DNA from: Patescibacteria group bacterium
GTDB lineage: Bacteria; Patescibacteriota; Patescibacteriia; UBA1558; UBA10009
DNA length: 55,527 nucleotides
NCBI GenBank assembly: GCA_018818425.1
Contig: JAHISB010000043.1
Location: forward strand, 1 to 55,527
Reading direction: 5' to 3'
The notes under the pieces were generated by a model. The model was not told the DNA's origin. It saw only the letters and a list, made by a program, of their open reading frames with translations, and ran no database searches. Positions 1 through 55,527 of the stretch are shown one piece after another. Position numbers and translations under genes: made by a program. How positions within the stretch are numbered: the first letter of the stretch is position 1; the number at the start of each line of letters is the position of its first letter.

Positions 1-103
1 GATTAGTTTAAATTGTTTCTCGGTTAAATCCGAGGGATAAGGTTTTCGTTTTTGTTTTTGTTGTTGCATAAGAGTGTAAAGTTAATTACTTTATACCCTT
101 ATT

Positions 104-559
104 TTACAACAAAATGAATTTTGCAACCATCTCATTGTATTTGTCCTGATGTTTCCAGTCGGCCATTTCTATGGTCGGGCAGGCCAAATAGGCGCCGGCA
201 GATTCGCCAAGGTAAACCACGCCTTTTTCTATCAGATCTTTGATTACTTTGACAAAGCCGCTTTCTCTGGCGGCCTTTAGCAAATAAAAAGTATTGCCGC
301 CGGAAAGATAGACCGCATCTTTATGTTCCAGCATATTCCATAATTCCAAACTAGTTTTGCCTTCAATATCAATTTCCTGATAGTTAATGCCCAATTCGGC
401 CATCATTTTTTTATTGGCTTCAATATAACCGGTATTGCTGACTCCCTTGGAAGCAGTGGTAATATAAGCCAGTTTGATTTCCTTGGCCGGCTTGCCCACA
501 GCTTTGGCAATGTTTTTATTGATAAAGGTACCATTGGAGCCTAAAAATATTTTCTTCAT
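104..559 (-). CDS. S51-family peptidase (PepE/cyanophycinase-like), short form
   Basis: 151-aa ORF with GGNTF and LGESAGA (nucleophile-elbow Ser at about residue 120) motifs of the dipeptidase E family. It ends roughly 70 aa earlier than PepE, so the His/Glu triad partners are not evident. Confidence 0.5.
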   Translation of the reverse strand: MKKIFLGSNGTFINKNIAKAVGKPAKEIKLAYITTASKGVSNTGYIEANKKMMAELGINYQEIDIEGKTSLELWNMLEHKDAVYLSGGNTFYLLKAARESGFVKVIKDLIEKGVVYLGESAGAYLACPTIEMADWKHQDKYNEMVAKFILL

Positions 560-633
560 AACTTGATTTTATAATTTTTTATAGTTTTAGGCAAATCTAA
601 AACCACCGAGTTTGGCCCGATGGTTTTATTATT

Positions 634-1353
634 TTAGTATTCTCTTACTTTTAAAGAATTATAGATATTAGTATAAATTTCGGCAAAACCCTCTGTTTTT
701 GGTTTATTAATGGTAATTATTTCGCAAGTATGCTGCCAATCATAATCTGCAATCACATGGGGTTTAATATAAATTAAAAATAAGTCAGAATCCACTGTGG
801 CAAACTGGGGATCGGCAGTTGGAGTCCCCAGCCACAAAGTTATATCATAAAATCTTTTATTTTGAATTTCCGAACGTTCTTGACTTTCGATATCAACTCC
901 TGGATAACCTGCTTCAGTCATTGGACATTTTATTTTTGCCAGTTCATTATCGCTAGCGTCATAAAAATGATTTTCGGAATAACCTACGCCACCTTCTAAT
1001 TTTTCAGGATAATAATGCCAGTTTGGAGGAATTTTAAATTCGTAGACATTATAAGTAATGTCTTTCCAGCCGCTTAAATCCGGCCATTCTTCTGCTTCTA
1101 CTAACTCCTCTGATTCTTCAAATTCTATAGCCTGCAGAGTGGCTAGCTGTTATTCTAATAAATCAACTTTTTGCTGAAGCATTTGCAGTTCAGTTTGGTC
1201 GATTTTTTGATTTTGTTTATCGGCTGTGGCCTGCCAAAAATACATTAAAACCACTACTATTATAACAGTGGTCACTACGGCTATAATAATTGGCCAAAAC
1301 TTTTTTGAGCTTGGTTGCGGCTCGTATGTTGGTTGCTCTGTTGGTTGTTCCAT
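634..1353 (-). pseudogene. Membrane-anchored protein in one reading frame interrupted by a single in-frame TAA (1150-1152)
   Basis: ORFs 1150..1353 (TM helix plus coiled coil) and 634..921 are in the same frame. The 76 codons between them (922-1149) are open and contain no ATG/GTG/TTG. Only the TAA at 1150-1152 separates the two parts. Confidence 0.6.
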
Positions 1354-1381
1354 AAATTCTAGATTAATAATAATTATTTAT

Positions 1382-1410
1382 ATCTTACCTTAATTAAACG
1401 CGTTTGTCAA
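1382..1410 (-). promoter_or_regulatory. Sigma70-like promoter TTGACA-17-TAAGAT upstream of the 1353 start
   Basis: Minus-strand TTGACA (1410-1405), 17-nt spacer, TAAGAT (1387-1382), 29 nt upstream of the ATG. Confidence 0.4.
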
Positions 1411-1521
1411 AAAAATATTCAAAAAAGTCCTCTGATAAGATTTAGTCAGATTGATTTTATAGTTTTTTCTGACTTTATGCAAACTAAATGAGGTGCAAAA
1501 TTTTACTGCACGCTCATTATA

Positions 1522-1638
1522 ATCGCTAACGACGCTAACCGGCACGAACGGGTCGCGAACCGCTGACCCAGTCTGGCTGGGCTGATCTTTTTGTTTGCGG
1601 TCAGCGAATGTTCGCTTATGTCAGCGTGGTCAGCGGTT
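1522..1638. repeat. GCTGAC/GCGAAC word-repeat dyad
   Basis: Runs of CGCTAAC, GCACGAAC, GCGAACCGCTGACC face GGTCAGCG, TTCGC, GGTCAGCGGTT. An 11-bp perfect inverted pair is 1558-1568 with 1628-1638. The same word family recurs at 28571-28663. Confidence 0.6.
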
Positions 1639-1675
1639 AAATTATTTTATACCCGCAGATCTCTTTAAAATCGCA
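1637..1675 (-). other. Relic copy of the last 12 codons plus stop of the helicase-nuclease gene
   Basis: The minus strand reads TGC GAT TTT AAA GAG ATC TGC GGG TAT AAA ATA ATT TAA (CDFKEICGYKII*). The helicase end at 2485-2523 reads CDFKDICGYKVI*. 33/39 nt are identical by hand alignment. Confidence 0.7.
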
Positions 1676-2108
1676 AATCAACCAAGCGCTTTTTAATAAA
1701 ATTTTCTGTCGCCTTAACGGTTTCGTTCTTCGCATCAGGCGGGCTCTGGGTAACCCACATAGCAAAGTTATAAAGCTCTTTGGTATCCGCTTTAAGCCAC
1801 TTTTTATTCTTATAAAGAAAGACTAATAAAGTTGTCATAGCGATTCGTTTATTACCGTTTTGAAAAGGATGATTTTTTATCATTAAATAAAAAAGTATAG
1901 CTGCTTTTTTAATAAACCCTTCATAAAGATATTTATTACTGAATTTTTGGAAAGGCATAATCAAGCAACTTTCCAGCTTTTGAGGATAACGAGTAGAAAA
2001 ATCTGGAATCGGTTCATTATAAGTCATCAATTCACGAGCTAGACTAAAAGCGGTATATTCTACCTCTTTTAAAGAAAGGGGGGTAATTATTCTATGATTA
2101 ATCTTCAT
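1665..2108 (-). CDS. doc: Doc-type Fic-fold toxin (death-on-curing family)
   Basis: 147 aa with the Doc variant Fic motif HPFQNGNKR. It overlaps the upstream HTH gene by 11 nt. Confidence 0.8.
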   Translation of the reverse strand: MKINHRIITPLSLKEVEYTAFSLARELMTYNEPIPDFSTRYPQKLESCLIMPFQKFSNKYLYEGFIKKAAILFYLMIKNHPFQNGNKRIAMTTLLVFLYKNKKWLKADTKELYNFAMWVTQSPPDAKNETVKATENFIKKRLVDLRF

Positions 2109-2358
2109 GGGCCAGCATTTTTAATGTTTCACCATATTCTTTAATTGTTTTTTTAATAGCTTTATCTATCTCGCTCTTTGTCCTTTCGTTTAGAGTATCA
2201 ATTAAGGGATTTTCTATATTAGCCCTGTCAATTACATAGTTTCGGCCAACTTTTTTAGCTTTAATCTTACCGCTCTTAATACGTTTAAAAACAGCGATCC
2301 TGCTGATTCCTAATAGTTTTCCAACTTCTACAGTTGAATAAAATTGCTTATTTTTCAT
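2098..2358 (-). CDS. Excisionase/MerR-like HTH DNA-binding protein, probable antitoxin of Doc
   Basis: 86 aa. N-terminal HTH (STVEVGKLLGISRIAVFKRIKSGKI) of the helix_turn_helix_17 type. Translationally coupled to doc. Confidence 0.6.
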   Translation of the reverse strand: MKNKQFYSTVEVGKLLGISRIAVFKRIKSGKIKAKKVGRNYVIDRANIENPLIDTLNERTKSEIDKAIKKTIKEYGETLKMLAHED

Positions 2359-2378
2359 ACTTTTTTAACTATTATTAA

Positions 2379-2438
2379 GTTAACCTATTATATTTAATAT
2401 ATTAACATATGTTAACTTACCTGTCAATAAAGGTTAAC
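2379..2438 (-). promoter_or_regulatory. Promoter TTAACA-17-TATAAT with three GTTAAC palindromes (candidate operator)
   Basis: Minus-strand -35 at 2415-2410 and -10 at 2392-2387. GTTAAC at 2379-2384, 2411-2416 and 2433-2438. A 14-bp palindrome TTAACATATGTTAA at 2402-2415 overlaps the -35. Confidence 0.4.
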
Positions 2439-2484
2439 TTTAGAATATTTTTGGTTCCTGAGCAAAATTCTTTGATCTTAGGTT

Positions 2485-5400
2485 TTAAATCACCTTATAC
2501 CCGCAAATATCCTTAAAATCGCAGAACTTGCACTTATGCAAAGAGGGGGTAACGATTTTGGCATCTTCTTTAAAATCGGTAGTTTCTATCTGGCTGATTT
2601 CTTCGGTAACTTTATTTTTGATTTTTTCCAAGTCATTTTCTTCGCCCAGGAACGAGATTGGCGCATTGTTATCTAAATAATAAAAGGTTAATTTGCTGAC
2701 TTTTTCTTTAAGGACTTCAGTGGCCGCGATCTGATAAATTAACAGCTGTTCTTTGTCGTCAAAAGATAACTTATCTTCTTCTTTGGGCTTGCCGGTTTTA
2801 TAATCTATAATTTCGATGGAGCCGTCTGGGAGCTTATCCACTCTGTCGATAATGCCTTTGATGGTGCGCTCCCCTATCTTGACATTAAACGGCTTTTCTA
2901 AAAATTGAGGAATGATTATTGGTTCAGGTAATTGATTATAAAAATTTTTGAGAATCTCTCTGCCTTTTTTATAATATTCTTCTTTTTGCGATTTTGATTC
3001 GTACCAGTCATCGATCCAGGCCGCTTCATAGAGTTTTAATAATTCCTCTAGACTTATTAACTTATCTAACTTATTAAACTTATTAGACTTATTAGACTTA
3101 TCAAACTTATCTTGACCAAAAAGCTCCGCCTGTTTGCTCTGCGAACGCTCCCTGATTAAATCAAAGAATTTATGCAAAGTATTATGCATGGTCTTGCCAA
3201 AACTGAACTGCCCCTTGCCTTTGACCGGAATCTTTAAAATATGAGCGTATTTATACTGCAAGGGGCAGGTTTCAAAAGCTTTTAATTGAGTGAATGAGAA
3301 TTTAGCTGGCAACTGATCTCTGGCAGGAGGCCTGGCCTTCTGCTCTTGATTTTCTTTTATTTTCTCAAATTTTCCCACACCCTCCGTAACCGACAGCCCG
3401 GCCCGCTTCGCATCGAGGCGAGTTGCCGGCTGCTGTTTATCATCGCCCAGACCGATCTCTGATAAAAATCTGGACAGCTTCTTTTTCCTCTGTCCGCCAT
3501 AGTCTTCTGCCGAAGTAAAGAACAGCCCCTCTTTGGCCCTGGTTATAGCTACATAGAATAGCCGACGCTCCTCTTGAAGATGGATGTCGCCCTCGGGAAT
3601 AATTTCTTTGACTAATTCATCCGGCAGTTCAATTGATTCTGATCTTTGAGTTGTAGGAAACCTTCGGTCAACCAAATTGACAATAAAAACGTATTTAAAT
3701 TCCAGGCCCTTGGCCTGATGAACAGTCATAACCTTGATGGTATCGGGGCCCTCTTCCGCTAAAAGCGACTGCAGCTTTCCCTGCTCGCCCGACTCAAGCT
3801 CTAAATCTAAATTATGCAGATAAGTTTTGATTGACTTATCGTCATGACTGCTTTCAAAGTCTTTAATTTTTTTATAGAACTGCCCCAGATAGTTGAAAGT
3901 TTCCCGCTTGGCTTGCTCCGCCTGCTTATCAATCCATTTAATATAGCCGCTTTGTTCTAAAAAACTTAGGGTGACTTGAACCACCGATTTTTCCTTGGCC
4001 AGCGAGGCATGCTTTTCAATCAAGCTGATGATTTTATCAAGGGAATTTTGCGACTTTTCCGAAATGGCAATCTGGCCCATAAACTGGCGGCTGGTTTCGT
4101 ACAAAGACCAGGACTTTTTATTGGCCAGATGGGTTAAATTTATTAAATCTTTGGGCAACAGATTGACTATGGGCGACATTAAGAGCCGAAAATAAGCCGG
4201 CGACTCGTGGTAGTTATCTAGCATCTTTAAAAAGGCAATAGTATCCATAACCACCGATTTGAGGTACAGACCCTTAGAGGCCACGAACTGGAAAGGCAGC
4301 CCCGCTGTTTCCAGGCCGGCCGTAAAAACATTGGCCTGGTCGTTGGCTCTGACCAAAATGGCAAAATCATTCCACGATGAGTCGCCTTGACTGTAAAGTT
4401 CCTGAATTTTATTGATGACCATCGCCACTTCGTCATCCAATGATTCCTGGTGAAGATGTTCAATGATTCCCTTGCCTTTGAGGGCTGACTTGAGCTTTTT
4501 ACTCAATGCGGTATCTTTGGTTTTGAGTTTTACTTCAAGACGATTCGGATTATTCAATTGAATAAATTTATATGCTGGGTCTAAGATATTTTGATTAGAA
4601 CGATAATTGGTATTTAAAAAAACTTCCTCGGCTTTGGGAAAATCTTTTTTAAACTCGAGAATGTTTGAAATTGAACTCCCACGAAAGGCATAAATTGATT
4701 GATCATCATCTCCGACCACGGTGATGTTATTTCTTGGTTCAGCTAAAAGCTTAATGAGCTGAAATTGGGCGTGGTTCGTATCCTGAAACTCATCAACTAA
4801 AACATAGTGGAATTGATCCCTGTACTTTTTAAGAATCTGCGGCCGGTCTTTAAAAAGTTTTAAGCAATAGTTGATTAAATCGCCAAAATCCAGAGCGTTG
4901 TTATCAAGTAATAATTGCTGATAAACATGGTAAGCGTTGGCTACTTCTTCTAAACGTTTGACTTCCAGCGCTACTGATTCTTCCTGGCGGGCATCGGCAT
5001 CTAAACGCAGTTTTTCCGCATAATCTAAATAGTCCCGCGGAAAAACCAATTCATCTTTACAGCGGGAAAAGTGTTTGATTAAAGCGTGAATGAATTTTGT
5101 GGGATTTCCCAAAGGGCGGTAATAATCCAGTTTGAATTTTTCCAGGTTCTGGCGGACCATCAGCCAGCCTTGGGTTTGATCTAAAAGCTTAAAATCGCCC
5201 GGCAGGCCTATGTCTAAGCCGTGCTGTTCCAAAATTCTTTGGGCAAAACTATGGAACGTTGAAATCCAGAGGTCAACATAGCCGTATGGCAGCAGCTTAT
5301 CCACCCGTTCTTCCATTTCGCCCGCCGCTTTATCGGTGAACGTTAAAGCTAAAACCTGTTCCGGGTTTAATTTCCGGGTTTTGATAAGCCAGCCGATCCT

Positions 5401-5514
5401 TTCGGTAATAACGGTTGTTTTGCCGGTGCCGGCGCCGGCCACAATTAACAACGGCCCTTCTTTAAATTCCACTGCTTTTTTCTGTTCCAGGTTGAGGTTT
5501 TGATAATAGCTCAT
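2485..5514 (-). CDS. UvrD/PcrA-type SF1 helicase fused to a C-terminal PD-(D/E)xK nuclease with Cas4/AddB-type 4-Cys cluster
   Basis: 1009 aa. Walker A AGAGTGKT, DEFQD Walker B, helicase motifs through VMTVHQAKGLEF. C-terminus has IDRVD ... EIIDYKTG ... QLLIYQ plus Cys in FETCPLQY and CKFCDFKDIC. Confidence 0.85.
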   Translation of the reverse strand: MSYYQNLNLEQKKAVEFKEGPLLIVAGAGTGKTTVITERIGWLIKTRKLNPEQVLALTFTDKAAGEMEERVDKLLPYGYVDLWISTFHSFAQRILEQHGLDIGLPGDFKLLDQTQGWLMVRQNLEKFKLDYYRPLGNPTKFIHALIKHFSRCKDELVFPRDYLDYAEKLRLDADARQEESVALEVKRLEEVANAYHVYQQLLLDNNALDFGDLINYCLKLFKDRPQILKKYRDQFHYVLVDEFQDTNHAQFQLIKLLAEPRNNITVVGDDDQSIYAFRGSSISNILEFKKDFPKAEEVFLNTNYRSNQNILDPAYKFIQLNNPNRLEVKLKTKDTALSKKLKSALKGKGIIEHLHQESLDDEVAMVINKIQELYSQGDSSWNDFAILVRANDQANVFTAGLETAGLPFQFVASKGLYLKSVVMDTIAFLKMLDNYHESPAYFRLLMSPIVNLLPKDLINLTHLANKKSWSLYETSRQFMGQIAISEKSQNSLDKIISLIEKHASLAKEKSVVQVTLSFLEQSGYIKWIDKQAEQAKRETFNYLGQFYKKIKDFESSHDDKSIKTYLHNLDLELESGEQGKLQSLLAEEGPDTIKVMTVHQAKGLEFKYVFIVNLVDRRFPTTQRSESIELPDELVKEIIPEGDIHLQEERRLFYVAITRAKEGLFFTSAEDYGGQRKKKLSRFLSEIGLGDDKQQPATRLDAKRAGLSVTEGVGKFEKIKENQEQKARPPARDQLPAKFSFTQLKAFETCPLQYKYAHILKIPVKGKGQFSFGKTMHNTLHKFFDLIRERSQSKQAELFGQDKFDKSNKSNKFNKLDKLISLEELLKLYEAAWIDDWYESKSQKEEYYKKGREILKNFYNQLPEPIIIPQFLEKPFNVKIGERTIKGIIDRVDKLPDGSIEIIDYKTGKPKEEDKLSFDDKEQLLIYQIAATEVLKEKVSKLTFYYLDNNAPISFLGEENDLEKIKNKVTEEISQIETTDFKEDAKIVTPSLHKCKFCDFKDICGYKVI
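3053..3114. repeat. In-frame 9-bp tandem repeat (CTTATTARA, about 6.5 units) inside the helicase gene
   Basis: Encodes DKFDKSNKSNKFNKLDKL between the helicase and nuclease parts. The word matches the intergenic AACTTATTC / AAGTTTAAT repeat at 11757-11832. Confidence 0.8.
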
Positions 5515-5918
5515 GGGGGTATTTTAGCACAATTATTACTTAAGCAAAAACTGATAACTCCTTTCCTTCTGGGCATCCTAAACTCCTGAATTTTCTCTTA
5601 ACAAATATTATCAACTTGATAGGGCAAAAACAAATTCAAAAAACCCCTAGACCACAAAAATCCAAGGGTTTTTATAATGCTATCGGTTACTGATTACCAA
5701 TTACTGAACCGCAAACCCGCTGACCAACGATACGGATTTATTCTGAGTTTGAGATACTGCTAATTTAATATCTTCCAGCGCGCTTTGGGAACAGTCAACA
5801 GCCAGTTTTTTATCTTCTCTTTTTAAAGTTATTAATTTTAATTATTACTGATTAATTAAGTAAAAATGATTTAAAAAAAATAAAGGACCAAGGTAGTCTT
5901 TTAATTAAAAAATGGTCG

Positions 5919-6353
5919 TTATTCGATCATCTTGAATACTAATTGATCATTTTTAACTTTACTGTAACCTATGATAGTTTCTAATTCTGAAAATTCCTTG
6001 TTTAAGATTGTTTTTGCTTTTTGCAAATCTGATTTATACTTTTCTTCTTCATCTTTTTCCGAAGCAAAACTTTTGCTGCCGCCATAGCCGCCGCAGTCCC
6101 AATGATTCATGACAACTATTTTTTTGATTTGATGCAAAGGCCGGCTGACTTCTTTGATAATTCTGATGATTTCTTTGCCCGACACATTGCCTTCGGCAAG
6201 ATTTTTGGCCACGCCAGGCACAGTCAATAAATCAAAATCTTTAAGGCCAAGCTCTTCGCTGACATATTGAATGGTTGCCTGATGAAAACGAAAATCAATG
6301 CAGGTGATTAAAATGGCTTCGGCCTTATGCTGATGTTGATACTTATAGTCCAT
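5919..6353 (-). CDS. Beta-carbonic-anhydrase-like small protein
   Basis: 144 aa with CIDFR (CxDxR) and HWDCG (HxxCG) motifs spaced as in beta-class CA zinc sites. Starts 2 nt after the atpC stop. Confidence 0.4.
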   Translation of the reverse strand: MDYKYQHQHKAEAILITCIDFRFHQATIQYVSEELGLKDFDLLTVPGVAKNLAEGNVSGKEIIRIIKEVSRPLHQIKKIVVMNHWDCGGYGGSKSFASEKDEEEKYKSDLQKAKTILNKEFSELETIIGYSKVKNDQLVFKMIE

Positions 6354-6355
6354 AG

Positions 6356-6808
6356 CTATTCTTCATCTTTTTCAATTTTAATTTGCGGGCTTGGCCTTAG
6401 TTTTTTATATTTTTTAGCCACTTTAAGCCGGGCCATTTCTTTTTCCATCTTGGCGGCCAGGGCCGTGAAATCCACCTCATCGGCGTCTTGCTTTTTTTCT
6501 AATGTATCTTGAGCTTTTCTGCGGCCCGCTTCGGCTCGTTCTATATCTATCTCTTCGACCCTTTCGGCCGTATCAGCCAATATTACTAAATTATTGTTAT
6601 GAAGCTCCACAAACCCGCCGGAAACTGCTATTGGCATTTCCTCGTTGCCTTTTTTAATTAAAATTTCTCCGGGCATTAACGAACTGACCAAAGGCAAATG
6701 GTTGGGCAGAATAGTAATTTCGCCCACCTTGGTCGGCAGGGTTATTTGGTCTATCTCATCTTCATAGACGACACGTTCGGGCGTGGCGATTTTAAACTTT
6801 ATTTTCAT
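6356..6808 (-). CDS. atpC: F1 ATP synthase epsilon subunit
   Basis: 150 aa with a typical N-terminal beta-sandwich (VVTPERVVY-like, GEITILPNHLPL) and C-terminal helices. Confidence 0.9.
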   Translation of the reverse strand: MKIKFKIATPERVVYEDEIDQITLPTKVGEITILPNHLPLVSSLMPGEILIKKGNEEMPIAVSGGFVELHNNNLVILADTAERVEEIDIERAEAGRRKAQDTLEKKQDADEVDFTALAAKMEKEMARLKVAKKYKKLRPSPQIKIEKDEE

Positions 6809-6879
6809 ATATCGCTTATATAATGCGAATTATCGCTAATAATCTCGAATATTTCTCGAATACTTTGACTGATTCGTCA

Positions 6880-6992
6880 GCCGCTTTCTTCTGTCATCCC
6901 GACCAAGGCGGAGGGATCTCGAAGTTGGATTGAACGTTTGTTACCCATCAAGATTCCTCGGCAAGCTCGGAATGACAGTAGAATAAAGCGGC
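6880..6992. repeat. About 113-bp hairpin element immediately 3' of the GIY-YIG gene
   Basis: GCCGCTTTCTTCTGTCATCCCGA (6880-6902) pairs with TCGGAATGACAGTAGAATAAAGCGGC (6967-6992), with small indels. The GC-rich interior contains GGAGGGATCTCGAAG. Confidence 0.55.
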
Positions 6993-6994
6993 CT

Positions 6995-7282
6995 TTAGAC
7001 TACTTCTAACTCTTTTAGATTAGGATTAATTGTTCTTATTAAATTCAGTTTCTTTTCCCTGTTCCATCTTTTTATTTGTTTTTCTCTTTCAATTGCTTCA
7101 TAAATGTCCTCGAAAACTTCATAATAAACTAATTTATCCACATTATACCTGGCTGTAAAACTTTTTGGATTATCAGGGTGTTTATGTTCCCATACCCTTC
7201 TGGCTAAATCATTTGTTAAGCCGGTATATATAACCGTATTTCTAGAATTCATCATTAGATAAACATAATATTCTTTTGCCAT
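6995..7282 (-). CDS. Stand-alone GIY-YIG nuclease-domain protein (UPF0213-like)
   Basis: 95 aa. YYVYLM ... VIYTGLTNDLARRVWEHK matches the GIY-YIG core. Confidence 0.85.
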   Translation of the reverse strand: MAKEYYVYLMMNSRNTVIYTGLTNDLARRVWEHKHPDNPKSFTARYNVDKLVYYEVFEDIYEAIEREKQIKRWNREKKLNLIRTINPNLKELEVV

Positions 7283-7381
7283 ACAAATCGCCTTTCTATA
7301 TTATTTTAGATTGATAATTAAGATGTTATATTCTACATTGTTGTAAATTGGTAATTCTATGTTGGATGAAAAAATTTTTAT

Positions 7382-7732
7382 TTATTTTTTTAGAATCCAA
7401 CGCGAAAGATAACAAATATTATTATTAATTTTTAACATTTCCTCTTTTCTATCTTTTTTATCATCATTTTCCTCAATAATATAATTACATTTATCCTGGC
7501 CATCTTTAGAAATAAATGGGCAAGCGGGGGCAGAAGTTTTATTGTTTTCATTAAAATATGTATAAACACTTAAATCAGATATTCTACATCCATGAGTAGT
7601 AATTTGTGGACGTATTTTCTTCTTTTCCACATTGAAACCAATTATTAAACTAACAATACCAGAGATTAATGCTGCTCCTAGGGATGTAATTATAAGTAAC
7701 CAATATGGGGTTTGTGATTCAAAAATAGGCAT
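7382..7732 (-). CDS. Hypothetical membrane-anchored Cys-containing protein
   Basis: 116 aa, one N-terminal TM helix, very AT-rich. No recognisable family. Confidence 0.35.
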   Translation of the reverse strand: MPIFESQTPYWLLIITSLGAALISGIVSLIIGFNVEKKKIRPQITTHGCRISDLSVYTYFNENNKTSAPACPFISKDGQDKCNYIIEENDDKKDRKEEMLKINNNICYLSRWILKK

Positions 7733-7774
7733 ATATTTATTTATAAAAATTTTTAGATATTGCCGATAACTAAC

Positions 7775-7811
7775 GATACACGATACAGGATACAGGATAC
7801 AAGATACACGA

Positions 7812-7812
<1 letters not shown>
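7775..7812. repeat. 7-bp tandem repeat GATACAS x5.4 abutting the atpD stop
   Basis: GATACAC GATACAG GATACAG GATACAA GATACAC GAT, read directly. Confidence 0.85.
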
Positions 7813-9233
<1,421 letters not shown>

Positions 9234-9267
9234 TTAATTGATAATTTGATAATTGAAAATTTTTCTC

Positions 9268-10200
9268 TTATTCCATAGCCAAACGCCCGCCGCTTATATC
9301 AGCAAGTTCAGCGGTGATTGACGCCTGCCGCGCCTTATTGAACATCAAAGTTAAATCGGCAATCATTTCGCTGGCCGCGTCCGAAGCATTGCGCATGGCC
9401 ACCATTCTGGCCGAATGTTCGCTGGCATCTGATTCTAGAATAGCTTGGTAGATTTGCATTTCAATGAGTCTTGGCAACAGTTCGCTTAAAACTTCATCTG
9501 GCGAAGGTTCAAACAAATATTCAAATTGAATCGCCTGTTTAAAAATTTTATTTTTTTCTTCGGCCAAAGTTGCTCCGGTTCCCACTTGTCCTAAATATTT
9601 ATCTTCTGTCAGAGTGGCAATCGGCAACAGCTCTAAAATCCTGGGCTTTTGAACTAAAGTTGAAATAAAATCAGTATAGGCAATCATCACTTTATCATAT
9701 TTACCGGCAAGGTAATCATTAATGATCATTAAGCTTAGAGGCCTGATCTCCTCGATGGCGCTGGTAATATCTAATTTAACAAACTCGGCAATGATGGTAT
9801 GGCCGCGTTTAAACATAACTTCCCTTCCCTTTTTACCCATAATAACTAAATCCGCCTCGATATCCACTTCTTCTTTCTGTTGCTTGATAAACTTGGCTAC
9901 TCGGCTGATAATCTGGTTATTAAAACCGCCGCACAAGCCCCGGTTGGAAGTAATTAAAACCATGCCTATCTTTTTTATTTTTTCTCTTGTTTCTAACAAA
10001 GGATGGTATTTAGAATCTGTCCGGCTGGCTAAATTTCTGACCAAATCCCAAGCCAAGGTGGCATAACTGCGGGTAGCCAAAACATGAGCGGTGGCTTTGC
10101 GCATTTTGGCGGCCGCCACCATTTCCATGGCTTTGGTAACCTTTTTAGTGTTGCCAACCGATTTTATTCTTCTTTTGATATCTCTTGTAGCTTGAGGCAT
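9268..10200 (-). CDS. atpG: F1 ATP synthase gamma subunit
   Basis: 310 aa. N-terminal IKRRIKSVGNTKKVTKAMEMVAAAK and C-terminal ITAELADISGG signatures. Confidence 0.95.
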   Translation of the reverse strand: MPQATRDIKRRIKSVGNTKKVTKAMEMVAAAKMRKATAHVLATRSYATLAWDLVRNLASRTDSKYHPLLETREKIKKIGMVLITSNRGLCGGFNNQIISRVAKFIKQQKEEVDIEADLVIMGKKGREVMFKRGHTIIAEFVKLDITSAIEEIRPLSLMIINDYLAGKYDKVMIAYTDFISTLVQKPRILELLPIATLTEDKYLGQVGTGATLAEEKNKIFKQAIQFEYLFEPSPDEVLSELLPRLIEMQIYQAILESDASEHSARMVAMRNASDAASEMIADLTLMFNKARQASITAELADISGGRLAME

Positions 10201-10242
10201 ATGATAACTATTGATTATTGTTCACTGCTCACTGTTCACTAC

Positions 10243-11748
10243 TTACTTAACAAACTGCTTCTTAAAATCCTCAATGACCGACTTTAGCTGATTCTCTGTT
10301 TGTTCATCGAGGTCTTTTGTTTCTTTGATTTTCTTTAAGACTTCGGCGCCGGAGGCGTCTAAATATTTATGAAATTCAGCTTCAAATTTTGCTAATTCTT
10401 CCACCTTTATATCGTCAAGCAGGCCGTTGATGGCAGCGTAAAGAATTGCTGCCTGATGTTCTACGGCCATCGGCTCGTACTGGCCCTGCTTGAGGATTTC
10501 GGTCAGCCGGCGTCCAAGATTAAGCTGTTTTTGGGTGGCTTCATCCAAATCCGAACCAAACTGGGCAAAGGCCTCCAGCTCCCGGTATTGAGCCATGGCC
10601 AGTTTGAGCTTGCCGGCCACTTTTTTCATGGCCTTTATCTGAGCGGCTGAACCGACTCTGGATACCGATATGCCGGTATTAAGCGCCGGACGGATGCCTT
10701 TATAAAATAAGTCTGATTCTAAAAAGATCTGGCCGTCGGTGATTGATATGACATTGGTGGGAATGTAAGCCGAAACATCGCCGGCCTGGGTTTCGATAAT
10801 AGGCAGGGCGGTGAGCGAACCGCCGCCGTTATCTTTACTTAATTTTGCTGAACGTTCTAACAGGCGTGAATGCAAATAGAAAATATCTCCGGGATAAGCT
10901 TCTCTGCCCGGGGGTCTTTTTAATAATAGTGATATTTCGCGGTAAGCCACGGCGTGTTTGGATAAGTCATCATAAATTATCAGAACATCTTTGCCCTGAT
11001 CCATAAAATACTCGCCCATGGCGCAGCCGGCATAAGGCGCAATAAAGGCCAAGGAGGCCGGGTCCGAAGCGCCGGCTTTAACTACAATAGTGTACCTCAT
11101 GGCTCCGTGCTCTTCCAGCTTAGCCACAATTTTAGCCACTTTTGATTCTTTAAGGCCGATGGCCACATAAATACAAATAACATTTTGGTTATTTTGATTG
11201 ATGATGGTGTCGATAGCTACTGCGGTTTTGCCGGTCTGCCTGTCGCCGATAATCAGTTCTCTTTGCCCCCGGCCGATGGGAATCATGGAATCAATGGCTT
11301 TAATGCCGGTTTGCAAAGGCGCATTCACCGATTCGCGGGCAATAACCCTGGGAGCGATTTTTTCTACCGGATAAAACTTTTCTGATTTGACTTCGCCTTT
11401 GCCGTCCTCGGGCCGGCCTAAAGGGTTCACTACCCTGCCGACCAACGCTTCGCCCACCGGCACTTCTAAAATTCTTTTGGTGGTTTTAACGCTGTCGCCT
11501 TCTTTAATGCCGGTATAATCCCCGAGCAGCATGGCGCCCACCGTATCTTCTTCCAAATTCAAGGCCACGCCAAACTGGCCGTTCTCAAACTCTATCATTT
11601 CCTGCGACATGCAGTCCGCCAGGCCGGAAATTCTGGCAATGCCGTCGCCGACTTCTACCACCGTGCCTGTCTTTTCCATAGTTGCTTCGGTTTTAAAGTC
11701 GTCAATCTGTTTTTTAAGATCTTGGATGATCTGATCTTTGTTAGACAT
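10243..11748 (-). CDS. atpA: F1 ATP synthase alpha subunit
   Basis: 501 aa. Walker A GDRQTGKT and conserved alpha-subunit sequence. Confidence 0.97.
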
Positions 11749-11756
11749 AAATTAAT

Positions 11757-11832
11757 TAAGTTTAATAAGTTAGATAAGTTTAATAAGTTTTCAATAAAAA
11801 TAACATAGTAACTTATTCAACTTATTCAACTT
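11757..11832. repeat. 9-bp word dyad (AAGTTTAAT x4 facing AACTTATTC x2-3) between atpH and atpA
   Basis: The left arm 11757-11789 is complementary to the right arm 11810-11832 around an A-rich loop. Confidence 0.75.
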
Positions 11833-11837
11833 GCCAA

Positions 11838-12239
11838 CTACTTCAACAACGAACTCTGCAATCTCTTTAAGCTATTCTTTAAACTGGCGTCTAAAATTGT
11901 ATCCTCGAACTTAACAATCACTCCGCCTAAAATCGATTCATCAATTTTTTCTTCTACAGTTGCTGTCCGGCCGGTATAGTCTTTAAGCCAATTTTTGACT
12001 TCCTCTTTGATTTTTGAATTTAAATCTCTACTGAAAGTTACTTCGGCTTTTAAAATTCCTTCTTCTTTTTGATATACTTCAGTAAAACTAATAAATATTT
12101 TTTTAAGCAGTTTTAAATCTTTCCTTTTTTTAACCACTTCTAAAAAATTGCGAATTTTTTGCTTCTGTTCATCGCCCTCTGCCTCTTTAATGGCTTGGTA
12201 AAGCGAGGTGGCATATTGTTTGGCTGTTATTTTTTTCAT
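11838..12239 (-). CDS. atpH: F1 ATP synthase delta (OSCP) subunit, short
   Basis: OSCP-like sequence in operon position. I prefer the ATG at 12239 (MKKITAKQY...). The track start at 12281 adds 14 residues encoded by junction-repeat sequence. Confidence 0.8.
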   Translation of the reverse strand: MKKITAKQYATSLYQAIKEAEGDEQKQKIRNFLEVVKKRKDLKLLKKIFISFTEVYQKEEGILKAEVTFSRDLNSKIKEEVKNWLKDYTGRTATVEEKIDESILGGVIVKFEDTILDASLKNSLKRLQSSLLK

Positions 12240-12343
12240 ATTAATCACTGGTAGTTCACTGATTGCACACAAATGACACACTGATGACGCGCGGATACTT
12301 TATCGGTGAGCTATCTGCGAGTTATCGGTGCGTAATCTGTTAT

Positions 12344-12874
12344 TTATCCGTGTTTAATATCTTTTAGGGATTCCTCGACCAATTTCCGATCGACATCTTT
12401 ATTGCCGGTCTTTTCTAAAATCTTTTTAGTCGCCGCAATTACTAAACCGCCGACCTCTGCTTTAACATCTTTTAACATCTGGGATTTTTCACTGGCAATC
12501 TGTTCTTTGGCCGCGCTAATTACTGTTTGCACCTCTCGCTTGGCATCGTTAACTATCTGCTGGCCCTGCATTCCGCCCTGTTCCATGGCTTCTTCAATTA
12601 TTTTTCTGGCTTCTTTTTTGGCTTCTAAGACATTTTCTTCCTTGTCGCGCTCCATTTTAGCCAAATTTTCTTCTATTTGACGGGCATCGTCCAGACTCTT
12701 TTCGATCCTTTTGGTTCTTTTTTCCATAGTCCTAGAAAGCGGCTTAATGGCAAATTTGTATAAAACAAACAGAACAATGGCAAAATTAATGATCTGGGCA
12801 ATCATCAGCTTCCAGTCGATATGAAATGTTTTTATTAGTTCGTCCATATATTTTGTATTTCGAGCGTAGATCAT
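12344..12874 (-). CDS. atpF: Fo ATP synthase b subunit
   Basis: Single N-terminal TM followed by a long charged helix, in operon position. An alternative ATG lies at 12847. Confidence 0.85.
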   Translation of the reverse strand: MIYARNTKYMDELIKTFHIDWKLMIAQIINFAIVLFVLYKFAIKPLSRTMEKRTKRIEKSLDDARQIEENLAKMERDKEENVLEAKKEARKIIEEAMEQGGMQGQQIVNDAKREVQTVISAAKEQIASEKSQMLKDVKAEVGGLVIAATKKILEKTGNKDVDRKLVEESLKDIKHG

Positions 12875-12980
12875 AGTAATTAGAGTAACTACTCCCTACA
12901 TACTACTCACTACCTACTAAATTAATAATCTTCTCATCCCAGAAGACCCGCGCAGGGATCTTCTGAACATCAACAGACTA

Positions 12981-13229
<249 letters not shown>

Positions 13230-13272
13230 TTATTTTTTTAACGTCGCTCAATTTAATCATTAATATTTCATT

Positions 13273-13357
13273 GGAACATGGGAGCATGTGAGCATTTGAT
13301 CTAATGTTCTCATGTTCTAATGCTCCAGTGTTCTAATGTTCTCATGTTCTAATGTTC
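13273..13357. repeat. 8-nt GARCAYKR word dyad, locus A (atpB|atpE junction)
   Basis: GGAACATG GGAGCATG TGAGCATTTGATC, then TAATGTTC TCATGTTC TAATGCTC CAGTGTTC TAATGTTC TCATGTTC TAATGTTC. Overlaps the atpB stop codon. Confidence 0.85.
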
Positions 13358-14257
13358 TTCCTCTGTACTGGCGATTGAAAAATAAACCAGCGTCAGCATG
13401 GCAAAAATAAGGGCTTGGATCATGCCGACGATAACTTCTAAAAACATAAAGGGTATGGGCAAAACAAAGGCAAAGATGACTGCCATGGCCGCCAGCAAAA
13501 CTTCGCCGGCAAAAATATTGCCGAACAACCTGAACGACAGCGATGCCACCTTGGCAATCTCGCCGATTATCTCGATTACTCCGACAAAAGCTTTGATAGG
13601 ATTGACAAAAATAATGGTCGGTTCTTTCTTAAATTTTTTGGGAATTTCGGCAAAGGCCTTAAGATTGATGAACTTATTAAAATATTTCCAAATGCCTACG
13701 GTAATAAAGCCAAAAAGATTAGAACCGATTACGGCAAAAAGCGCCAGAGCTAAAGTGGTATTTAAATCCGCTGTGCCTCCCCGGAAAAACGGCACGAACG
13801 CTGAATGGCCTGCGTGAGTTTCGATAAAACCGATTGAGCCAATGCCGGGGATTAATCCCAGCCAATTGTTAATCAAAATAAACATAAAAATAGCAAAAAC
13901 AATGGGAAAGATCTTTTTGGTTTTAGCCCGCGAGCCGGTAACTGAATCGGCCATTTTCATAGCGCCTTCTAATATTTCTTCGGCATAATTTTGCAGGCCT
14001 TTGGGAATTCGCTGAATTTTTTTGCCGATGATTACTGCCAATAGAACGATAATGATAACAGTGATCCATGAATTTAATAATGAGTTTGTTACCGTAAAAT
14101 TTCCTAAATTAAAAACCGGCTCCGCATACAAAGTCGGCTCATGGCTGATATGACCTTGGACTTCCTGCTGTCCCTGATTTTCCTCGCCTAAAACTTCCGG
14201 ACTCTGGGCGTCCTTAGTTTGATTAATATTTTCTGTTTGTTCAATATTTTGACTCAT
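13349..14257 (-). CDS. atpB: Fo ATP synthase a subunit
   Basis: 302 aa, polytopic. Conserved LSFRLFGNIFAGE arginine motif. Confidence 0.9.
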   Translation of the reverse strand: MSQNIEQTENINQTKDAQSPEVLGEENQGQQEVQGHISHEPTLYAEPVFNLGNFTVTNSLLNSWITVIIIVLLAVIIGKKIQRIPKGLQNYAEEILEGAMKMADSVTGSRAKTKKIFPIVFAIFMFILINNWLGLIPGIGSIGFIETHAGHSAFVPFFRGGTADLNTTLALALFAVIGSNLFGFITVGIWKYFNKFINLKAFAEIPKKFKKEPTIIFVNPIKAFVGVIEIIGEIAKVASLSFRLFGNIFAGEVLLAAMAVIFAFVLPIPFMFLEVIVGMIQALIFAMLTLVYFSIASTEEEH

Positions 14258-14344
14258 TTATTTTTTTATTTGATATTCGCGTATTATCTGTCGATAGACC
14301 TCGAGCCTGTCGAGAGGCGAGTTATCTGCGTGTTATCTGCGACA

Positions 14345-14641
14345 CTAATCCGCGCTATCTGTGTTATCCGCGCTATCCGCGCTTTTCTTCTCCTTAAGTT
14401 CCTTCTCAACCTTCTTAACGTACTTAATAGTTATTCTGACAATTCCTAAACAAGATATCGCAAAAGCTATGGCGGTCAGTCCTAAAAAAATCCACGGCTT
14501 GGTGCCGTACTTTTCATCCAGAGCTCTGCCGATAAACAACGCCAAGATGATGGGCGTCGCAATCCAGCCGGTAACTTGGGTAAAAATTACCATGCTTTGT
14601 TGCCACCATGATTCTTTCTGACTTTTATCTTTTAAGGACAT
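14345..14641 (-). CDS. AtpZ/AtpI-like small membrane protein
   Basis: 98 aa, two TM helices, first gene of the atp operon. The C-terminal SADSADNTDSAD is encoded by junction-repeat words. Confidence 0.55.
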   Translation of the reverse strand: MSLKDKSQKESWWQQSMVIFTQVTGWIATPIILALFIGRALDEKYGTKPWIFLGLTAIAFAISCLGIVRITIKYVKKVEKELKEKKSADSADNTDSAD

Positions 14642-14773
14642 AATCCGTAATTTGTGTTTAATTTGCGAATATTCGCGTCGTTAGCGATAATTCACGATAA
14701 TTCGTGATTTATTCGCCCACTTCGACGCGAGGCGAGAGTGTTATTCACGTCTAAAATTAAAAATTTCGCCATT

Positions 14774-14802
14774 ATTATACAAAAACTAGCGAAAAATATC
14801 AA
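14774..14802 (-). promoter_or_regulatory. Candidate atp operon promoter TTGATA-17-TATAAT
   Basis: Minus-strand -35 at 14802-14797 and -10 at 14779-14774, about 130 nt upstream of the atpZ-like ATG. Confidence 0.3.
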
Positions 14803-14859
14803 GGGTTTAAAATTCTAATTATCCCTAAAACTTTATTTTTGGCTAGGATTAGCAAAAAA

Positions 14860-15912
14860 TTATGACTCCTGCTTTGGCCTCTCCAGTTCCTGCACTTCTA
14901 TTTTTGATTCTGTCCCGGCGATTTTGACCACATCTTTATCAATCTTGCCAAACTCTTTATAAGCCGAGTTATACATATTTACAGTTGTGCCTAAATTACT
15001 GCCCAGCTTTTGCATGTAAGTATCGTAACTTGATAAATGCTTTGCCAGCATCTCTACGCGCTTTCTAATTTCTTTGGCCGACTCTTCTATTTGGAGTGCG
15101 CGCAATCCTTGAAGTACGGTTTGTAAATAAGCTAAAAATGAAGTTGGCGAAACAATAATAACTTTGTACTTATTGGCAGCCCGTTGAATTAAATTTTCAG
15201 TATCTTCAGTGACTGCGCCAATTTTATTAATCAATAAATCATAATAAATAGCTTCGTGAGGTATAAACATGAAAGCAAAATCCAAGGTGCCTTTATTAGG
15301 TTGAATATATTTTGCAGTTTCTTGAATTCTAATTTTTAAATCATTGACAAACAATTTTTCCAAACGGATTTTTTCTGCCTCGTTACGTTCAACCACCAAA
15401 CGATTGTAGTTTTCTAAAGAAAATTTGGAGTCAATAGGAATAATTTTATCTTTAACCTTAACCATAGCATCCACAATTAATTTATTTCCTTTTTCATCTT
15501 GTCCCAGATCATACTGCATCTGATAACTGCCAGGCGGCATAACGTTTTTTAATAATGTCTCTAAATAATATTCACCCACTACTCCGCGTTGCTTAGGATT
15601 TTTTAAAATGTCCTGTAAAGATTTTAACTGATCAGCAAAACCAACCACCTGTTTATTGGTTTCATCCAGCTTGGTTAATCTCTCGGTAACGTCTTTAATA
15701 ATTTGTTGCGATTGTCCTGATTGAGCTTGAAAAGATTTCTGATGTTCATTTAAACGAAAATCTAAAGTTTTACTGATTTCATTTATCTGATTTTGCAGCA
15801 TCAGCATCGACTGGTCGCCTTTTGTTTCCCTGCCTTTTTTGTTTATAAGCCAAAACAGCGCGGCAAAGCTGATTACTACGACTATAAGAGTGATTATTGA
15901 AAGTGTGTCCAT
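14860..15912 (-). CDS. rmuC: DNA recombination protein RmuC
   Basis: 350 aa. N-terminal TM, long coiled coil, C-terminal nuclease-like region with FAFMFIPHEAIY. Confidence 0.85.
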   Translation of the reverse strand: MDTLSIITLIVVVISFAALFWLINKKGRETKGDQSMLMLQNQINEISKTLDFRLNEHQKSFQAQSGQSQQIIKDVTERLTKLDETNKQVVGFADQLKSLQDILKNPKQRGVVGEYYLETLLKNVMPPGSYQMQYDLGQDEKGNKLIVDAMVKVKDKIIPIDSKFSLENYNRLVVERNEAEKIRLEKLFVNDLKIRIQETAKYIQPNKGTLDFAFMFIPHEAIYYDLLINKIGAVTEDTENLIQRAANKYKVIIVSPTSFLAYLQTVLQGLRALQIEESAKEIRKRVEMLAKHLSSYDTYMQKLGSNLGTTVNMYNSAYKEFGKIDKDVVKIAGTESKIEVQELERPKQES

Positions 15913-15983
15913 ATTTGACTATTTAAGGATTAAAAATTGATGAATAATATATTAATCTTTAGCCATCAGTCCTCAGTCCCCAA

Positions 15984-16790
15984 CTACAATCTAAACAAAT
16001 ATTTGGCATTCTGCCAAGTCTGCTCAATAACTTCCGCCTTGCTGATTCCCTTGAGCTCGGCGATTTTTTCGGCCACATATTCAACGTAAATCGGCTCGTT
16101 TCTTTTGCCCCGATGCGGTTCCGGAGCTAAAAACGGACAGTCGGTTTCTATTAACAGATGGTCTAAAGGCATTTCTTTAACAACCCGCTGCAGCTCTTCC
16201 GCTTTCTTGGTAAAAGTCACCGGACCGTCGATGCCTAAGTAATAACCGCGTTTGACAATTTCTCTGGCCGTGGCTACATCTCCGCCAAAGCAGTGAATGA
16301 CTGCCCGTTCAACTTTTTCCGCCACCAGTATTTCTAAAATATCATTATAAGCATTCCTTTTTTCCAGGCCATTGCGGCCGTGGCAAATTAGAGCCAGGTC
16401 TTTTTCTTTGGCTAATCTGATATGCTCTAAAAATACTCTTTTTTGCTCGGCAATGACTTCGGAAGTTAACAGTTCCTGGGCGCATCCTCTGTTAAAGGTC
16501 AAGTGATAATAATCAAAACCGGTTTCGCCCACAGCCACCACTTTATTATTGATGATGGCTCTGAAATCATAATAATCAAACTCCTCGTCAAAAACATGAA
16601 TGGGATGAAGGCCGACCGCAGCGTACATATTATGATGATTTTCGGCTAAGCGAACGGCCAGCATGCTGGTTTCAAGCTGCGCTCCAACATTAATAACTGC
16701 CATTTCTTTTATCTGGCAGCGTTTAATGACTTTTTCCCTGTCAATATTATAATCTTCGAAGTTAAGATGGGCGTGGGTATCTATTAACAT
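15984..16790 (-). CDS. tatD: TatD-family metal-dependent hydrolase/DNase
   Basis: 268 aa. Starts with IDTHAHL and contains the GETGFDY and IETDCPFL motifs. Confidence 0.9.
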   Translation of the reverse strand: MLIDTHAHLNFEDYNIDREKVIKRCQIKEMAVINVGAQLETSMLAVRLAENHHNMYAAVGLHPIHVFDEEFDYYDFRAIINNKVVAVGETGFDYYHLTFNRGCAQELLTSEVIAEQKRVFLEHIRLAKEKDLALICHGRNGLEKRNAYNDILEILVAEKVERAVIHCFGGDVATAREIVKRGYYLGIDGPVTFTKKAEELQRVVKEMPLDHLLIETDCPFLAPEPHRGKRNEPIYVEYVAEKIAELKGISKAEVIEQTWQNAKYLFRL

Positions 16791-16887
16791 ATCTTTTAAT
16801 TGTGAATTTCGAATGAACCTAATTTCGAATAAATTCCTAATTTCGAAATTCTAAATTCAATCGAAATTCAAAATTCGAAATTCGAAA

Positions 16888-17505
16888 CTAATCTGCATCT
16901 AAATTTATATCGGGATTACCTTCGATCAAATCGCCAAGATCATTAAAAGGAATGTTGTCCAAATTTAAGCCGCCAGGCAAGCTGGGCATGGCCGGCAGAT
17001 TACCGCTCCAGTTCTCTACCGAATCGGGAATAAAGGGCGAAGCAATTTTACCGATTGTTTCCAAAATGCCGCTGAATCTGGAATCCTCCACCTTTTCCTG
17101 AAAGCCGCCGGTAAAGGGCACAAAGGACAAAAAATAAACAATAATGCCGATAAAAATCAAACCCTCAATCAGCCCGAAAATGCCGCCCAGCAGACGGTTA
17201 AAAGTTTTTAAAAGGGGAATGATAGCGATAATATGAAAAATTTTATCAACCATCCAGAACAGCAAAGCTATAACCCGGTTGACCAGAATAAAAACCAGCA
17301 GAAAGCCCAAAACATTGGCCAGAACCGTTGAGCCGAACAACAAGCCTTCTAACATTTCTGCGGCCTCGTCATAATATTGTCCGGCCACAAAAGCGCCGAT
17401 AAACAAACCCACAATGCCGCCGACCGCTTCAATCAGCCCCAATTTTATGCCTTTCCACACAAAACCGGCCAGGATTATTAAAATGATAAAATCTATGACT
17501 GTCAT
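16888..17505 (-). CDS. cvpA: CvpA-family membrane protein
   Basis: 205 aa. IDFIILIILAGFVWKGIKLG N-terminus and four TM helices typical of the colicin V production family. Confidence 0.7.
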   Translation of the reverse strand: MTVIDFIILIILAGFVWKGIKLGLIEAVGGIVGLFIGAFVAGQYYDEAAEMLEGLLFGSTVLANVLGFLLVFILVNRVIALLFWMVDKIFHIIAIIPLLKTFNRLLGGIFGLIEGLIFIGIIVYFLSFVPFTGGFQEKVEDSRFSGILETIGKIASPFIPDSVENWSGNLPAMPSLPGGLNLDNIPFNDLGDLIEGNPDINLDAD

Positions 17506-17530
17506 AAGTTTATTTGATTAATGATTATTG

Positions 17531-17662
17531 GAACATTAGAACATTGGAACACTGGAACATTAGAACATGAGAACACTGGAACATTAGAACACTGGAACAT
17601 TAGAACATTAGAACACTGGAACATGAGAACATGGGATCAAGTGCTAACATGCTCACATGATC
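17531..17662. repeat. 8-nt GARCAYKR word array, locus B (13 direct units plus core)
   Basis: GAACATTA GAACATTG GAACACTG ... GAACATGG (17531-17634), followed by GATCAAGTGCTAACATGCTCACATGATC. Overlaps the metG stop codon. Orientation relative to the genes is opposite to locus A. Confidence 0.9.
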
Positions 17663-19127
17663 AAATTCTCTTAAACAATGGCTCCTTGGGTTTTTTGATT
17701 TTCTTGGCCGTAAATATCTCTGTGATTTTTTCTGAAGTTTGGGGGAGGAAAGGTTTTAACAAATCAGCTATAAGTAAAATTCTTTTAACATAAATTTTTA
17801 GTATAAAATCCAACTCTTCTTTCTTATTCTGATCTTTGGACAATTCCCAGGGCTTAGCGGCATCAATCAGACGATCTGTTTCGCTAATTATATTAAAAAT
17901 TTCCTTTAAAGATTCATTGAATTTGTATTTCTCAATGAATTGACAACACTTTTTGTAACTCTTATCTCTTTTAATATCAAATTCTTCTGTTTTAATATCG
18001 GTAATTAAGTATTTTTCTACCATATTAGAAACTCGCGAAACCAAATTACCCAAACCATTAGCTAAATCCGCATTATATCTTTCATCAAACAATTCTGCTT
18101 TAATATCTGCTTCCTGTCCAAAAGAAAATGGACTTAGTAATAAATAACGTGTACCGTCTGTCCCATACCTTTTTACTAATTCTTCAGGAGTAATAACATT
18201 ACCTAAAGACTTAGACATCTTTCTGCCATCAATTGTAAAAAAACCATGGATAAGCTCTCTTTTAGGTAAAGGTAAATCCAAAGCCATTAACAACGCTGGC
18301 CAATAAAGTGCATGAAACTTTAAAATATCCTGAGCTAGTAAATGCACATCAACGGGCCACCACTTTTTAAACTCTTTTAGATTATTTGGATAACCTATAG
18401 CAGTGATATAATTTGAAAGTGCATCTACCCAAACATATGATTTTTGTGTTTTATCAAAAGGGATGTCCACTCCCCATATTACTGTTTCACGAGATATAGA
18501 AAAATCAGTTACTCCTTGCTCAATTAATCCTAAGGTTTCGTTTTTTCTGCTTGTTGGTAATATTTCAAATTCATTTAACTCGATTTTCTTCTTTAAGTCA
18601 TCTAGGTAATCGCTTAATCTAAAAAACCAATTTTTTTCGGAAAGTTTTTCCGGCTTTTTCTGATGATAGGAGCATTTACCGTCAACTAATTCTTTTTCTG
18701 TGATAAACTTTTCACAACCAGTGCAGTAAAGACCTTCATAATTTCCCTGATAAATAGCTGGGTTACCTTTAGGAGTCTTAGCTTCTTTTAATTGAATAAA
18801 AATTTTTTGAACCGCCTTGATATGACGTTCTTCTGTTGTCCTAATAAAATCGTCATTATCGATATTTAAACTTTTCCAAGCTTTTTTAAAAAGGCCCGAA
18901 GTCTGGTCGCAAAACTTTTGCGGCGAGAGTCCTGAATGCTCGGCTGATTGAGCCACTTTTGTACCATGTTCATCAGTACCAGTTAGAAAAAAAACATTAT
19001 CTTTGCCCAACTTTTCACGATAATAGCGAGCTAAAACATCAGCCATTAAAGTAGTATAAGAATGGCCAATGTGTGGCTTATCATTAACATAATAAATTGG
19101 TGTGGTTATGTAAAATTTTTTGCTCAT
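17661..19127 (-). CDS. metG: Methionyl-tRNA synthetase
   Basis: 488 aa. HIGH (PHIGHSYT), KMSKS and a Cys knuckle CTGCEKF ... CSYH. Confidence 0.95.
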   Translation of the reverse strand: MSKKFYITTPIYYVNDKPHIGHSYTTLMADVLARYYREKLGKDNVFFLTGTDEHGTKVAQSAEHSGLSPQKFCDQTSGLFKKAWKSLNIDNDDFIRTTEERHIKAVQKIFIQLKEAKTPKGNPAIYQGNYEGLYCTGCEKFITEKELVDGKCSYHQKKPEKLSEKNWFFRLSDYLDDLKKKIELNEFEILPTSRKNETLGLIEQGVTDFSISRETVIWGVDIPFDKTQKSYVWVDALSNYITAIGYPNNLKEFKKWWPVDVHLLAQDILKFHALYWPALLMALDLPLPKRELIHGFFTIDGRKMSKSLGNVITPEELVKRYGTDGTRYLLLSPFSFGQEADIKAELFDERYNADLANGLGNLVSRVSNMVEKYLITDIKTEEFDIKRDKSYKKCCQFIEKYKFNESLKEIFNIISETDRLIDAAKPWELSKDQNKKEELDFILKIYVKRILLIADLLKPFLPQTSEKITEIFTAKKIKKPKEPLFKRI

Positions 19128-19184
19128 AAAATATTTATGAATTCGCGACTTATTAGTGAGAGATAGGTGAATATTAGCATTTTA

Positions 19185-19847
19185 TTAGCGGTTGATAATC
19201 ACCACGAACTCGCCCTTAGTTTCCGACTCTTTCAATTGTTTTTGCGCTTCCTCAACTGTCCCTCGATAAACAGTTTCAAACTTTTTAGTCAGCTCACGGC
19301 AAACAACAAGTTTTAAGTCTTTATTCTTCAGTTTTAATTCTTCTAATAATTTGACAATCCGATGGACCGACTCATAAACAACAACCGGATACTTGCTTTC
19401 TGATATTTGACTGATTAACGTCTGGCGGCCTTTTTTATGCGGCAAAAAACCCAAAAATAAAAACTTGTCCATAGGCAGGCCGGAAACCGATATAGCGGCG
19501 GCAAGCGCTGATGGTCCTGGGACAGATTCAATCTTGTGTCCAGCGGCTATTGCTTTCTCAACCAATTTTCCTCCGGGATCGGATAAGCCCGGGGTGCCGG
19601 CGTCTGTTACCAAAGCCGTTGATTCATTCTGACTTATCAAACTTAGCAACTTATCAACTTTAAACTTCCCCGAGTGCTGATGATATGACAACGTTCTTGT
19701 TCCAATGTTGTAGCGTTCTAATAATTTTTTAGTGACTCTGGTATCTTCGCAGAGAATTAAGTCTGCTTCTTTTAAAATTCTTAAAGCCCTTAAAGTAATA
19801 TCTTCTAAATTACCTATTGGAGTAGCAACTATATATAAAATACCCAT
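19185..19847 (-). CDS. rsmI: 16S rRNA (cytidine1402-2'-O)-methyltransferase
   Basis: 220 aa. LYIVATPIGNLEDITLRAL ... CEDTR signature of RsmI. Confidence 0.9.
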   Translation of the reverse strand: MGILYIVATPIGNLEDITLRALRILKEADLILCEDTRVTKKLLERYNIGTRTLSYHQHSGKFKVDKLLSLISQNESTALVTDAGTPGLSDPGGKLVEKAIAAGHKIESVPGPSALAAAISVSGLPMDKFLFLGFLPHKKGRQTLISQISESKYPVVVYESVHRIVKLLEELKLKNKDLKLVVCRELTKKFETVYRGTVEEAQKQLKESETKGEFVVIINR

Positions 19848-19977
19848 ACAACTAGGTTATAGATTATAATTAATAGAAAATTCTAATTTATCTCGAGCGG
19901 AGTCCCGAGCGAGTCGAGGGGCGGAGTCGAGAGGTAAATTACCTATTGGAGTAGCGACTATATATAAAATACCCATA
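19806..19977. repeat. 43-bp direct duplication of the rsmI 5' end flanking an 86-bp insert
   Basis: 19806-19848 and 19935-19977 are identical at 42/43 positions, and the single difference is synonymous. The insert 19849-19934 ends in CGAGCGGAGTC-type GC-rich words. Confidence 0.9.
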
Positions 19978-19978
19978 G

Positions 19979-21028
19979 CTATTCTTCTAGTTTGAGTTCG
20001 GTGTTAATCTTCTTCTCAAAAAAATCGCTTAAAAACACCGAAACGCCGGTGGCTACCGGCACCGAAAGCAAAGCGCCCACCACTCCGCCCAGTTTAGCGC
20101 CCACTAAAATCACCACAATCACCACCAAGGGATTAAGGCCCACTGTTTTGCCCATAACTTTGGGCACAATAATATGATTCTCCAGCTGCTGGATAATAAT
20201 ATAAAGTGCTATCACAAAAATACCGGTTAAGGGCGACTGTAAAAAGCCGAAAAACACGGCCGGGATGGCTGCCAAAGTCGGGCCCAAAAAAGGAATAACT
20301 TCCAAAAGGCCGGCAATTAAAGCCAGCAACAAAGCGTACTGCACGCCTAAAATAGACAGGCCAATAAACACTAAGGCAAAAATAATCAAAGAAAGGATCA
20401 GCTGGCCTCTTAGCCATAGGCCCATTTTTCTTTGAATCCTAAACATCAGCTGGTTTATATACGGTTGAATTTTAGACGGGCTGACCGCCCTGATAAAGCT
20501 CTTTAAGCCCTCCTCTTCAACCGTAAAATAAAAAGTGATTACCAAAACCAAAAAGAAAGAGATAATGCCGCCAAAAAAACCAAAGACCGTGGAAAAAATA
20601 TTGGTGATGGCGCCGGGCAGGCTGGAACTTAAAGAATCTATGCCCTGTTGCAGTTCGGTTTCTAACCGCGCCGGAGCCACGCCCTTAAAATAATTAATGC
20701 CGTGAATCACCTTGTCATAGTAATAAGGGAAATTTTTAGCGATCTGGCCGATCTCTTTGGTGATGGGCGGAACAATCAAAACAATGGTTGTGCTGATAAT
20801 GGCAAAAAGGAGCAGATAAATAATAATAATGGCTACGCCCCGGGGAATTTTTCTTTTCTGAAACCAGTCAACCCAGGGGTCAAAGGCCGAAGCCAAAACC
20901 AAAGAAATAAAAATTGAAGCAATCACTTCCTTGATTAAATAAAGAAAAACAATAATTAAAAAAATGAGTAATAATTTCAAAATAGTGGTGGTAGAGATAT
21001 TAATTGTTTGAGAATTTTTGTTTTCCAT
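19979..21028 (-). CDS. AI-2E family transporter (PerM-like permease)
   Basis: 349 aa, polytopic, with the conserved C-terminal IPFLGP and VPKVMG region. Confidence 0.85.
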   Translation of the reverse strand: MENKNSQTINISTTTILKLLLIFLIIVFLYLIKEVIASIFISLVLASAFDPWVDWFQKRKIPRGVAIIIIYLLLFAIISTTIVLIVPPITKEIGQIAKNFPYYYDKVIHGINYFKGVAPARLETELQQGIDSLSSSLPGAITNIFSTVFGFFGGIISFFLVLVITFYFTVEEEGLKSFIRAVSPSKIQPYINQLMFRIQRKMGLWLRGQLILSLIIFALVFIGLSILGVQYALLLALIAGLLEVIPFLGPTLAAIPAVFFGFLQSPLTGIFVIALYIIIQQLENHIIVPKVMGKTVGLNPLVVIVVILVGAKLGGVVGALLSVPVATGVSVFLSDFFEKKINTELKLEE

Positions 21029-21044
21029 AAATTTGTGGGGTTAT

Positions 21045-21143
21045 GAGAACATGGGAGCATGTGATCATGGGAGCATGGGAGCACTTGATCTCATGTTCTC
21101 ATTTTCCAGTGTTCTAATGCTCTAATGTTCCAGTGTTCTAATG
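21045..21143. repeat. 8-nt GARCAYKR word dyad, locus C
   Basis: GAGAACATGGGAGCATGTGATCATGGGAGCATGGGAGCACTTGATC faces TCATGTTC TCATTTTC CAGTGTTC TAATGCTC TAATGTTC CAGTGTTC. Overlaps the M16 stop codon. Confidence 0.85.
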
Positions 21144-22409
21144 ATTTTTGAGTATTTTTAAAAACTTTTTTTTATCTTGATAAGGCCCGATGATGCCCAG
21201 ATTGATTTTCTGGTTTTTGATGATTTCTTGGGCTGTTTGCCGGACCTGGCCGGCTGTGACTTTTTCCACTTTCTTTAACTGCTGGTCTATGGTTTCTATT
21301 TTATTTTTCAAAAGCTGCTGAGCGGCCAGCCACTGAATTCTGGCCGCTGAATCTTCTAGCCCCAAAATCAATTTGCCTTTGATATATTCCTTGCTCCGCT
21401 TCAGTTCTTCGGCAGTGACATCTTTATTAACCGCTTTTTCCAGCTCTTTAAGAATGGTTTTTATAGCTAAATTAATTTTTGATTTATCCAGTCCGGCATA
21501 AACCGCCAACGCCCCGGTGTCCTGATACGGGCTAAGGTCGGTTTTAATATAATAGGCCAGCCCCAGCTTTTCCCTGATTTCCAAAAACAATCTAGAGCTC
21601 ATATTACCTCCTAAAATAATGGCTAACAACAATAACGGGTAGTTCTTGGGATTAGTGATTTTATAAGCGGGAAATCCCAAGGCCAGATGAACCTGCTCGG
21701 TGGCTTTGGTTTTTAAATTGATTCTAGGGCTTTTTTGGAGACTGCTAAATTTTTTAAATGAACTTTTTTTAAAACCGCTGGCTGGCTGATTAAAATATTG
21801 ACTGGCCAGCTTTTTAGTTTTTGGCTGGTTGAATTTGCCGCCCACCGCCACGATAACGTTATCAGCCGCATAATTAGCTTTAAAATAATTAACAATTTCG
21901 GCATGAGAAATTTTTCGGATATTCTCTTTGGAACCGCTGATTACTCTGGCCAGCGAACTGCCCGCAAACACCGCCTCTTCAAAAACATTATCAACCATCA
22001 AAAGCGGATTGTCTTCGTACATATTAATTTCTTCGATAATCACTCCTCTTTCTCTTTCCATCTCTTCTTTGGCAAAAAGTGAATTATGGAGCATGTCCGA
22101 AACCACATCCAAAGCCAGCTCTAAATGTTCGTGATTAACCTTAATGTAATAGCCGGTATGGTCTTTGGCTGTAAAAGCGTTAAAGCTGGCGCCGACGCCG
22201 TCCAGTTCCTTGGTAATATCTAAGCTGGTCGGCCGTTTTTTGGTGCCTTTAAACAGCAGATGTTCGACAAAATGCGAAATGCCATTAAGCTTTGCGGATT
22301 CATAGCGCGAACCGACTTTAACCAATATTAAAACCGTGACCGTTTCTGTGCCTTCCAAGGGCGCCAACAGCAGTTTGGTTTTATTATGTAAAGTTTCTAG
22401 TGTATACAT
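21138..22409 (-). CDS. M16 (pitrilysin) family zinc peptidase
   Basis: HFVEH (HxxEH) zinc motif and downstream EE. I prefer the ATG at 22409, because the 8 extra residues of the track ORF are encoded by repeat locus D. Confidence 0.85.
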   Translation of the reverse strand: MYTLETLHNKTKLLLAPLEGTETVTVLILVKVGSRYESAKLNGISHFVEHLLFKGTKKRPTSLDITKELDGVGASFNAFTAKDHTGYYIKVNHEHLELALDVVSDMLHNSLFAKEEMERERGVIIEEINMYEDNPLLMVDNVFEEAVFAGSSLARVISGSKENIRKISHAEIVNYFKANYAADNVIVAVGGKFNQPKTKKLASQYFNQPASGFKKSSFKKFSSLQKSPRINLKTKATEQVHLALGFPAYKITNPKNYPLLLLAIILGGNMSSRLFLEIREKLGLAYYIKTDLSPYQDTGALAVYAGLDKSKINLAIKTILKELEKAVNKDVTAEELKRSKEYIKGKLILGLEDSAARIQWLAAQQLLKNKIETIDQQLKKVEKVTAGQVRQTAQEIIKNQKINLGIIGPYQDKKKFLKILKNH

Positions 22410-22563
22410 GGGAGCATGGGAGCATGAGAACATGGGAGCAAGTGTTCTAATGCTCTAATGTTCTCATGTTCCAGTGTTTTAATGCTCTAATGTTCTCATG
22501 TTCCAGTGTTCTAATGCTCTAATGTTCTCATGTTCCAGTGTTTTAATGTTCTGGTGTTCTAAT
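22407..22563. repeat. 8-nt GARCAYKR word dyad, locus D (largest, with a 32-nt higher-order repeat)
   Basis: A short forward arm CATGGGAGCATGGGAGCATGAGAACATGGGAGCA, then about 15 complementary units. These include (TAATGCTC TAATGTTC TCATGTTC CAGTGTTY) x3. Overlaps the glyQS stop codon. Confidence 0.9.
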
Positions 22564-23959
22564 ACCCAAACTTCTCTCTAAAATAATCCCTAAGTTCTTT
22601 GATGTTCACCCGATCCTGCTTCATGCTGTCACGGTCTCTGACGGTTACTTTTTTATCTTCTAATGAATCAAAATCAATGGTTACACAATAAGGCGTGCCG
22701 ATTTCATCCTGCCTGCGGTAGCGCTTGCCGATTGTTTGAGTTGTATCGTAAGCGCACATATAGTTTTCTTTAAGCTGGCCGTAAACACTCATCGAAAGCT
22801 CTTCTAATTTTTCTTTTTTTGAAAGCGGCAGGATAGCTATTTTAATCGGCGCTAAATCTTTATGAAGCTTAAGCACAGTTTCTGTTTCGTGCTTAGCATC
22901 TTTATCGCCGCTTCTGGCTTCCATCTCGGTATAAGCATCAACAATAAAAGCCAGAACCGACCTGTCGATACCGCCGGAAGTTTCTATAATATACGGCAGG
23001 TATTTCTCTTTGGAATCTTCGTCTAAAATTTTTAAATCGTGTCCCGAAAATTCTTCGTGTCTTTTTAAATCGAAATCACCGCGATTATGAATGCCTTCCA
23101 GTTCTTTATCGGCAAAAGGGAAATCGTACTCTATATCCACTGCAGCTTTGGCATAATGCGCCAGTTCGTTGTTTTTATGCCGGCGGAGTTTAAGTTTAGC
23201 TTTATTAAGCCCCATTTTCTGATACCATTCGAATCTCTGCTGTTGCCAGTATTCAAACCATTTTTCCGCTTCAGCGGGATGAACAAAATACTGCATCTCC
23301 ATCTGTTCAAACTCCCTGGTCCTGAAAGTAAAATTGCCCGGGGTAATTTCGTTCCTAAAGGCCTTGCCGATCTGGGCGATGCCAAAAGGCATTTTTTTAT
23401 TGGCGGACATCCTCACGTTTTCAAAATTGACGTAAATGCCCTGGGCCGTTTCCGGTCTTAAATAAATTTCCGAAGCTTTGTTTTCCAACGCGCCCATAAA
23501 AGTTTTAAACATTAAATTAAAATCTCTGATTTCTGTCAGCTCGCCATCGCATTCCGGACATTTTATTTTATGCTTTTTAAAATCCGCCTGCCTAAAATCC
23601 GGCTTAATGCCCTTGGATTCTAAAAGATGGTCAGCGCGGAATCTTTTTTTGCATTTTTTACAGTCAACCAGCGGGTCAGTAAAACCTTCCAGATGACCAG
23701 AAGCTTCCCAGATTTTTGGATGCATTAAAATTGAAGAATCCAAGCCCGCCACATCGTCTCTTAGCTGAACCATTTCTTTCCACCAGGCCTTTTTAAGATT
23801 ATTCTTGAGTTCTATGCCTAAAGGACCGTAATCGTAGCAGGAATTAATACCGCCGTAGATTTCGGATGATTGAAAGATGAAGCCGCGGCGTTTGGCTAAA
23901 GAGACTATTTTTTCCATTGTATCTTGTTTGTCCTCTGATTTATCTGATTTCTTTGACAT
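22559..23959 (-). CDS. glyQS: Glycyl-tRNA synthetase (alpha2 type)
   Basis: 466 aa with class II motifs and typical GlyQS sequence (FRNEITPGNFTFRTREFEQME). Confidence 0.95.
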   Translation of the reverse strand: MSKKSDKSEDKQDTMEKIVSLAKRRGFIFQSSEIYGGINSCYDYGPLGIELKNNLKKAWWKEMVQLRDDVAGLDSSILMHPKIWEASGHLEGFTDPLVDCKKCKKRFRADHLLESKGIKPDFRQADFKKHKIKCPECDGELTEIRDFNLMFKTFMGALENKASEIYLRPETAQGIYVNFENVRMSANKKMPFGIAQIGKAFRNEITPGNFTFRTREFEQMEMQYFVHPAEAEKWFEYWQQQRFEWYQKMGLNKAKLKLRRHKNNELAHYAKAAVDIEYDFPFADKELEGIHNRGDFDLKRHEEFSGHDLKILDEDSKEKYLPYIIETSGGIDRSVLAFIVDAYTEMEARSGDKDAKHETETVLKLHKDLAPIKIAILPLSKKEKLEELSMSVYGQLKENYMCAYDTTQTIGKRYRRQDEIGTPYCVTIDFDSLEDKKVTVRDRDSMKQDRVNIKELRDYFREKFGY

Positions 23960-23993
23960 ATAAATTCACTATAAAATTAATAAGATTAGCTTT

Positions 23994-24022
23994 ATTATAG
24001 TAGAAATAGGGTTTTTTGGCAA
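23994..24022 (-). promoter_or_regulatory. Candidate glyQS promoter TTGCCA-17-TATAAT
   Basis: Minus-strand -35 at 24022-24017 and -10 at 23999-23994, 35 nt upstream of the ATG. Confidence 0.3.
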
Positions 24023-24334
24023 ATAAAAAATGACGTCTTCATTTGTCACTGTTCATTGTCCATTGATTCACTCAAACTCCGCCAATCTATCTAAAAGCGC
24101 TTTGACAACATGTTTTGGTTATTGTATACTTAATTGCTTAAATAATTCCGTATAATGCCCCGAAGCTTTACTTTGAAAAATCCTCTTATATTAAAGTAAA
24201 AAATACACTTTAATAAATTAGATAAATTAGGAATTATAAAAGCGAAGGGGTATAATTTTGGAAATTGGAATTTATTTAAAATTTGCCGATAGGCCCCGAG
24301 CGGAGTCGAGGGATGGAATTTGTTATTTGAGATT

Positions 24335-26971
24335 TTAAAACTTAGTAGCTTTTTCCACCCTAAGCTCCCCGCCTTTTTCTAAAATAACCTTATCGCGCCG
24401 CCCGATCTTGCCGGTTAATAAATGATTGGCCAGCGCATTATCCACCCTGTCTTGGATAACCCTTTTTAACGGCCTGGCGCCAAAGGTCGGGTCAAAACCG
24501 GCTTGAGCCAGCTCCTCAACGGCCTCGTCGGTAGCTTCCAGATAGATGCCTTTATTAATTAACCTTTTTTTAACTTGAGCCAAAAGCAGGCCGGCGATTT
24601 GCTTAATATGAACCTGGCTTAACGGCTTAAAAACCACTGTGCCGTCAAAACGGTTTAAAAACTCCGGTTTAAAATACTGCCTTAATTCTTCTTGAATTAA
24701 TTGATTTTTGATTTCGTCCATGGTTTTGCCGGCCCTGATGCTGTCCTGAATAAAATGAGCGGCGGCATTGGAAGTGCCGATAATAATGGTGTTGGAAAAA
24801 TCAACGGTCCGGCCCAGGGCATCGGTCAGGCGGCCGTCGTCCATCATTTGCAAGAATAGGTTTAAAATATCCGGGTGGGCTTTTTCTATTTCGTCAAAAA
24901 GCAAAAGGGCAAAAGGCCTTTTTCTGACGGCTTCGGTTAAAATGCCTGTGCCTCCGCTTTCTTTAGAGCCAATCATTTTATTGACGCTTTCTTTAAGCTG
25001 ATATTCGCTCATATCTAATCTGATCATGTTATCCTCGCTGCCAAAATAGATCTGGGCTACGGTTTTGGCCAGTTCGGTTTTGCCCACGCCGGTCGGGCCT
25101 AAAAATAAAAGATTGACAATGGGGCGATTAACGTCCCTTAGTTCTGCCCGGGCCCGGCGCAGGGCCGCCGCCACTAAATTAACGGCCTCTTCCTGATTAA
25201 TTAAGCGCTGGTGGATTCTTTCTTCAAGATGCAGCAGCTTTTCTGATTCATCGTGAGAAACTTCGGTTAAAGGAATATTAGTTTTATGAGAAATGACTCT
25301 GGCAATATCTTCTCCGGCCACTATCTGATTTTTGCCTTTCTCCTGTAGAACCGCCATAGCTGTTTCTTCTAAAATTTTAATGGCTTTATCGGGCAGATAA
25401 TGGTCAGGAATGTATCTCCGGGAGAGCTTAACCGCCTTATCCAGCGCTTCGTAGGTAAAAAAGGCCTGATGTTTGCCTTCAATAAAGCCGACCTGGGCTT
25501 CCACCATCTGAATGGCCCGGTTATCGTCCGGCTCATCGATAATGACTTTTTCTAAAACCTGGCCCAAAGGATTATTTTCTAGATATTTGATATAATCGGC
25601 CGGGGTGGTGGCGGCAATAGTGATAAGATTTTTCTTGGTTAAAAAATCGGCAAACATCTCCGATAAATCTATATTTTCGGTGCCGGCCGAAGTTAAGCCC
25701 ACTAAATTATGAACATCGTCAATATGCAAAATAATATTGCCGGCCCTGATTATTTCTTGCATAATAATCATCACCCGCTGTTCCAGTTCGCCGCTCCGGG
25801 CCGCTCCCGAAACCAGCCGGGAAATAGACAAGCTGACAAATCTTTTATCTTTCATAACTTTCGGCACTTCTTCTTCCACCATTAAATTGGCAATACCCTC
25901 AACCACATTGGATTTGCCCACGCCGGGCAGGCCCGTTAAAACCACGCTGTTTCTGCCTCCCTGAATAATGTTAAAAACCTCATTAATCTCTTTTTCTCTG
26001 GCTATGCACAAAGGCAGATAGCCGGCCCGCGATAAAATGGTCAAGTCTTCGCTAAAGCTGTCTAAAACCGGGGTGGCTAAAGCGGTCATGGCCCGGTCCA
26101 TTGCTCCTTTGGGCTTAAAAGCCGCTTTGGTTCGATGGCGCTGATAGCGCTCCAATAAAACTTTATTGATCTTTGCCCATTTAATGGCGTTGGCCATCAT
26201 TTCTTCGGTTACTTTATAATCAAACAAAACATCCTGAATCACTTTATCCTGCTTGATAACGGCCTCTAAAAAATCCAGAACCGTTACCTGGGATGATGAG
26301 CTTTGGTAAGCCAAAAAATAAGCCAGAGATAAAGTTTTAAGAATTTTTGAACCGGCTTCCTGGCCCTCTGTCTGTGGCAGTTTTTTAACTAGACTGCCGA
26401 TAACCTTTTCAAAATTTTTGAACGGCAGGCTTAAACGAACCATAGTATTGACAATCTTGTTATTGGCAAACAGTCCTGCCAAAATATGCAGAGGGTCTAA
26501 ACTCTGCCCATTAGCTAATGATTTTAAATAAGCTTTATCCAAAATCTTCAACGCTTCATGGGAAAAACTTTTTGAAATTTCGATCCGCTTAACTTTTTTC
26601 TTGGCTGCCGCGGCTTGCTTAAAGCTCTTTTTAACAACTCTTAACGATTTTCTTGAATCAAGAATAAAACTGTAAAAAAGATAGCACCAGCCCAAAACAG
26701 ACCACCAGAAATATTTTAAATAATCCTCCTGCCAAACTGCTGAATTAAAAAATGACTGCCCTGATTGTGACAGCAGCCATAAATGATTGGCTAAAATATA
26801 AAGTCCGTAAAAGCCCAAAGCAAAAAGAGCCAATCTGATAATAAGCTTGATTATTTTTTCTAAACTGCGATAAAAAATAGCTTGTTTAGAAAACTCCCGG
26901 CCCCAGTAAAGCTGCCGCCCTTCCAGCTCTAAATATTCTGATGATAAATTTTCAAAATTTTGTAAATCCAT
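24335..26971 (-). CDS. Membrane-anchored two-ring Clp/Hsp100 AAA+ ATPase (ClpB/ClpC-like, no M domain)
   Basis: N-terminal region of about 125 aa with two hydrophobic helices, then Clp_N repeats. D1 has GLPGVGKS and ILHIDDVH; D2 has GPTGVGKT, LLLFDEIEKAH and GARPLKR. I prefer the ATG at 26971; the TTG at 27010 lies in repeat sequence. Confidence 0.85.
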   Translation of the reverse strand: MDLQNFENLSSEYLELEGRQLYWGREFSKQAIFYRSLEKIIKLIIRLALFALGFYGLYILANHLWLLSQSGQSFFNSAVWQEDYLKYFWWSVLGWCYLFYSFILDSRKSLRVVKKSFKQAAAAKKKVKRIEISKSFSHEALKILDKAYLKSLANGQSLDPLHILAGLFANNKIVNTMVRLSLPFKNFEKVIGSLVKKLPQTEGQEAGSKILKTLSLAYFLAYQSSSSQVTVLDFLEAVIKQDKVIQDVLFDYKVTEEMMANAIKWAKINKVLLERYQRHRTKAAFKPKGAMDRAMTALATPVLDSFSEDLTILSRAGYLPLCIAREKEINEVFNIIQGGRNSVVLTGLPGVGKSNVVEGIANLMVEEEVPKVMKDKRFVSLSISRLVSGAARSGELEQRVMIIMQEIIRAGNIILHIDDVHNLVGLTSAGTENIDLSEMFADFLTKKNLITIAATTPADYIKYLENNPLGQVLEKVIIDEPDDNRAIQMVEAQVGFIEGKHQAFFTYEALDKAVKLSRRYIPDHYLPDKAIKILEETAMAVLQEKGKNQIVAGEDIARVISHKTNIPLTEVSHDESEKLLHLEERIHQRLINQEEAVNLVAAALRRARAELRDVNRPIVNLLFLGPTGVGKTELAKTVAQIYFGSEDNMIRLDMSEYQLKESVNKMIGSKESGGTGILTEAVRKRPFALLLFDEIEKAHPDILNLFLQMMDDGRLTDALGRTVDFSNTIIIGTSNAAAHFIQDSIRAGKTMDEIKNQLIQEELRQYFKPEFLNRFDGTVVFKPLSQVHIKQIAGLLLAQVKKRLINKGIYLEATDEAVEELAQAGFDPTFGARPLKRVIQDRVDNALANHLLTGKIGRRDKVILEKGGELRVEKATKF

Positions 26972-27000
26972 CTTTAAAAAATTACCAAACACTAAAACTA

Positions 27001-27080
27001 AAAGAACCAAACAAGAACCAAAATTAAAAATAAAAAATTTGTATTTTGGAAATTTTAATTTGTTTGGTTCTTGGTTCTTT
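27001..27080. repeat. GAACCAAA word dyad upstream of the Clp gene
   Basis: AAAGAACCAAACAAGAACCAAAA faces TTTGTTTGGTTCTTGGTTCTTT. A related segment occurs in-frame in tgt (29271-29345). Confidence 0.7.
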
Positions 27081-27088
27081 TGATTTGG

Positions 27089-27454
27089 TCATTTTATTAT
27101 AAATAATTGCCAGACCGCCGCCAGCGGCAGACCTAAGTAAATAATAGGGATTAGTAAGATAAAAGCGGAAATGATGGCCATAATAATAAATCTGAAAATA
27201 ATCTGCACCACTCTCATTAAAAAACTGATTATTCTGCTGGCCGCATCGTACTGGCCGTACATAGGCCTAAAGATATTCTTTAGCCAGACATCCAAAGCTA
27301 AACCTATCCAGGCGCCGGCTATTTTTTTAAAAGTATTCTTTAAGATAATCAAAAAACCGCCGGAATACCACCAAAGCGGCCAATAAAAAATGTGTTTAAT
27401 AATGGCTAAGCTAATGCTTTTGGCTGAAAATAAAGTCTGCTCTCCTGTTTTCAT
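27089..27454 (-). CDS. Hypothetical polytopic membrane protein
   Basis: 121 aa, 3-4 hydrophobic helices, immediately upstream of the Clp gene. Confidence 0.4.
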   Translation of the reverse strand: MKTGEQTLFSAKSISLAIIKHIFYWPLWWYSGGFLIILKNTFKKIAGAWIGLALDVWLKNIFRPMYGQYDAASRIISFLMRVVQIIFRFIIMAIISAFILLIPIIYLGLPLAAVWQLFIIK

Positions 27455-27513
27455 ACAGTAATTTTACCTCACCGCACCTTTTTTCGCAAATTAAAGGCGA
27501 TGTTTCCGATATG

Positions 27514-27550
27514 AAAAGTCCCCGCTTACCCGGCGAGGACTGCTTTTTTG
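27514..27550 (-). terminator. Rho-independent-type hairpin downstream of ORF 27568..27822
   Basis: GTCCCCGC (27518-27525) pairs with GCGAGGAC (27533-27540) with one mismatch, flanked by an A-run and a T-run. It could act in both directions. Confidence 0.45.
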
Positions 27551-27567
27551 CAAATTATTAAACTTGA

Positions 27568-27822
27568 TTAAAGAACTTCCTCCAGACAATCGGCAGGCCA
27601 ATCACCCAATCCAGGTATTTTATATCGCTGGATAGTTTTGATAAGTACCGCCTCATAGACATCGCCCGCCCGAGGATAATCACCGCCGTCTGTGCTTTCT
27701 TCGCTTCTCTTTATGAGTCCGGGGGGATTTGTTGGAAACCTAAGGACATCTGGAGGAGTTTCGATAAATTTTACTTTAACCTTGATTGCTTCACCATTAG
27801 TGACTTCATCATCAGTACACAT
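27568..27822 (-). CDS. Hypothetical protein
   Basis: 84-aa ORF with no recognisable motif. Confidence 0.3.
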   Translation of the reverse strand: MCTDDEVTNGEAIKVKVKFIETPPDVLRFPTNPPGLIKRSEESTDGGDYPRAGDVYEAVLIKTIQRYKIPGLGDWPADCLEEVL

Positions 27823-27913
27823 TTTGCACCTCCTAAAATGACCAATTATCTAAATTTATAATTAGTTTAAAAAACAAGATAATCATTTTTAAATAACATT
27901 CTTGCCAATCACC

Positions 27914-28174
27914 CTATCCTGTTTTTTGAAAATCGTCTTGAGTAATTTCGGCCGACTCTGCTTTTTGTAACTGGGAGGGTTTGCAATTCAAAGGCATTTC
28001 TTGATTTTTAAATTTTACCAGAACCGTTCCGTCAGGTACTCCTGGTTTAATAACCTCGCCTACTCCCAAATCCGCATAGGGACGTTCTAAAAAAACTTCT
28101 GTACCGATGGGCAGGTCCTCGAGCGTCAACTCTTCCTCCTCTTTTGATATTCGTTCAAAAGGTATATTTTTCAT
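27914..28174 (-). CDS. Hypothetical protein
   Basis: 86-aa acidic ORF, 9 nt downstream of the preceding gene stop. Confidence 0.35.
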   Translation of the reverse strand: MKNIPFERISKEEEELTLEDLPIGTEVFLERPYADLGVGEVIKPGVPDGTVLVKFKNQEMPLNCKPSQLQKAESAEITQDDFQKTG

Positions 28175-28183
28175 AATTACAAT

Positions 28184-28528
28184 TTATTTAACTATTTTAG
28201 ATTGATGATACTTTTCTTGAAAATAAGTTAATTTCTTTATTTCCTCTTTAGAATAATCCTGATAATCAGTCACGACTAATTTTATCTCATCGTTATCTCG
28301 CTTTATAACAGCGATAACTATACCTGCAAATTTTTTAATGGGAAAATTAGGACCTAACACATAGGCATCAATTTCTTCGTTATCAACTTCGGAAAAAGTA
28401 TCAGGGATAAAACCATAATTTACCGGATAAACAGTTTTAAACTTTGAGTCTGGATGCCTCGATCCCAGCGGCCTATCGATTATTACTTTTACTTTTTTAC
28501 CCAACCATGATTCGCATTCATTATTCAT
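28184..28528 (-). CDS. Short inorganic-pyrophosphatase-like protein
   Basis: 114 aa. VKVIIDRPLGSRHP ... YPVNYGFIP ... EEIDAYVLG resembles the roughly 110-aa PPase-fold family. Recalled from memory, not searched. Confidence 0.5.
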   Translation of the reverse strand: MNNECESWLGKKVKVIIDRPLGSRHPDSKFKTVYPVNYGFIPDTFSEVDNEEIDAYVLGPNFPIKKFAGIVIAVIKRDNDEIKLVVTDYQDYSKEEIKKLTYFQEKYHQSKIVK

Positions 28529-28570
28529 AATTACAATTTATTTTGACTAATTGACTTTCTAATTCCTGGA

Positions 28571-28663
28571 GTCGCTGACAAACGCTGACTGACGCGAACT
28601 TACGCAAACCGCTGACATTGATGGATAGGTTTCGCGGTTCGCATAAGTTCGCGTCGTTCGCAT
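28571..28663. repeat. GCTGAC/GCGAAC word-repeat dyad (same family as 1522-1638)
   Basis: GTCGCTGAC AAACGCTGAC TGACGCGAAC TTACGCAAACCGCTGAC faces GTTTCGCGGTTCGC ATAAGTTCGC GTCGTTCGC. Confidence 0.6.
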
Positions 28664-29914
28664 TTATAATTTATTCTCTTTAACAGCGCTTCTGATCTCT
28701 TTCATTAAATTAATATAAAACTCCAAATTATTCAAGGTGGCTAAGCGCAAAGCCAGCGGTTCGTTGACAGAAAACAGATGGCGAAGATAGGCCTTAGAAT
28801 ATTCTTTGAGTTCGGGGATTTTTGAATTTGGATTGATTGGATTTATATCTCTGGCGAATTTTGCCGACTTAATGTTGATAGTTTGATAAAACAAGGATTG
28901 GGTATTGAAAGTTGCAGCCGACAGCTCGCCTTGATTCGGCGAAGCAGGCCTGGCTGTCGGCTTCCGAGATTTGTTGAAATAATACAGCCGTCCATGCCTG
29001 GCCTCGCGCGTCGGAATCACGCAATCAAACATATCAACGCCCCGCCTAATCGCTTCAACGATTTGCTCCGGATAGCCAACGCCCATCAAATACCGGGGTT
29101 TATCTTCCGGAAGTTCCGGAACAGTATAATCCAATACTTTATACATCTCTTCTGGACTTTCGCCCACTGCCAAGCCGCCGATGGCATAGCCGTCGAAGTT
29201 CAATTTGACTAACTCACGAGCACAGTGTATCCGAAGCTCTTTATATAATGACCCCTGAACTATGGCAAATAAATTACCAAAATTAAAAGAACCAAAAACC
29301 AAATTTTTTGATTTTTGATTTTTGATTTGTTTGTCTCTTTTAGTTTTTAATTTGGAATTTTTATATTCAATACTTTTTTCCGCCCATTTCAGAGTTCTCT
29401 CCACAGCTTCTTGGGCTTTCCCGCGAGCGCAGGGATTAGCTACACACTGATCCAAAACCATGATAATATCTGAACCAAAAATCTTTTGCATTTTAATGAC
29501 TGATACTGGAGTAAAAAGATGCTTTGACCCGTCGTAGACTGACTTAAATTCTACGCCCTTATCTGTAACTTTAACCAGGCCTCCCGGCTGGCTGTCCTGG
29601 CGTTTTCCATCAAGACTGAATACTTGGAAACCGCCGCTATCTGTGAGAATCGGCCCCGGCCAGTTTATGAATCGGCGCAAGCCGCCTGATTTTTTGATTA
29701 TTAATAAGCCCGGTTTTAGATATAAATGATAACTGTTGCCTAAAACAATTTGCGCGCCGATTTTTTTGACTTCTGATGAATTGAGGGTTTTGACGCTGCC
29801 CCTGGTGGCAATGGGCATAAAAAACGGCGTTTGGATTTTGCCGTGGGCCGTTTGTAAAACGCCGGCTCGAGCCAAACTTTTTATTGATTTTTTTGTCAGC
29901 TTAAATAAATTCAT
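28664..29914 (-). CDS. tgt: tRNA-guanine transglycosylase with two insertions and no zinc-ligand residues
   Basis: 416 aa. LTDSGGFQ, AIGGLAVGE, LMGVGYPEQI and GVDMFDCVIPTR motifs are present. See findings for the insertions and the lost CxCxxC...H. Confidence 0.9.
   Translation of the reverse strand: MNLFKLTKKSIKSLARAGVLQTAHGKIQTPFFMPIATRGSVKTLNSSEVKKIGAQIVLGNSYHLYLKPGLLIIKKSGGLRRFINWPGPILTDSGGFQVFSLDGKRQDSQPGGLVKVTDKGVEFKSVYDGSKHLFTPVSVIKMQKIFGSDIIMVLDQCVANPCARGKAQEAVERTLKWAEKSIEYKNSKLKTKRDKQIKNQKSKNLVFGSFNFGNLFAIVQGSLYKELRIHCARELVKLNFDGYAIGGLAVGESPEEMYKVLDYTVPELPEDKPRYLMGVGYPEQIVEAIRRGVDMFDCVIPTREARHGRLYYFNKSRKPTARPASPNQGELSAATFNTQSLFYQTINIKSAKFARDINPINPNSKIPELKEYSKAYLRHLFSVNEPLALRLATLNNLEFYINLMKEIRSAVKENKL
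28914..28964. repeat. REP-like palindrome with expanded loop, in-frame inside tgt
   Basis: AGCCGACAGC (28916-28925) pairs with GCTGTCGGCT (28953-28962). The stem is the same as the GCCGACAGCCAGGCTGTCGGC repeats near the RAYT gene. Confidence 0.7.
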
Positions 29915-30114
29915 TCAATTTTTTAGTTGCTTGCTCCCCATAAGTTAGAAGGATAATCAAAAACTGCCCCGGTGATGCCTGTTTCCTGGTTAGCTACCGA
30001 GATTACTTTGCCTAAACCGAACTTGTCTAATATCTGTTGCGCAATATTATTATTTAACATTTCAGCAAACTTGAATGAAGCGCTATAATGTCCCTCGCTA
30101 ATATCGCCTTGATT

Positions 30115-32088
30115 TTAATCAACTACCACCCTTCCATTGCCTTGGGCTACGGGATCATAAATTAAATCTGATGTTAATAAATTACTGGTTTGAGAAATTG
30201 AATTATTAGACTGTTGTTCTGTAGCTTCTAAAATTGTTGGATTAGTTAAAATTAATAACTGGTTCACCTGCGATGCGTCCGGAGTTGCCGCTACCTCAAA
30301 ACTGGCCATGACCTGCGAGTTGGGCGAAAGGTCGTCGATTAACCAGATTACCTCTTTAGTAGAACCGTCAAATTCCAAAGGCGAGCCCATGGTTACTTCG
30401 GCAGAATCTTCCTGGCCTATAATATAAGGCGGCAAAGTGGTTTTAATTTTAACATCAGAAAGGCCATGGGAGCCGGAAAATAACTTCCAATAAATGCGGT
30501 AACTGGTGGTTTCCCCGATTACCGGCGGCAGGGGCCCGCTGCCCACCTTGGTCTGCTGGTCTAAATAATATTTAGCTTCGGTAATTAGTTTAGCTGAACT
30601 GATAATCGGCAAGACTAAATTTTCCGCAGAAAAAACTTTATGCTTCTCCTGCGACTTGAACGAAAGCGCCGCTATTGCCTCCAGCGCTAATTCCTCCGGG
30701 GAATAATTTATTAAATCTTCCGGTTCGTTTTGCAAGGGAATATTTAAGTTTACTTCCAGCTTGTCGCCCGGCTTTATTTTAGCCAGCTGGTCGGTCCAGC
30801 CGCCGCTGGTAGAAAGCCAGACTAAACTATTGGTTTCCGCATCCAGCTGGGCGTTGGACTGATTATCAAAATTTTCCCAGTCCACAAAATCATTTAAAAA
30901 GGTTAATTTTAAAACCGCCTGATTAATTTCAATTTCGCCGCTGTTTACAATCTCTATTTTATAACCGGCTGCTTCTCCCCAGCCGACTTCCTGTTCTTCA
31001 TCGGCTAATGACAGGATGATATCCACTTTAGGCGCTTCAATTTTTATCTGGCCGGCGGTTTTATATAAATACCTCACCGCCTCTTCGCTCTCCATATCGT
31101 TTGTTATTAAACCGGCCGTAAAATACCATTCCAAAGGATTAGCTAAAGTGGAATCTATGGTACCTTTGATAATCTGTTCCTGCTCTTCGCCGGCTTTTAG
31201 TTCCTCAATTTCCCAGGCGGCGCCAGCTGTTTCCGAATCTGTTTCGCTGACGGCAAAAGCTTCGCCTAAATCGAAGTTGAAAAATAAATTCTCTAAAACT
31301 TCTGTTGAATTATTCTTATATTTAACTTTGAATTCCGCTTCTGCGCCGTCTTCAATTATTTCCGGGGCGGAGGCGGTTACTTTAAGAAGGCTGTCTTTAA
31401 TAGTAACTTTTTTGCTGATGTCTTCCTGAAAATCTGAACTAAAATTTTCCGGCCGATAATGAAAGATGACTTTAAAGTCTTTATTCTCTTTAACTTCGCC
31501 GATCAAATAACCGCTGACTTCGATTATGTCCGTAGCGCCCGGCGGCAAAGGCGCTAAGCGCCAAACATTATTTTCTTCGTTGATGGGCTTTTTATTAGAC
31601 TTAGTAAAATAAAAATTCTCCGGGTATTCTATCACTACTTCCATTTGGCCTAAGGATACTTTATCCAAATTTTCATAAGCCAGGGCTAAAGTAAAATCTT
31701 CGCCGGCTACTGCCTCTTTGGGAGCGGCCAGGGCCAATTTTAAAGATTTGCCCGTCGGCCCCTTGTCGTAAAAAATAAAAAAACCGGCTATGGCTGCGGT
31801 TACTAATAAAAATAACAGAATTATTAAAAAAGATAAAAAAGACAGCTTTTTCTTCATGGAACGGCGGTGAATTTGCTGATAACCCGCTTCGGCTCGGAAG
31901 CGAGACGAGCTGCTTCTGCTGTCGTTAAAATATTTTGGCAGATTCTTTCTTTCCAAACTTTGGCTTCCGCCTCTGCTGGTTGTTTTGCTTTGTGGCCTGG
32001 CTGAACTTGAGGAGGCGGCCGGCCCGCCCGGTTTTTTTAGATTAACGACAATCTTCTTAGTTTTTCTAATGTCCATGCTTTTAGGCAT
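30115..32088 (-). CDS. Large membrane-anchored surface protein with repeated beta-rich modules
   Basis: 657 aa. Basic low-complexity N-terminus, one TM (LSFLSFLIILLFLLVTAAIAGFFIF), then a long extracytoplasmic region. The start overlaps the recO stop by 8 nt. Confidence 0.55.
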   Translation of the reverse strand: MPKSMDIRKTKKIVVNLKKPGGPAASSSSARPQSKTTSRGGSQSLERKNLPKYFNDSRSSSSRFRAEAGYQQIHRRSMKKKLSFLSFLIILLFLLVTAAIAGFFIFYDKGPTGKSLKLALAAPKEAVAGEDFTLALAYENLDKVSLGQMEVVIEYPENFYFTKSNKKPINEENNVWRLAPLPPGATDIIEVSGYLIGEVKENKDFKVIFHYRPENFSSDFQEDISKKVTIKDSLLKVTASAPEIIEDGAEAEFKVKYKNNSTEVLENLFFNFDLGEAFAVSETDSETAGAAWEIEELKAGEEQEQIIKGTIDSTLANPLEWYFTAGLITNDMESEEAVRYLYKTAGQIKIEAPKVDIILSLADEEQEVGWGEAAGYKIEIVNSGEIEINQAVLKLTFLNDFVDWENFDNQSNAQLDAETNSLVWLSTSGGWTDQLAKIKPGDKLEVNLNIPLQNEPEDLINYSPEELALEAIAALSFKSQEKHKVFSAENLVLPIISSAKLITEAKYYLDQQTKVGSGPLPPVIGETTSYRIYWKLFSGSHGLSDVKIKTTLPPYIIGQEDSAEVTMGSPLEFDGSTKEVIWLIDDLSPNSQVMASFEVAATPDASQVNQLLILTNPTILEATEQQSNNSISQTSNLLTSDLIYDPVAQGNGRVVVD

Positions 32089-32740
32089 AAGAAAATATCT
32101 TTAAACTTTTTAATTCGCTTTCCAAAATATAATTAAGAAAGTTAACTGTATAGTCCTCAACTTCTTTTAAAGATGAGACGGAGGTTTTAAAATTATCCGG
32201 ATTTTGCTTCTTAAGCAATTGCTTAATTAATAACTGGTTGGCGGCCGCCGATAACAACGGCAGTTTTTCAAAAACCGAAGAATTGTTGTCAGAGACGCCA
32301 TAACCAGAGGCCTCCAAGAGCTGCCAGATAAATCTTAAAACAGCAATGCGCTTTAGTTCTAAACTACTACTGCCGGCTAAAAAAGGCAAGAGCTTTAAAA
32401 GTATCCAAAAAATTCTCTCGTTAGCCAGGCCCGGCTTAGTGATTTTACCCAAGACTTCCGCTGACAAATTAGCCAAAGCTAAACTGTTTAATTCGCTAAA
32501 ATGAAAAAAGCTTATCAGCTTGGTTCCGGCCAGGGTTTCGTTGCTTTTGCCCCTGACAATCATTACCCGGGCGTGGGAAAACGGCTCTAAATGGCCGGCC
32601 AGCTTGCTGGAGCTTTTGGCCGCCGCTTTAACTAGCACCTCCAGCTTGCCGTAGTCTTTGGTGTAAATAGTATAAAACCTGTCATCCTCAACAAAAGGGC
32701 GCTTGGCAAGAACAATGGCTTCTGTTTTGAAAGTTGACAT
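32081..32740 (-). CDS. recO: DNA repair protein RecO
   Basis: 219 aa with a typical RecO N-terminal OB fold (EAIVLAKRPFVEDDRFYTIYTKDYGKLEVLVKAA). Confidence 0.85.
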   Translation of the reverse strand: MSTFKTEAIVLAKRPFVEDDRFYTIYTKDYGKLEVLVKAAAKSSSKLAGHLEPFSHARVMIVRGKSNETLAGTKLISFFHFSELNSLALANLSAEVLGKITKPGLANERIFWILLKLLPFLAGSSSLELKRIAVLRFIWQLLEASGYGVSDNNSSVFEKLPLLSAAANQLLIKQLLKKQNPDNFKTSVSSLKEVEDYTVNFLNYILESELKSLKIFSYA

Positions 32741-33292
32741 TTATATATAATCAATCTCAATTAATTCTTTTTCTGTTTTGTAATGATTATGAAATGATGA
32801 GTAAGGCCAAGTTATGGGATCGTCAACGATTCGATGCTTAACAGCGTTATAGTTGATGTAATCTATTTTATTATCTAATTCCCGGTCCGAACGAACAATT
32901 CTGTCGTGGAAAGAACGTTGCCAAATGGAATTTAGACATCGTTGGCCTTCTAACCACGCGCCGGGCAGCCGACAGCCAGGCTGTCGGCTGCGGAGATCGT
33001 GGTTATATTTGCGAATATCACGCGCAGTTCGATATTTTATCAACTGCATTATCTTGGAAATATTTTTTCCTCTTCTAGGTAGAATTAATAAATGAACATG
33101 CCAAGGTATAATACAATAGGCGTATAATCTAAATTTTAACTTTCTTCGATAAAAATCAATATTTTTTAATAAAATCTGACAATATTCATTATTGGTAAAT
33201 ATTCTTTGATCATTAATTGTATTTGATGTGACAAAATAAATCTCACCATCAACATTCATTCTTATTTGAGGCATAAAATCGCTTTTCGTCAA
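32741..33292 (-). CDS. IS200-like Y1 (HUH) transposase, REP-associated tyrosine transposase (RAYT)-like
   Basis: HUH motif HVHLLI and C-terminal YINYNAVKH tyrosine helix. The track start is TTG, and an ATG alternative lies at 33274. Contains a REP palindrome in-frame and has two more copies just upstream. Confidence 0.8.
   Translation of the reverse strand: MTKSDFMPQIRMNVDGEIYFVTSNTINDQRIFTNNEYCQILLKNIDFYRRKLKFRLYAYCIIPWHVHLLILPRRGKNISKIMQLIKYRTARDIRKYNHDLRSRQPGCRLPGAWLEGQRCLNSIWQRSFHDRIVRSDRELDNKIDYINYNAVKHRIVDDPITWPYSSFHNHYKTEKELIEIDYI
32965..32991. repeat. Perfect 27-bp REP palindrome inside the RAYT gene
   Basis: GCAGCCGACAGCC A GGCTGTCGGCTGC, encoding SRQPGCRLP. Confidence 0.9.
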
Positions 33293-33304
33293 TTGTTATC
33301 TATC

Positions 33305-33442
33305 CGGCAACCGACAGCCAGGCTGTCGGCTTCGTGGTTCGGTGAATGATTGCTGTCGGCTGCGGATGTGCGGTAGGCAATGGATGTGAGGCAGACAACG
33401 GATGTGCGGCAACCGACAGCCAGGCTGTCGGCTTCGTGGTTC
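33305..33442. repeat. REP cluster: two identical 36-bp units flanking GGATGTG(C/A)GG repeats
   Basis: CGGCAACCGACAGCCAGGCTGTCGGCTTCGTGGTTC at 33305-33340 and 33407-33442. A half-site TGCTGTCGGCTGCGG at 33351-33365. Three copies of an 18-bp GGATGTG... unit lie between them. Confidence 0.9.
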
Positions 33443-33448
33443 CGCAGT

Positions 33449-36400
33449 CTATGACCAAGGCTTAATTCCCAGCCAAATCTTTTCTCCGTTTATTGTAATC
33501 TCTTTGCCTTTTACATCTGGTCTAAATTGCTTTTTAATTTTTATGGAAATCGTATTTTTCAATAAATCATCTTTGTATTTTTCTATAACTTTATCAATAT
33601 AATTTGAATCAGTATAATAAAAAAGGCGAGCAGAGTTTGTAATATTAAAATTTTCTTCTTTCCTTAACTGATTAATGCTCCTGACCAACTCACGATACAT
33701 TCCTTCTTCCTTTAATTCATCGGTTAATTTTGAATCTAATTTAACTGCTAAAGTTTCACCCTTTTCAAAAACAACCTCTTTGACGTTGACTTCGTCTTTG
33801 ATTAAATTGACTAATTCTTCTGATAACTTTTCCGATGTAACAATCAATTGATTTAAGGGCTGCCTAACTTTAACACCTGCCTCATCTCTTTTAGCCAGCG
33901 CCAGTTCAACAATTTTTCTTACCTTGTCCATTTCTTTGATAATGTTTTCATTATATTTTTCTGCTTTAGGCCAACTTTCCAAATGGGCTGACTCTAACTG
34001 ACCGCCTAATTTTTGATACAGCTCTTCGGCCACAAAAGGCGTAAACGGCGCCATTAACTTTGATAATATTGAAAGGCAATAGCCCAGCGTTTGCATGGCC
34101 AATTCTTTATCTTTCTGATCATCGCCCTTAAATCTGTCCCGGCTTCTCCGTAAATACCAGGTGGAAAGCTCATCAATAAAATCTGTGATAGATCTGCCGG
34201 CGCTAAAAATATTATATTCATCAAGATTTTTAGTGATTGTTTCGGTCAGCTGATTTAATTTAGCTAGCGCCCATTCATCCAAAACATTTTTTATTTTCGG
34301 CTGTTTTTCTATAAATTGACTTTTACCTTGATACATCTGATAAAAATTAAGAACATTAAACAGGATTATAAAATTCTTTCTGACCGCTGACTCTACATTT
34401 TTAATGTCAAAATTTTTAGATTCGCCTGGCTGGTTGACTGTATAAAGATGAAAGCGCAAAGCATCGGCTCCCCATTTATTGATGACTTCCATCGGGTCAA
34501 TAATATTGCCTATGCGCTTGGACATTTTTCTGCCCTCGGAATCATTAATATGGCCTAAGCAGATAACATTTTTATAACTGGTTCCCCTTTCCACTAAAAC
34601 ACCAATGGCCAGCATGGTATAAAACCAGCCGCGGGTCTGGTCTATGGCTTCAGCGATAAAATCGGCCGGATAATAATCTTTAGATTCTATTTTCTCTTTA
34701 TTTTCAAAAGGATAGTGATGCTGGGCAAAAGGCATGGAGCCGGAATCAAACCAACAATCCGCCACCTCGGGAACTCTGGACATCTGCCCGCCGCATTGGC
34801 ATTTTAGTTTATATTCATCAATAAACGGACGATGAGGGTCAAAGTCATCTTTTTGAATCAGCGGGCATTGAGTTTCTTCGTAAAGCTCCTGATAACTGCC
34901 GATGACTTTTATTTCTTCGCACTGTTCACATTGCCAGATCGGCAACGGCGTGCCCCAGTATCTTTCGCGGGAAATGGCCCAGTCTTTGACCTGCGCCAGC
35001 CACTCGCCGAACCGGCCCTCTTTAATATGCTCCGGAATCCAGTTGATTTTTTGATTCTCTTTGATTAAATCTTTCTGCAAAGCCGACATTTTAATGAACC
35101 ATGAATTCTTGGCATAATACAACAAAGGCGTATCGCAACGCCAACAAAAGGGATAATCGTGAGTATAGTCTTCTATCGTGAAAAGTAAATTGCGATTTTT
35201 TAAATCTTCAATAATGCCTTGTTCAACTTTTTTGTCTTTAACGAACTGGCCGGCCCATTTTTTTACAGTTGCTTGAAAATTGCCGTTTTCATCAACGGTA
35301 TGATGTTTCGGCAAACCGACCTGGGAACCCAGTTGATAATCATCTTCACCGTACATTACGGCTGTATGAACTATGCCAGTACCGTCTTCGGTAGTAACAA
35401 AATCTGCTTCGTAGACTTTAAAAGCATTTTGATAATTTTCAACTGATTCAGGAATGGCGCCTGGAAACAAGGGTTCATATTCCACGCCGATTAAATCCGA
35501 TCCTTTAAATTCAATAGTCTGAAGATCTTCAATAGAATAGTCAATTGGTAATTCAAAACCATTAAGAATTTTTGTAAAACCAAAATTAAAAGGTTTTGCT
35601 TTAATACTTACAGGATCAGCTTTAAGTTCGTTATATATCTTTTTTGACAGAATTACTTCATCATAAACTGCTTCTTTATTACTATCCCACTCACTTATAA
35701 ATCTTTTTACTTTTACATACTCAATATCCCCCCCGACAGCCAAAGCCACATTGCCCGGCAACGTCCAGGGCGTAGTGGTCCAGGATAAAATATAAGTATT
35801 ATCATTAGTAGTAAAATTCCCGATTTTTTGACCAGACTTGACTTTGAATTTGATATAAACCGACGGCTCGGTGATTGATTTATAGCCCTGCGCTACTTCG
35901 TGCGATGATAAAGCCGTGCCGCAGCGCGGGCATTGAGGCACCACTTTATGACCTTGATACAATAAACCGCGTTCGTGAACTTTTTTGAAAATCCACCATA
36001 GGGTTTCAATATAATCCTTGTGGTAAGTAATGTAAGGATGTTCCAGATCCAGCCAAAAAGCGATCCGTTCCGTCAATTTTTCCCATTCTTCCTGATACCG
36101 CCAGACGCTTTCTTTGCATTCACTATTGAATTTCTCAATGCCAAATTTTTCTATATCCGGCTTGCCTGAAATTTTTAATTTTTTTTCAACTTCCAGTTCA
36201 ACCGGCAGACCGTGAGTGTCCCAGCCGGCTTTGCGTTCTACAAAATAGCCCTGCATAGTTTTGTAGCGGGGAATTAAATCCTTAAAAGCTCTGGCCAGAA
36301 CATGATGAATGCCTGGCTTGCCATTGGCCGTTGGCGGTCCTTCATAAAAAATAAAAGGGCCCTTGACAGACTTCTTTTCTAAAGTCTTTTTGAAAATATT

Positions 36401-36454
36401 TTTATCCTGCCAAAATTTCAGGATTTTTTCTTCTAGTTCCGGAAAATTTATCAT
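33449..36454 (-). CDS. ileS: Isoleucyl-tRNA synthetase
   Basis: 1001 aa. HIGH-type PGIHHVL, KMSKR, CP1 editing domain and Cys clusters. Confidence 0.97.
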   Translation of the reverse strand: MINFPELEEKILKFWQDKNIFKKTLEKKSVKGPFIFYEGPPTANGKPGIHHVLARAFKDLIPRYKTMQGYFVERKAGWDTHGLPVELEVEKKLKISGKPDIEKFGIEKFNSECKESVWRYQEEWEKLTERIAFWLDLEHPYITYHKDYIETLWWIFKKVHERGLLYQGHKVVPQCPRCGTALSSHEVAQGYKSITEPSVYIKFKVKSGQKIGNFTTNDNTYILSWTTTPWTLPGNVALAVGGDIEYVKVKRFISEWDSNKEAVYDEVILSKKIYNELKADPVSIKAKPFNFGFTKILNGFELPIDYSIEDLQTIEFKGSDLIGVEYEPLFPGAIPESVENYQNAFKVYEADFVTTEDGTGIVHTAVMYGEDDYQLGSQVGLPKHHTVDENGNFQATVKKWAGQFVKDKKVEQGIIEDLKNRNLLFTIEDYTHDYPFCWRCDTPLLYYAKNSWFIKMSALQKDLIKENQKINWIPEHIKEGRFGEWLAQVKDWAISRERYWGTPLPIWQCEQCEEIKVIGSYQELYEETQCPLIQKDDFDPHRPFIDEYKLKCQCGGQMSRVPEVADCWFDSGSMPFAQHHYPFENKEKIESKDYYPADFIAEAIDQTRGWFYTMLAIGVLVERGTSYKNVICLGHINDSEGRKMSKRIGNIIDPMEVINKWGADALRFHLYTVNQPGESKNFDIKNVESAVRKNFIILFNVLNFYQMYQGKSQFIEKQPKIKNVLDEWALAKLNQLTETITKNLDEYNIFSAGRSITDFIDELSTWYLRRSRDRFKGDDQKDKELAMQTLGYCLSILSKLMAPFTPFVAEELYQKLGGQLESAHLESWPKAEKYNENIIKEMDKVRKIVELALAKRDEAGVKVRQPLNQLIVTSEKLSEELVNLIKDEVNVKEVVFEKGETLAVKLDSKLTDELKEEGMYRELVRSINQLRKEENFNITNSARLFYYTDSNYIDKVIEKYKDDLLKNTISIKIKKQFRPDVKGKEITINGEKIWLGIKPWS

Positions 36455-36533
36455 AATAGGTTCGTGATTAGTTCGTGAATATTCGTGTCATTTGTGATTA
36501 GTTCGTGAAATATTCGTAAATAATAATAATTAC

Positions 36534-36562
36534 ATCATACTGAAATATTGCTGATAAATCAA
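36534..36562 (-). promoter_or_regulatory. Candidate ileS promoter TTGATT-17-TATGAT
   Basis: Minus-strand -35 at 36562-36557 and -10 at 36539-36534, just downstream of the terminator at 36575-36607. The 5' UTR consists of TTCGTGA word repeats. Confidence 0.35.
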
Positions 36563-36574
36563 GCCATCCATACC

Positions 36575-36607
36575 AAAAAGCCCCCAAGCATAGCAAGGGG
36601 CTTTTTG
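36575..36607 (-). terminator. Hairpin terminator AGCCCC-loop-GGGGCT with flanking A and T runs
   Basis: AAAAAGCCCCCAAGCATAGCAAGGGGCTTTTT. On the minus strand the stem is followed by TTTTT. Confidence 0.5.
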
Positions 36608-36840
36608 ATATTCAAGGAACAATGGGCGCATAACCCAATAATTTATTACGATTTGCGATTTGCGATTTAAAAAAGCATAGCTCTAATGGTCTGCCACAAA
36701 TTCTGTTTAACCAACGCCCGGCGCCTATAACAGCGCGGCCAGCCGACAATCTTAATTTTCTGGCACGATATTTTAGGATGATAAATTTTCTTAGTTTCTT
36801 TTTTATTCATAGGGTGTGGTGGGTAGGGCGTAGGGTGTGA

Positions 36841-37071
36841 TTAACGATTAACGATCTTCCTTATTTCATCAATGCGCAGGCGCTTTTGGTATTGAAGCTT
36901 TTGAATTTTTTTAATCTGGCTGACGGCGTAGCTTTCGTTATACAAGCGATACCCGCCCTGGCTGCGAGCCGCTTCTTTTAACAAGCCTTCGTTAGTATAA
37001 AAATTAATGGTCGAAGGCAAAACCCCGACTTTGCGGGATAATTCACCGATTTTTAAAAGTTTTCCTGGCAT
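36841..37071 (-). CDS. MerR-family HTH transcriptional regulator (short)
   Basis: 76 aa. LKIGELSRKVGVLPSTINFYTNEGLL ... GGYRLY is a typical MerR N-domain. Confidence 0.75.
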   Translation of the reverse strand: MPGKLLKIGELSRKVGVLPSTINFYTNEGLLKEAARSQGGYRLYNESYAVSQIKKIQKLQYQKRLRIDEIRKIVNR

Positions 37072-37185
37072 TTTTTTGTTTTTATTTCCGAACAGGCATA
37101 TTTATCCACATATATCACCTGCTACTATATATCATATCATATAAACTATAAAGTGTAAAGCGGTACTTTCTACTTTATGGTTTAT

Positions 37186-37225
37186 TCCGCACCTTCCCTG
37201 AATACCCCGCAGGAAAGTGCGGGAT
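37186..37225. repeat. CCGCACCTTCC / CCCCGCAGG hairpin element (short copy)
   Basis: TCCGCACCTTCC-CTGAATACCCCGCA-GGAAAGTGCGGGA. It resembles the reverse complement of 55497-55526. Confidence 0.6.
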
Positions 37226-37299
37226 TTATATAAATTAAAAATGACCCTTACAGGCCACTGCTCCAATCTAATATTCAAATAGTCAAATAATCTAATATT

Positions 37300-39297
37300 C
37301 TAATATCCAATTAATTTTAAGAATTCTTTTTCTGAGATTATTTTTACCCCGAGCTTCTTCGCCTTATCAAACTTTGAGCCCGGCTCATCGCCCGCTACAA
37401 CGTAATCGGTTTTCTGGCTGACGGATTCGGAGATCTGCCCGCCTAAGCTTCTGATTTTATCTTTAGCTTCATCTCGGGGCAGTGATTCCAGCGAGCCGGT
37501 TAAAACAAAAGTTTTGCCCGATAATTTGCCTGATTGTACTTTGCTTGATGATACTTGCACTCCAACGTTTTCAAGCTTTTTTAAAAAATTCTGACTTTCG
37601 CGGTCTCTAAAATACTCATAAATACTCTTGGCCACCACGCCGCCAATATCCCTGATTGACTCAAGCTCTTCTAAATCTGCCGACTCCAGTTTAGTTAAAC
37701 TGCCGAACTGATGAGCCAAGGCAATGGCTGTTTCCTCGCCCACATGGCGGATGCCCAGGGCGTTGATAAATTTTGCCAATTCAATTTCTTTGACTGACTG
37801 AATTGATTCAACAAGATTTTTAGCGGACTTCTCGGCAAACCTTTCCAGCGGTTCTAAATCGCCTTCTGTTAATTTAAATAAGTCTGCCGCGTCCGTAACC
37901 AGGCCTTCGTTAATCAGCTGCTCAACGATTTTTGGCCCTAAACCTTCTATATTAAAGCCGGCTTTGGAAACAAAATGATTGATTTTTTCCCTTTCAACGG
38001 CAAAGCAGTTTTTGTTGGAACAGTAATGATTGACTTCGCCTGATGGTTTGATGACATTGCTGTTGCAGATCGGGCACTTGGCCGGCATGTTAAATTTTTT
38101 CTCTTTGCCGGTTCTAAGCTTGGGCAGAACTTTAACGATATCGGGAATAATATCGCCGGCTTTTTGGATAATCACCGTATCGCCGAGACGGACATCCAGG
38201 CGGTTGATTTCATCTTGGTTATGGAGCGTGGCTCTGGAAACGGTTGAGCCGGCCACCCTGACTGGTTTTAAAATTGCTACCGGAGTCAAAGTTCCTACCC
38301 TGCCCACCTGAACCTGAATATCTTCAACAATAGTGGCGGCCTGTTCGGCCGGGAATTTATAAGCGGCCATCCACCTTTCTGCCTTGCCGATATGCCCGAG
38401 CTTTTTTTGAATATTGATGTTGTTGATGACCACGACCACGCCATCTGTCAAATACTCCAATTTTTCTCTGGCTTTTTCCCATTTTTTTAAATAGTTGCCT
38501 ACTGCCGGCAAATCTTTGCAATGCTGATTATGAGGATTGGTTTTAAAACCCAGCTCTTTTAACAGCTGGTGGACCTCTTCGTGGGTTTTTTGGCCGGCAG
38601 CGGTGATAATTTCAAAAGCAAAGCAGTCCAGCTTCCTGGAGGCGGTGATTTGGGGGTCTAGCTGGCGGATGCTGCCCGCAGCCACGTTGCGGGGATTGGC
38701 AAACTTGGGCTGGCCTTTTTTTTCCATTTCTTTATTGATTTTCTCAAAAACTTTCTTGGTCATCACCACCTCTCCCCTGACTTCAAAAACTTTGGGCAAT
38801 TTAATTTTAGAAGATTTTTGAAGTTCAAGCGGAATTGATTCAATAGTTTTTAAATTTTGCGTGACTTCCTCGCCGGTCTGGCCGTCGCCCCGGGTGGCTC
38901 CCCTGATTAAAACGCCGTCTTCATAAGTTAGAACTACTGTTAAGCCGTCCAGTTTAAGCTCGCAGTAATAATCATAGCTATCTTTGGCTATTTTCTGATT
39001 CTTCTCTGCCCATTTCCGCAATTCTTCCAAACTAAAAACATCCTCTAAAGATAAAATTTGCTTTGAGTGCGTTACTTTTTTAAATTTATCTAAGGGCTTA
39101 CCGCCCACCCGCTGGGTCGGCGAACTGGGCGTGATAAATTCCGGGAAGCGCTGTTCCAGTTCGTAAAGCTCGTGCTTTAAGCTGTCCAAAGCCGCGTCGG
39201 AAATTTCCTGCTTATCTAAAACATGATAAAGATAGCGGTGAGTTTCTATTTCTTTCTTTAATTTTTCTATCCTGGTTTTAGCTTCCTGTTTATTCAT
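37300..39297 (-). CDS. ligA: NAD-dependent DNA ligase
   Basis: 665 aa. KLDG adenylation motif, OB fold, Zn finger CPICNSNV ... C, HhH and BRCT domains. Confidence 0.97.
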   Translation of the reverse strand: MNKQEAKTRIEKLKKEIETHRYLYHVLDKQEISDAALDSLKHELYELEQRFPEFITPSSPTQRVGGKPLDKFKKVTHSKQILSLEDVFSLEELRKWAEKNQKIAKDSYDYYCELKLDGLTVVLTYEDGVLIRGATRGDGQTGEEVTQNLKTIESIPLELQKSSKIKLPKVFEVRGEVVMTKKVFEKINKEMEKKGQPKFANPRNVAAGSIRQLDPQITASRKLDCFAFEIITAAGQKTHEEVHQLLKELGFKTNPHNQHCKDLPAVGNYLKKWEKAREKLEYLTDGVVVVINNINIQKKLGHIGKAERWMAAYKFPAEQAATIVEDIQVQVGRVGTLTPVAILKPVRVAGSTVSRATLHNQDEINRLDVRLGDTVIIQKAGDIIPDIVKVLPKLRTGKEKKFNMPAKCPICNSNVIKPSGEVNHYCSNKNCFAVEREKINHFVSKAGFNIEGLGPKIVEQLINEGLVTDAADLFKLTEGDLEPLERFAEKSAKNLVESIQSVKEIELAKFINALGIRHVGEETAIALAHQFGSLTKLESADLEELESIRDIGGVVAKSIYEYFRDRESQNFLKKLENVGVQVSSSKVQSGKLSGKTFVLTGSLESLPRDEAKDKIRSLGGQISESVSQKTDYVVAGDEPGSKFDKAKKLGVKIISEKEFLKLIGY

Positions 39298-39384
39298 AGT
39301 TCTAATAATATTAATTAATTCTCAATTCTTTGTTAATCGTAAATTGTGAGATAAACTCTCAACAAAAAAACAACAAATCTCGGA

Positions 39385-39407
39385 AGCCGACAGCCAGGCT
39401 GTCGGCT
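39385..39407. repeat. REP palindrome copy
   Basis: AGCCGACAGCCAGGCTGTCGGCT, followed by two small hairpins (CCAGCCAGAGGCTGG and TCGGCCTTTGGCCGA). Confidence 0.85.
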
Positions 39408-39465
39408 GCAACGTTTAATCCCCAGCCCTCCCAGCCAGAGGCTGGTCGGCCTTTGGCCGAAATCA

Positions 39466-40314
39466 TCAATACTTAACAATAGGGGCTTCGCTGAACAAAA
39501 CATAGTCGTAAAGTCCGGAAAGCGGCGCCACTTCCGGCATAGTAACCAAAATGGCCTGTTTAGAGGGCTGGGAAGAATCAGCGGGAAAGGCGCCTAGTCC
39601 CTTAATTTTCACTCGTCCGGCTATACCCACGGCACAAAGACCCAAAGGATCGCATCTCTCATCATTTTGAGGGTCAATAGTATCATAAGCAACTATCTCT
39701 AAATAAGTAATTGGAGCATAGCGCGCTGTCATTCTGACGTTATATAAATAGGTGTCCCCGCTTCCTAAATTAATTACATAGCCCAAATCTTCTATTAAAT
39801 TATCCAAGCTTATTTTAATTCCTTGATCCGTCCCTGGGGTTAACTCTCCAGCTATGGTCCAGGGAACCCAGCGCACCTCCAGCCACGAGCCCGCCTCTGC
39901 TGACCAATTAACTATTAAAGACTTAATGGGAGTCTCAAAAGGAGTTAACGAATGAGGAGTATACAAATCCAACTCCAATATCTCGTCCTGGGCTAAAGTT
40001 TTATAAATTACCGGTTCGGTGTCTTGGGCAATTATTTTGTATTCAGCGTTATTGTCCAGCAACACCTCGGTTAAATTAAATGATGAGGGGTGAATATCCC
40101 GCTGTCTTACCTGATACAAGCCTTTTTCCACAGCGCTTTCGGCCGCATAATAAGCCACCATAGCTCTGTCCAGCTGACTGGATTGCTGAATCTCGCTCAT
40201 AATTAAAGTGCCGGTGGCAAAACTGATGGTTATAATTCCGGTCATAACCATCAAGGACAGCAGTAAAACACCTCCTGTGGTTGAAGTTTTAAATTTTGGT
40301 TTGCTGAACTGCAT
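39466..40314 (-). CDS. PilX-like minor pilus component
   Basis: 282 aa. N-terminal hydrophobic helix then SEIQQSSQLDRAMVAYYAAESAVEKGL, resembling the PilX N-domain. Last gene of the minor-pilin block. Confidence 0.55.
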   Translation of the reverse strand: MQFSKPKFKTSTTGGVLLLSLMVMTGIITISFATGTLIMSEIQQSSQLDRAMVAYYAAESAVEKGLYQVRQRDIHPSSFNLTEVLLDNNAEYKIIAQDTEPVIYKTLAQDEILELDLYTPHSLTPFETPIKSLIVNWSAEAGSWLEVRWVPWTIAGELTPGTDQGIKISLDNLIEDLGYVINLGSGDTYLYNVRMTARYAPITYLEIVAYDTIDPQNDERCDPLGLCAVGIAGRVKIKGLGAFPADSSQPSKQAILVTMPEVAPLSGLYDYVLFSEAPIVKY

Positions 40315-40366
40315 TTTAATTTATTTTATACCCCGTTGCTTTTATAATTCCGAAGCGGCGGAGCTT

Positions 40367-40500
40367 AGCATGAGAACATTGGAGCATGGGAGCATGAGAA
40401 CATTGGAGCATGGGAGCATTGGAGCATGGGAGCATTTGATCATATGTTCTAATGCTCTAATGTTCAAGTGTTCCAGTGTTCCCATGCTCCAATGTTCCAT
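40367..40500. repeat. 8-nt GARCAYKR word dyad, locus E
   Basis: Eight forward units (GAACATTG GAGCATGG GAGCATGA ...) meet at GAGCATTTGATC with seven complementary units (TAATGCTC TAATGTTC ... CCATGCTC CAATGTTC). Confidence 0.9.
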
Positions 40501-40511
40501 TGAGTATAATA

Positions 40512-41120
40512 TTATCTACTATACTTTCTGGAAGTTATAGTTGTTTGGAAATGAGTTACTCTTGGCTCTGTCTCGATATTGCCTTCGCTGTGCAAGCTTT
40601 CGGTTTCTAAAATAATGGTTGCCATTGGCTGTTGATTATTGGCATAGCCGCCGTCTGGCTGCCATAAAAAGGGGTTTTCGGCCGGCGTAATATAAAAATC
40701 CAGGCGAATAACATTTAAATCTTCGGGAGTGATATCCAGCCACTGTTCGCCTTCTGTGTCATAAAATTGAATAACAAAACGCTCCGAACCAAGTTCGCTT
40801 TCCGCTCTCCTAAAAATAAGCTGATTATTATCCGGGTCTATAATGGCTAAAATTGCAAGAGGCATATTTCCTAAGGGAGTTTCATAGTAACTATAATCAA
40901 TCTGACCCATTCTCACCTCCCGCGCTATAACTTCTAAAGCATAGCGGGCATCGGAAAGAGCCCGCTGAATGTTGGCCGTTCTTTTTTGGACAGTATTGCT
41001 CTGGACAAAAATGGCCAAAGAATAAGTGGCGGCCACAGTAAAAATCGCCAAAGCCACCACTGTTTCCATAATGGTAAAGCCCCGGCTTTTCTGAATATTA
41101 AATTTTATTTTCTTGAACAT
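40512..41120 (-). CDS. Prepilin-type minor pilin (PilW-like position)
   Basis: Prepilin N-terminus SRGFTIMETVVALAIF. I prefer the ATG at 41120 over the track start at 41186. Confidence 0.7.
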   Translation of the reverse strand: MFKKIKFNIQKSRGFTIMETVVALAIFTVAATYSLAIFVQSNTVQKRTANIQRALSDARYALEVIAREVRMGQIDYSYYETPLGNMPLAILAIIDPDNNQLIFRRAESELGSERFVIQFYDTEGEQWLDITPEDLNVIRLDFYITPAENPFLWQPDGGYANNQQPMATIILETESLHSEGNIETEPRVTHFQTTITSRKYSR

Positions 41121-41176
41121 GAATAATATATTATTGAACCACGATTTACGAATGACGAATAACGAGTTACAAACCC

Positions 41177-41803
41177 TTATTTCCAATCATAAATTCTGTC
41201 AATCACTTTTAAATCGTGGTCTTGGTTATTATCATGCCAGGTTACTTGAGAAGTTAACTGCCAGCCAATTAAGCCCAAGCCAAAACTCTGACAATGCTCG
41301 CTGTTATCTAAAACCGCTTCTTCTTCAGACAATTCGCTCCAGCAAATTTCCTGAATGGTAATTAACCTTTTAAAACTGGTGAGCTCGCCGCCGTCATCGT
41401 GAGAAAAAACGCCGTTATCGGCATTATAATAAAGCTGGCATTCTGAACAGTCGGCAATATCATCGGTCTGGTCTGCGGTTGACCAACTGTTATCAGTAGG
41501 ATTAAAATTAACGGTCAGGCGATAGTTATATTGAGGATCTTCTAAAATTCCTGCATCCCAATCCTCACCGGCCAGCCAGTTGCTGTCGCGCATCTGCCTG
41601 ATAACTTCCAGGCCTTCCCTGGCAAAATTAGCGGCCATTAATCTGCCTTCGCCGGCTACCGAAACATTTAAATTAAAAGTGGTTAAAGTCAAGCCGCTGA
41701 TAATGCCTGTTACCAAAATGCCTAAAGCGACAATAACTTCCATAAAAGTCATGCCTTCCTGGGCAAGCAAATTTTTAGACGATAATAACTTTTTAAAAAT
41801 CAT
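41177..41803 (-). CDS. Prepilin-type minor pilin (PilV-like position)
   Basis: QEGMTFMEVIVALGILVTG N-terminal methylation-type motif. Confidence 0.7.
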   Translation of the reverse strand: MIFKKLLSSKNLLAQEGMTFMEVIVALGILVTGIISGLTLTTFNLNVSVAGEGRLMAANFAREGLEVIRQMRDSNWLAGEDWDAGILEDPQYNYRLTVNFNPTDNSWSTADQTDDIADCSECQLYYNADNGVFSHDDGGELTSFKRLITIQEICWSELSEEEAVLDNSEHCQSFGLGLIGWQLTSQVTWHDNNQDHDLKVIDRIYDWK

Positions 41804-41830
41804 TATTGATAATCGGTTAAATCAGCAAGT

Positions 41831-42553
41831 TTATTTGCCTTTTGGTTTTTTGGGCTTTTTAAAGCCGTCGCCGCCCAGCATATTGCCCAATGCCTGGCCG
41901 CCTTCCAAAACTTCGGCGGTAATGCGGCCGGTTATGCGGTTAACATTAACTACGCCCATCTTGCCCGGCACATTAGATCTAAACAAGGTAATGTTGGACT
42001 CAGTAGCATGCTCCTCCTCGCCCTCAACATAATTAATATAAATCATTGGTTTAGGCGGTTTAAAAACAACGGCTAAATCATCAATCTCCTCTGAACCGGC
42101 CTCTACACCTATTAAATAAATATCTTCTGGCAGCTCCACGGTTTGGATAATGTCGTCTTCCAGGCCATAATTTTTATCACCATTGTCGTCAATAAAAATT
42201 ACATATTCCCAAGCAGGCGTAGTCGCATCAAAATAAACGCCATAAGCAATGCTGGACATATCCTGGTCGCTGACTCCGGCCAGAGCCATGGTCTGCGCTT
42301 TTCTGATGTCGCTGGCCACCTGCTCAATGGCCACTCTGAATTCTTCTATGTGCCGGCTTTCCCTTAGCCCCTGGTAGGAAAAAATAAACACCATCATAAA
42401 AATGCTGACCACCACTATAAGCTCGACAAGGGTAAACCCCGCACCAGAAATTGGTGCGCGGGTAAAGCCGGCTGTTTTTTTGAATCTAGCGAAAATTGAG
42501 ATTAACCTAGGGCCGATTTTTTTATCATCAGCCGCTTTTTTTTCTTTAACCAT
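41831..42553 (-). CDS. Prepilin-type protein (FimT/GspH-like position) with long leader
   Basis: GAGFTLVELIVVVSIF preceded by a 38-aa leader containing GFTRAP. Overlaps pilD by 8 nt. Confidence 0.7.
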   Translation of the reverse strand: MVKEKKAADDKKIGPRLISIFARFKKTAGFTRAPISGAGFTLVELIVVVSIFMMVFIFSYQGLRESRHIEEFRVAIEQVASDIRKAQTMALAGVSDQDMSSIAYGVYFDATTPAWEYVIFIDDNGDKNYGLEDDIIQTVELPEDIYLIGVEAGSEEIDDLAVVFKPPKPMIYINYVEGEEEHATESNITLFRSNVPGKMGVVNVNRITGRITAEVLEGGQALGNMLGGDGFKKPKKPKGK

Positions 42554-43313
42554 ATAAAAAACTCCTTGAATACCACTCTAAAATTTGTTGACCAAATAAT
42601 AGAGTGATTAATGTGGCGGCCGATAAAAAAGTGCCGAAAGGAATTTGGCTATGCCATTCTTTTTTTTTGGCCATAATCAAAACCAGGCCGATAATCGAGC
42701 CGCTTATGTAAGCTAAAAATAAAGCAATTAAAGCCTGGGGCCAGCCCAGCATGGCTCCCATAACCAAGCCCAGCCGGACATCGCCCCCGCCGATCCATTT
42801 GCCCTTGGAAAGTACCAGCTGAAAAAAGAAAAAACCCGCCACCAAGATGCTGGCCAGCAATAAGTTGAATAAGGGGTGGCCCAAAAGCAAATTTATCAGC
42901 AAAGCTATAAAAAAGGCGGGCAAGCTGACTTTGTCAACAATCAAGTAGTGCTTTAAGTCGTAAACAAAAATAATAATTAAAAAACAGCTGAAGACCAAAA
43001 AAACTAAAAACTGAAAATTCAAGACTGGAAATTCGTTTTGATACTTTAAATAGCCGAGAATGAATATTAAAGCGGTGGCAAGTTCCACCAAAGGATACTG
43101 CCAGGAAATTTTTTTATGGCAGTAACGGCACTTGGCTCTTAAAAAAATAAAGCTTAAAACAGGAACTAAATCTTTAACCGCTAAAAGATGCCGGCAATGG
43201 GGGCATTTGGACCGTTCGCTGACAATGTTCTCGCCGGATTTTAAACGATAAATAACGGCATTCAAAAAACTGCCGATAATTAAGCCGAAAATAAATAAAA
43301 AAAATAGTATCAT
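42546..43313 (-). CDS. pilD: Prepilin peptidase (A24 family)
   Basis: 255 aa. N-terminal CPHC ... CRYC zinc motif and polytopic A24 domain with the GGGDV aspartate motif. Confidence 0.9.
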   Translation of the reverse strand: MILFFLFIFGLIIGSFLNAVIYRLKSGENIVSERSKCPHCRHLLAVKDLVPVLSFIFLRAKCRYCHKKISWQYPLVELATALIFILGYLKYQNEFPVLNFQFLVFLVFSCFLIIIFVYDLKHYLIVDKVSLPAFFIALLINLLLGHPLFNLLLASILVAGFFFFQLVLSKGKWIGGGDVRLGLVMGAMLGWPQALIALFLAYISGSIIGLVLIMAKKKEWHSQIPFGTFLSAATLITLLFGQQILEWYSRSFLYG

Positions 43314-43355
43314 TGCTTAAATTATACCATTTTTAACCTTTAAAAATCAACAAAA

Positions 43356-43949
43356 TTACTGATCCTTTAAATAACCCAGGCAGATAACACTGCCCCGCTT
43401 AGTCTGTATTCTGCCTGTACCGGCATTATCGCTGCAGTTTAAAGAGCCGATATTGCCGCCGGATGATATACAATCAAGACTGGGGGCATAATTATGAACG
43501 CCATCAATATCGCCGTCTGTATTCCTTTCTTTTTCTAAAACAACAGCCACTAAAAAATTTTCATCTGAATCTTCTAAAAGACCGCCCTGGCCCTCATTAC
43601 TGCTGCAAACAACATAAAAATAACCATCATCATCCTTAGGATCTTTTGGCAAGCCCACAGCTCCCGTGTAAATACTTAGTTCTGCTTCTAATGCCTGCCA
43701 AGTGGGCGTGCTGGCATGAATATTAGGAACATAACCATTGTCTTCCACATAAAGTTCTAAAACATCATTTAATAACTGCGCATCATATATTCTTTTAGCA
43801 TCTCTGGATTTTCTTCTGGAGTCGCCGATATAAACAACGGATATAGCAACAATAATGCCGATAATAGAAATAGTTATCATCAGCTCAATTAAAGTAAACC
43901 CCGCACGGGTAAAGCTCTGCCTTTTTCGGCATTTCTTTCTATTAAACAT
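43356..43949 (-). CDS. Type IV pilin
   Basis: [25 protein letters not shown]-terminus and C-terminal Cys residues. Confidence 0.75.
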   Translation of the reverse strand: MFNRKKCRKRQSFTRAGFTLIELMITISIIGIIVAISVVYIGDSRRKSRDAKRIYDAQLLNDVLELYVEDNGYVPNIHASTPTWQALEAELSIYTGAVGLPKDPKDDDGYFYVVCSSNEGQGGLLEDSDENFLVAVVLEKERNTDGDIDGVHNYAPSLDCISSGGNIGSLNCSDNAGTGRIQTKRGSVICLGYLKDQ

Positions 43950-44000
43950 AAGTTAAATATGGATCATGCCAGTTCAATTTAGAGGGGTCAGACAAATTTA

Positions 44001-44160
44001 TTCACGGATAAATCACCGATAATTCACCGATCTATCACTGATGAATCACGGATGAATCACTGATTGATAATATAACATCTCCGTGATTCATCCGTGGATA
44101 TCCGTGATAGATCCGTGCATCTCCCCGCCAAAGGCGGGCAAGCGTGATTTATCCGTGAGC
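44001..44160. repeat. ATCACGGAT/ATCACCGAT word dyad plus small GC hairpins
   Basis: TTCACGGATAAATCACCGATAATTCACCGATCTATCACTGATGAATCACGGATGAATCACTGAT faces ATCTCCGTGATTCATCCGTGGATATCCGTGATAGATCCGTG. CCCGCCAAAGGCGGG follows. Confidence 0.7.
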
Positions 44161-44263
44161 AATCCCCGGCCAGCTTTGCTAGCGGGGCTGGCAGCGCGTC
44201 ATCTGTCAATAGACTTCAAGTTTATTGAGAAGTGAACTCTCCGTGACCATCAAGCTGCTAGAT

Positions 44264-44881
44264 TTATTGCTCCTGATAAATACAGTAATGGGGGTCGGCG
44301 CAACTCCCAAAAACACCACCGTCTAAAATAAAAAGTTCATTATAATCCAAATAATCACTATTGCCGTTAACGCCAACATTATTGTATGTATTTGTATTGT
44401 CTCTAATTGTTGATCTGAGATCGTCATTATCATTATCAAGCGCGGAATTGTCCCCGTCTTCTAAAACAGCTCCTAAATAGAAACGGCGCGGATTGACCAT
44501 ATTTCTCCAGCCATAAAAATAAATATCGCCGTCTTCCAAATTAGGCGGGAAGGGCAGTTCGTTTAAATAAGGAGCTAAAAGCAATTGCAGATCAGCCCAA
44601 TCAGCTGGCGCAGGATATTGAGAATTTGAATCTTCGCTGGCATAAAGCTCTATGGCTTTGCGCATAATGTCTAAATCGCTGATCCGGCGGGCGTCTCTGG
44701 CCCTGGTTCTGGCGTTAGTTAAGCTGGCCACCACCAAAGTGGATAATAAGCCAATAACGGCAATCACCACTAAAAGTTCAACTATGGTAAAACCCGCACC
44801 TTGAGCGAAACCGAAAGGTGCGCGAGTAAAACCCAGCTGTTGCTTTAAACGCTTTTCCCCGCTTCTAATTTTCTCCCTCAT
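44264..44881 (-). CDS. Type IV pilin with long duplicated-motif leader
   Basis: [30 protein letters not shown]. Confidence 0.8.
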   Translation of the reverse strand: MREKIRSGEKRLKQQLGFTRAPFGFAQGAGFTIVELLVVIAVIGLLSTLVVASLTNARTRARDARRISDLDIMRKAIELYASEDSNSQYPAPADWADLQLLLAPYLNELPFPPNLEDGDIYFYGWRNMVNPRRFYLGAVLEDGDNSALDNDNDDLRSTIRDNTNTYNNVGVNGNSDYLDYNELFILDGGVFGSCADPHYCIYQEQ

Positions 44882-44899
44882 ATTGTTAAAATTACTTAA

Positions 44900-45454
44900 T
44901 TATGCTCCATCAGCATCACAAACGCCAATCTGGCCGCCGCTTTCTATAGCATAAACACCGCTGGCCATAAAACTGCCAACGCCAACCTCTAAATAAAAGC
45001 AAATTTCGTAATCTGCCACCGTAGCGCCGCCTTCGCCTATGGCGTTGCTGATAGAATAATCGCAGGTGAAATCCAGGCCTCCGGTACAGGGCCAGGAATC
45101 ACCGGTATGGCTGGGGTCCTGAAAATAAGAAAACTGCTCTACCAGGCCCGGTCCGCCGCAACTGGTAGTCTTGGTCGCTTCGGCAGTGCAACCCTCTAAA
45201 GGGGCCGGAAAAGTTCCTTCGGTAGCTTCCATTTCTAAGATAGTGGAAAGCTGTTTAACATCAGAAAGACGACGGGCATCTCTGGCTTTGGCTCTGGCGC
45301 TGTTTAAATTAACCATAGCCAGCGAAGAAAGCAGACCGATAATGGCAATCACCACCAAAAGTTCAATAAGAGTAAACCCAGCGCCTTGAGCAAAGCCGAA
45401 AGGTGCTTGGGTAAATCCCGCTCTTTTTTTAAAAATGGGCTTAGCTTTCCTCAT
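44900..45454 (-). CDS. Type IV pilin with long duplicated-motif leader (paralog of 52216..52713)
   Basis: [30 protein letters not shown]. The C-terminal DYEICFYLE motif is shared with the 52216 pilin. Confidence 0.8.
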
Positions 45455-45663
45455 TTATCTATATTATAATAAATCAAAAAATTATTTCTTATAGAGTTAT
45501 TAACAAGTTTTTATATTATACCATTTTTTTAAGGTTTTTACAATTTTTTTCTCAATATAAACAATGGAGTTAAAATTAAATTTGTGTTAAAATTAAACCA
45601 ATATTATAAGTTATCAACGGACCGCTTCGCCGCAGCATGCAATAAATATTTAAATCAAAGTCA

Positions 45664-47313
45664 ATGAAAATAAATAACTCATTCCTCATATCGCTATTAA
45701 TTTTACTAATTTTATTATTCGGTTTCAGTCTTTTTAAAAATATTTCTTATCCTCTTCTCTGGAATGATGAAAGTATAACTGTAATGTTGGGGAAAAGAGT
45801 ATTAAATTATGGTTACCCAAAAGTCCATGATGAAAAAAATATTATTTATCATTTTTTCCCTGATCCAAATTTAGGTGTTTGGAGAAAAATTGATGCTAAT
45901 ATTGATGGCGGATGGACACAATATTATTTCTCAACTATCGGTATTAAACTTTCTGAATTTACAGATGATATCTACTTAAAGACCGCCTTATTAAGAATAC
46001 CCTTTGCTGTCATTGGATTAGCAGGATTAATAATTTTCGCCATTGCTATATCTCAAATCTTCTCTAATAAAAAAGAAAGGATAACTTTCTTTATTTTATT
46101 CTCGATATTTGAACTTTTTTCGATATCGCTTATTCTTCATTTAAGAGAAGTGCGATATTATTCTATAGTGATCTTTCTATATTCCTTATTAATATACCTT
46201 TTTATTAAATTTAATTATCTAAAAAATATTAAGCGTAAAACTTATAATGTTATACTAATATTATTACTATTGCTGTTATTAAACACTTTTTATACTTCTT
46301 TTATTATTTTTATTCTTATACTGCTAATTTATGAAGGGATAAAATTTATAAGAAATATTCTACAAAACAAAAATTATTACACAGAAAGTAAAAAATTATT
46401 ACAAGCTACCTTACCTATATTTATTTCGATACTAATTGCGACCCCCTTTACTATATTTTATAAAATAATTCCTATTCTCAAAGCGCTTTCTGAATTAAAA
46501 CACTTTAACCTATCTACCTATTTTTCACATATTAATACTATTGTAACTTTTTTTTATCAATATGAATTTCTATACCTCGCTTTAATAATAAAGCTTGTTC
46601 TAACGTATCTGTTATTCTTTAAAAAAAAGAAGATATTAATTAATTTCCATAAAATAAAATTATCAAACTTTTTTCTACTATTATTTATTATATATATTTT
46701 ACTAATTGCTAAGATGCCCTATCTCTATGAACGTTATTTCATTTATATTCAACCAATTTTAATAGGTATGATTATTATTGATATTTTTATTCTATATGAA
46801 TTACTTTTAGATAATATTAAAAAAACAAAAAAATATTTTTATCAATTTTTATTTATTCTTATAGTTTTTGGATTAATATTTAAAATTAATATAATATCAG
46901 AACATTTATATGAATTAAATCAACCCTATTATGGACCAGTTGATTATGTTATAAATTATTTAAAAGAAAAATTTGTTAAACCAGAAAATTTAATTATCGC
47001 CACAAACTATGAAGAAACCTCATATATGTATTATTTAGGCAGTAAAGTTATCATTGGCTATGCCAGAGCAAATTTAAAAGAAGATTTAAAAAAACAGCCT
47101 GACATAATAATCTACCGTAAATATAATCCTGGTGACCCAGGAATATTTAATTATTTCTTACAAAATAATAAATATAATAAAATAATTTTTCCTGTCTCTG
47201 ATTACTTTGTAAACAATATGCCCGATACCTGTTGTCATTTATTTAGAACTAAAATGCCGGAAAATAGAAATCAAAATCTCATCATCTTCGTAAAACAAAA
47301 AGAGAGTGATTAA
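45664..47313 (+). CDS. GT-C-fold polytopic membrane glycosyltransferase (ArnT/PMT_2-like), extremely AT-rich
   Basis: 549 aa, about 12 or more TM helices. First-loop WNDES acidic motif and REVRYYS motif. One of only two credible plus-strand genes in the window. Confidence 0.5.
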   Translation: MKINNSFLISLLILLILLFGFSLFKNISYPLLWNDESITVMLGKRVLNYGYPKVHDEKNIIYHFFPDPNLGVWRKIDANIDGGWTQYYFSTIGIKLSEFTDDIYLKTALLRIPFAVIGLAGLIIFAIAISQIFSNKKERITFFILFSIFELFSISLILHLREVRYYSIVIFLYSLLIYLFIKFNYLKNIKRKTYNVILILLLLLLLNTFYTSFIIFILILLIYEGIKFIRNILQNKNYYTESKKLLQATLPIFISILIATPFTIFYKIIPILKALSELKHFNLSTYFSHINTIVTFFYQYEFLYLALIIKLVLTYLLFFKKKKILINFHKIKLSNFFLLLFIIYILLIAKMPYLYERYFIYIQPILIGMIIIDIFILYELLLDNIKKTKKYFYQFLFILIVFGLIFKINIISEHLYELNQPYYGPVDYVINYLKEKFVKPENLIIATNYEETSYMYYLGSKVIIGYARANLKEDLKKQPDIIIYRKYNPGDPGIFNYFLQNNKYNKIIFPVSDYFVNNMPDTCCHLFRTKMPENRNQNLIIFVKQKESD

Positions 47314-47444
47314 CTCTTCAACAATCTTCTTATTTATATTAATAAACTCTTTCTAATAAAAAAATTTTCTGATTTGGTTAAATTTTTATAAAGATTACTA
47401 ATTAATTTTAACATTCTACCAATAATCTAGAGAGTATATCTTAA

Positions 47445-48190
47445 TCAATCTTCTCTTTTAATTAAAGCAATCAAAGAAACTCCCCAAGGGAACTTAAAAA
47501 GCTTTAAAAAATACTTCTCGCTGTTAAAAATATAATAATATATTTTATTTAATAAAGGACAAGGAATGGGCAAAGTATCGGATTTAAGGGAGGGTATTTT
47601 GAACAACTTCCTTAGAGTTCTAAGAAATAGTACTGGTAAAAAAAGCCAAAAATTATAATAGCTTATAAAAGACCATTTAATATCTGCTATTTGACCTGCT
47701 TTAATTAAACTCCTTTTGTTGTATCTCCTATGGTGGTGAAGTATTTCATCGTGAGCTGACCAAAGAAAATTAAAAGCTGGCACAGTAACTAATAAAAGAC
47801 CGTGGGACTTTAAAGAAAAAAATAATTTTTTTAAAAGTAAAGCATCATCATCAACATGCTCTAAAACGTCTGAAAGTAAAATAATATCGTAGCTATCTGG
47901 CTTAGCTTGCCAATGATCGGGATTAATAACTTTTACATTTGTTAGGCCTCGCTTTTTACAAAACTCTATTGCTTTCTCTGAAATGCTTTCTCTGAAACAT
48001 CCACGCCTTCTGCATGAATAACGTTTTTAAAAGAAGCCAACGTTGCTCCGCAACCACAGCCAAAATCAAGAATTTTTGAATCAGTTTTTACATTATCCTT
48101 TAATAAATATTTTATAATAGCTCTCTTGCCTTTAAACCACCAATGCCCATCTTCTGCTTTAAACATATTTTGAAATTCTGAAATATCCAT
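47445..48190 (-). pseudogene. Class I SAM-dependent methyltransferase disrupted by a 14-bp tandem duplication
   Basis: The N-terminal piece carries motif I ILDFGCGCG. TGCTTTCTCTGAAA occurs twice in tandem (47970-47983 and 47984-47997). Deleting one copy joins the two pieces into one open frame of about 244 aa (hand-translated, no further stops). Confidence 0.8.
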
Positions 48191-48222
48191 AAAAATCCCA
48201 TTGTTATAACATTTAAAAATTT

Positions 48223-49737
48223 TTACTGCTGTTTAGTAAAATTAAAAACCTTTATCCGCTCTATCTGGCAAAAATTATCCTGAAGCTGCCAGCCGTTATT
48301 CAAGAACCACTTAAAAACTTTATTATCAGGGTCTAAAATAGGAACGTAAATAGCCTCTACCAGTAAAATATTATCGTAATCTTCCACCGCGCCGGCCATT
48401 TTTTCAACATTATCATTGGTTACTACAGGACCGGCTCCTCTTTGAACCACTCTCTCTGCAAACGATAAGCTGTCATTGATAGGATAAAAACCCTCCACAG
48501 GCAAAGAGCCGGTGTAATATCTTTTAAGCATCATGGCAAAGGCAAAATTATGAACAATAATTTTGGAATCGGGCGAACTTATCTGGTTAATGCATTCATC
48601 CACCCTGGTCCAGTAATTTCTTTCGGTAAAAAAACTGCCATAACCCACTATCAGTGAAAAAATTATTAAAGCCATTAAGCTGGCTTGCATTGCTTTACGA
48701 GCATTCAACCAATTGACTATGCCCTGGCCGATTAATAAATAAGTAAAAACAGAAGCTAAAATTAAATATCTGGGCGTTACCCAATGAGCAACAAAACAAC
48801 CCGCTAATGACGCCAAAACCAAGGCCAAACTATAAACAACAGGAGGACTGAATTTAAATTTAACGCCTAAATCATAATCCCCTTTTATTCTTTTGACAAT
48901 CAAAAAACTGGCTAAAGCAAAAAGCGGCAATAGTGAATAAAATAATTCCAAATAGAAAGCGCTGTTTGTGAGTCTGAAAAAATATTTAAAAATTTCTGTA
49001 AAAAAATGGAAATCATAGGGGACATAAAAAAGATAGGTTGAAAAAACGGCCTCTTTTTTAACCAAGAAAGAAATAATAATATAGCACAATAAAGGAAGAG
49101 CGATAACCGAGTAGCTTAAAAGCCATGCTCTGATGCTTTTTTTTCGCCTAATATAATTAAAGATAATAAAACACGCTTGGGCCAGTATCAAAAAACTGCC
49201 AACTAAATGAGTAAAGGCCAAAAGCAAAGAGCTTAAGATATAACCAATCCAATTAAGCCGAGTTTTATTATCGTTAAAAAGCTGCCAGAAAAACCAGGTA
49301 GACAGCAAGCTTAAAAAAACCAGCAAAGAATAAGGCCTGGCTTCGGTGGTTAAAAAAATCTGATAGGTGGATAAAGTATAGAATATCGCGGCTATAAGCG
49401 CTGTTTTGGCATTAAAAAGTTTCTTACCTATTAAATAAAGCAAGGGGATATTGCCGACCGCAAAAATTATTGACAGCAACCTGGTAACAAATTCCGTTTC
49501 TGCAAAAAATTTATACCAAAACCATAAAATAATGCTGTATAAAGGAACATTAACGTCCTGAATAAGCAAATCCAGCATTCCCTTAAAGGAAAATTTGGTA
49601 AAATTAACCGCATATAATTCATCAAACCAGTAACTGCCTAAAAAATGGCTAAAGAGCAGTCTTAAGCCCAGGCCGGCTAAGGTGAGCAGGGCTACCAGCC
49701 AAAAATATCCTCTGTTTTTAAAAATTTGTTTAATCAT
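48223..49737 (-). CDS. Glycosyltransferase family 39/83-like (ArnT/PMT_2) membrane protein
   Basis: 504 aa. WFDELYA first-loop motif, DVNVPLYSIILWFWYKFF, TEARPYSL. Polytopic. Confidence 0.75.
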   Translation of the reverse strand: MIKQIFKNRGYFWLVALLTLAGLGLRLLFSHFLGSYWFDELYAVNFTKFSFKGMLDLLIQDVNVPLYSIILWFWYKFFAETEFVTRLLSIIFAVGNIPLLYLIGKKLFNAKTALIAAIFYTLSTYQIFLTTEARPYSLLVFLSLLSTWFFWQLFNDNKTRLNWIGYILSSLLLAFTHLVGSFLILAQACFIIFNYIRRKKSIRAWLLSYSVIALPLLCYIIISFLVKKEAVFSTYLFYVPYDFHFFTEIFKYFFRLTNSAFYLELFYSLLPLFALASFLIVKRIKGDYDLGVKFKFSPPVVYSLALVLASLAGCFVAHWVTPRYLILASVFTYLLIGQGIVNWLNARKAMQASLMALIIFSLIVGYGSFFTERNYWTRVDECINQISSPDSKIIVHNFAFAMMLKRYYTGSLPVEGFYPINDSLSFAERVVQRGAGPVVTNDNVEKMAGAVEDYDNILLVEAIYVPILDPDNKVFKWFLNNGWQLQDNFCQIERIKVFNFTKQQ

Positions 49738-51397
49738 TGTTTATAATCTGGTAAATTTTGGTTTTTTTGTCTTCGTAAACCTGCTTAAAAGAATCGCTGG
49801 AGCTTAAGTTGCTTTCCAGCTTAACAAAGCTCTTTTCTACAAAAACATAGTCGGCGTTGAAATTCTCTTTGATTTTCTTGGCTAAATCCTCCTGTTCTTT
49901 GCCGCTGATAATGTTTTCGTACAGCCAATACTTTTCCTGATCTTTTTCATACATAAAGGTATGATCCAGCCCTGTTAAATAATAGTTATGGTCGTTATAA
50001 TAAAATAAAAATGGGAAATCGTCCCAGTCGGAATGAAACACCACGGAATGCTTTGGGGTATTTTGCCTAAGCCACTGCGCCGCTTCTTGATAATGGTTAA
50101 TAGGAAAACCCACCAGCATATCTTTTTTAACCGCTAAAATATCTCGGGGCGCCTGAAATAAAAAAGTCAAGACAAAAATTGACAGCAGAACTCCTAAACA
50201 AGTGGTCTTAAAATTAAAGATTTTTTTTATTTCCTCTTTGGCAAACTGCTTAAGATAACAGTTAAAGCTAAAGGCAAAAAAGATAATGGTTAAAGGTATA
50301 AAGAATTCAATATTTCTGCGGGATTTTAAGGTTAAAAACAAAAGGGCCAATGCCAGCAGGCCCCAAGTTAAAGAGTGAACCGACTGTTTTTTAAAAGTTA
50401 TAACAACCAGGGCCAGCCCCATTATCAGCAAAGCGCAGATTAGGGGGTGGATGGTAATTAAATTAAACGGGCTGTAAGGGTACCATTCGTTGCCCACCCT
50501 GACAATTTCCTGATAGTTGATAATGGCAATCTTGACAATCTGCACCCAGTAAAAATGCAAATTAGCCGGAAAATAAGGGTTGATAACCAGACCGGCAACA
50601 CTGCCGCCCACTGTGGCCGCCAAACCGGCCCAGGGCAAATTCTGATTTTTGAACCCCGCGCCTTGAGAATGCTCTGTAATTTCTGTCACAGGTCTGCGCC
50701 GCTTCTTTCTTACTACAAGATGTAATAACTTCATAAGACAGAGGCGCGGGGTAACTTTCTGCCGCCAAGAACCGGCAAAACTCCGGCTCAATAGCCAACA
50801 AGCTAACCAGTAAAAAACAGTCAGGGCTATCATCATTGGCCAGCCGCCATAAAGCCAGACCGCCAGAAAGGAAATTATAAATAAATCCAGCCATCTTTTT
50901 TTAACCAGAAAATAATAAGCCAGAAGCAGAAAAATTAAAAAAAGCGCCGGCGCTTTGACCAGACTGGCTCTCCACAGCCAGTCCCGGGACACAAATAAAA
51001 CTATAATGTAAAAAAACGGATAAACAACCTTAAAACTTTTAAGCAGCCAGTAAAACGCCAAAACAGCCAAAGAGCCAAAGATGGTAGTGGCGGTTTTTAC
51101 CCCCACCAGCGGATCGTCCAACATCACAAAAGGCACCAGCAATAGGTGGTATAAAAAGTGATGGTCCACAAAATTATTGGCCAGATCGGTTTCCTGAAGC
51201 CACGGCAGTTGATGCAAAACCTGCCCCTCGCTTAAAAACTTGGCGATTTTAGCGTGATAAAACGAATCCGGCTCCGGCAGAGTAAAGGTTCCCTGCAAAG
51301 AAGAAAAAACAACCAGAGCCAAAATAAAAACTATCAGATAATCCAAATTGAATTTTTGGAAAATGCCCCGGAGCGCCGACCAAAGTTTAAACATCAT
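49730..51397 (-). CDS. GT-C membrane glycosyltransferase with STT3/AglB/PglB-like features
   Basis: 555 aa. EPDSFYHAK in the first loop (51254-51274). After the last TM comes AAQWLRQNTPKHSVVFHSDWDDFPFLFYY (SDWDDF at 50015-50032), laid out like the WWDYG region of oligosaccharyltransferases. Overlaps the next gene by 8 nt. Confidence 0.5.
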   Translation of the reverse strand: MMFKLWSALRGIFQKFNLDYLIVFILALVVFSSLQGTFTLPEPDSFYHAKIAKFLSEGQVLHQLPWLQETDLANNFVDHHFLYHLLLVPFVMLDDPLVGVKTATTIFGSLAVLAFYWLLKSFKVVYPFFYIIVLFVSRDWLWRASLVKAPALFLIFLLLAYYFLVKKRWLDLFIISFLAVWLYGGWPMMIALTVFYWLACWLLSRSFAGSWRQKVTPRLCLMKLLHLVVRKKRRRPVTEITEHSQGAGFKNQNLPWAGLAATVGGSVAGLVINPYFPANLHFYWVQIVKIAIINYQEIVRVGNEWYPYSPFNLITIHPLICALLIMGLALVVITFKKQSVHSLTWGLLALALLFLTLKSRRNIEFFIPLTIIFFAFSFNCYLKQFAKEEIKKIFNFKTTCLGVLLSIFVLTFLFQAPRDILAVKKDMLVGFPINHYQEAAQWLRQNTPKHSVVFHSDWDDFPFLFYYNDHNYYLTGLDHTFMYEKDQEKYWLYENIISGKEQEDLAKKIKENFNADYVFVEKSFVKLESNLSSSDSFKQVYEDKKTKIYQIINND

Positions 51398-51534
51398 AGG
51401 GATATTTTACACCATTTTAACAATTAAATAAACGCTAATCTCCACGGCTTCCAAAATATCTGGTATTGACATTATAGAAATAAAAGGTAAAATACCATTA
51501 AACAAGGGTCTTTTGTCCTTGTTTTATTTTATTT

Positions 51535-52122
51535 ATGAAAAAATCATCATATAATCCCCAAATCCATCACCGGCGATCGATTAGATTGCCCAATTATGAT
51601 TATTCGCAACCGGGCTATTATTTTATCACCATTTGCACAAAAAATAGGGATTGTTTACTTGGTGTTACAAAAAATAATAAAATTGAATTATCACCGATTG
51701 GTGAAATTGCTAAACAATGCTGGTTGGATATTCCAAAACATTATCCCCATACACGGTTGGATGAATACATTATAATGCCGAACCATGTTCATGGGATAAT
51801 TTTGGCCGAATTCAACAACGTGGCAGGGGCACACGTAGGGGCAATTCATGAATTGCCCCTACGTGTGCCCCTGCCGCATACCAAAATATTTCGCCGTAGA
51901 ATGTTAATACCAAAAATTATCGGGCGTTTCAAAATGAATTCGGCCAAAATTATCAACCAATTATGCAATACGCAAGGGATTCCGTTTTGGCAACGCAATT
52001 ATTACGAACATATCATCAGAAATAAAGAATCATTATATCGCATCCGTCAATACATTAAAAATAATCCTAAAAATTGGATAAACGACAGCAATAATCCTGA
52101 TAATAAAAAATCGACCAAATAA
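51535..52122 (+). CDS. IS200-like Y1 (HUH) transposase, RAYT-like, second copy
   Basis: 195 aa. HUH motif HVHGII and C-terminal YIKNNPKNW tyrosine helix. Carries a 54-bp perfect palindrome in-frame. Confidence 0.8.
   Translation: MKKSSYNPQIHHRRSIRLPNYDYSQPGYYFITICTKNRDCLLGVTKNNKIELSPIGEIAKQCWLDIPKHYPHTRLDEYIIMPNHVHGIILAEFNNVAGAHVGAIHELPLRVPLPHTKIFRRRMLIPKIIGRFKMNSAKIINQLCNTQGIPFWQRNYYEHIIRNKESLYRIRQYIKNNPKNWINDSNNPDNKKSTK
51822..51875. repeat. Perfect 54-bp palindrome inside the RAYT-like gene
   Basis: GGCAGGGGCACACGTAGGGGCAATTCA|TGAATTGCCCCTACGTGTGCCCCTGCC, checked base by base. It encodes AGAHVGAIHELPLRVPLP. Confidence 0.95.
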
Positions 52123-52154
52123 CGATTTGCCCCGCGCCACAAAATGATGTGGTA

Positions 52155-52185
52155 GAAAAAAGACCCGGCCAAAAGACCGGGTCTT
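52155..52185 (-). terminator. Strong rho-independent terminator downstream of the pilin gene
   Basis: AAGACCCGG (52160-52168) pairs perfectly with CCGGGTCTT (52177-52185), with an 8-nt loop. On the minus strand the stem is followed by TTTTTT. Confidence 0.7.
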
Positions 52186-52215
52186 AACTCTATTATTACG
52201 CAATAAATTTATTCA

Positions 52216-52713
52216 CTAAGGAATAGGTTTAACACACGTACCAATTAAACCGCCTGTTGTTATCGCATGACAACCGTCGCCTAAACTGCCGGAGCCCGAC
52301 TCTAAATAAAAGCAGATTTCGTAATCTTCCACAGTAGCGCCTGCATCGCCATCTTCTTGAGCAATGGAATATTGGCAAGTATTACCGGTACCGCCGGTAC
52401 AATCAAGGCCACAGCCAGTCTCGGGACTGGAAGGATCGAGAAAGCCGTCAAACTGGTCTACCTGGTGGGGGCCAGTGCAACTATTTGTATTAACACCAGC
52501 CGTAGTACAGCCCTCCAAAGCATTAATACCGGTGCCTTCGGTGGCTGCCATTTCTATAATGGTGGAAAGCTGTTTAACATCGGAGAGCCGGCGGGCGTCT
52601 CTAGCTTTTTGCCGGGCATTGTTTAAGCTGACCACGGCCAAAGTTGAAAGCAAGCCGATAATGGCAATTACCACTAAAAGCTCAATTAAAGTAAAACCTT
52701 TTTTATTTCTCAT
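52216..52713 (-). CDS. pilA: Type IV pilin, probable major pilin (short leader)
   Basis: MRNKKG|[24 protein letters not shown]. Four or more Cys in the C-terminal half. It has its own terminator and a 300-bp upstream region. Confidence 0.8.
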   Translation of the reverse strand: MRNKKGFTLIELLVVIAIIGLLSTLAVVSLNNARQKARDARRLSDVKQLSTIIEMAATEGTGINALEGCTTAGVNTNSCTGPHQVDQFDGFLDPSSPETGCGLDCTGGTGNTCQYSIAQEDGDAGATVEDYEICFYLESGSGSLGDGCHAITTGGLIGTCVKPIP

Positions 52714-52990
52714 AATTTCAATTTTTATTTATTTATAAATGATTTTATGCCTCGACCTTTTTGAGGATATATATAAAATTGTGGATAACTTTTCCACACT
52801 AATTCACCTTATATAGTATAACAAAAATTTCTGTATTTGACAATGTTTCAACCGGTTTTCCGCAGATAAATCGCGAGTCGGGAGTCGCGATACCCGCCCA
52901 TGTTCTCACTCTTATTTCATTAAAGGTCGAGCTACGGCGGGGCAAATACGATACCCCTCGACTCGCTACGCTCGCTCGGGGCCTGTCGGC

Positions 52991-53018
52991 AGGATATAGG
53001 ATATAGGATATAGGATTT
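52991..53018. repeat. 7-bp tandem repeat AGGATAT x4 just 3' of pilC
   Basis: AGGATAT AGGATAT AGGATAT AGGATTT, read directly. Confidence 0.85.
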
Positions 53019-53022
53019 GCGA

Positions 53023-54240
53023 CTAAAACTGATTGGCTAAATTATACATTGGCAGAATAATGGCCGCTACCATGCCGCCCACGGCAACGCCTATAAGCAC
53101 CATAATAAACGGTTCAATCAAGCTGGTTAAATTAGCCACCATATTGGTGATTTCTCTGGAGTAAAAAGCGGCCACTTTATCTAAAATATCATCCAAACGG
53201 CCGGTTTTTTCTCCCACGGCCATCATCTGGGAAACCAGCCGAGGCACAATGTCCGATTCTAAAAAAACCACCGCCACCGAGTTGCCGTCTTCCACTTCTT
53301 TAATGGTCCGGTCAATCAAGTCCTGGTAAAGCTGGTTGCCCACCACCTCCGAAACTATTTTCAAGCCGGCTGTTAGGGGAACTCCGCCTCTGACCAAAGT
53401 GGAAAGCGACTGGGTAAAGCGGGTTAAATAGATCATTTTAAAAAGCCTGCCAAAAAGCGGAAACTTTAACTTTAAAATATCAAAAGCTCTTCGGCCCCGG
53501 GGCATTTTAATTAACTGCTTAAAGCCCGCTGCCCCGCCTATAATAATCAGCAGAAAAATCCACCAATAATTTTTTAAAGCATTGCTAACGCCAATTAATA
53601 TTCTGGTAGAAAGCGGCAGGGTTGCGCCCGAAGCTGTTAGCATGCCGGTTAATTGAGGAATCACAAAAATCATCATGACGGTTCCGACTAAAATCAAACC
53701 GCTGATAATAAAAGCCGGGTAAATCATGGCGCCCTTGATTCTGCTGATTAAATCGTAATCCTTTTCTTCTTGATCGGCTAAATATTCTAAAACCTCGTCC
53801 AGCTTGCCCGAGGTCTCGCCGGATTTAATCATGCTGATAAAAAAATTGGAAAAGGCCTTATTGTGCTTGGCTAAAGCCGCCGAGAACTTGGCCCCGCTCT
53901 CAACTTCATCGGCAATATCGGAAACAATTTTTTTTAAAATCGGCTTTTCGGTCTGTTTAACAATAATTTTTAAGGCCTGAACTACCGGCAGGTTAGCGGA
54001 GATCATTACCGCCAATTGCCTGGAAAAAATTACAATGTCTTTCTTGGTGACCTTGTCGAGCCAAGGAAGTTTAAATCCCCCTTTTTTGCCCAAGACCAGC
54101 CTGCCTCTGCCCTGCAGAGTAATCACCGCTAAACCCTTGTCTAATAAAACATCAGCGGCCATTTCATCATTAGGCGCATCAACCACGCCCTTGAATATTT
54201 CTCCCTGATAATTTTTAGCTTTATAATTGAATTGAGGCAT
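53023..54240 (-). CDS. pilC: Type IV pilus platform protein PilC (GspF family)
   Basis: Two T2SSF repeats and three TM segments. I prefer the ATG at 54240; the track start at 54276 is GTG. Confidence 0.9.
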   Translation of the reverse strand: MPQFNYKAKNYQGEIFKGVVDAPNDEMAADVLLDKGLAVITLQGRGRLVLGKKGGFKLPWLDKVTKKDIVIFSRQLAVMISANLPVVQALKIIVKQTEKPILKKIVSDIADEVESGAKFSAALAKHNKAFSNFFISMIKSGETSGKLDEVLEYLADQEEKDYDLISRIKGAMIYPAFIISGLILVGTVMMIFVIPQLTGMLTASGATLPLSTRILIGVSNALKNYWWIFLLIIIGGAAGFKQLIKMPRGRRAFDILKLKFPLFGRLFKMIYLTRFTQSLSTLVRGGVPLTAGLKIVSEVVGNQLYQDLIDRTIKEVEDGNSVAVVFLESDIVPRLVSQMMAVGEKTGRLDDILDKVAAFYSREITNMVANLTSLIEPFIMVLIGVAVGGMVAAIILPMYNLANQF

Positions 54241-54299
54241 ACGAAAATTTATTAAATTGCTAAGTCTATCTCCCACTTTCCAACTTAGTAACTTAGTAA

Positions 54300-55373
54300 C
54301 TATTTATTCAACGCTTCTTTAAAAACTTTAGAATTTTTAGCATGCTTAACGGCCTCTTCGGCGCTAATCTCCCCTTGATGGACCAGCTCTAAAAGCGACC
54401 GTTCCAGACTGATCATTCCTTCGGCTCTGGAAGTTTGGATAATGCTGTCCAGCTGGGCAAAACGGCCCTCTTTAATTAAAGCCTGGCTGGAGGGCGTCTG
54501 GGTTAAAATCTCCACGGCCAGCGCCATGCCTCCGGAAACTTTAGGAATTAATTTTTGAACAATAACGCCCACCAATAATTCAGCTAACACATTTTTGGCC
54601 CACGTTGCCTTTTCGTTAGCAAACTCGCTAACCATGCCGTTAAAAGCCGAGGTTACTGAATCATAATCTAAAATAGCTATCACCAGCCGGCCGGAGTTGC
54701 CTAACTCTAAAAGCGCCTCCAAGCTCTTGGCCGCAGGCACGCGAGACACCGCCACTATATCCACGTCCTCGTCCTTTATTGACTCCAGGCCCTCGGCAAA
54801 GCTGGAAACATCTAAACCCACTTCCCGCTGTTCGATAATGCTTTTGTGGCTGACAAAAAGCTGTTCGATGGGCTCTTCTAAATAAAGGATGTGCTCCGCT
54901 CTGGTTTGGTTGATGTGCTGGATTATCGCCGCCACCGTAGCGCTTCTGCCGGAATTATAAGGTCCGGAAATAAACAAAAAGCCCTTGGTCTGCTGGATAA
55001 AATTATTTATAATCTTGGGCAGGCCCAGCTCGGCTAAGGTTTTGATTTCATTGGAAATTAGTTTTAAAGAAACGCTGAAAAAACCTTTCTGCTGAAAAAT
55101 ATGGACCCTAAAACGGGCTTTGCCCAGCCAATCGTAAACAAATTTCAGCTCTTTTCTTTCTTTAATAAATTCTTTTTTATCTTCGGCAACAAAAAAATTA
55201 ATGATGGCCTCCATAGTCTGGGGGTTGATCAGCCCTTCTTCGGCCAGCGGCAGCAGCTGGTCTTTAACTCTGACATACGGATAGTTGCCGATAACAAAAT
55301 GAATATCTGTCGCTTTTCTTTCTGCGACAGTATTCAAAATTCTATTGATAGTCAAAGTCTCGGTAGTGGACAT
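54300..55373 (-). CDS. pilT: PilT-like hexameric ATPase homolog with degenerate catalytic motifs
   Basis: 357 aa, collinear with PilT. However, Walker A is GPYNSGRS (54942-54965), the Walker B region is DIVAVSRVPA and the His box is AILDYD. Confidence 0.8.
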   Translation of the reverse strand: MSTTETLTINRILNTVAERKATDIHFVIGNYPYVRVKDQLLPLAEEGLINPQTMEAIINFFVAEDKKEFIKERKELKFVYDWLGKARFRVHIFQQKGFFSVSLKLISNEIKTLAELGLPKIINNFIQQTKGFLFISGPYNSGRSATVAAIIQHINQTRAEHILYLEEPIEQLFVSHKSIIEQREVGLDVSSFAEGLESIKDEDVDIVAVSRVPAAKSLEALLELGNSGRLVIAILDYDSVTSAFNGMVSEFANEKATWAKNVLAELLVGVIVQKLIPKVSGGMALAVEILTQTPSSQALIKEGRFAQLDSIIQTSRAEGMISLERSLLELVHQGEISAEEAVKHAKNSKVFKEALNK

Positions 55374-55392
55374 AATAAAAATCTTTGGATAA

Positions 55393-55526
55393 ATCCCGCA
55401 CCTTCCTGCGGGGTATTTGACCCCGCAGGAAGGAATTATTTAATTCCCCTTCATCCCCGCAGCATCATGCCAAAGGCAGATTCGCCTATGGCGAAAGCTG
55501 CGGGGTATTCGGGGAAGGTGCGGGAT
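55393..55526. repeat. About 134-bp nested-hairpin element bounded by 12-bp inverted repeats, upstream of pilT
   Basis: ATCCCGCACCTT (55393-55404) pairs with AAGGTGCGGGAT (55515-55526). Inner perfect 13-bp stem: CCTTCCTGCGGGG (55401-55413) with CCCCGCAGGAAGG (55421-55433). Second stem: CCCCGCAGC (55455-55463) with GCTGCGGGG (55497-55505). The element reaches the window edge. Confidence 0.65.
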
Positions 55527-55527
55527 A

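Follow-up and report, generated by a model that had tools for sequence, protein, structure and literature searches.

Octamer-array dyads in intergenic spacers of a Patescibacteria bacterium, a hybrid variant of short-word arrays and REP/BIME palindromes

Introduction

Several described repeat systems come close to the sequences analysed here. The STRR of cyanobacteria are heptamer intergenic repeats, and REP and BIME are the classical palindromic intergenic repeats. Mobile elements of the IS200/IS605 family use tetranucleotide targets, and CRISPR arrays are made up of repeats of 23–50 nt and unique spacers of similar length, usually together with cas genes. Multi-locus intergenic arrays of 5–11-nt words have already been described, both as the LSSRs of Mrazek and as the TAACTGA repeats of Beggiatoaceae, Cyanobacteria and Bacteroidetes (PMC4679880). 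TIGR-Tas arrays have a period of ~36 nt, with edge and loop repeats between two variable spacers and a Nop-domain Tas gene adjacent (PMC12045711).

The window analysed in this study is a stretch of 55,527 nt from an uncultured Patescibacteria/CPR bacterium near Candidatus Komeilibacteria, in which a preliminary description had reported five loci of octamer arrays and had not recognised them as a described element class. The latter statement is too strong in view of the precedents LSSR, TAACTGA (PMC4679880), STRR and REP/BIME.

Results

GARCAY.. octamers were found head-to-tail at five loci of the window (elements A–E, Table 1) and at no others there. A period of 8 was detected by TRF at all five loci, at the positions reported before. 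A three-unit pattern, GARCAYNNGARCAYNNGARCAY (at most one mismatch), gave 52 matches, all within the five loci, compared to 0 matches in 100 dinucleotide-preserving shuffles, and no further clusters of at least four octamer words were present elsewhere in the window. Across the units the GARCAY 6-mer is invariant and the 2-nt linker variable. The octamer loci form a single family of long imperfect dyads and exceed chance by far.

All five elements, B included, were shown to be unequal-armed dyads, laid out as two opposed runs of 8-base words meeting at a TTGATC centre. Left-arm words are mostly of the GAGCATGG type and right-arm words mostly TAATGTTC, TCATGTTC and CAGTGTTC, and the arms meet at the non-periodic centre GAGCAYTTGATCNNATGTTC. 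The core GAGCA(T/C)TTGATC was found, as described, in A, C and E and not in D; B carries it on the other strand. Arms hold 2 to 15 units, and their words are arm-specific; the unit numbers given earlier for A (3 vs 7), C (5 vs 6), D (4 vs 15) and E (8 vs 7) were correct on recount. Element B had been described as forward units plus core only and as inverted; its 13-unit run and its inversion were confirmed, but it also has a complementary arm of 2–3 units. The 32-nt higher-order repeat noted in the right arm of D was recovered as a four-word super-repeat (22441–22560, 3.8 copies, 93% matches in TRF). The inverted arms of C, D and E span 22–63 nt with 74–86% complementarity. Element E is the copy closest to symmetric, with arms of 63 nt that are 76% complementary and perfectly complementary in their outer 16 nt. 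Covariation of the variable dinucleotides between the two arms was seen in the outer portion of E and nowhere else. Element lengths range from ~53 nt (L212a, see below) to 157 nt (D), and the ends fade into the flanks, with no conserved head sequence found.

Table 1. Positions of the octamer elements and their parts in the window.
Feature	Position	Strand	Remarks
Element A, atpB/atpE spacer	13274..13357	+	Period-8 array, three-unit matches
A left arm, 3 units	13274–13297	+	GAACATGG GAGCATGT GAGCATTT
A centre GATC	13298–13301	+	
A right arm, 7 units	13302–13357	+	TAATGTTC/TCATGTTC/TAATGCTC/CAGTGTTC
Element B, metG/cvpA spacer	17531..17662	-	Inverted relative to the other four elements
B long arm, 13 units	17531–17634		Unit number not assured from short reads
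B centre GATC	about 17635–17638		
B short arm, 2–3 units	17639–17662		AAGTGCTA ACATGCTC ACATGATC; holds metG stop codon (17661–17663)
Element C, M16 peptidase/AI-2E transporter spacer	21047..21143	+	Period-8 array
C left arm, 5 units	21047–21086	+	
C centre GATC	21087–21090	+	
C right arm, 6–7 units	21091–21143	+	M16 stop codon TAG (21138–21140) in last unit
Element D, entire GlyRS/M16 spacer	22407..22563	+	TTGATC core absent
D left arm, 4 units	22412–22443	+	
D right arm, about 15 units	22441–22563	+	Unit number not assured from short reads
Element E, spacer of pilin-like gene (40512–41186)/unknown gene (39466–40314)	40367..40500	+	
E left arm, 8 units	40374–40437	+	
E centre GATC	40438–40441	+	
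E right arm, 7 units	40442–40497	+	

All five arrays lie in spacers and extend no more than 6 nt into genes, and their flanking genes are co-directional, all on the minus strand. Coordinates bore out that arrays A–D overlap stop codons, namely those of atpB (13349–13351), metG and the M16 peptidase gene (Table 1), and GlyRS (TAG, 22559–22561). Read on the minus strand, the last unit of A encodes the end of atpB, E-H-stop, and the M16 peptidase and GlyRS genes end ..AT-TAG-AACA, in the same register as at array A. The true M16 start is likely the ATG of MYTLE... at 22407–22409, within a CCCATG unit of D; in the relative L219, the M16 gene after GlyRS begins ATGTATACACTTGA. Spurious ORFs arising from the arrays were also seen, such as MIIGTLEH... 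(plus-strand ORF 17521–17793). The spacers are without purine-rich ribosome-binding sites.

A contingency role had been proposed for these tracts; in such a role, gain or loss of 8-nt units would alter stop-to-start spacing or frame and so switch the downstream gene (phase variation). Such tracts are very prone to slippage, their 8-nt unit is not divisible by 3, and array D spans the GlyRS stop to the M16 start, so that unit changes would alter this junction. However, the arrays are located outside ORFs, in spacers between essential housekeeping genes (atp, aminoacyl-tRNA synthetase and ribosomal-protein operons) rather than within variable surface genes, their promoters or restriction-modification genes. 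Besides, stop codons occur in most frames of both strands, so that no frame is kept open, and we regard phase variation as highly improbable.

Hairpins were predicted at all five loci, with potential on both strands. Predicted folding energies in kcal/mol for the plus and minus strands, respectively, were −36.4 (z −7.4) and −22.9 for A, −14.0 and −27.2 for B, −41.8 and −26.6 for C, −57.4 and −40.3 for D (22400–22569), and −87.8 (z −13.1) and −58.7 (z −7.1) for E. The predicted RNA folding energies of the two strands differ by 10–29 kcal/mol, one strand folding much better because of G-U pairs, which number 56 on the favoured strand vs 10 on the other in total (A 5/0, C 11/2, D 11/4 and E 10/1; outside the window, L128 5/1, L212a 5/0 and L212b 9/2). 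In the same window, the dyads formed by other word families are symmetric between strands. Of the eight asymmetric copies, seven have the better-folding strand antisense to the genes, a 7:1 bias with p of only about 0.07; in all of the contigs concerned, gene direction and replication direction are confounded. Of the giant mRNA hairpins proposed earlier, large hairpins were borne out by prediction (z down to −13), but the mRNA part needs qualification, since the best-folding strand is antisense at four of the five window loci. This antisense placing is odd for an mRNA element, and slippage alone gives no explanation for it. That one orientation is preferred may stem from the way in which the stability of hairpin-forming repeats depends on replication, and not from an RNA function.

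None of the 16 terminator-like sites detected in 12900–22900 is at an array, and no such site was found in 39900–40900. Termination had also been suggested as a role; no array is accompanied by a T-run terminator. Intrinsic (Rho-independent) terminators were rejected as a class for the elements, the stems being long, A/U-rich and without T-runs. The best promoter-like site was located upstream of atpI; none was found upstream of the arrays on the favoured strand, and promoter-like counts were at shuffle level. A search of the whole window against Rfam 15 (gathering score) gave 0 matches.

These data bear on the possibility of a strand-specific RNA element, in which the G-U-rich strand (GAGCAUGG... 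paired with ...UAAUGUUC) would be a functional antisense transcript, its wobble-rich double-stranded hairpins serving as cis-antisense regulators or as small RNAs processed by RNase III. The strong and consistent G-U asymmetry (e.g., in C and E), the symmetry of the other families' dyads, the antisense location of the favoured strand and the difference in energy all point in this direction. The missing promoter-like sites and Rfam matches speak against it, as do the relatives without octamer elements (see below), and the free variation of unit number and arm length, with covariation restricted to the outer portion of E, makes a precisely selected structure less likely. Moreover, the asymmetry could be a property of a founder copied along with the element, and the directional bias carries the p-value and confounding given above. 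We consider this explanation unlikely.

Four further copies with the same core, GAGCATTTGATCNNATGTTC, were found on three contigs (L128, L190 and L212) of metagenome Ga0180007, two of them inside an rpmJ-rpsM-rpsK-rpsD operon (L212); all outside copies come from this one other sample, and their source genome could be the same species. The non-periodic core is common to eight of the nine copies (A, B, C and E in the window and the four in Ga0180007). In the scan for the core with flanking words, the other ~90 matches were at the estimated chance level and without arrays. A looser scan of genome contigs, run with no control, showed a similar dyad in L011 alone. Among IMG/VR viral contigs, GARCAYKR-class arrays were present in 10 stretches vs 17, 5 and 17 for column-permuted control octamers.

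The window is a short-read metagenome assembly in which arrays B and D approach read length, and Logan contigs end within arrays A and B; the arrays might thus be suspected to result from collapse or chimerism of low-complexity reads. However, two contigs of Logan assembly SRR6514274 (L001 and L223) were identical to the window, base for base, until their breaks inside arrays B and A, and since the two assemblies agree up to these breaks the sequence is reproducible. Furthermore, the flanking sequences are unique and show synteny with relatives, the arrays differ between loci and are imperfect rather than uniform, and the same element occurs with other arm lengths and flanks on the three contigs of another project. 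An assembly artefact is hardly credible.

The gene order GlyRS-M16-AI2E-methylase-MetRS-CvpA-TatD...AtpI-AtpB-AtpE is kept in L213–L215 and L217 and partly in L218–L220, and GlyRS identity of the syntenic relatives is 74–79%. GARCAY arrays were absent from all syntenic relatives compared (L213–L215, L217 and L218–L220), so the octamer element is dispensable. The matching gaps measure 11–38 nt in L213, and in L220 genes overlap at matching junctions. Matching gaps in L217 and L220 contain unrelated GC-rich palindromes, and those of L218 and L219 contain other words. Hairpins at orthologous junctions of L217 and L220 could mean that a hairpin there is useful rather than neutral. In two relatives with identical AtpE (L222 and L224), atpB natively ends GAAGAACATTAA / GAAGAACATTAG and the octamer dyad is absent; this native end, GAAGAACATTAG/TAA, is exactly the word that opens array A. 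Judged from these sequence comparisons, the octamer element appears to be young and lineage-specific.

Two ORFs in the window encode putative Y1 transposases. ORF 32741–33292 matches Pfam Y1_Tnp and the solved structure of E. coli TnpA-REP (4ER8, E = 7e-9), and a second Y1_Tnp ORF is located at 51535–52122. Their presence raises the possibility that the dyads are REP/REPIN-type cargo of a RAYT (Y1, IS200-like) transposase, i.e., hairpins in single-stranded DNA that a domesticated tyrosine transposase, its gene lying elsewhere in the genome, would cut out and reinsert. The dyads are indeed REPIN-sized, extragenic imperfect palindromes occurring in nine copies and in both orientations, and several copies abut TTAG, recalling the tetranucleotide targets of IS200/IS605. 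However, TTAG belongs to the octamer repeat unit itself, and the palindromes found with both Y1-transposase ORFs are others; four exact copies of one of these, the GC-rich CCGACAGCCAGGCTGTCGG, flank the RAYT-like gene and interrupt it. Within the window and the other loci retrieved, no Y1 gene adjoins an octamer dyad, so that a cognate RAYT gene flanked by octamer dyads was not found there. The arms are variable arrays, unlike the fixed-length palindromes of REPs, with neither conserved termini nor a GTAG-like 5′ tetranucleotide. Mobilization as RAYT cargo is therefore decidedly unlikely.

Comparison of the flanks of the nine copies revealed no target-site duplications or sharp termini, the relatives being too diverged to offer a strictly empty site. 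MITEs were rejected, since defined terminal inverted repeats and target-site duplications are lacking and length varies between ~53 and 157 nt. The earlier conclusion that the loci are not CRISPR arrays holds, as the 8-nt units are contiguous and without spacers; no Cas families were found by Pfam among 50 of the 52 gene ORFs of the window. TIGR-Tas was likewise rejected, the period being 8 nt and the copies of the 32-nt super-repeat 93% identical and thus without variable spacers. The octamers form several short dispersed loci compared to one long TIGR array, and no Pfam match to a Nop domain was obtained among the same 50 of 52 ORFs.

In the window, 40 arrays with periods of 6–12 were detected vs 1.6 in shuffles. 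Many other arrays of 7–11-nt words occur in spacers of this lineage at 7–15 per 10 kb, ~20 times the shuffled rate; L212, L128 and L190 have an array density similar to the window, and the relatives L213–L217 are at shuffle level. At least five word families are common to L212 and the window, and other window spacers contain at least eight unrelated word families. The octamer family is part of a wider lineage-specific repeat bloom.

The GAACA/UGUUC words could also form a protein-binding platform, recruiting many copies of one sequence-specific protein on DNA or mRNA and so uniting core operons in a regulon that acts post-transcriptionally or at nucleoid level. The same role was proposed for TAACTGA repeats, with S1, Csp and CsrA as candidates (PMC4679880). 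The constant GARCAY with its variable 2-nt linker resembles a recognition word plus spacer, copies are placed, like TAACTGA repeats (PMC4679880), where the stop of one gene meets the start of the next, here among atp, aminoacyl-tRNA synthetase and ribosomal-protein genes, and the lack of purine-rich ribosome-binding sites in the spacers agrees with such a role. Against this, Pfam gave no candidate binder among 50 of the 52 window gene ORFs, an 8-bp period places successive sites on different faces of B-DNA, and the unrelated word families of other spacers would need many binders. Close relatives with the same operons have no octamer elements, and the arrays were no commoner than column-permuted controls in the viral contigs. 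A protein platform is accordingly quite improbable.

Discussion

The five loci are best explained, with a probability of roughly 0.55, as copies of one dispensable, lineage-specific non-coding intergenic element that spread to several gaps and grows by slippage. A founder dyad would have been copied into several intercistronic spacers, common descent resting on the shared non-periodic core in 8/9 copies. Copying may have proceeded by way of microhomology or template switching where genes end in ...ATTAG, or by a single-strand transposase acting in trans. As the anatomy of the elements suggests, each arm would then have gained and lost 8-nt units on its own through replication slippage, a process that would account for the unequal arms and the 32-nt super-repeat. 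Since the elements are inside operons they are probably co-transcribed, which would place an imperfect hairpin of 25–60 bp right after the stop codon. Such a hairpin might act in a REP/BIME-like manner, by blocking 3′-exonucleases, by serving RNase III as a substrate or by modulating translational coupling.

In a more far-reaching and quite unlikely scenario, octamer dyads are the commonest module of a lineage-specific regulatory layer, in which families of 7–11-nt word arrays would have reshaped the spacers of core operons (atp, ribosomal proteins, aminoacyl-tRNA synthetases). The octamers would be read as RNA on the G-U-rich strand, giving a wobble-rich double-stranded hairpin of 30–60 bp, antisense to the operon, from which small RNAs would be processed or to which a dedicated protein would bind, reading the words in an 8-nt register. 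If true, this would be a means of setting cistron ratios in an organism with almost no classical regulators.

Regarded as a dispersed, slippage-grown intergenic element, the octamer family resembles TAACTGA, STRR and LSSR repeats (MacGregor 2015, PMC4679880; Mrazek et al. 2007). In both, one short word within the 5–11-nt range is repeated head-to-tail beyond chance at many, mainly intergenic loci of a genome (here five in 55 kb and four on the Ga0180007 contigs), at gene junctions that include ribosomal-protein operons and in spacers without a canonical ribosome-binding site, with a sporadic lineage-specific distribution and slippage as the presumed mode of growth. However, the unit is 8 nt (GARCAYKR) compared to 7 nt in TAACTGA/STRR, and the words differ. 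Octamer arrays are inverted arms around a conserved non-periodic TTGATC core, whereas the described layout is direct repeats only, BOGUAY having 169 direct sets and 1 indirect (PMC4679880). They mostly abut the stop of the upstream gene and not, as TAACTGA-type arrays, the start of the next one, and their host is a CPR bacterium, unlike the hosts of TAACTGA/STRR.

Elements of the pneumococcal BOX type (boxA-boxB(n)-boxC) and mycobacterial MIRU are likewise intercistronic, with an internal tandem module whose number varies by locus, and MIRU overlap flanking stop and start codons as octamer arrays A, C and D do. Their units are longer (40–100 nt in MIRU and 45 nt in boxB), MIRU are direct repeats with small ORFs whereas octamer elements are dyads, and the BOX/MIRU hosts belong to other phyla, with no sequence similarity to the octamers. 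In the Borg study (PMC9879509), pervasive tandem repeats are presented as a genome-specific, young and fast-evolving bloom, many of them intergenic and virtually absent from related genomes, and some are predicted to form hairpins, all of which resembles the octamer arrays. Borg units are longer (e.g., 18–36 nt) with perfect copies, about half are inside ORFs, and each repeat is nearly unique to its locus, whereas the octamer word family recurs at many loci as dyads.

REP/BIME and REPIN of Proteobacteria are, like the octamer dyads, dispersed extragenic imperfect palindromes in both orientations, dispensable and lineage-specific. REP/BIME are often situated between cistrons just after stop codons, as the octamer dyads are, and can stabilise upstream mRNA. 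A RAYT-like gene is present in the window as in REP/RAYT systems, although it goes with another, GC-rich palindrome, unlike the REP/RAYT pairing. REPs have a fixed sequence of 20–40 nt and a conserved GTAG head, whereas octamer arms are variable-number arrays with no defined ends. The octamer element is thus a hybrid variant of short-word intergenic arrays and REP/BIME palindromes, and not a new kind of system.

Structure of the octamer arrays

The octamer arrays are a genuine family of lineage-specific intergenic repeats and not an artefact. Reading of the sequence showed contiguous 8-nt words, composed of an invariant GARCAY / RTGYTC hexamer plus a variable dinucleotide, at five loci (elements A to E; see table), and Tandem Repeats Finder detected period-8 arrays at every one of them. 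A three-unit pattern with at most one mismatch gave 52 matches, all in the five loci, vs 0 in 100 dinucleotide-preserving shuffles, so the five GARCAYKR loci of the preliminary description are present. The 32-nt repeat that it placed in element D was also recovered by Tandem Repeats Finder (3.8 copies, 93% matches). A cluster scan found no sixth locus in the window. Octamers outside the arrays were rare (15 matches in all in the window), compared to the dense genome-wide scatter of uptake sequences, and a DNA-uptake sequence was rejected on inspection.

When A, C, D, and E are read on the + strand and B on the - strand, the elements have a common layout, with a left arm that contains many words of the GAGCATGG type, a dyad centre GAGCAYTTGATCNNATGTTC, which is missing from D, and a right arm made of the words TAATGTTC, TCATGTTC, and CAGTGTTC. 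The arm counts proposed earlier (3/7, 5/6, 4/15, and 8/7) were correct. Element B, previously described as forward units plus core only, was found to have a short complementary arm past its GATC centre; it is indeed inverted, being an element of the A/C/D/E type turned round, but it is not one-armed. The variable dinucleotides were mostly arm-specific and showed no covariation between arms, except in the outer 16 nt of E, which points to independent slippage in each arm and not to selection on a precise structure.

Two contigs from a separate assembly of run SRR6514274 (L001 and L223) were identical to the window base for base up to breaks inside B and A, respectively. Thus, the array sequence is reproducible; short reads leave the precise number of units in the longest arms uncertain.

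Coordinates of the octamer elements and other features in the window and in fetched contigs (L-numbers); RNA folds in kcal/mol for the favoured, better-folding strand and for the other strand
Feature	Sequence	Position	Favoured strand	Location	Favoured fold	Other fold
Element A	window	13274-13357	+	atpB (13349-14257) to atpE (12981-13190)	-36.4	-22.9
Element B	window	17531-17662	-	MetRS to CvpA	-27.2	-14.0
Element B, short arm	window	17639-17662				
Element C	window	21047-21143	+	M16 peptidase to AI-2E-family transporter	-41.8	-26.6
Element D	window	22407-22563	+	class-II GlyRS to M16 peptidase	-57.4	-40.3
Element D, 32-nt super-repeat	window	22441-22560				
Element E	window	40367-40500	+	pilin-like gene to unknown gene	-87.8	-58.7
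Other word array	window	7773-7812				
Other word array	window	10219-10242				
Other word array, 9-mer dyad	window	11749-11832				
Other word array	window	12282-12343				
Other word array	window	12888-12919				
Other word array	window	14317-14342				
Other word array	window	15960-15983				
Other word array	window	16798-16892				
Other word array, dyad	window	26995-27086				
Other word array, dyad	window	28591-28655				
Other word array	window	36460-36522				
Other word array	window	37265-37315				
Other word array, 11-mer dyad	window	44000-44124				
Other word array	window	52991-53016				
atpE-upstream hairpin	window	13205-13250 (minus)		atpB-atpE		
atpE-upstream hairpin	L222	2938-2980				
atpE-upstream hairpin	L224	2443-2483				
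atpE-upstream hairpin	L217	21132-21175				
PF05635 gene	L224	1992-2378		atpB to atpE		
GC-rich palindromic repeats	L217	11405-11527, 12791-12880		GlyRS|M16, M16|AI-2E junctions		
GC-rich palindromic repeats	L220	2549-2610		after M16		
First Y1 ORF	window	32741-33292				
First Y1 ORF with palindromes	window	32741-33448, 39387-39405				
Second Y1 ORF	window	51535-52122 (+)				
Palindrome in second Y1 ORF	window	51822-51875				
Insert in atp operon	window	6809-7732		atpD to atpC		
GIY-YIG nuclease ORF	window	6995-7282		atpD-atpC insert		
Insert palindrome	window	~6885-6975		atpD-atpC insert		
Low-G+C region	window	45455-48222		type IV pilus gene cluster		
549-aa ORF	window	45664-47313 (+)		low-G+C region		
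Helix-turn-helix and Fic/DOC ORFs	window	1665-2358				

Gene context

The minus strand holds 50 of the 52 delimited genes in the window. As had been noted before, the stop codons of atpB, MetRS, M16 peptidase, and GlyRS fall in array units, and the ends of atpB, M16, and GlyRS share the register ..AT|TAG|AACA. The true M16 start is the ATG of MYTLE..., as in the relative L219; since this ATG sits in a CCCATG unit, array D makes up the whole GlyRS-M16 spacer. Of the sigma-70-like sites in this region, the best was located upstream of atpI, which places array A inside the atp operon. No promoter-like site (29 vs 26.6 ± 4.7 in shuffled sequence) or T-run terminator-like site (16 vs 9.7 ± 3.1) was tied to any array, both counts being close to the shuffled level, and Rfam and tRNA scans of the window were empty. 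With such arrays, short-read contigs end precisely at operon junctions, which is of relevance to assembly and binning, and the arrays also give rise to spurious ORFs.

Three other regions of the window were recorded. In the atp operon, the beta-subunit gene atpD and the epsilon-subunit gene atpC are separated by an insert containing a 116-aa ORF without Pfam match, a GIY-YIG nuclease ORF and a palindrome with ~28-nt arms (CTGTCATCCCGACCAAGGCGGAGGGATCT ... AGATTCCTCGGCAAGCTCGGAATGACAG); contig L216 ends in similar GTCATYCYGAGCGA-type palindromes. Inside the type IV pilus gene cluster, a region with a G+C content of 0.24 at 46-48 kb, compared to ~0.40 elsewhere, carries two ORFs of 549 and 112 aa, neither of which matched Pfam; this region may be an island gained by horizontal transfer. 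A small helix-turn-helix ORF preceding a Fic/DOC-domain ORF with an 11-nt overlap looks like a toxin-antitoxin pair.

Copies outside the window

The best named GlyRS relatives were from Candidatus Komeilibacteria, "Patescibacteria group" and Candidatus Magasanikbacteria (66-78% identity), and the host of the window is thus a CPR/Patescibacteria bacterium. Contigs encoding identical proteins were from the same sample as the window or were broken inside arrays, and the nearest GlyRS relative was only 78% identical. A metagenome scan with the non-periodic core gave 94 matches, about the estimated chance number, and real elements were found on only three of the matching contigs, all from sample Ga0180007; the core was therefore rejected as a widespread element. 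These contigs hold four copies: one between the genes for an M48 peptidase and a YafQ-like toxin (L128), one at a contig end adjoining an S49 peptidase gene (L190), and two in the rpmJ|rpsM and rpsK|rpsD spacers (L212a and L212b). L212 and the window share at least five other word families (the 11-mer ATTCACGGATAA.., a 9-mer dyad, AATCTAAT, AATTTCG, and TTTTTGA), and the shared word families assign L212, L128, and L190 to the same or a very close lineage. The main argument for descent from one founder, as opposed to independent slippage, is that the non-periodic core is kept at eight of the nine loci.

A loose pattern (GARCAYNN x4) gave at least 117 stretches on genome contigs from many phyla, nearly all in one orientation and made of other words. 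Among the matches listed, the only similar dyad was a looser one in a Patescibacteria single-cell genome (L011), consisting of four GAACATTW units, a 30-nt loop and four ATGTTCYC units. Viral contigs contained 10 GARCAYKR stretches vs 17, 5, and 17 for column-permuted controls; the word class is therefore not enriched across sequence space, and a universal, special octamer was rejected. Cross-phylum sharing of the octamer is not supported. Long octamer-word arrays were also observed on four contigs (L226-L229; G+C 52-55%) of the IMG/VR "giant virus" bin GVMAG-M-3300013094-1, with TAATGTTC x15, TCATGTTC x12, GAGCATTA/GAGCATTTA x28, and TAGAACAT in one orientation and without the TTGATC core. 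Given the control scans, these same-word arrays are probably a coincidence. A cyanobacterial origin of this bin was rejected, as the HIP1 motif (GCGATCGC) was not enriched.

Conservation in relatives

The gene order GlyRS-M16-AI2E-methylase-MetRS-CvpA-TatD...RmuC...AtpI-AtpB-AtpE was kept in contigs L213-L215 and L217-L221 (74-79% GlyRS identity), and GARCAY arrays were not found in any of these syntenic relatives. Their gaps were 11-40 nt long (11-38 nt in L213) or filled by other sequences, i.e., other words in L218 and L219 and unrelated GC-rich palindromes (TTGCGAGGAGCGAAGCGACGAAGCAATC...GGGATTGC...) in the GlyRS|M16 and M16|AI-2E gaps of L217; in L220, the GlyRS and M16 genes overlap and a GC-rich hairpin follows M16. 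This absence indicates that the element is young and dispensable, and a hairpin is not required at GlyRS|M16 and the other junctions. As Komeilibacteria-like relatives hold unrelated palindromes, different lineages have filled the same gaps with different hairpin elements.

The atpB genes of L222 and L224 (AtpE identical) end in GAAGAACATTAA and GAAGAACATTAG, with no octamer dyad behind, and array A begins with exactly that native atpB-end word. Either the right arm grew from the gene end, or the element was caught there by microhomology. In L224, a gene of the "23S rRNA intervening sequence protein" family (PF05635) occupies the position that the octamer dyad has in the window.

A small hairpin located 25-65 nt upstream of atpE recurs in four relatives, and 5 of its 12 pairs show compensatory changes. 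This hairpin, a candidate for a conserved leader of the ATP synthase c-subunit gene, does not depend on the octamer dyad. It shows the pattern of an RNA structure under selection; the neighboring octamer dyad is not conserved.

Strand asymmetry

The GAGCAU-AUGUUC pairing uses G-U wobble, and the favoured strand therefore folds much better as RNA than its complement (see table). Over seven asymmetric copies, 56 G-U pairs were counted on the favoured strand vs 10 on the other strand. With DNA parameters, A, C, D, and E kept the direction of the bias at a smaller size, and B had none (-6.6 vs -6.7). The window dyads of other words were symmetric, and no strand bias was found in L190 and L011.

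The favoured strand was antisense to the flanking genes in A, C, D, E, L128, L212a, and L212b and sense in B, a 7:1 split of asymmetric copies that is suggestive only (p ~0.07). Gene direction is confounded with replication direction, the minus strand appearing to be the leading strand by GC skew and gene orientation. An orientation chosen for stop codons in all frames was rejected, since both strands carry stops in most frames.

Other word arrays

Most spacers in the window hold arrays of other words with units of 7, 8, 9 or 11 nt; several form dyads, and many directly adjoin the stop codon of the gene upstream. Arrays with a period of 6-12 nt numbered 40 in the window (7.2 per 10 kb; 1.6 in total when shuffled), ~20 times the shuffled rate. 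The densities were 14.7 per 10 kb in L212 (shuffled 0.4 in total), 7.0 in L128 (0.0) and 4.3 in L190 (0.8), compared to 2.0-2.3 in L213-L215 (3-5 arrays; shuffled 2.0-2.4) and 0.9 in L217 (2 arrays; shuffled 0.2). This density is absent from syntenic relatives. Several of the word families recur on L212, L222, and L224. An orthologous 7-mer dyad (ATCGCRT.../...ACGATACA) with differing unit numbers was present in the atpE|atpF gap of L222 and L224, and the GATACA word of this dyad was also found at window 7773-7812. Thus, word families are shared in the clade, mobile between loci and subject to fast length change. Patescibacteria are known for small, gene-dense genomes, a picture that spacers full of short-word arrays contradict. 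The arrays provide a natural experiment on repeat birth (from the native last codons of atpB), spread (the core at nine loci) and growth (arm-specific slippage).

Possible mechanism and transposases

The octamer dyads occur in multiple copies that share a core but differ in their arms, lie between cistrons inside operons and have hairpin potential on both strands with a marked strand bias; they are absent from relatives and found together with a lineage-specific bloom of similar arrays. We infer that a founder element may have dispersed by an unspecified route and that its arms would have grown by replication slippage. The arrays would be co-transcribed with the operons and could have REP-like effects on mRNA decay or processing, and the orientation bias might result from the known replication-dependent instability of hairpin-forming repeats. 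Any function is putative; the two features that merit follow-up are the asymmetry of the strands and the bloom of word arrays across the genome of a CPR bacterium. Should the asymmetry stem from a function of the RNA, the elements would represent a new type of regulator within operons, in an uncultured phylum; otherwise, they would neatly illustrate how orientation can bias the survival of repeats that form hairpins.

A class of enzyme that is a candidate for dispersal (Y1) is encoded in the window, unlinked to the octamer element. The first ORF, a RAYT-like one, matched Pfam Y1_Tnp and PDB 4ER8 (E. coli TnpA-REP; E = 7e-9) and contains an HVH motif as well as a tyrosine region, YINYN. A 19-nt palindrome, CCGACAGCCAGGCTGTCGG, different from the octamer dyads, occurs in four exact copies, two just upstream of this ORF (33311 and 33413), one in frame inside it (32969) and one distant (39387). 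The region 32741-33448 resembles the classical arrangement of REP and RAYT, here in a CPR genome. GGCCGACAGCC, part of this motif, was observed beside an octamer element in L212 at ~6775. A second Y1_Tnp-like ORF, on the strand opposite to its neighbors and without sequence match in PDB, contains a perfect 56-nt palindrome (GGCAGGGGCACACGTAGGGGCAATTCAT|ATGAATTGCCCCTACGTGTGCCCCTGCC) after the HUH motif, a relative position close to that of the REP insertion in the first ORF. Neither ORF adjoins an octamer dyad in the window, and a RAYT link was rejected, as tblastn searches with both ORFs against all fetched loci gave no matches.

Comparison with known systems

Assignment of the octamer element to CRISPR, TIGR, intrinsic terminators, MITEs, an Rfam family or REP/RAYT proper was rejected. 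TIGR arrays occur in CPR bacteria and have a 36-nt period, variable spacers and a Nop-domain gene (PMC12045711), none of which was found at the octamer arrays. A LexA/Cheo-box was rejected on inspection, the words being direct repeats and not GAAC-N4-GTTC. No description of the element was found in the CPR intergenic-repeat literature. For its palindromic, intercistronic aspect, REP, BIME, and REPIN sequences are closest, and for variable tandem modules overlapping stop and start codons, BOX and MIRU; cyanobacterial STRR are also among the closest described phenomena. So are the intergenic TAACTGA heptamer repeats and the 5-11-nt LSSRs (both PMC4679880). Borg tandem repeats (PMC9879509) represent a genome-specific bloom analogous to the octamer bloom. 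The octamer element is best placed among the known intergenic repeats as a variant, its unusual part being a palindrome with octamer-microsatellite arms.

Follow-up and report, generated by a model that had tools for sequence, protein, structure and literature searches.

The tgt gene of a groundwater Patescibacteria (CPR) genome, located at 28664..29914 on the minus strand, encodes a full-length bacterial-type tRNA-guanine(34) transglycosylase of 416 aa in which the four zinc ligands of the classical enzyme are replaced and in which two repeat-like sequences are read in frame. We analysed the gene within the 55,527-nt stretch of DNA that carries it (the window) and compared it with homologues and related contigs. 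We judge it quite probable that it specifies a working, zinc-independent Tgt of a Patescibacteria lineage, in whose loops two palindromic mobile elements are inserted in frame and are now translated.

Catalytic core and former zinc site

The ORF matched Pfam TGT with an E of 1e-131, and the protein scored 425.6 bits against the whole-protein HMM of the NCBIfam equivalog TIGR00430, whose cut-off is 306.75. The AF2 model (pLDDT 87, pTM 0.87) consists of a (beta/alpha)8 barrel and a C-terminal subdomain, and Foldseek aligned it to Z. mobilis TGT structures at target-normalised TM scores of 0.90-0.91 with rmsd values of 2.2-2.9 A. All four catalytic motifs that the sequence-only reading had described as intact (LTDSGGFQ, GGLAVGE, LMGVGYPEQI and DMFDCVIPTR) were found in the ORF. 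D297 and D92 correspond to the Z. mobilis nucleophile D280 and general acid/base D102; D155, Q220, G247, L248 and M277 of the preQ1 pocket correspond to D156, Q203, G230, L231 and M260; and the bacterial-specificity pair is present as C157/V250 (Z. mobilis C158/V233). Among the 120 nearest homologues, all of them from Patescibacteria wherever the source is named, D92, D155, Q220, G247, V250, M277 and D297 are invariant, C157 and L248 are invariant or nearly so, and the dimer-interface equivalents Y372/Y376/H379 (Z. mobilis W326/Y330/H333) are largely conserved.

The former zinc site lies at 28730..28825 (minus strand), where S364 (codon 28823-28825), I366 (28817-28819), L369 (28808-28810) and N395 (28730-28732) replace Cys-x-Cys-x-x-Cys...His. 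HMMER aligned residues 345-415 gap-free to residues 299-369 of Z. mobilis TGT, placing these four opposite C318, C320, C323 and H349, which bears out the earlier claim that every zinc ligand had been replaced. The only cysteines of the protein are 157, 162, 231 and 298, and the C-terminal subdomain contains none. The loss is, however, clade-wide and did not arise in this gene: the pattern S-x-[ILF]-x-x-L...N is found in 99 of the 120 nearest homologues, and of these 99, 91 lack Cys entirely in the C-terminal subdomain and none carries three or more there. More distant Tgt representatives show numerous further patterns that are not CCCH. By this distribution, zinc loss is an old, clade-wide trait that recurs elsewhere in other forms. 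Earlier work holds the four ligands to be absolutely conserved across the TGTs of all three domains, and one published phylogeny dropped sequences without the ligands or the catalytic aspartates (PMC3074131); within the collection of papers searched, no report of a zinc-free Tgt was found. AF2 predicts the former zinc region at pLDDT 93-99, but it models no metals and a few CCCH sequences were present in its alignment, so that such confidence does not prove the subdomain to be stable without zinc. In the arrangement that we propose, aliphatic side chains would fill the former zinc space and would thereby keep the C-terminal subdomain and the dimer contact Y372/Y376/H379 in a metal-free form. 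The genome still encodes zinc-finger proteins, for example the C4 domain of NAD-dependent DNA ligase.

The loss of ligands held to be absolutely conserved, together with the presence of repeats, could be taken as successive steps in the pseudogenisation of a decaying or inactive tgt; CPR genomes are reduced, and no queuosine gene other than tgt was seen among the annotated ORFs of the 55-kb window, a small sample. We regard decay as very improbable, the ORF being intact and above the equivalog cut-off and the insertions preserving the frame in several genomes. The invariance of the catalytic residues across 120 homologues of 50-67% identity, among which the zinc-free C-terminal segment is one of the best conserved parts, has the look of purifying selection. 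Insertion 2 is identical in contigs of two independent runs, each from a different study (X1 and X2), so that it is not an assembly artefact; this identity also speaks against decay. From the conservation we infer that the enzyme tolerates both the loss of its zinc site and the insertions. The sequence-only reading had in addition called Tgt essential, which is unsupported: tgt is dispensable in model bacteria, and Noguchi et al. (1982; cited in PMC9894224) reportedly isolated a viable E. coli mutant without Tgt. None of the RNA runs that were scanned contains tgt, a promoter and terminator scan around the gene gave nothing above shuffles, a tRNA scan found none, and Rfam at the gathering threshold returned no family in the whole window.

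REP and dyad copies within tgt

Insertion 2 (28911..28976, minus strand) is read in frame at approximately residues 314-335 of the 313-344 loop, with arms GCCGACAGC and GCTGTCGGC at 28953-28961 and 28917-28925. Two blocks of it, of 29 nt (28948-28976) and 15 nt (28911-28925), are 100% identical to an intergenic REP at 39371-39412. This nearest relative (39371..39425, plus strand; hairpin z = -4.2) shares both its flanks and its stem with the tgt copy, the DNA hairpin of which folds at z = -3.4. The exact match supports the earlier assignment of insertion 2 to the RAYT-associated REP family, but its description as a REP-like palindrome was incomplete, since 24 further bases, eight codons reading PASPNQGE, are added in the REP loop (28924..28947, minus strand).

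Within the window the 9-mer GCCGACAGC occurs 28 times with at most one mismatch, against 4.9 expected, and the REPs of the 55 kb comprise four canonical copies, the extended tgt copy and one half copy. The RAYT gene (32741..33274, minus strand) encodes a TnpA_REP-like Y1 transposase with the HUH motif HVH and the catalytic-Tyr motif YINYNAVKH; it matches Pfam Y1_Tnp at 1.8e-9, and E. coli TnpA_REP (PDB 4er8, E 6.8e-9) is its sole credible match of solved structure. The same REPs accompany this gene on the outside and on the inside. Just upstream of it (33305..33442), full copies at 33310-33330 and 33412-33432 and a half copy at 33352-33360 form a REPtron arrangement (REPs spanning 33310-33432), and a further REP is read in frame within the RAYT ORF as the peptide SRQPGCRLPG (32963-32998, minus strand; REP at 32968-32988). 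The REP ends carry neither a GTAG nor a CGTC tag and read CGGAA, CGGCA or GGGCA ... TGC. By these matches, the REP family found both around and within the local RAYT gene is the one of which insertion 2 is a copy. A scan of metagenomes for the REP gave 57 matches, mostly single chance ones in high-GC contigs; the relevant ones were confined to about eight low-GC contigs of another sample, and a set of matches from one sample looks, at a guess, like a eukaryotic repeat.

A sister genome (L081) that shares the order IleRS-RAYT-RecO-x-Tgt with the window keeps the REP at the same codon and in the same frame of tgt; its RAYT is 45% identical to that of the window and has another insert at the REP point. 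The sister REP is without the 24 added loop bases, which are likewise missing from the other REP copies. These bases have no second copy in the window, bear a weak likeness to the spacer within the composite REP (33305-33363), and showed no polymorphism among reads or contigs. The REP is open in each of the three reading frames. We propose that its entry into tgt would predate the divergence of window and sister, and that the 24 further bases perhaps arrived later or else remain from a REP doublet. The stems of the two genomes differ by a compensatory pair, GACAG/CTGTC in the window and GAGAG/CTCTC in the sister, with pairing kept, a difference that could mean that the hairpin itself is selected, beyond being tolerated.

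Insertion 1 (29280..29347, minus strand) is an AT-rich dyad read in frame within residues ~184-213, KNSKLKTKRDKQIKNQKSKNLVFGSFNFGN; in the AF2 model it lengthens helix 164-199 and then continues through a segment with a mean pLDDT of 55. The earlier reading had matched it to the dyad that precedes the Clp gene, an intergenic AAAAGAACCAAGAACCAAAC ... GTTTGGTTCTTGTTTGGTTCTTTT element (26985..27095, minus strand; DNA fold z = -4.0) between the ORF at 27089-27454 and the Clp ATPase gene, and gapped local alignment of insertion 1 to the reverse complement of this element agrees with that view (z = 8.1, 0/2000 block-wise shuffles). The Clp-side dyad is itself 83% identical over 82 nt to L107:5961-6042, which has another gene context, and insertion 1 aligns to the intergenic dyad at L107:5950-6050, in another genome, with z = 9.4 and ~84% identity over 62 nt. 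The peptide LVFGxF recurs as had been noted, in a TTG-started 5' extension of the Clp ORF that is probably non-coding. These alignments make insertion 1 a member of an AT-rich dyad family, with the dyad motif AAGAACCAA, whose copies otherwise lie between genes.

The tgt of L042 also carries insertion 1, with a nucleotide identity of 0.78 vs an amino acid identity of 0.57, and between Tgt lineages the third-codon identity is 0.77 in insertion 1 vs 0.46 gene-wide. Its DNA is thus better kept than its protein in other Tgt lineages, and it is not conserved at the protein level independently of the repeat. In L142 the tgt dyad is the top inverted repeat of a 21-kb locus. The Tgt sequences with insertion 1 do not group together in the tree, and its history may be one of old origin with losses, of repeated insertion or of recombination. 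The repeat copies lie inside the ORF, keep its frame and are missing from homologues, but they are not private to this gene, insertion 2 occurring in the sister and insertion 1 in other Tgt lineages. Because the zinc loss and the insertions are common to related genomes, they are a lineage habit and not a one-off.

Could these be ordinary lineage-specific loop expansions whose likeness to repeats arose by chance in low-complexity sequence? The region of insertion 1 is AT-rich and Lys-rich, and when insertion 1 was searched against the window by ungapped BLAST, 31/200 dinucleotide shuffles gave a best hit as good and 11/200 a regional sum as good, which is not significant. Yet in gapped alignments to each of two independent dyad copies, insertion 1 scores above every one of the 2000 block-wise shuffles, and the exact identity of 29 nt plus 15 nt, flanks included, to another REP contradicts a chance origin of insertion 2. 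We find coincidence extremely hard to credit.

A different possibility is that the palindromes are kept in tgt for a nucleic-acid role, for instance as mRNA structure that slows or regulates translation or decay, or as a RAYT binding site, and that the peptides are a by-product. The compensatory stem pair, the nucleotide and third-position identities of insertion 1 and the L142 dyad, which no other inverted repeat of its locus surpasses, all point in this direction, and a role as RNA elements downstream of genes has been proposed for REPs (PMC3733652). Set against this, the outer part of the right arm is decayed in the sister (GATTAC for GGCTGC), and in the window the left arm of insertion 1 is decayed and its DNA fold is weak (z = -1.5). 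Moreover, other low-GC contigs contain free REPs of the GAGAG type, and conversion to a genome-specific consensus or independent insertion would explain the apparent compensation equally well, while A-rich Lys/Asn codon bias inflates third-position identity. We consider a nucleic-acid role unlikely, and favour insertions that are carried and translated in a working enzyme.

Tgt loops as probable insertion sites

Low pLDDT within the otherwise confident AF2 model falls at residues 95-110 and 327-339 (below 50 in both, the latter in the insertion 2 region) and at ~200-213. Structure prediction places the insertions in low-confidence segments of a confident TGT fold (TM 0.90). The sequence-only reading had asked whether they are surface loops; from the low pLDDT and the secondary structure, the loops are predicted to be flexible and may be exposed. 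The third hypervariable loop (29576..29614, minus strand; residues 101-113, DGKRQDSQPGG) ranges from 5 to 37 aa among homologues, and no repeat origin was found for the window's copy. In other CPR Tgt genes the same loop holds unrelated palindromes: the Tgt of L140 contains GTCATTGCGAG...CTCGCAATGAC, a hairpin of -52 kcal/mol with a stem that is found again between genes at L140:7372-7463, and the insert of the L141 Tgt starts with the same motif. No second copies of the loop inserts were found in the flanks of L013, L016, L005, L014, L007, L009 and L042, for whose inserts a repeat origin is suggested by the peptides. Within the collection of papers searched, no report of intragenic palindromes in CPR was found.

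In the mechanism that we favour, two different palindromic mobile elements would have entered tgt in frame, in loops that are unstructured in the model, and would simply have been translated since. Palindromic elements would reach many sites, and in essential-like or useful genes only stop-free copies that preserve the frame and lie in permissive loops would persist, which would give the three Tgt loops the appearance of hot spots. A more far-reaching reading is that a large Patescibacteria lineage (sequences labelled Falkowbacteria, Komeilibacteria, Buchananbacteria and other Parcubacteria) inserts queuosine by means of a metal-free Tgt whose zinc knuckle is rebuilt as a small hydrophobic core, that the three exposed loops repeatedly receive palindromic elements from no fewer than three unrelated families, and that at least the REP hairpin, given its compensatory stem change and its identity to free copies, is actively maintained as a functional nucleic-acid element within coding sequence and is not neutral junk; this we hold to be unlikely.

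In non-CPR Tgt the loop is 39-41 aa long, against 48-51 aa in most CPR sequences and up to 87 aa in some. The loop after GRLY is 9-11 aa longer across the whole CPR clade than in other bacteria, and the zinc subdomain of classical Tgt helps form the dimer interface and takes part in tRNA binding (PMC3074131), both of which would fit a zinc-free clade that is a Tgt paralogue of altered role, with a different partner, oligomeric state or nucleic-acid substrate (compare eukaryotic QTRT2 and DNA-modifying DpdA) and variable loops that serve the new role. Such a paralogue is improbable, however, as C157, V250 and both catalytic Asp are kept, this is the only Tgt-like gene seen at a conserved syntenic position in four genomes, and the score of QTRT2 against the query is far lower, 81 bits as compared with 305. 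A Tgt of the usual function with translated insertions remains our preferred reading.

Related systems and implications

The observation combines known kinds, intragenic REP- or RPE-like insertions and a zinc-independent enzyme variant. The protein shares with Z. mobilis and E. coli Tgt (EC 2.4.2.29) the TIM barrel, the C-terminal subdomain, the Asp pair, the preQ1 pocket and the aromatic dimer positions, and differs in having Ser/Ile/Leu/Asn for Cys3His and three enlarged loops, two of them repeat-encoded. Cys-less 'C-' ribosomal protein paralogues are zinc-independent variants of zinc proteins. Unlike such variants, this Tgt is the only copy seen and is not a stress-induced paralogue; as with QueD2 of the queuosine pathway (PMC9894224), a structural or catalytic need for zinc would have been lost or eased in one lineage or paralogue.

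Rickettsia RPEs are likewise palindromes in unrelated housekeeping genes that are translated and compatible with the fold (PMC10969869), but they are ~150 bp long, belong to alphaproteobacterial intracellular parasites and have no known transposase, whereas the Tgt elements are ~36-70 nt long, lie in a CPR genome and include one family next to its RAYT. Closer in some respects are the intragenic REPs of Di Nocera et al. 2013 (PMC3733652), which also lie wholly in ORFs, encode 20-30 aa and often affect enzymes that act on nucleic acids, tRNA synthetases and a tRNA pseudouridine synthase among them, and which flank their RAYTs. Unlike the GTAG and CGTC super-families, the REPs described here have no such tag, come from another phylum and occur inside the RAYT ORF as well. 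The RAYT resembles E. coli TnpA_REP (PDB 4er8) in that the HUH part and the catalytic-Tyr helix align, the gene is single-copy and syntenic, and REPs adjoin it; the similarity is only ~E 7e-9, and REP mobilisation is putative here.

Tgt is a long-studied enzyme and a drug target, and the existence of a large conserved clade without the ligands, together with many other non-CCCH patterns among metagenomic proteins, means that the rule of absolute conservation is not general. The zinc-free clade offers a natural design for a metal-free subdomain, and a zinc-free Tgt bears on queuosine modification under zinc scarcity, metal starvation being reported to inhibit queuosine-tRNA biosynthesis in Acinetobacter baumannii (PMC9894224). 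For annotation, peptides such as RKPTARL or LRFARND in CPR proteins are to be read as repeat-encoded. The same point is of practical use for protein engineering of Tgt. The Tgt loops are clean, repeatedly struck permissive loops in one conserved enzyme, and the insertions extend Rickettsia-type selfish DNA in proteins to CPR bacteria.

Zinc site of the window Tgt and its relatives

The tgt gene (28664..29914, minus strand) encodes a 416-aa protein that matches Pfam TGT with an E value of 1e-131. Its score with the NCBIfam equivalog model of tRNA guanosine(34) transglycosylase is 425.6 bits, for a cut-off of 306.75 bits. Its top solved-structure relatives are Z. mobilis TGT entries (E ~1e-90), and its nearest database relatives, where named, are Komeilibacteria, Falkowbacteria, Buchananbacteria, Kerfeldbacteria or "Parcubacteria group", which puts the window in Patescibacteria/CPR. 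The sequence-only reading had described the catalytic motifs as intact. Across the 120 top-ranking homologues (90%-identity clusters), D92, D155, Q220, G247, V250, M277 and D297, corresponding to Z. mobilis D102, D156, Q203, G230, V233, M260 and D280, are invariant in 120/120, and C157, L248 and E252 are almost invariant. The aromatic dimer contact W326/Y330/H333 of Z. mobilis becomes Y372/Y376/H379, mostly kept in homologues. An AlphaFold2 model built with 50 homologues as input has a mean pLDDT of 87 and a pTM of 0.87, with residues 343-416 at pLDDT 93-99, block 201-210 averaging 55, and values below 50 at 95-106, 108-110 and 327-339 only; Foldseek aligns it to Z. mobilis TGT with a target-normalised TM of 0.90-0.91 and an rmsd of 2.2-2.9 A. 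The protein shows all tested defining features of bacterial Tgt but the zinc motif, and is classed as a zinc-free variant of Tgt with putative activity.

The zinc positions were read column by column from a gap-free HMMER alignment of residues 345-415 with Z. mobilis 299-369. C318, C320, C323 and H349, the zinc ligands of Z. mobilis TGT in structure-based numbering, are occupied by S364, I366, L369 and N395, in agreement with the earlier claim that all four ligands are replaced. Since the only cysteines lie at 157, 162, 231 and 298, no alternative metal site is possible in the C-terminal subdomain. The genome is not zinc-free in general, because its NAD-dependent DNA ligase retains a C4 zinc-finger domain. 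The further description of tgt as essential has been dropped: tgt is dispensable in model bacteria, and Noguchi et al. in 1982 (a reference cited by PMC9894224) reportedly isolated a viable E. coli mutant without Tgt.

The four zinc ligands have been described as absolutely conserved in TGTs across all three domains (PMC3074131); six sequences were removed from the tree in that work because the conserved zinc ligands and aspartates did not align or were missing, or because lengths were inconsistent. No description of a zinc-ligand-free Tgt, generally or in CPR (Patescibacteria), was found in the non-subscription literature searched. Only 21/120 of the best homologues have CCCH; the other 99 carry S-x-[ILFM]-x-x-L...N or close variants, and among these the C-terminal subdomain has no Cys at all in 91 and at least three in none. 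The zinc-free segment SKAYLRHLFSVxEPLALRLATLNNLEFY ranks among the best-conserved stretches of these proteins. By the labels of the GTDB loci, Tgt is zinc-free in Falkowbacteria and in several Parcubacteria or Patescibacteria. CCCH is kept in Uhrbacteria, in one genome of Kerfeldbacteria and in most Moraniibacteriota, locus L029 being an exception in the last. A wider survey took the 150 best-matching representatives of clusters at 50% identity: CCCH is present in 109, and ~35 full-length proteins have many other patterns (SCAA, SADH, IIAH and THVH, for example), all with the active-site Asp positions D92/D155/D297 kept. Three Chlorobiales loci (L071, L073, L075) lack the first two Cys (GFDNHVC...H). 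These patterns indicate that zinc-ligand loss in Tgt is clade-wide and recurrent.

Ligands are partly or wholly lost, differently per lineage, in P0174, P0183, P0185, P0188 and others, and some Tgt otherwise resembling ordinary non-CPR bacterial Tgt have S-x-C-x-x-A...A/I. The active-site Asp positions are kept in all of these lineages, Chlorobiales included.

Two palindromic insertions in tgt

Insertion 1 (~29280-29347) had been likened to a dyad upstream of the Clp gene. An ungapped test against the window was not significant; gapped alignment with the reverse complement of spacer 26985-27095 upholds the match, with z 11.4 against dinucleotide shuffles (0/1000 reaching the score) and z 8.1 when the A-rich and T-rich halves were shuffled apart (0/2000). 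The same procedure against L107:5950-6050 gave z 9.4 with block-wise shuffles (0/2000); this intergenic dyad, in another gene context on a contig of another sample, is ~84% identical to insertion 1 over 62 nt. The alignments indicate that insertion 1 is a dyad element, of a family with arms AAAAGAACCAA(G/A)... and ...TTGGTTCTTTT. Tgt of loci L042 and L142 (P0004-P0006) carries it with identical boundaries, and in L142 it is the top inverted repeat of the entire 21-kb locus. The window and L042 copies share 78% identity as DNA but only 57% as protein, with a third-codon identity of 0.77 vs 0.46 gene-wide. Its carriers are scattered over separate subclades of a neighbour-joining tree, where their nearest members are without it, a pattern compatible with more than one history. 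In the model its first half extends helix 164-199 and the remainder is poorly ordered. The N-terminal part of P0017 corresponds to P0006 in the stretches shown, insertion 1 included, and its C-terminal part is of CCCH type; P0017 is either a product of gene recombination or a chimera of metagenome assembly.

Insertion 2 (~28911-28976) reads CAACAAATCTCGGAAGCCGACAGCCAGGC-[24 nt]-TGTCGGCTGCAAC on the coding strand. As proposed earlier, it is a REP with the stem of the RAYT-associated repeats: it is 100% identical to intergenic copy 39371-39412 in two blocks, one of 29 nt, 14 nt of them beyond the stem, and one of 15 nt at the opposite side. The REP palindrome of the window family, GCCGACAGCCAGGCTGTCGGC, lies at 32968, 33310, 33412 and 39386, with a half REP at 33352, and DNA hairpin folding of all copies gives z -2.5 to -4.4. 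The RAYT, a Y1 transposase (ORF 32741-33292), has E. coli TnpA_REP (4er8, E 6.8e-9) as its sole credible solved-structure match, carries an HUH motif (HVH) and a catalytic-Tyr helix (YINYNAVKH), and has two REPs and the half REP immediately upstream, a REPtron arrangement as in PMC3733652. The 21-nt palindrome is open in all three frames on direct reading; tgt reads it in frame 2 (PTARLS) and the RAYT reads it in frame 3 (RQPGCR), the REP being translated there as SRQPGCRLPG. RAYT genes of three syntenic genomes have in-frame palindromes, different in each genome, at one internal site that separates the HUH half from the Tyr helix: GCCGACAGCCAGGCTGTCGGC in the window (32963-32998), GAGGATAAATTCCTC type in L081:6401-6543 and three copies of GGCGAACCTTCATGGTTCGCC in L142:7116-7226.

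The closest Tgt homologue, P0002 (67% identity), lies on syntenic contig L081, with gene order IleRS-RAYT-RecO-large protein-(one extra gene)-Tgt. The L081 gene has CGGCAGCCGAGAGCCAGGCTCTCGATT at the identical codon and frame, giving R-Q-P-R-A-R-L-S vs R-K-P-T-A-R-[PASPNQGE]-L-S in the window, where the hairpin loop holds 24 additional bases. These bases have no second copy within the window and are weakly similar to the spacer of the REP and half-REP composite beside the RAYT. A compensatory stem pair differs between the two genomes, and the outer right arm has decayed in L081. Given free GAGAG-type REP copies in other low-GC contigs, hairpin selection, genome-specific consensus conversion and independent insertion are indistinguishable here. 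Most simply, entry of the REP into tgt would predate the split of window and sister genomes.

Runs containing the window sequence are groundwater metagenomes. In run X1, Logan contigs span all of tgt with zero differences at ~40x depth. Run X2 belongs to a different study, and one of its contigs is identical across 28814-29084, all of insertion 2 included; no indel variants were seen over the tgt stretches covered. The tgt finding is real, and the earlier reading of it was essentially right.

Other repeats and genes of the window

At its 5' end (26971-27010), the Clp/AAA+ ATPase ORF (24335-27010) has a listed TTG start that extends into the dyad, giving peptide MVLLVLVFGNFLK; the ATG at MDLQNF (~26971) is the more likely start because syntenic homologues have 871-877 aa. 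Long intergenic dyads of 8-nt-period units, one arm CATGAGAA/CATTGGAG/CATGGGAG and the other TGTTCTAA/TGCTCTAA/TGTTCCAG, lie at 13239-13370, 17518-17680, 21028-21158, 22377-22580 and 40353-40510, with copies matching one another over as much as ~145 nt per arm. They match no Rfam family; related sequence occurs at L107:7359-7461, on a contig from another sample, and the unit is similar to the AGAACCAA unit of the insertion-1 dyad family. One dyad adjoins clustered type IV pilin-like genes (N-terminal methylation motif) and an A24 prepilin peptidase (40512-43313), a cluster ordinary for CPR.

Two adjacent small ORFs on the minus strand, 27914-28174 (no family) and 28184-28528 (encoding a short pyrophosphatase-like protein), share a 24-nt direct repeat (28166-28189 and 28520-28543, 96% identical) that covers their start codons and leaders. 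ORF 45664-47313 (549 aa), on the plus strand of a mostly minus-strand window, has no Pfam match and a GC down to 0.21, especially in 46001-47000; it looks foreign or fast-evolving.

Loop insertions across Tgt genes

Loop length, taken as the distance between the PTR and YSKAYL motifs, is 39-41 aa in non-CPR Tgt, 48-51 aa in most CPR Tgt and up to 87 aa in individual CPR lineages. Locus L140 (P0023) has a 135-nt hairpin (-52 kcal/mol) in this loop, and its stem, GTCATTGCGAG.../...CTCGCAATGAC, is found again intergenically at L140:7372-7463; the L141 (P0019) insert opens with the same motif, and L142 has another hairpin at this site in a different frame. The loop following GFQVFSL is similarly variable (5-37 aa). 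There, P0023 has a 35-aa insert, NKKAKKHRPKADQPLKPWAYQPLAVAEESKEADA (L140:761-865), with a 17-nt direct repeat at both ends and a strong hairpin potential of -38.7 kcal/mol, a repeat-like insertion in the third Tgt loop of another lineage.

We infer that this clustering reflects a selection filter rather than target preference: the surviving copies would be those in frame, stop-free and in permissive loops, the gene being under purifying selection. Precedents for in-frame palindromic insertions are the RPE of Rickettsia (PMC10969869) and REPs of several phyla, whose hosts include tRNA synthetases as well as a tRNA pseudouridine synthase (PMC3733652). Zinc-ligand loss and loop insertions are lineage properties rather than a singular event, and phenomena of these kinds were previously known. 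New relative to the RPE and REP precedents are a CPR example with an adjoining RAYT and a clear multi-lineage hot spot. The main interest lies in a predicted clade-wide metal-free Tgt together with recurrent loop insertions.

Follow-up and report, generated by a model that had tools for sequence, protein, structure and literature searches.

Duplicated cleavage motifs in patescibacterial prepilin leaders as probable scars of a MITE-like palindromic element

Described systems and the prepilin locus

In type IVb prepilins the conserved Gly is preceded by a leader of about 15-30 residues. Among mobile palindromes, the Rickettsia palindromic elements (RPEs) are small, lie in frame in protein-coding genes and add a peptide without destroying the product, and some bacterial MITEs (Correia/NEMIS, ERIC, BOX, SPRITE) are intragenic and form fusions, as described in the accessible part of a MITE review (PMC10969869), where the words 'pilin' and 'signal' are absent.

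The locus investigated here lies in a window of 55,527 nucleotides (contig JAHISB010000043.1) from the 1.23-Mb genome of a Patescibacteria group bacterium (G000). The following features are needed for the analysis (↓, cleavage site).

41831-45454, minus strand: gene block of four pilins and an A24 prepilin peptidase (open reading frames, Pfam)
41831-42553, minus strand: pilin (open reading frame and Pfam N_methyl)
42546-43313, minus strand: prepilin peptidase A24, PilD (A24_N_bact 1.2e-33, Peptidase_A24 4.7e-15)
43356-43949, minus strand: pilin (open reading frame and Pfam N_methyl)
44264-44881, minus strand: pilin (open reading frame and Pfam N_methyl)
44900-45454, minus strand: pilin (open reading frame and Pfam N_methyl)
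52216-52713, minus strand: major-pilin-like paralogue with the unoccupied site MRNKKG↓FTLIE (motif, Pfam, identity to the 44900 pilin)
42431-42469, minus strand: 30-nt in-frame insert in the leader of gene 41831-42553, encoding GFT-RAPISGAG-FT
43893-43916, minus strand: 15-nt remnant in the leader of gene 43356-43949, SFT-RAG-FT, no hairpin left
44786-44833, minus strand: 39-nt in-frame insert in the leader of gene 44264-44881, repeats GTTTTAC around the palindrome CGCGCACCTT...AAGGTGCGGG
45371-45418, minus strand: 39-nt in-frame insert in the leader of gene 44900-45454, homologous to the 44264 insert

All four insert-bearing genes matched N_methyl, two of them slightly short of the curated Pfam cut-off (20.0 and 20.4 versus 21.2 bits), and they display the marks of type IV prepilins: Gly(-1), Phe(+1), Glu(+5), a hydrophobic helix and the N_methyl motif. 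The cognate A24 peptidase is provided by gene 42546-43313. A preliminary description of this DNA had reported a doubled motif in these genes, and the open reading frames and motifs are as described, with G/S-F-T codons occurring twice in each leader. Motif inspection likewise bore out that the insert is missing from the major pilin (52216-52713) as well as from the genes at 41177-41803 and about 41081. The cut, originally placed after GFT, has been corrected to G↓FT, the established position in class III signal peptides. From the cleavage site on, the unoccupied paralogue and the 44900 pilin share 66% identity. In the whole genome the insert is present in 4 of 11 open reading frames with a class III signal.

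The duplicated motif and its hairpin are very probably a scar left by a small palindromic transposable element that is MITE-like and non-autonomous. With leaders of 17-40 residues from the predicted starts, the window genes resemble type IVb prepilins, but their extra length would be a translated mobile palindrome and their mature parts are type IVa-like; the long leaders are no evidence for membership of the IVb class. Like RPEs, the elements occur in frame, here in UvrC, a GT4 glycosyltransferase, a GT-C-like gene and pilins. They differ from RPEs in being shorter, 23-166 nt against about 150 bp, and in their hosts, CPR bacteria and other phyla. Different ends and a clear 4-nt target duplication also set them apart from RPE descriptions, as does, relative to what that part of the review says of RPEs (PMC10969869), a strong bias for prepilin cleavage codons. 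Like bacterial MITEs they are short and non-coding, bear terminal inverted repeats and target duplications and reach many copies in a genome; distinctive are a conserved 8-9-nt end common across phyla with a freely variable interior, and the repeated occurrence in a single protein family at the codons for signal-peptide cleavage. As in REP/REPINs with RAYT, the palindromes are short, GC-rich, imperfect and dispersed, in a genome with Y1 transposase genes; unlike these, they show target duplications, occur within genes too, do not flank the Y1 genes and can be abundant where no Y1_Tnp match is found.

Leader inserts and the dispersed family

On the coding strand the 44264 insert reads TTTAC-TCGCGCACCTT-TCGGTTTCGCTC-AAGGTGCGGG-TTTTAC and the 41831 insert TTTAC-CCGCGCACCA-ATTTC-TGGTGCGGGG-TTTAC, the 41831 leader ending KKTAGFTRAPISGAG↓FTLVE. 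The remnant in gene 43356 (leader motif KRQSFTRAG↓FTLIE) is TTTACCCG-TGCGGGGTTTAC, which equals the 41831 structure minus 15 internal bases, CGCACCAATTTCTGG. The 44900 insert is a degenerate palindrome, its arms CAAGCACC and GGCGCTGG carrying two uncompensated mismatches. Direct repeats had been said to bracket an inverted repeat, and they do bracket the palindrome, with a 15-nt remnant in one gene; the exact repeat GGTTTTAC is found in one gene only, and the repeat common to the genes is TTTAC. Each of the four genes has the upstream G/S-F-T in its reading frame.

RNA folding gave a z of -3.2 for 44264 (0 of 200 shuffles at least as stable), -2.8 for 41831 (2/200), -1.4 for 44900 (18/200) and -0.2 for 43356 (77/200). 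The window hairpins persist in two genes and have decayed in two. A search of Rfam over 41500-46000 returned just chance miRNA-like matches to the array of 8-nt repeats at 44019-44124, none of which reached its gathering score.

All four window copies keep the reading frame (39, 39, 30 and 15 nt), and they are old. The tandem pilins 44264 and 44900 have one homologous insert in common, whose peptide differs by 8 synonymous and 1 non-synonymous codons, against 13 synonymous and 33 non-synonymous differences in the next 60 codons of the same pair (Fisher P = 0.001). The upstream motif of this pair is retained via synonymous changes (GGT/GGA, ACT/ACC). The insert peptide thus looks to be under constraint, and since it was kept while the DNA drifted, the long leader is probably translated and somewhat constrained.

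The same palindromes are dispersed in the genome, where 33 copies of 23-166 nt are listed, with variable interior and no coding capacity of their own. Their ends are terminal inverted repeats, (T/C)CC[CA]GCACC...GGTGC[GT]GG(A/G), and the target duplication of 4 nt is mostly TTTA/TAAA, with CAGG..CAGG and TGAA..TGAA also seen. An identical 4-nt direct repeat stands beside a complementary outer base pair in 22 of the 29 G000 copies with both flanks present. Three copies in the window outside the pilin genes are of importance.

37186-37223, plus strand: short-form intergenic copy, 38 nt, TTTAT-TCCGCACCTTCC...GGAAAGTGCGGG-ATTTAT
50655-50750, minus strand: complete 96-nt copy, in frame within gene 49730-51397 for a GT-C-like membrane protein, arms ACCCCGCGCCT / AGGCGCGGGGT
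55395-55524, plus strand: long-form copy, 130 nt, at the contig end

The long form also starts or ends contigs C13, C40 and C54. The stem word that the preliminary description found common to the pilin inserts and a dispersed element was seen again in the short-form and long-form copies as well as genome-wide. Aligned with the 44264 insert, the intergenic copy C1:6908-6939 agrees at 28 of 33 positions, the interior included. The segment noted within the GT-C gene does hold family sequence, though as one arm of the complete in-frame copy and not as a half-site; this copy encodes TPRLCLMKLLHLVVRKKRRRPVTEITEHSQGAG.

In-frame copies in G000 lie inside UvrC, in two glycosyltransferase genes and at two N-termini. 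The insert is absent from all aligned homologues of UvrC (7/7), the GT4 glycosyltransferase (5/5) and the GT-C-like gene (7/7), the last being 22-35 alignment columns shorter at the insert, and the paralogue G000:C43 matches the GT-C-like gene in two pieces on either side of it. The elements are short and non-coding, share terminal inverted repeats and are flanked by target duplications that differ between copies, as MITEs are.

Cleavage codons in other genomes

A search of 86 genomes of the order with the pattern GGNTTYACN-N{9,39}-GGNTTYACNNTNNTNGAR yielded 15 matches in six genomes and none with the reversed pattern as control, which exceeds chance. The spacers of all 15 are palindromes of the element family. 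In a scan of all species, 26 of 86 matches (80 loci examined) lead directly into G-F-T-[LIV]-x-E; these come from CPR lineages and from records titled Thermodesulfovibrionales and Methylomirabilis. Among these 26 the TTYAC-to-TTYAC distance modulo 3 is 0 in 13, 1 in 10 and 2 in 3, and upstream copies that are out of frame read G-L-P or G-I-Y. With the repeat out of frame in 13 of 26, it is a feature of the DNA, and a decoy site for cleavage is improbable as the general case.

The ends CC[CA]GCACC / GGTGC[GT]GG also occur in the genomes G049 (30 matches) and G058 (13 matches). Flanks of non-pilin copies in G049 co-vary: TTGAC..TTGAC in three (a fourth has TTGAT..TTGAC), GTCAA..GTCAA in two and CAAGT..CAAGT in one. 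In seven G049 pilin genes the stems are perfect over 14 bp though the coding sequence has diverged, and the arms are 99% identical against 46% for the following 72 nt of coding sequence, which supports a probably independent arrival of these copies. Leaders in this genome hold one to three copies apiece, nested or in tandem, and show tandem expansions of 45 and 33 nt. Loops occur in both orientations. Identical hairpins about 700 nt apart were seen ahead of tandem pilin genes.

Class III leaders of relatives (n=61, 29 loci) are mostly of 5-8 residues; in one of them, in L005, another family member, TTTAC-CCCTCACCTTTT..AAAAGGTGAGGGG-TTTAC, occupies the same codons. In groundwater runs containing the window DNA many other pilin contigs diverge at 45376, with uninserted leaders of the AAAAAAGG type. 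Occupation of 4 of 11 pilin sites, set against 14,268 TTTAY sites in the genome, has a binomial P of about 2e-8. Neutral tolerance does not explain this occupancy.

Origin of the inserts and meaning for pilins

The MITE-like origin would proceed as follows. The Gly-Phe-Thr codons GGN TTT ACN of prepilin genes include TTTA(C), which would be the target, and insertion there would double the word TTTAC. The right end GGTGCGGG encodes Gly-Ala-Gly in the pilin frame, by which Gly(-1)↓Phe(+1) would be rebuilt and a new G-A-G↓F-T-L-I-E would arise immediately before an unaltered mature pilin, the original G-F-T being displaced upstream in a longer leader. Since the leader is presumably removed by the prepilin peptidase, the mature protein would stay the same and the insertion be tolerated. 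A palindromic element inserted with target duplication at GFT was one of three explanations offered at the outset, and it is the one favoured by the dispersed family, the co-varying flanks, the 28/33 intergenic homology and the empty sites. Some observations count against it. A rigid geometry of 9-nt ends plus a 4-nt duplication is departed from in three of the four window copies, for which small later adjustments have to be assumed, and the 8-versus-1 codon pattern of the tandem insert peptide is unexpected for junk. The occupancy of pilin sites, which neutral tolerance leaves unexplained, counts against it too. A parent insertion sequence sharing the family ends was not found in G000 or the examined loci, which are draft MAG-like assemblies, and no pair of family ends encloses a transposase in the examined loci. 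The sole PF01609 element of G000 has ends unrelated to the family, which also counts against the MITE-like reading, and profile searches with PF13359 and PF13701 gave no match.

The elements could instead be REP-like or of the palindrome-associated IS200/IS605 type, mobilised by Y1 (HUH) transposases. Three Y1_Tnp genes exist in G000, two within the window and one adjoining the major pilin, and six intergenic copies of 36-39 nt share their orientation relative to TTTAT flanks. HUH single-strand transposition is not known to produce target duplications, but the flanking repeats here co-vary as true target duplications do. Moreover, the family is absent from the flanks of the Y1_Tnp gene 51535-52122, that at 32984 is flanked by a different palindrome family, and no Y1_Tnp match was found in G049 (80% complete, 30 element matches) or G058 (96%, 13). 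Mobilisation by Y1 transposases is therefore highly improbable. Membership of REP/RAYT was rejected on the duplications, the unflanked gene 51535-52122 and the two genomes without Y1_Tnp; derivation from IS200/IS605, which insert without duplication on the 3' side of a fixed tetra- or pentanucleotide, was rejected on the same word standing on both flanks and varying between copies.

The two other explanations offered at the outset were a regulatory mRNA hairpin and decoy or two-step processing by PilD. Whatever its origin, the hairpin might be a selected structure, in the DNA or mRNA of the pilins, that influences translation rate or the stability of the message or is bound by a protein: pilin cleavage codons are occupied well above chance or tolerance, two window genes have strong stems (z -3.2 and -2.8) and the 14-bp G049 stems are perfect. 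Yet such stems are equally expected under recent insertion, the window stem is lost in two of four genes, and in 44900 it is broken by uncompensated synonymous substitutions while the peptide is kept. The same hairpins stand in intergenic DNA and within unrelated enzymes, no Rfam family was found at 41500-46000, and a position 45-115 nt 3' of the predicted start codons leaves the ribosome binding sites uncovered. A regulatory hairpin is thus improbable as the reason for the feature, with room left for a secondary regulatory role. Still less probable is the upstream G/S-F-T as a second prepilin peptidase site, kept for staged or competitive processing. In each of the four window genes the upstream motif is in the reading frame, in the tandem pair it survives synonymous changes, and the insert peptide looks constrained; all this would agree with such a site, which could formally apply in this window. 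The repeat is, however, a DNA target duplication that flanks non-pilin copies as well, half of the 26 pilin-site copies elsewhere have it out of frame, and what comes after the upstream site is R/Q-A-P and not the hydrophobic helix, which for A24 peptidases brings the scissile bond to the active site within the membrane.

A wider proposal, which we regard as possible though unlikely, is that a cross-phylum palindrome family homes in on prepilin cleavage codons, or is positively kept there, and serves as a variation cassette specific to pilins. The leader would be lengthened or frameshifted by insertion, excision, slippage of the hairpin and nested insertion, which would act as an on/off or dosage switch, and identical palindromes at the 5' ends of diverged pilin genes could be portable recombination points for shuffling. 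The site excess, the nesting and tandem expansions in G049, both loop orientations, the hairpins spaced by about 700 nt and the insert-peptide constraint fit this proposal.

The MITE-like origin would account for a recurrent annotation oddity in CPR and some other uncultured bacteria, namely long pilin leaders in which a second G-F-T appears or KSGAG precedes FTLIE. These additional residues would be a translated mobile palindrome and no new processing signal, and pilin classes should not be inferred from leader length or 'double motifs'. A transposable element would repeatedly have entered a signal-peptide cleavage site and regenerated it, leaving the insertion invisible in the mature protein. 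The conserved ends and the TTTA duplication give a defined target in the search for the transposase. In these episymbiotic bacteria type IV pili are central for attachment and for the uptake of DNA, and should the preference for this site prove mechanistic or selected, it would point to an unrecognised route to vary or regulate them.

Duplicated leader motif and hairpin in four prepilin genes

The duplicated processing motif described for four pilin leaders was confirmed on both the open reading frames and the DNA, and it is absent from the major-pilin-like gene at 52216-52713, which has an ordinary MRNKKG|FTLIE leader. The genes concerned and the prepilin peptidase gene of the window are as follows.

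Prepilin-like genes and prepilin peptidase gene of the window
41831-42553, minus strand, prepilin-like gene, N_methyl match
42546-43313, minus strand, prepilin peptidase gene (Pfam A24_N_bact 1.2e-33, Peptidase_A24 4.7e-15)
43356-43949, minus strand, prepilin-like gene, N_methyl match
44264-44881, minus strand, prepilin-like gene, N_methyl match
44900-45454, minus strand, prepilin-like gene, N_methyl match

The N_methyl motif was matched in all four pilins by Pfam profile search, in two of them just below the curated cut-off. A six-frame scan of the 1.23 Mb genome holding the window (G000) yielded 11 credible ORFs with a class III signal, and these four are the only ones with the duplication (4/11). 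Cleavage of class III signal peptides falls after Gly, and the cleavage bar placed after GFT in the preliminary description is therefore off by two residues; the leaders end ...GFTRAPISGAG|FTLVE in the 41831 gene and ...SFTRAG|FTLIE in the 43356 gene.

The coding strand of the 41831 gene has TTTAC-CCGCGCACCA-ATTTC-TGGTGCGGGG-TTTAC and that of the 44264 gene TTTAC-TCGCGCACCTT-TCGGTTTCGCTC-AAGGTGCGGG-TTTTAC. The 44900 gene carries a diverged form of the latter structure, and the 43356 gene (TTTACCCG-TGCGGGGTTTAC) has exactly the structure of 41831 less 15 internal bases. RNA folding of the leaders gave two strong hairpins (z -3.2, 0/200 shuffles as stable; z -2.8, 2/200), a weak one (z -1.4, 18/200) and one leader without a hairpin (z -0.2); nor did the major pilin leader, which is without an insert, show a hairpin, and no Rfam family was matched. 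The hairpin reported at the duplicated motif is thus intact in half of the four genes, weak in one and gone in one.

In all four groundwater sequencing runs many contigs of other pilins match the conserved N-terminal coding stretch 45336-45376 and, past 45376, switch to AAAAAAGG-type sequence, the KKG|FT leader without an insert. None of the contigs in the near-identical groundwater runs showed a deletion allele of any of the four inserts. In run X4 a short contig (165 nt, depth 5, 30 letters on its short side) connects hairpin-like sequence with the region around the start of the 43356 pilin, and this weakly supported contig may represent an orthologue with the full hairpin. No RNA data set was listed as carrying this stretch. 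The leader used as a protein query gave three foreign matches at E <= 0.001, carrying GFTQHHFGAKSAKSGAGFT, GFTRTNFSSKNSRGFT and GFTRAPYNGAAGFT; such a query is too short against a large database, and the number of matches is no measure of frequency.

A dispersed palindromic family and its target duplications

The stem word of the leaders is, as had been noted, common to a dispersed element, with copies in the window and genome-wide. CCGCACCTT occurs 29 times in G000, mostly as paired ends of short palindromic units, and a census gave 33 copies with the ends CC[CA]GCACC...GGTGC[GT]GG and interiors of 23-166 nt that are very diverse in sequence and length.

Copies of the family outside the pilin leaders (C, contigs of G000)
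37186-37223, window, intergenic copy
55395-55524, window, intergenic copy, 130-nt form
50655-50750, window, complete 96-nt copy in frame in a GT-C-like gene
C51:2384-2446, in-frame copy in UvrC, GIY-YIG motif region, reading ...PGIY-PAPVYKNKIKTSLNFMPNWCGVY-KF...
C21:5999-6070, in-frame copy in a GT4 glycosyltransferase, reading ...PGQF-IPHHGRPRPLVKHQQSGAGLASGAGF-IILSAGRL..., insert just ahead of the FIILSAGRL motif
C41:1626-1667, N-terminal in-frame copy, open frame of 505 aa
C9:46107-46148, N-terminal in-frame copy, open frame of 293 aa

The 130-nt form also begins or ends contigs C13, C40 and C54. The segment noticed earlier in the GT-C gene belongs to the same family, as a whole element and not as a half-site. 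In alignments the insert segments are absent from the homologues of relatives for UvrC (7/7), GT4 (5/5) and the GT-C-like protein (7/7).

An identical 4-nt word on both sides, together with a complementary outer base pair, was found for 22 of the 29 copies in G000 having both flanks; the word is usually TTTA/TAAA, with CAGG..CAGG and TGAA..TGAA also seen. At non-pilin copies in G049, another genome of the order, the flanks co-vary (TTGAC..TTGAC three times, a fourth TTGAT..TTGAC, GTCAA..GTCAA twice and CAAGT..CAAGT), and because they co-vary between copies the flanks have the look of target-site duplications. At four of these loci (L049, L053, L057 and L060) the -35 promoter consensus TTGACA lies directly to the right; TTGAC is on both sides in the first three, TTGAT is on the left of L060, and the reverse complement GTCAA is found at two further copies.

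In an alignment of an intergenic copy (C1:6908-6939) with the insert of the 44264 gene that takes in the interior, 28 of 33 positions agree, and the pilin inserts therefore belong to the family. The dispersed family, the co-varying flanks and the empty sites bear out the proposal that a palindromic element was inserted at the GFT codons with target duplication. The preferred target TTTA(C) is contained in the Gly-Phe-Thr codons GGN-TTT-ACN, and insertion at these codons duplicates the TTTA(C) word and shifts the old GFT upstream. Since the right end, GGTGCGGG, reads Gly-Ala-Gly in the pilin frame, a new G|FT junction is made ahead of the untouched mature sequence. Judging by the known action of A24 peptidases, such an insertion would be harmless, the leader being removed.

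Recurrence at pilin codons, age and constraint

Class III leaders in relatives (61 in 29 loci) are mostly 5-8 residues long. A leader at one fetched locus (L005) reads GFT-PHLFKGVGKIESQTFRKGE-GFT, and its DNA, TTTAC-CCCTCACCTTTT...AAAAGGTGAGGGG-TTTAC, is another family member at the same codons. Across the 86 genomes of the order, two GGNTTYAC words 9-39 nt apart ahead of NTNNTNGAR gave 15 matches in 6/86 genomes (three in G000, eight in G049 and one each in G058, G080, G060 and G004) against none for the reversed-pattern control, and all 15 spacers are palindromes of the hairpin family.

With each prokaryote species represented by one genome, a scan for ACCCMGCACC-N{2,32}-GGTGCKGGGTTYAC gave at least 119 stretches, and 80 loci with 86 matches were examined. 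Among the matches listed, the same 5-nt TTYAC stands on both sides in 63/86, the pattern itself having required only AC at the left, and G-F-T-[LIV]-x-E follows directly in 26/86. The labels of these 26 are mostly CPR (Saccharibacteria, Komeili-, Buchanan-, Jorgensen-, Taylor- and Levy-bacteria, Paceibacterota), together with a Thermodesulfovibrionales MAG, a Methylomirabilis MAG (three pilins at one locus) and Gammaproteobacteria MAGs. Several genomes have, at L034 (G049:C22), L035 (G058:C79), L087 and L129, a pilin-like ORF continuous with a small GIY-YIG-like ORF (...HNGNSIRELKKR...), which runs in frame via the hairpin to GAG|FTLVE; a separate pilin start codon is not obvious.

Two functional readings had been offered beside insertion. 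One takes the upstream motif as a decoy or as the site of a two-step processing by PilD. Taken modulo 3, the TTYAC-TTYAC spacing in the 26 is 0, 1 and 2 in 13, 10 and three cases, respectively; where it is off-frame, as it is in half of the cases, the upstream copy is not GFT and reads G-L-P-S-T-T-F... or G-I-Y-P-A-P.... Insertions number one to three per leader in G049, nested or in tandem, and at L045 (G049:C44) and L048 (G049:C56) hairpin-half units of 45 nt and 33 nt, multiples of three, are tandemly expanded to encode repeated ...KRGSPSTTFGVKSDA... and ...ARKSGAGFTLL..., with N runs masking parts. The out-of-frame copies and the nested or tandem leaders argue against a general decoy-site role, which is unlikely with 13 of 26 upstream copies elsewhere out of frame, and the pilin repeat is, on these sequences, a feature of the DNA.

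The other reading, a regulatory mRNA hairpin over the leader, agrees with the two strongly folding leaders and is contradicted in the other two genes, where the stem is not kept. The tandem pair (44264 and 44900) shares one homologous insert in which 9/16 codons differ, eight synonymously and one by R/Q; of the differences in the 60 codons that follow, 13 are synonymous and 33 non-synonymous (Fisher P = 0.001). Several of the synonymous changes hit the arms and are uncompensated. The peptide has been kept through drift of the DNA, with no upkeep of the stem, the very pattern named beforehand as one that would refute a hairpin function, and hairpin regulation is not why the feature exists. The synonymous excess implies that the long leader is translated and that its sequence matters somehow. 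The window copies are old. In G049 the 28 arm bases of seven pilin copies are 99% identical and the next 72 coding bases 46% (range 36%-89%), so that the hairpins there arrived or were homogenised long after the pilins diverged.

Site preference, the moving enzyme and known systems

In G000, 4/33 copies occupy 4/11 pilin sites against 14,268 TTTAY sites (binomial P ~2e-8), and in G049 pilin sites account for 7-8 of the 26 distinct hairpins with exact arms. Beyond TT[TGC]A(C) no longer target motif was apparent; GGNTTYAC, which has 192 sites in G000, was rejected as such, most non-pilin copies being without GGN. Tolerance in a cleaved leader alone cannot suffice for this occupancy, which must owe something to target preference, to spread by recombination among pilin genes or to positive selection.

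No transposase enclosed by family ends was found in the draft sequence of G000 or the fetched loci. Between widely spaced ends in G000 lie housekeeping genes, and paired ends separated by 400-4000 nt in the fetched loci belong to the hairpins of adjacent pilin genes. The sole IS4/IS5-type transposase of G000 has unrelated ends (CACTAGCGTTGCGTTTAAA), and PF13359 and PF13701 gave no match in the draft sequence. Kinship via GGAAGGTGCG, which resembles IS5 ends, was dismissed, the word being oriented wrongly relative to the element tip. IS200-like Y1 genes are without family flanks, including the gene adjoining the major pilin, and no Y1 gene was matched in the draft genomes G049 (30 family matches) and G058 (13). 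The core of integron attC sites is GTTRRRY, which GTTTAC and GTTGAC do not fit, and the copy number is far too low for DNA uptake sequences.

The window has further repeats. The Y1 transposase ORF adjoining the major pilin (51535-52122, plus strand; Y1_Tnp covers the C-terminal half only) holds a perfect palindrome at ~51823-51876 (arms 51829-51848 / 51849-51868, extending outward) that encodes ..VAGAHVGAIHELPLRVPLP.., another in-frame palindrome of a different family. A second palindromic family (CGGCAACCGACAGCCAGGCTGTCGGCTTCG-like; 32963-32998, 33305-33340, 33407-33442 and 39381-39416) flanks the other Y1_Tnp gene (match 32984-33208), with a nested relative at C50:29624-29668, and this looks like a REP/RAYT-type pairing. 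Intergenic 8-nt tandem arrays (GAACATTA / GAACACTG-like, both orientations) lie at ~13240-13370, 17520-17680, 21030-21160, 22380-22580, 40350-40510 and 43990-44160; the array between two pilin genes is related, of CACGGAT type, with chance miRNA-like Rfam matches and a read depth of ~185 vs ~36.

Structurally the hairpin family fits the MITE definition, the exception being a parent element, which was not found, and it departs from REP/RAYT and from IS200/IS605-derived elements in the features tested. It has in-frame fusions in common with Rickettsia palindromic elements (RPEs), for which insertion of palindromes in frame, with empty homologues, is described in the MITE review PMC10969869; the words pilin and signal are absent from that review. 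Searches of the open full-text literature gave no description of palindromic or MITE insertions at prepilin leaders or cleavage codons, nor any of the leader peptides searched, including GFTPHHF. In-frame MITE insertion is known, and we rate a strong tie to one functional site across phyla as unreported. What sets the family beyond an ordinary repeat is that pilin leaders are targeted repeatedly and that the inserted peptide is constrained.

What the first reader, a model, noticed from the sequence alone, without database searches (positions are those of the whole stretch)
45455..52215. Glycosylation-type island splitting the type IV pilus locus
A roughly 6.7-kb block lies between the pilin genes (ending at 45454) and the probable major pilin (52216). 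It encodes:
- three polytopic GT-C-fold glycosyltransferases (45664..47313 on the plus strand, 48223..49737, 49730..51397);
- a SAM methyltransferase, currently frameshifted;
- a RAYT-like transposase on the plus strand.

These two plus-strand genes are the only credible ones in 55 kb. The left part is compositionally foreign. Hand counts give 7/60 and 9/60 G+C for lines 46201 and 46741, against 28/60 for line 10621 in atpA.

There is precedent for GT-C enzymes encoded beside pilA that glycosylate pilin (TfpW in Pseudomonas group IV pilins), and for O-oligosaccharyltransferases such as PilO/TfpO and PglL. By analogy, this may be a pilin or surface-protein glycosylation module acquired horizontally into the pilus locus. 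If so, it uses three different lipid-linked-donor transferases.
Basis: partly seen in the sequence, partly recalled or inferred. Interest (0 to 1): 0.7.

Follow-up and report, generated by a model that had tools for sequence, protein, structure and literature searches.

The report
Composite glycosyltransferase block in pilus locus
Three membrane sugar-transferase genes do sit inside the type IV pilus locus of this ultra-small (CPR) bacterium, but only one is a recent foreign insertion; the others were inherited with the locus in a small clade, and whether any of them glycosylates the pilus is unproven.

Summary

The interpretation of one horizontally acquired island does not hold. The block has three layers:
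- **Resident operon.** P3 (49730..51397), P2 (48223..49737, PMT_2) and the methyltransferase have near-native to moderately low G+C. They lie at the same place, just after the major pilin gene, in the only four related genomes found (L001/L002, L008, L009). These P3 copies form one clade.
- **Recent insertion.** P1 (45664..47313) has 23.5% G+C and GC3 of 0.19. It belongs to an orphan GT-C family spread across several phyla.
- **Separate insertion.** A RAYT-like gene lies between the pilin gene and P3.

The methyltransferase is inactivated by a 14-bp tandem duplication.

P3 belongs to a Pfam-less, STT3-like family found in at least 482 Patescibacteria species. There it normally sits beside PGI in a cluster of GT-C and GT2 genes. 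None of 80 such loci has pilus machinery nearby.

Pilin glycosylation is therefore possible, by positional analogy with tfpW and tfpO and one parallel case in WOR-1. It is not supported at family level. Interest is moderate.

The parts
54300..55373 (-). PilT-like ATPase (T2SSE) of the type IV pilus locus
   Evidence: Pfam PF00437, E 9.8e-11.
53023..54276 (-). PilC platform protein (T2SSF)
   Evidence: Pfam PF00482, E 6e-60.
52216..52713 (-). Major-pilin-type gene (165 aa)
   Evidence: N_methyl E 3.4e-10. It aligns along its length with the pilins that precede P3 in L001, L008 and L009.
52160..52185 (-). Terminator-like hairpin after the major pilin gene
   Evidence: 11-pair stem with 7 G-C pairs and a T tail. 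G+C-rich palindromes followed by T runs lie between the pilin gene and P3 in L001, L008 and L009 (read by eye).
51535..52122 (+). RAYT-like (Y1/HUH) transposase gene, inserted between the pilin gene and P3
   Evidence: Y1_Tnp 28.7 bits, above the cut-off of 23. REP_Tyr_transpos E 5.8e-13, below its cut-off of 80 bits. Absent from this spacer in L001, L008 and L009.
51795..51954 (.). Nested perfect inverted repeats inside the RAYT-like ORF
   Evidence: The inner repeat is a 54-bp palindrome at 51822..51875. The outer repeat has 20-nt arms. The DNA fold is -58 kcal/mol, z = -11.4.
49730..51397 (-). P3: STT3-like GT-C enzyme of a Pfam-less family specific to CPR bacteria
   Evidence: AlphaFold2 pLDDT 91.2. 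The top 13 Foldseek hits in the PDB are STT3, AglB or PglB (17 of the top 19), E 9e-11 to 2.5e-6. 482 species carry a relative. G+C is native.
48223..49737 (-). P2: PMT_2-type GT-C enzyme; its start overlaps the P3 stop by 8 nt
   Evidence: PF13231, 39.1 bits. The overlap sequence is ATGATTAA. Only three close homologues were found, at least two of them next to a P3 homologue.
47445..48190 (-). Class I SAM methyltransferase pseudogene
   Evidence: Methyltransf_23 and related hits. The repaired ORF of 243 aa is 62.6% identical to the intact methyltransferase at the same position in L009.
47970..47997 (.). 14-bp tandem duplication (TTTCAGAGAAAGCA, two copies on the minus strand) that causes the frameshift
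45664..47313 (+). P1: GT-C enzyme of a Pfam-less family spread across phyla; a recent A+T-rich insertion
   Evidence: G+C 0.235 and GC3 0.19. AlphaFold2 pLDDT 93.7. Foldseek matches ALG12, ArnT, ALG9, STT3 and PglB. The best homologue is 46% identical, and homologues occur in several phyla.
45455..47444 (.). Largest possible extent of the A+T-rich inserted segment (P1 plus both spacers)
   Evidence: The spacers have G+C 0.21 and 0.18. L009 has the methyltransferase followed directly by a pilin gene, with no P1.
44900..45454 (-). Pilin paralogue (184 aa), 65% identical to the major pilin
42546..44881 (-). Two further pilin genes and the prepilin peptidase
   Evidence: N_methyl hits. A24_N_bact and Peptidase_A24 hits.

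Best explanation
The 6.7-kb block is a composite of three layers, not one island.

**Layer 1: resident operon.** This is P3 (an STT3-like GT-C enzyme), P2 (a PMT_2 GT-C enzyme, translationally coupled to P3) and a SAM methyltransferase.
- It has been between the major pilin gene and the minor pilin and prepilin-peptidase genes since the ancestor of a small Komeilibacteria-like clade.
- It is a relocated piece of a cluster of GT-C and GT2 genes that is widespread in CPR bacteria. That cluster normally lies next to the PGI gene.

**Layer 2: recent insertion.** The A+T-rich P1 gene was later inserted on the opposite strand. P1 is an orphan GT-C enzyme whose family usually travels with GT2, methyltransferase and PMT_2 genes.

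**Layer 3: second insertion and decay.** A RAYT-like gene was inserted between the pilin gene and P3. The methyltransferase was knocked out by a 14-bp duplication.

**Mechanism (inferred from the fold, not shown).** The three enzymes sit in the cytoplasmic membrane. On its outer face they transfer sugars from polyprenyl-phosphate-linked donors to extracytoplasmic acceptors. The donors would be made by GT2 synthases encoded elsewhere in the genome.

**Acceptor (unresolved).**
- P3 resembles the protein-modifying GT-C enzymes STT3 and DPY19, so a protein acceptor is the better guess for it.
- I put about 0.35-0.4 on pilins being among the acceptors in this clade.
- The enzymes are not dedicated to pili at family level.
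For: **Composite structure**
- G+C falls in steps: P3 0.41, P2 0.36, methyltransferase 0.31, P1 0.235, against a genome value of 0.395. GC3 is 0.49, 0.38 and 0.19 for P3, P2 and P1.
- L009 has pilin, P3, P2, methyltransferase, pilin and prepilin peptidase in that order. L008 has pilin, P3, P2 and a methyltransferase-like gene. L001 and L002 have pilin, P3 and pilins. None has P1 or a RAYT-like gene.
- The pilin-linked P3 copies form one clade in a neighbour-joining tree.
- The window methyltransferase is 62.6% identical to that of L009.

**Origin from a GT-C cluster**
- In 80 species, P3 sits after PGI (54 loci). It is followed by GT2 genes (41 loci) and by membrane proteins of about 400-680 aa, including DUF2079.
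- L170-L172 and L111 show the cluster gene by gene.

**Fold**
- The models are confident and match only GT-C enzymes. P2 passes Pfam PMT_2.
- All three keep an acidic motif just after the first transmembrane helix. These are P1 W33-D35-E36 (invariant), P2 F-D-E, and P3 P43-D44 (invariant).

**P1 family**
- It occurs in several phyla, and the best identity to the window protein is 46%.
- Usual neighbours in 82 loci are GT2 (32 loci), PMT_2-type genes (23 loci for each of two query types) and methyltransferases (about 23 loci).
Against: - The window is only 55 kb, so neither a second P3 copy nor the GT2 donor synthases can be located.
- The tree is neighbour-joining with no support values.
- The clade is known from only four short metagenomic contigs besides the window.
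- P1-family genes are on average 5 G+C points below their flanks. Part of the dip is therefore a family trait, though -16 points is near the extreme.
- The broken methyltransferase and the RAYT-like insertion could mean the operon is decaying rather than working.
- No transferase activity has been shown for any member of the P1 or P3 family.
Confidence: 0.7

Rival explanations
1. A glycosylation module dedicated to pilins, inherited vertically in this clade. P3, P2 and later P1 decorate the major pilin and its paralogue with sugars from lipid-linked donors. They would play the role TfpW or TfpO plays in Pseudomonas, for example to block phages or tune adhesion.
For: - P3 lies 82-142 nt after the major pilin gene, on the same strand, in L001, L002, L008 and L009.
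- A further GT-C gene (P1) was added at the same locus.
- In an unrelated phylum (WOR-1, L007) a cassette of GT2, GT2, methyltransferase, a P1 homologue and YfhO lies between the minor pilin genes and the major pilin, PilC and PilB genes.
- tfpW and tfpO lie immediately downstream of pilA.
- P3 is structurally closest to protein-modifying GT-C enzymes.
Against: - The linkage in this clade counts as one evolutionary event.
- At family level there is no enrichment: 0 of 80 P3 loci and 0 of 80 P1 loci have pilus machinery within 10 kb.
- A terminator-like hairpin separates the pilin gene from P3 in the window, and similar palindromes are visible in L001, L008 and L009.
- The window's pilins have no N-x-S/T sequon, and no sequon is conserved among the clade's major pilins.
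- RuvC and YebC are conserved near P3 as often as any glycosylation gene, so conserved gene order in these genomes is weak evidence of shared function.
Confidence: 0.35
2. One reading: a single 6.7-kb glycosylation island acquired horizontally into the pilus locus.
For: - There is a strong G+C dip at 45.5-47.5 kb.
- A transposase-like gene is present.
- L001 lacks P2, the methyltransferase, P1 and the RAYT-like gene.
Against: - P3 has native G+C and GC3. It is present at the same place in all relatives found.
- P2 and the methyltransferase are syntenic orthologues of those in L008 and L009.
- The RAYT-like gene is 4.2 kb from P1, and resident genes lie between them.
- No flanking direct repeats or tRNA genes were found.
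Confidence: 0.05
3. The enzymes build or decorate a non-protein envelope glycoconjugate, such as a lipoglycan or wall polymer. They would resemble the mycobacterial Emb, Aft and PimE enzymes or the GtrB/YfhO systems. Their place in the pilus locus would then be incidental, because the spacer after the major pilin gene tolerates insertions.
For: - The usual context is a large cluster of GT-C genes with GT2 synthases beside sugar-metabolism genes (PGI, GlgA, GH15-like and GH57-like).
- Two unrelated insertions (P1 and the RAYT-like gene) landed in the same locus, which shows it tolerates cargo.
- There is no enrichment of pilus genes at family level.
Against: - The closest structural relatives of P3 act on proteins.
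- The pilin-P3 arrangement is kept across genomes whose P3 copies are only 51-57% identical to the window's.
Confidence: 0.3

Closest known systems
TfpW (Pseudomonas aeruginosa group IV pilin arabinosyltransferase, GT-C) and TfpO/PilO
   Same: A polytopic glycosyltransferase gene lies directly downstream of the major pilin gene. TfpW is a GT-C enzyme with an acidic motif in its first loop.
   Different: - P3 has no TPR domain and no Wzy_C domain.
- No sugar-precursor genes are nearby.
- The P3 family is normally not linked to pilins.
- Sequence similarity to TfpW was not tested.
STT3 / AglB / PglB oligosaccharyltransferases (GT66)
   Same: - P3's model matches them best: TM-score 0.53-0.66, E down to 9e-11.
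- 15 of 70 family members weakly hit TIGR04154 archaeo_STT3.
- D44, E304 and R361 align in register with PglB D54, E316 (the TIxE motif) and R372.
   Different: - No family member hits any Pfam glycosyltransferase family, STT3 included.
- The WWDYG motif is replaced by a conserved S-D-W-D-[DE]-F.
- No second DxD motif was recognised.
- The C-terminal domain is only about 125 aa.
- The profile comparison is not significant (E 0.0035-0.2).
PMT_2 / ArnT-like GT-C enzymes (GT83 and GT39-related)
   Same: P2 passes the Pfam PMT_2 threshold and has the D-E motif after the first transmembrane helix. The P1 model also matches ArnT.
   Different: - P2 gave no Pfam hit other than PMT_2, so no MIR domains as in true protein O-mannosyltransferases.
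- P2 has only three close homologues.
- P1 does not hit PMT_2 at all.
Three-component Gtr-type and GtrB/YfhO glycosylation systems (a GT2 polyprenyl-phosphate sugar synthase, a flippase and a GT-C transferase)
   Same: The usual neighbours of P1 and P3 elsewhere are small GT2 genes plus several GT-C genes. YfhO is among them in L007 and L131.
   Different: No GT2 gene was found in the 55-kb window; flippase genes were not searched for. The clusters in CPR bacteria hold many more GT-C paralogues (up to 5-7) than Gtr systems do.

Membership tests
GT-C fold glycosyltransferase superfamily | Polytopic membrane domain whose fold matches solved GT-C enzymes | tested here: met
   The P3 and P1 models (pLDDT 91.2 and 93.7) match only GT-C structures at E below 1e-3. 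P2 passes Pfam PMT_2. The structure of P2 was not modelled.
GT-C fold glycosyltransferase superfamily | Conserved acidic residue or residues in the first extracytoplasmic loop | tested here: met
   P1 has W33, D35 and E36 invariant in 58 sequences. P3 has P43 and D44 invariant in 70 sequences. P2 has the sequence YWFDELY after the first transmembrane helix.
GT-C fold glycosyltransferase superfamily | Use of a polyprenyl-phosphate-linked sugar donor | not testable with these tools
   Inferred only from the fold and from the GT2 genes that neighbour family members elsewhere.
STT3/AglB/PglB (GT66) - P3 | Overall fold of the catalytic subunit | tested here: met
   The top 13 Foldseek hits are STT3, AglB or PglB, as are 17 of the top 19; the other two are the mannosyltransferase DPY19.
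STT3/AglB/PglB (GT66) - P3 | Sequence-level membership (Pfam STT3 or NCBIfam at the curated cut-off) | tested here: not met
   No Pfam glycosyltransferase hit in 70 members. TIGR04154 scores 24.5 bits against a cut-off of 450. A family profile finds no solved STT3 sequence.
STT3/AglB/PglB (GT66) - P3 | WWDYG motif at the start of the C-terminal domain | tested here: not met
   The family consensus is F-H-S-D-W-D-E-F-P, with W458 invariant and D459 in at least 90% of members. Only the W-D pair is retained. hhalign did not align this region to PglB.
STT3/AglB/PglB (GT66) - P3 | Catalytic Asp in loop 1, the TIxE/SVSE Glu in loop 5, and a conserved Arg after loop 5 | tested here: inconclusive
   D44, E304 and R361 are invariant. 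They align in register with D54, E316 and R372 of a PglB sequence. That sequence was recalled from memory and checked against the PDB. The hhalign E-values are only 0.0035-0.2.
STT3/AglB/PglB (GT66) - P3 | Large C-terminal domain carrying a DK or MI motif | tested here: not met
   The soluble C-terminal part is only about 125 residues, 430-555.
Protein O-mannosyltransferase (GT39) / PMT_2 - P2 | PMT_2 or PMT domain above the curated threshold | tested here: met
   PF13231, 39.1 bits against a cut-off of 26.1.
Protein O-mannosyltransferase (GT39) / PMT_2 - P2 | MIR domains in the luminal loop, as in true PMT enzymes | tested here: not met
   PMT_2 was the only Pfam family hit by P2, so no MIR domain. 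The NCBIfam mannosyltransferase model scores 22 bits against a cut-off of 900.
TfpW-type pilin glycosyltransferase | GT-C gene immediately downstream of the major pilin gene | tested here: met
   Met for P3 in L001, L002, L008 and L009, with spacers of 82-142 nt. In the window the RAYT-like gene intervenes.
TfpW-type pilin glycosylation | C-terminal TPR domain and a linked sugar-precursor pathway | tested here: not met
   No Pfam hit other than PMT_2 for P2, so no TPR, in P1, P2 or P3. No GT2 gene was found in the window.
TfpW-type pilin glycosyltransferase | Pilin is actually glycosylated in a way that depends on the enzyme | not testable with these tools
   This needs mass spectrometry or genetics. 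Pilin glycosylation in CPR bacteria has so far only been predicted (PMC11623550).
TfpO/PilO/PglL O-oligosaccharyltransferases | Wzy_C (O-antigen ligase-like) domain | tested here: not met
   No Pfam hit other than PMT_2 for P2, so no Wzy_C, in any of the three proteins.
REP-associated tyrosine transposase (RAYT) | Y1/HUH transposase domain | tested here: met
   Y1_Tnp is above its cut-off. The motifs H-V-H and Y-Y-E-H are visible. NCBIfam REP_Tyr_transpos scores 49 bits, below its cut-off of 80.
REP-associated tyrosine transposase (RAYT) | Flanking repeated extragenic palindromes, with further copies in the genome | tested here: not met
   The only strong palindromes lie inside the ORF. No second copy occurs in the 55 kb.
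Horizontally acquired genomic island (whole block) | Deviant composition across the block and absence from relatives | tested here: not met
   Only P1 is strongly deviant. P3, P2 and the methyltransferase are present in relatives.

The most novel reading that the evidence does not exclude
P3 could be a minimal STT3-type protein glycosyltransferase. Together with the surrounding cluster of GT-C and GT2 genes, it would form a previously unrecognised surface-protein glycosylation system across CPR bacteria, with filament subunits as its acceptors.
- The acceptors would be type IV pilins in the window's clade. Elsewhere they would be the arrays of PF18895 'T4SS_pilin'-like proteins. These arrays lie within 10 kb of P3 in 37 of 80 species, with three or more copies in 29.
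- The conserved S-D-W-D-[DE]-F motif would then be a variant of WWDYG that reads a different acceptor signal. This would fit the absence of N-x-S/T sequons in the window's pilins.
Probability: 0.2. Interest if true: 0.8.

Novelty: new variant of a known kind. Interest (0 to 1): 0.5.

Why it matters
CPR (Patescibacteria) cells live attached to other microbes. They rely on type IV pili for this, and nothing is known experimentally about how their surface proteins are glycosylated (PMC11623550).

- **Two uncharacterised families.** This locus exposes two large GT-C families that Pfam does not cover.
  - The STT3-like P3 family occurs in at least 482 species.
  - The P1 family is spread across several phyla.
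- **Multi-gene clusters.** These families usually belong to clusters with GT2 synthases.
- **A natural test case.** In this small clade part of that cluster sits directly behind the major pilin gene. That makes 'do CPR bacteria glycosylate their pili, and with what enzyme?' directly testable.

If the enzymes do not act on pilin, the finding is still useful. It would be an example of a pilus locus that accumulates unrelated cargo.

Tried and rejected
- **Direct searches of solved structures.** Sequence searches with P1, P2, P3 and with the P3 family profile found nothing relevant.
- **Pfam scans of whole families.** No glycosyltransferase hit appeared for the 70 P3-family or 58 P1-family members.
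- **Ancestral neighbours in the window.** PGI, RuvC, YebC and GT2 are all absent from the 55 kb. The original locus and the donor synthase could not be placed.
- **Insertion boundaries.** No target-site duplications or other boundary repeats were found around P1 or the RAYT-like gene. Only weak A+T-rich chance repeats appeared. There is no tRNA gene.
- **Sequons.** N-x-S/T sequons in the flanking pilins would support an N-glycosylation reading. The window's pilins have none, and none is conserved among the clade's major pilins.
- **hhalign of the P3 C-terminal domain against the PglB WWDYG region.** No alignment was obtained. By eye, P3 'WD-DFPFLF-YYND' resembles PglB 'WD-YGYPVR-YYSD'. I treat that as a lead only.
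- **Literature.** Searches for STT3, GT-C or DUF2079 in CPR bacteria found nothing relevant.
- **Rejected idea: the methyltransferase arrived with P1.** P1-family genes often have a methyltransferase directly upstream. However, the window's methyltransferase is the orthologue of the one in L009 (62.6% identity against at most 34% to the P1-linked ones).

Full report
**1. Observation**

The window comes from a Patescibacteria (CPR) genome. The nearest relatives by protein identity are labelled Komeilibacteria or 'Patescibacteria group'.

The type IV pilus locus is real.
- PilT-like T2SSE is at 54300..55373 and PilC at 53023..54276.
- A 165-aa pilin is at 52216..52713. Three more pilins are at 44900..45454, 44264..44881 and 43356..43949.
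- The prepilin peptidase is at 42546..43313. Further N_methyl proteins follow, then NAD-dependent DNA ligase.

- P1 and the RAYT-like gene are the only plus-strand ORFs of at least 110 aa that are not shadows of minus-strand genes.
- P1 has G+C 0.235 and GC3 0.19.
- 1650-bp windows elsewhere have mean G+C 0.402, sd 0.028 and minimum 0.329.

**2. What the proteins are**

P2 (48223..49737) passes the Pfam PMT_2 threshold. P1 and P3 hit no Pfam family, and neither do 58 and 70 of their respective homologues.

AlphaFold2 models built on family alignments are confident.
- P3 has pLDDT 91.2 and pTM 0.90.
- P1 has pLDDT 93.7 and pTM 0.93.

Foldseek against the PDB gives only GT-C enzymes at E below 1e-3.
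- For P3, the top 13 hits are the oligosaccharyltransferase catalytic subunits STT3, AglB and PglB, as are 17 of the top 19 (E 9e-11 to 2.5e-6, TM-score 0.53-0.66). The other two are DPY19. ALG12, ArnT, AftD, ALG9 and AftA follow.
- For P1, the hits are ALG12, ArnT, ALG9, STT3 and PglB, with TM-score about 0.5.

All three proteins carry the acidic motif after the first transmembrane helix that is typical of GT-C enzymes.

The methyltransferase is a class I SAM enzyme. It is interrupted by a 14-bp tandem duplication at 47970..47997. Deleting one copy restores a 243-aa ORF.

The RAYT-like protein passes Pfam Y1_Tnp but not the NCBIfam RAYT cut-off.

**3. P3 is STT3-like but not a canonical STT3**

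- 15 of 70 family members weakly hit TIGR04154 archaeo_STT3. The best E is 1e-7, far below the curated cut-off.
- I recalled a C. jejuni PglB sequence and checked it against the PDB. It matches C. lari PglB at E 2e-265.
- hhalign of the P3 family against that sequence gives weak alignments (E 0.0035 to 0.2). They are in register: D44 with D54, E304 with E316 of the TIxE motif, and R361 with R372.
- The WWDYG motif is replaced by a conserved S-D-W-D-[DE]-F.
- I recognised no second DxD motif.
- The C-terminal domain is only about 125 residues.

P3 therefore has an STT3-like fold, but membership of GT66 is not established.

**4. The block is composite**

Closest relatives:
- L009 carries PilB, a response regulator, PilT, PilC, pilin, P3, P2, an intact methyltransferase, pilin and prepilin peptidase, in that order.
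- L008 carries pilin, P3, P2 and a methyltransferase-like gene.
- L001 and L002 carry PilC, pilin, P3, pilins, prepilin peptidase and, further on, DNA ligase.
- None of them has P1 or a RAYT-like gene.

Orthology and relatedness:
- The window's methyltransferase is 62.6% identical over its full length to that of L009. It is at most 34% identical to methyltransferases linked to P1 homologues.
- P2 is 55% and 47% identical to its counterparts in L008 and L009. It is at most 34% identical to other PMT_2 proteins.
- In a neighbour-joining tree the pilin-linked P3 copies form one clade. Its sister is a Komeilibacteria-like clade whose P3 genes lie beside PGI.

Operon structure and composition:
- P3 and P2 overlap by 8 nt (ATGATTAA), which indicates one operon.
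- Composition falls in steps from P3 (native) through P2 and the methyltransferase to P1.

My reading is that P3, P2 and the methyltransferase are resident and vertically inherited within this clade. P1 and the RAYT-like gene are two later, separate insertions.

**5. Where these families normally live**

P3 family:
- A scan of one genome per species found P3 relatives in 482 species, all Patescibacteria by their gene content and neighbours.
- In the best 80 loci, none has PilC, PilT or prepilin peptidase within 10 kb. One has a pilin-motif ORF 9.6 kb away.
- The usual order is RuvC, YebC, PGI and P3. These are followed by GT2 genes, several membrane proteins of 400-680 aa including DUF2079, and sometimes a methyltransferase.
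- L170-L172 and L111 show such clusters gene by gene, including PMT_2 and GT87 members. L111 also holds a P1 homologue.

P1 family:
- P1 relatives occur in WOR-1, Omnitrophota, Bacteroidota, Syntrophales and several CPR lineages. The best identity to the window protein is 46%.
- The 80 metagenomic loci, together with L006 and L007, carry GT2 (32 loci), PMT_2-type genes (23 loci for each of two query types) and methyltransferases (about 23 loci, often directly upstream).
- None of the 80 metagenomic loci has PilB or PilC.

The exception is L007 from WOR-1. There a cassette of GT2, GT2, methyltransferase, an unknown gene, a P1 homologue and YfhO lies between the minor pilin genes and the major pilin, PilC and PilB genes.

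**6. Does it glycosylate pilin?**

For:
- The pilin-P3 arrangement is kept across genomes whose P3 copies are only 51-57% identical to the window's.
- A second GT-C gene was added at the same place.
- L007 is an independent parallel.
- tfpW and tfpO lie directly downstream of pilA.
- P3 resembles protein-modifying GT-C enzymes.

Against:
- The clade counts as one event, and there is no enrichment at family level.
- RuvC and YebC are conserved near P3 as often as any glycosylation gene. Conserved gene order in these genomes is therefore weak evidence of shared function.
- A terminator-like hairpin follows the major pilin gene in the window. Similar palindromes are visible in L001, L008 and L009.
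- The window's pilins have no N-x-S/T sequon.
- No GT2 gene is in the window.
- The methyltransferase is broken, and the RAYT-like gene separates P3 from the pilin gene.

I put about 0.35-0.4 on pilins being among the acceptors.

**7. A further lead**

ORFs resembling PF18895 'T4SS_pilin' lie within 10 kb of P3 in 37 of 80 species, with three or more copies in 29. Where genes were called, they lie on the same strand as a DUF2079 membrane protein. GT-C-type membrane proteins next to filament-subunit genes may therefore be a wider theme in CPR bacteria. This could equally be plain conserved gene order.

**8. Verdict**

- The block is a composite: a resident GT-C and methyltransferase operon plus two insertions in a pilus locus.
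- It includes two uncharacterised GT-C families, one of them STT3-like.
- It is a new variant of a known kind, and interest is moderate.

Noticed in passing
window 51795..51954 (inside the RAYT-like ORF 51535..52122); L015 6245..6400: The RAYT-like coding sequence holds nested perfect inverted repeats. The inner one is a 54-bp palindrome at 51822..51875, and the outer one has 20-nt arms. The DNA fold is -58 kcal/mol, z = -11.4. They fall in and around the segment between the two profile-matching halves of the protein. The 39%-identical homologue in L015 has nested hairpins of a different sequence at about the same place, z = -7.6. No extragenic copy exists in the window.
   Followed up: partly
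window 47970..47997: The methyltransferase frameshift is an exact 14-bp tandem duplication (TTTCAGAGAAAGCA, two copies on the minus strand). It is probably a very recent mutation, or a variant within the population captured by the assembly.
   Followed up: yes
window 45350..45454, 44780..44881, 42420..42553, 43880..43949 (5' ends of four pilin genes, minus strand): Three pilins (44900, 44264 and 41831) have long leaders with a duplicated cleavage-type motif: G-F-T-[QR]-A-P, then G-A-G-F-T-[LI]-[IV]-E. A shorter form is in 43356. The spacer DNA between the two copies can form a hairpin whose stem sequence differs between paralogues (CGCACCA/TGGTGCG against GCACCTT/AAGGTGC). The major pilin lacks this feature.
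   Followed up: no
L010-L089 (for example L013, L015, L076), L003 13653..19739, L172 10283..11744: Arrays of up to about 12 small PF18895 'T4SS_pilin'-like genes lie within 10 kb of the P3 gene in 37 of 80 species. Where genes were called (L003, L172), they are on the same strand as a DUF2079 membrane protein.
   Followed up: partly
L111 5556..17676: This is a nine-gene, same-strand cluster in another CPR genome: a P3 homologue, a 420-aa unknown, PMT_2, a P1 homologue, GT2, PMT_2, a GT87-like gene, GT2 and a 539-aa unknown. It is flanked by UvrC, and no pilin-motif ORFs or pilus machinery genes were detected in the locus.
   Followed up: partly
L007 (WOR-1 / Saganbacteria-type contig) 1..17662: In a non-CPR phylum, a cassette of GT2, a AAA_14/DUF4143 gene, GT2, methyltransferase, an unknown gene, a P1 homologue and YfhO lies between the minor pilin genes and the major pilin, PilC, histidine kinase, PilB and response regulator genes. 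A 23S_rRNA_IVP gene is also nearby.
   Followed up: no
window 1..55527: All credible genes except P1 and the RAYT-like gene are on the minus strand across the 55 kb. G+C skew is negative in nearly every window, so the cumulative skew falls almost steadily. No tRNA gene was found.
   Followed up: no
L010, L019, L025, L026, L046, L050, L051, L053 and others: Several third-party-annotated MAG records are titled 'uncultured Gammaproteobacteria bacterium'. They carry the CPR-specific P3 gene with typical Patescibacteria neighbours, so the organism labels look wrong.
   Followed up: no
window 52216..52713 and 44900..45454: The block is bracketed by two paralogous pilin genes of the major type, 65% identical over 156 aa. 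L009 has the same two-paralogue arrangement around P3, P2 and the methyltransferase.
   Followed up: partly
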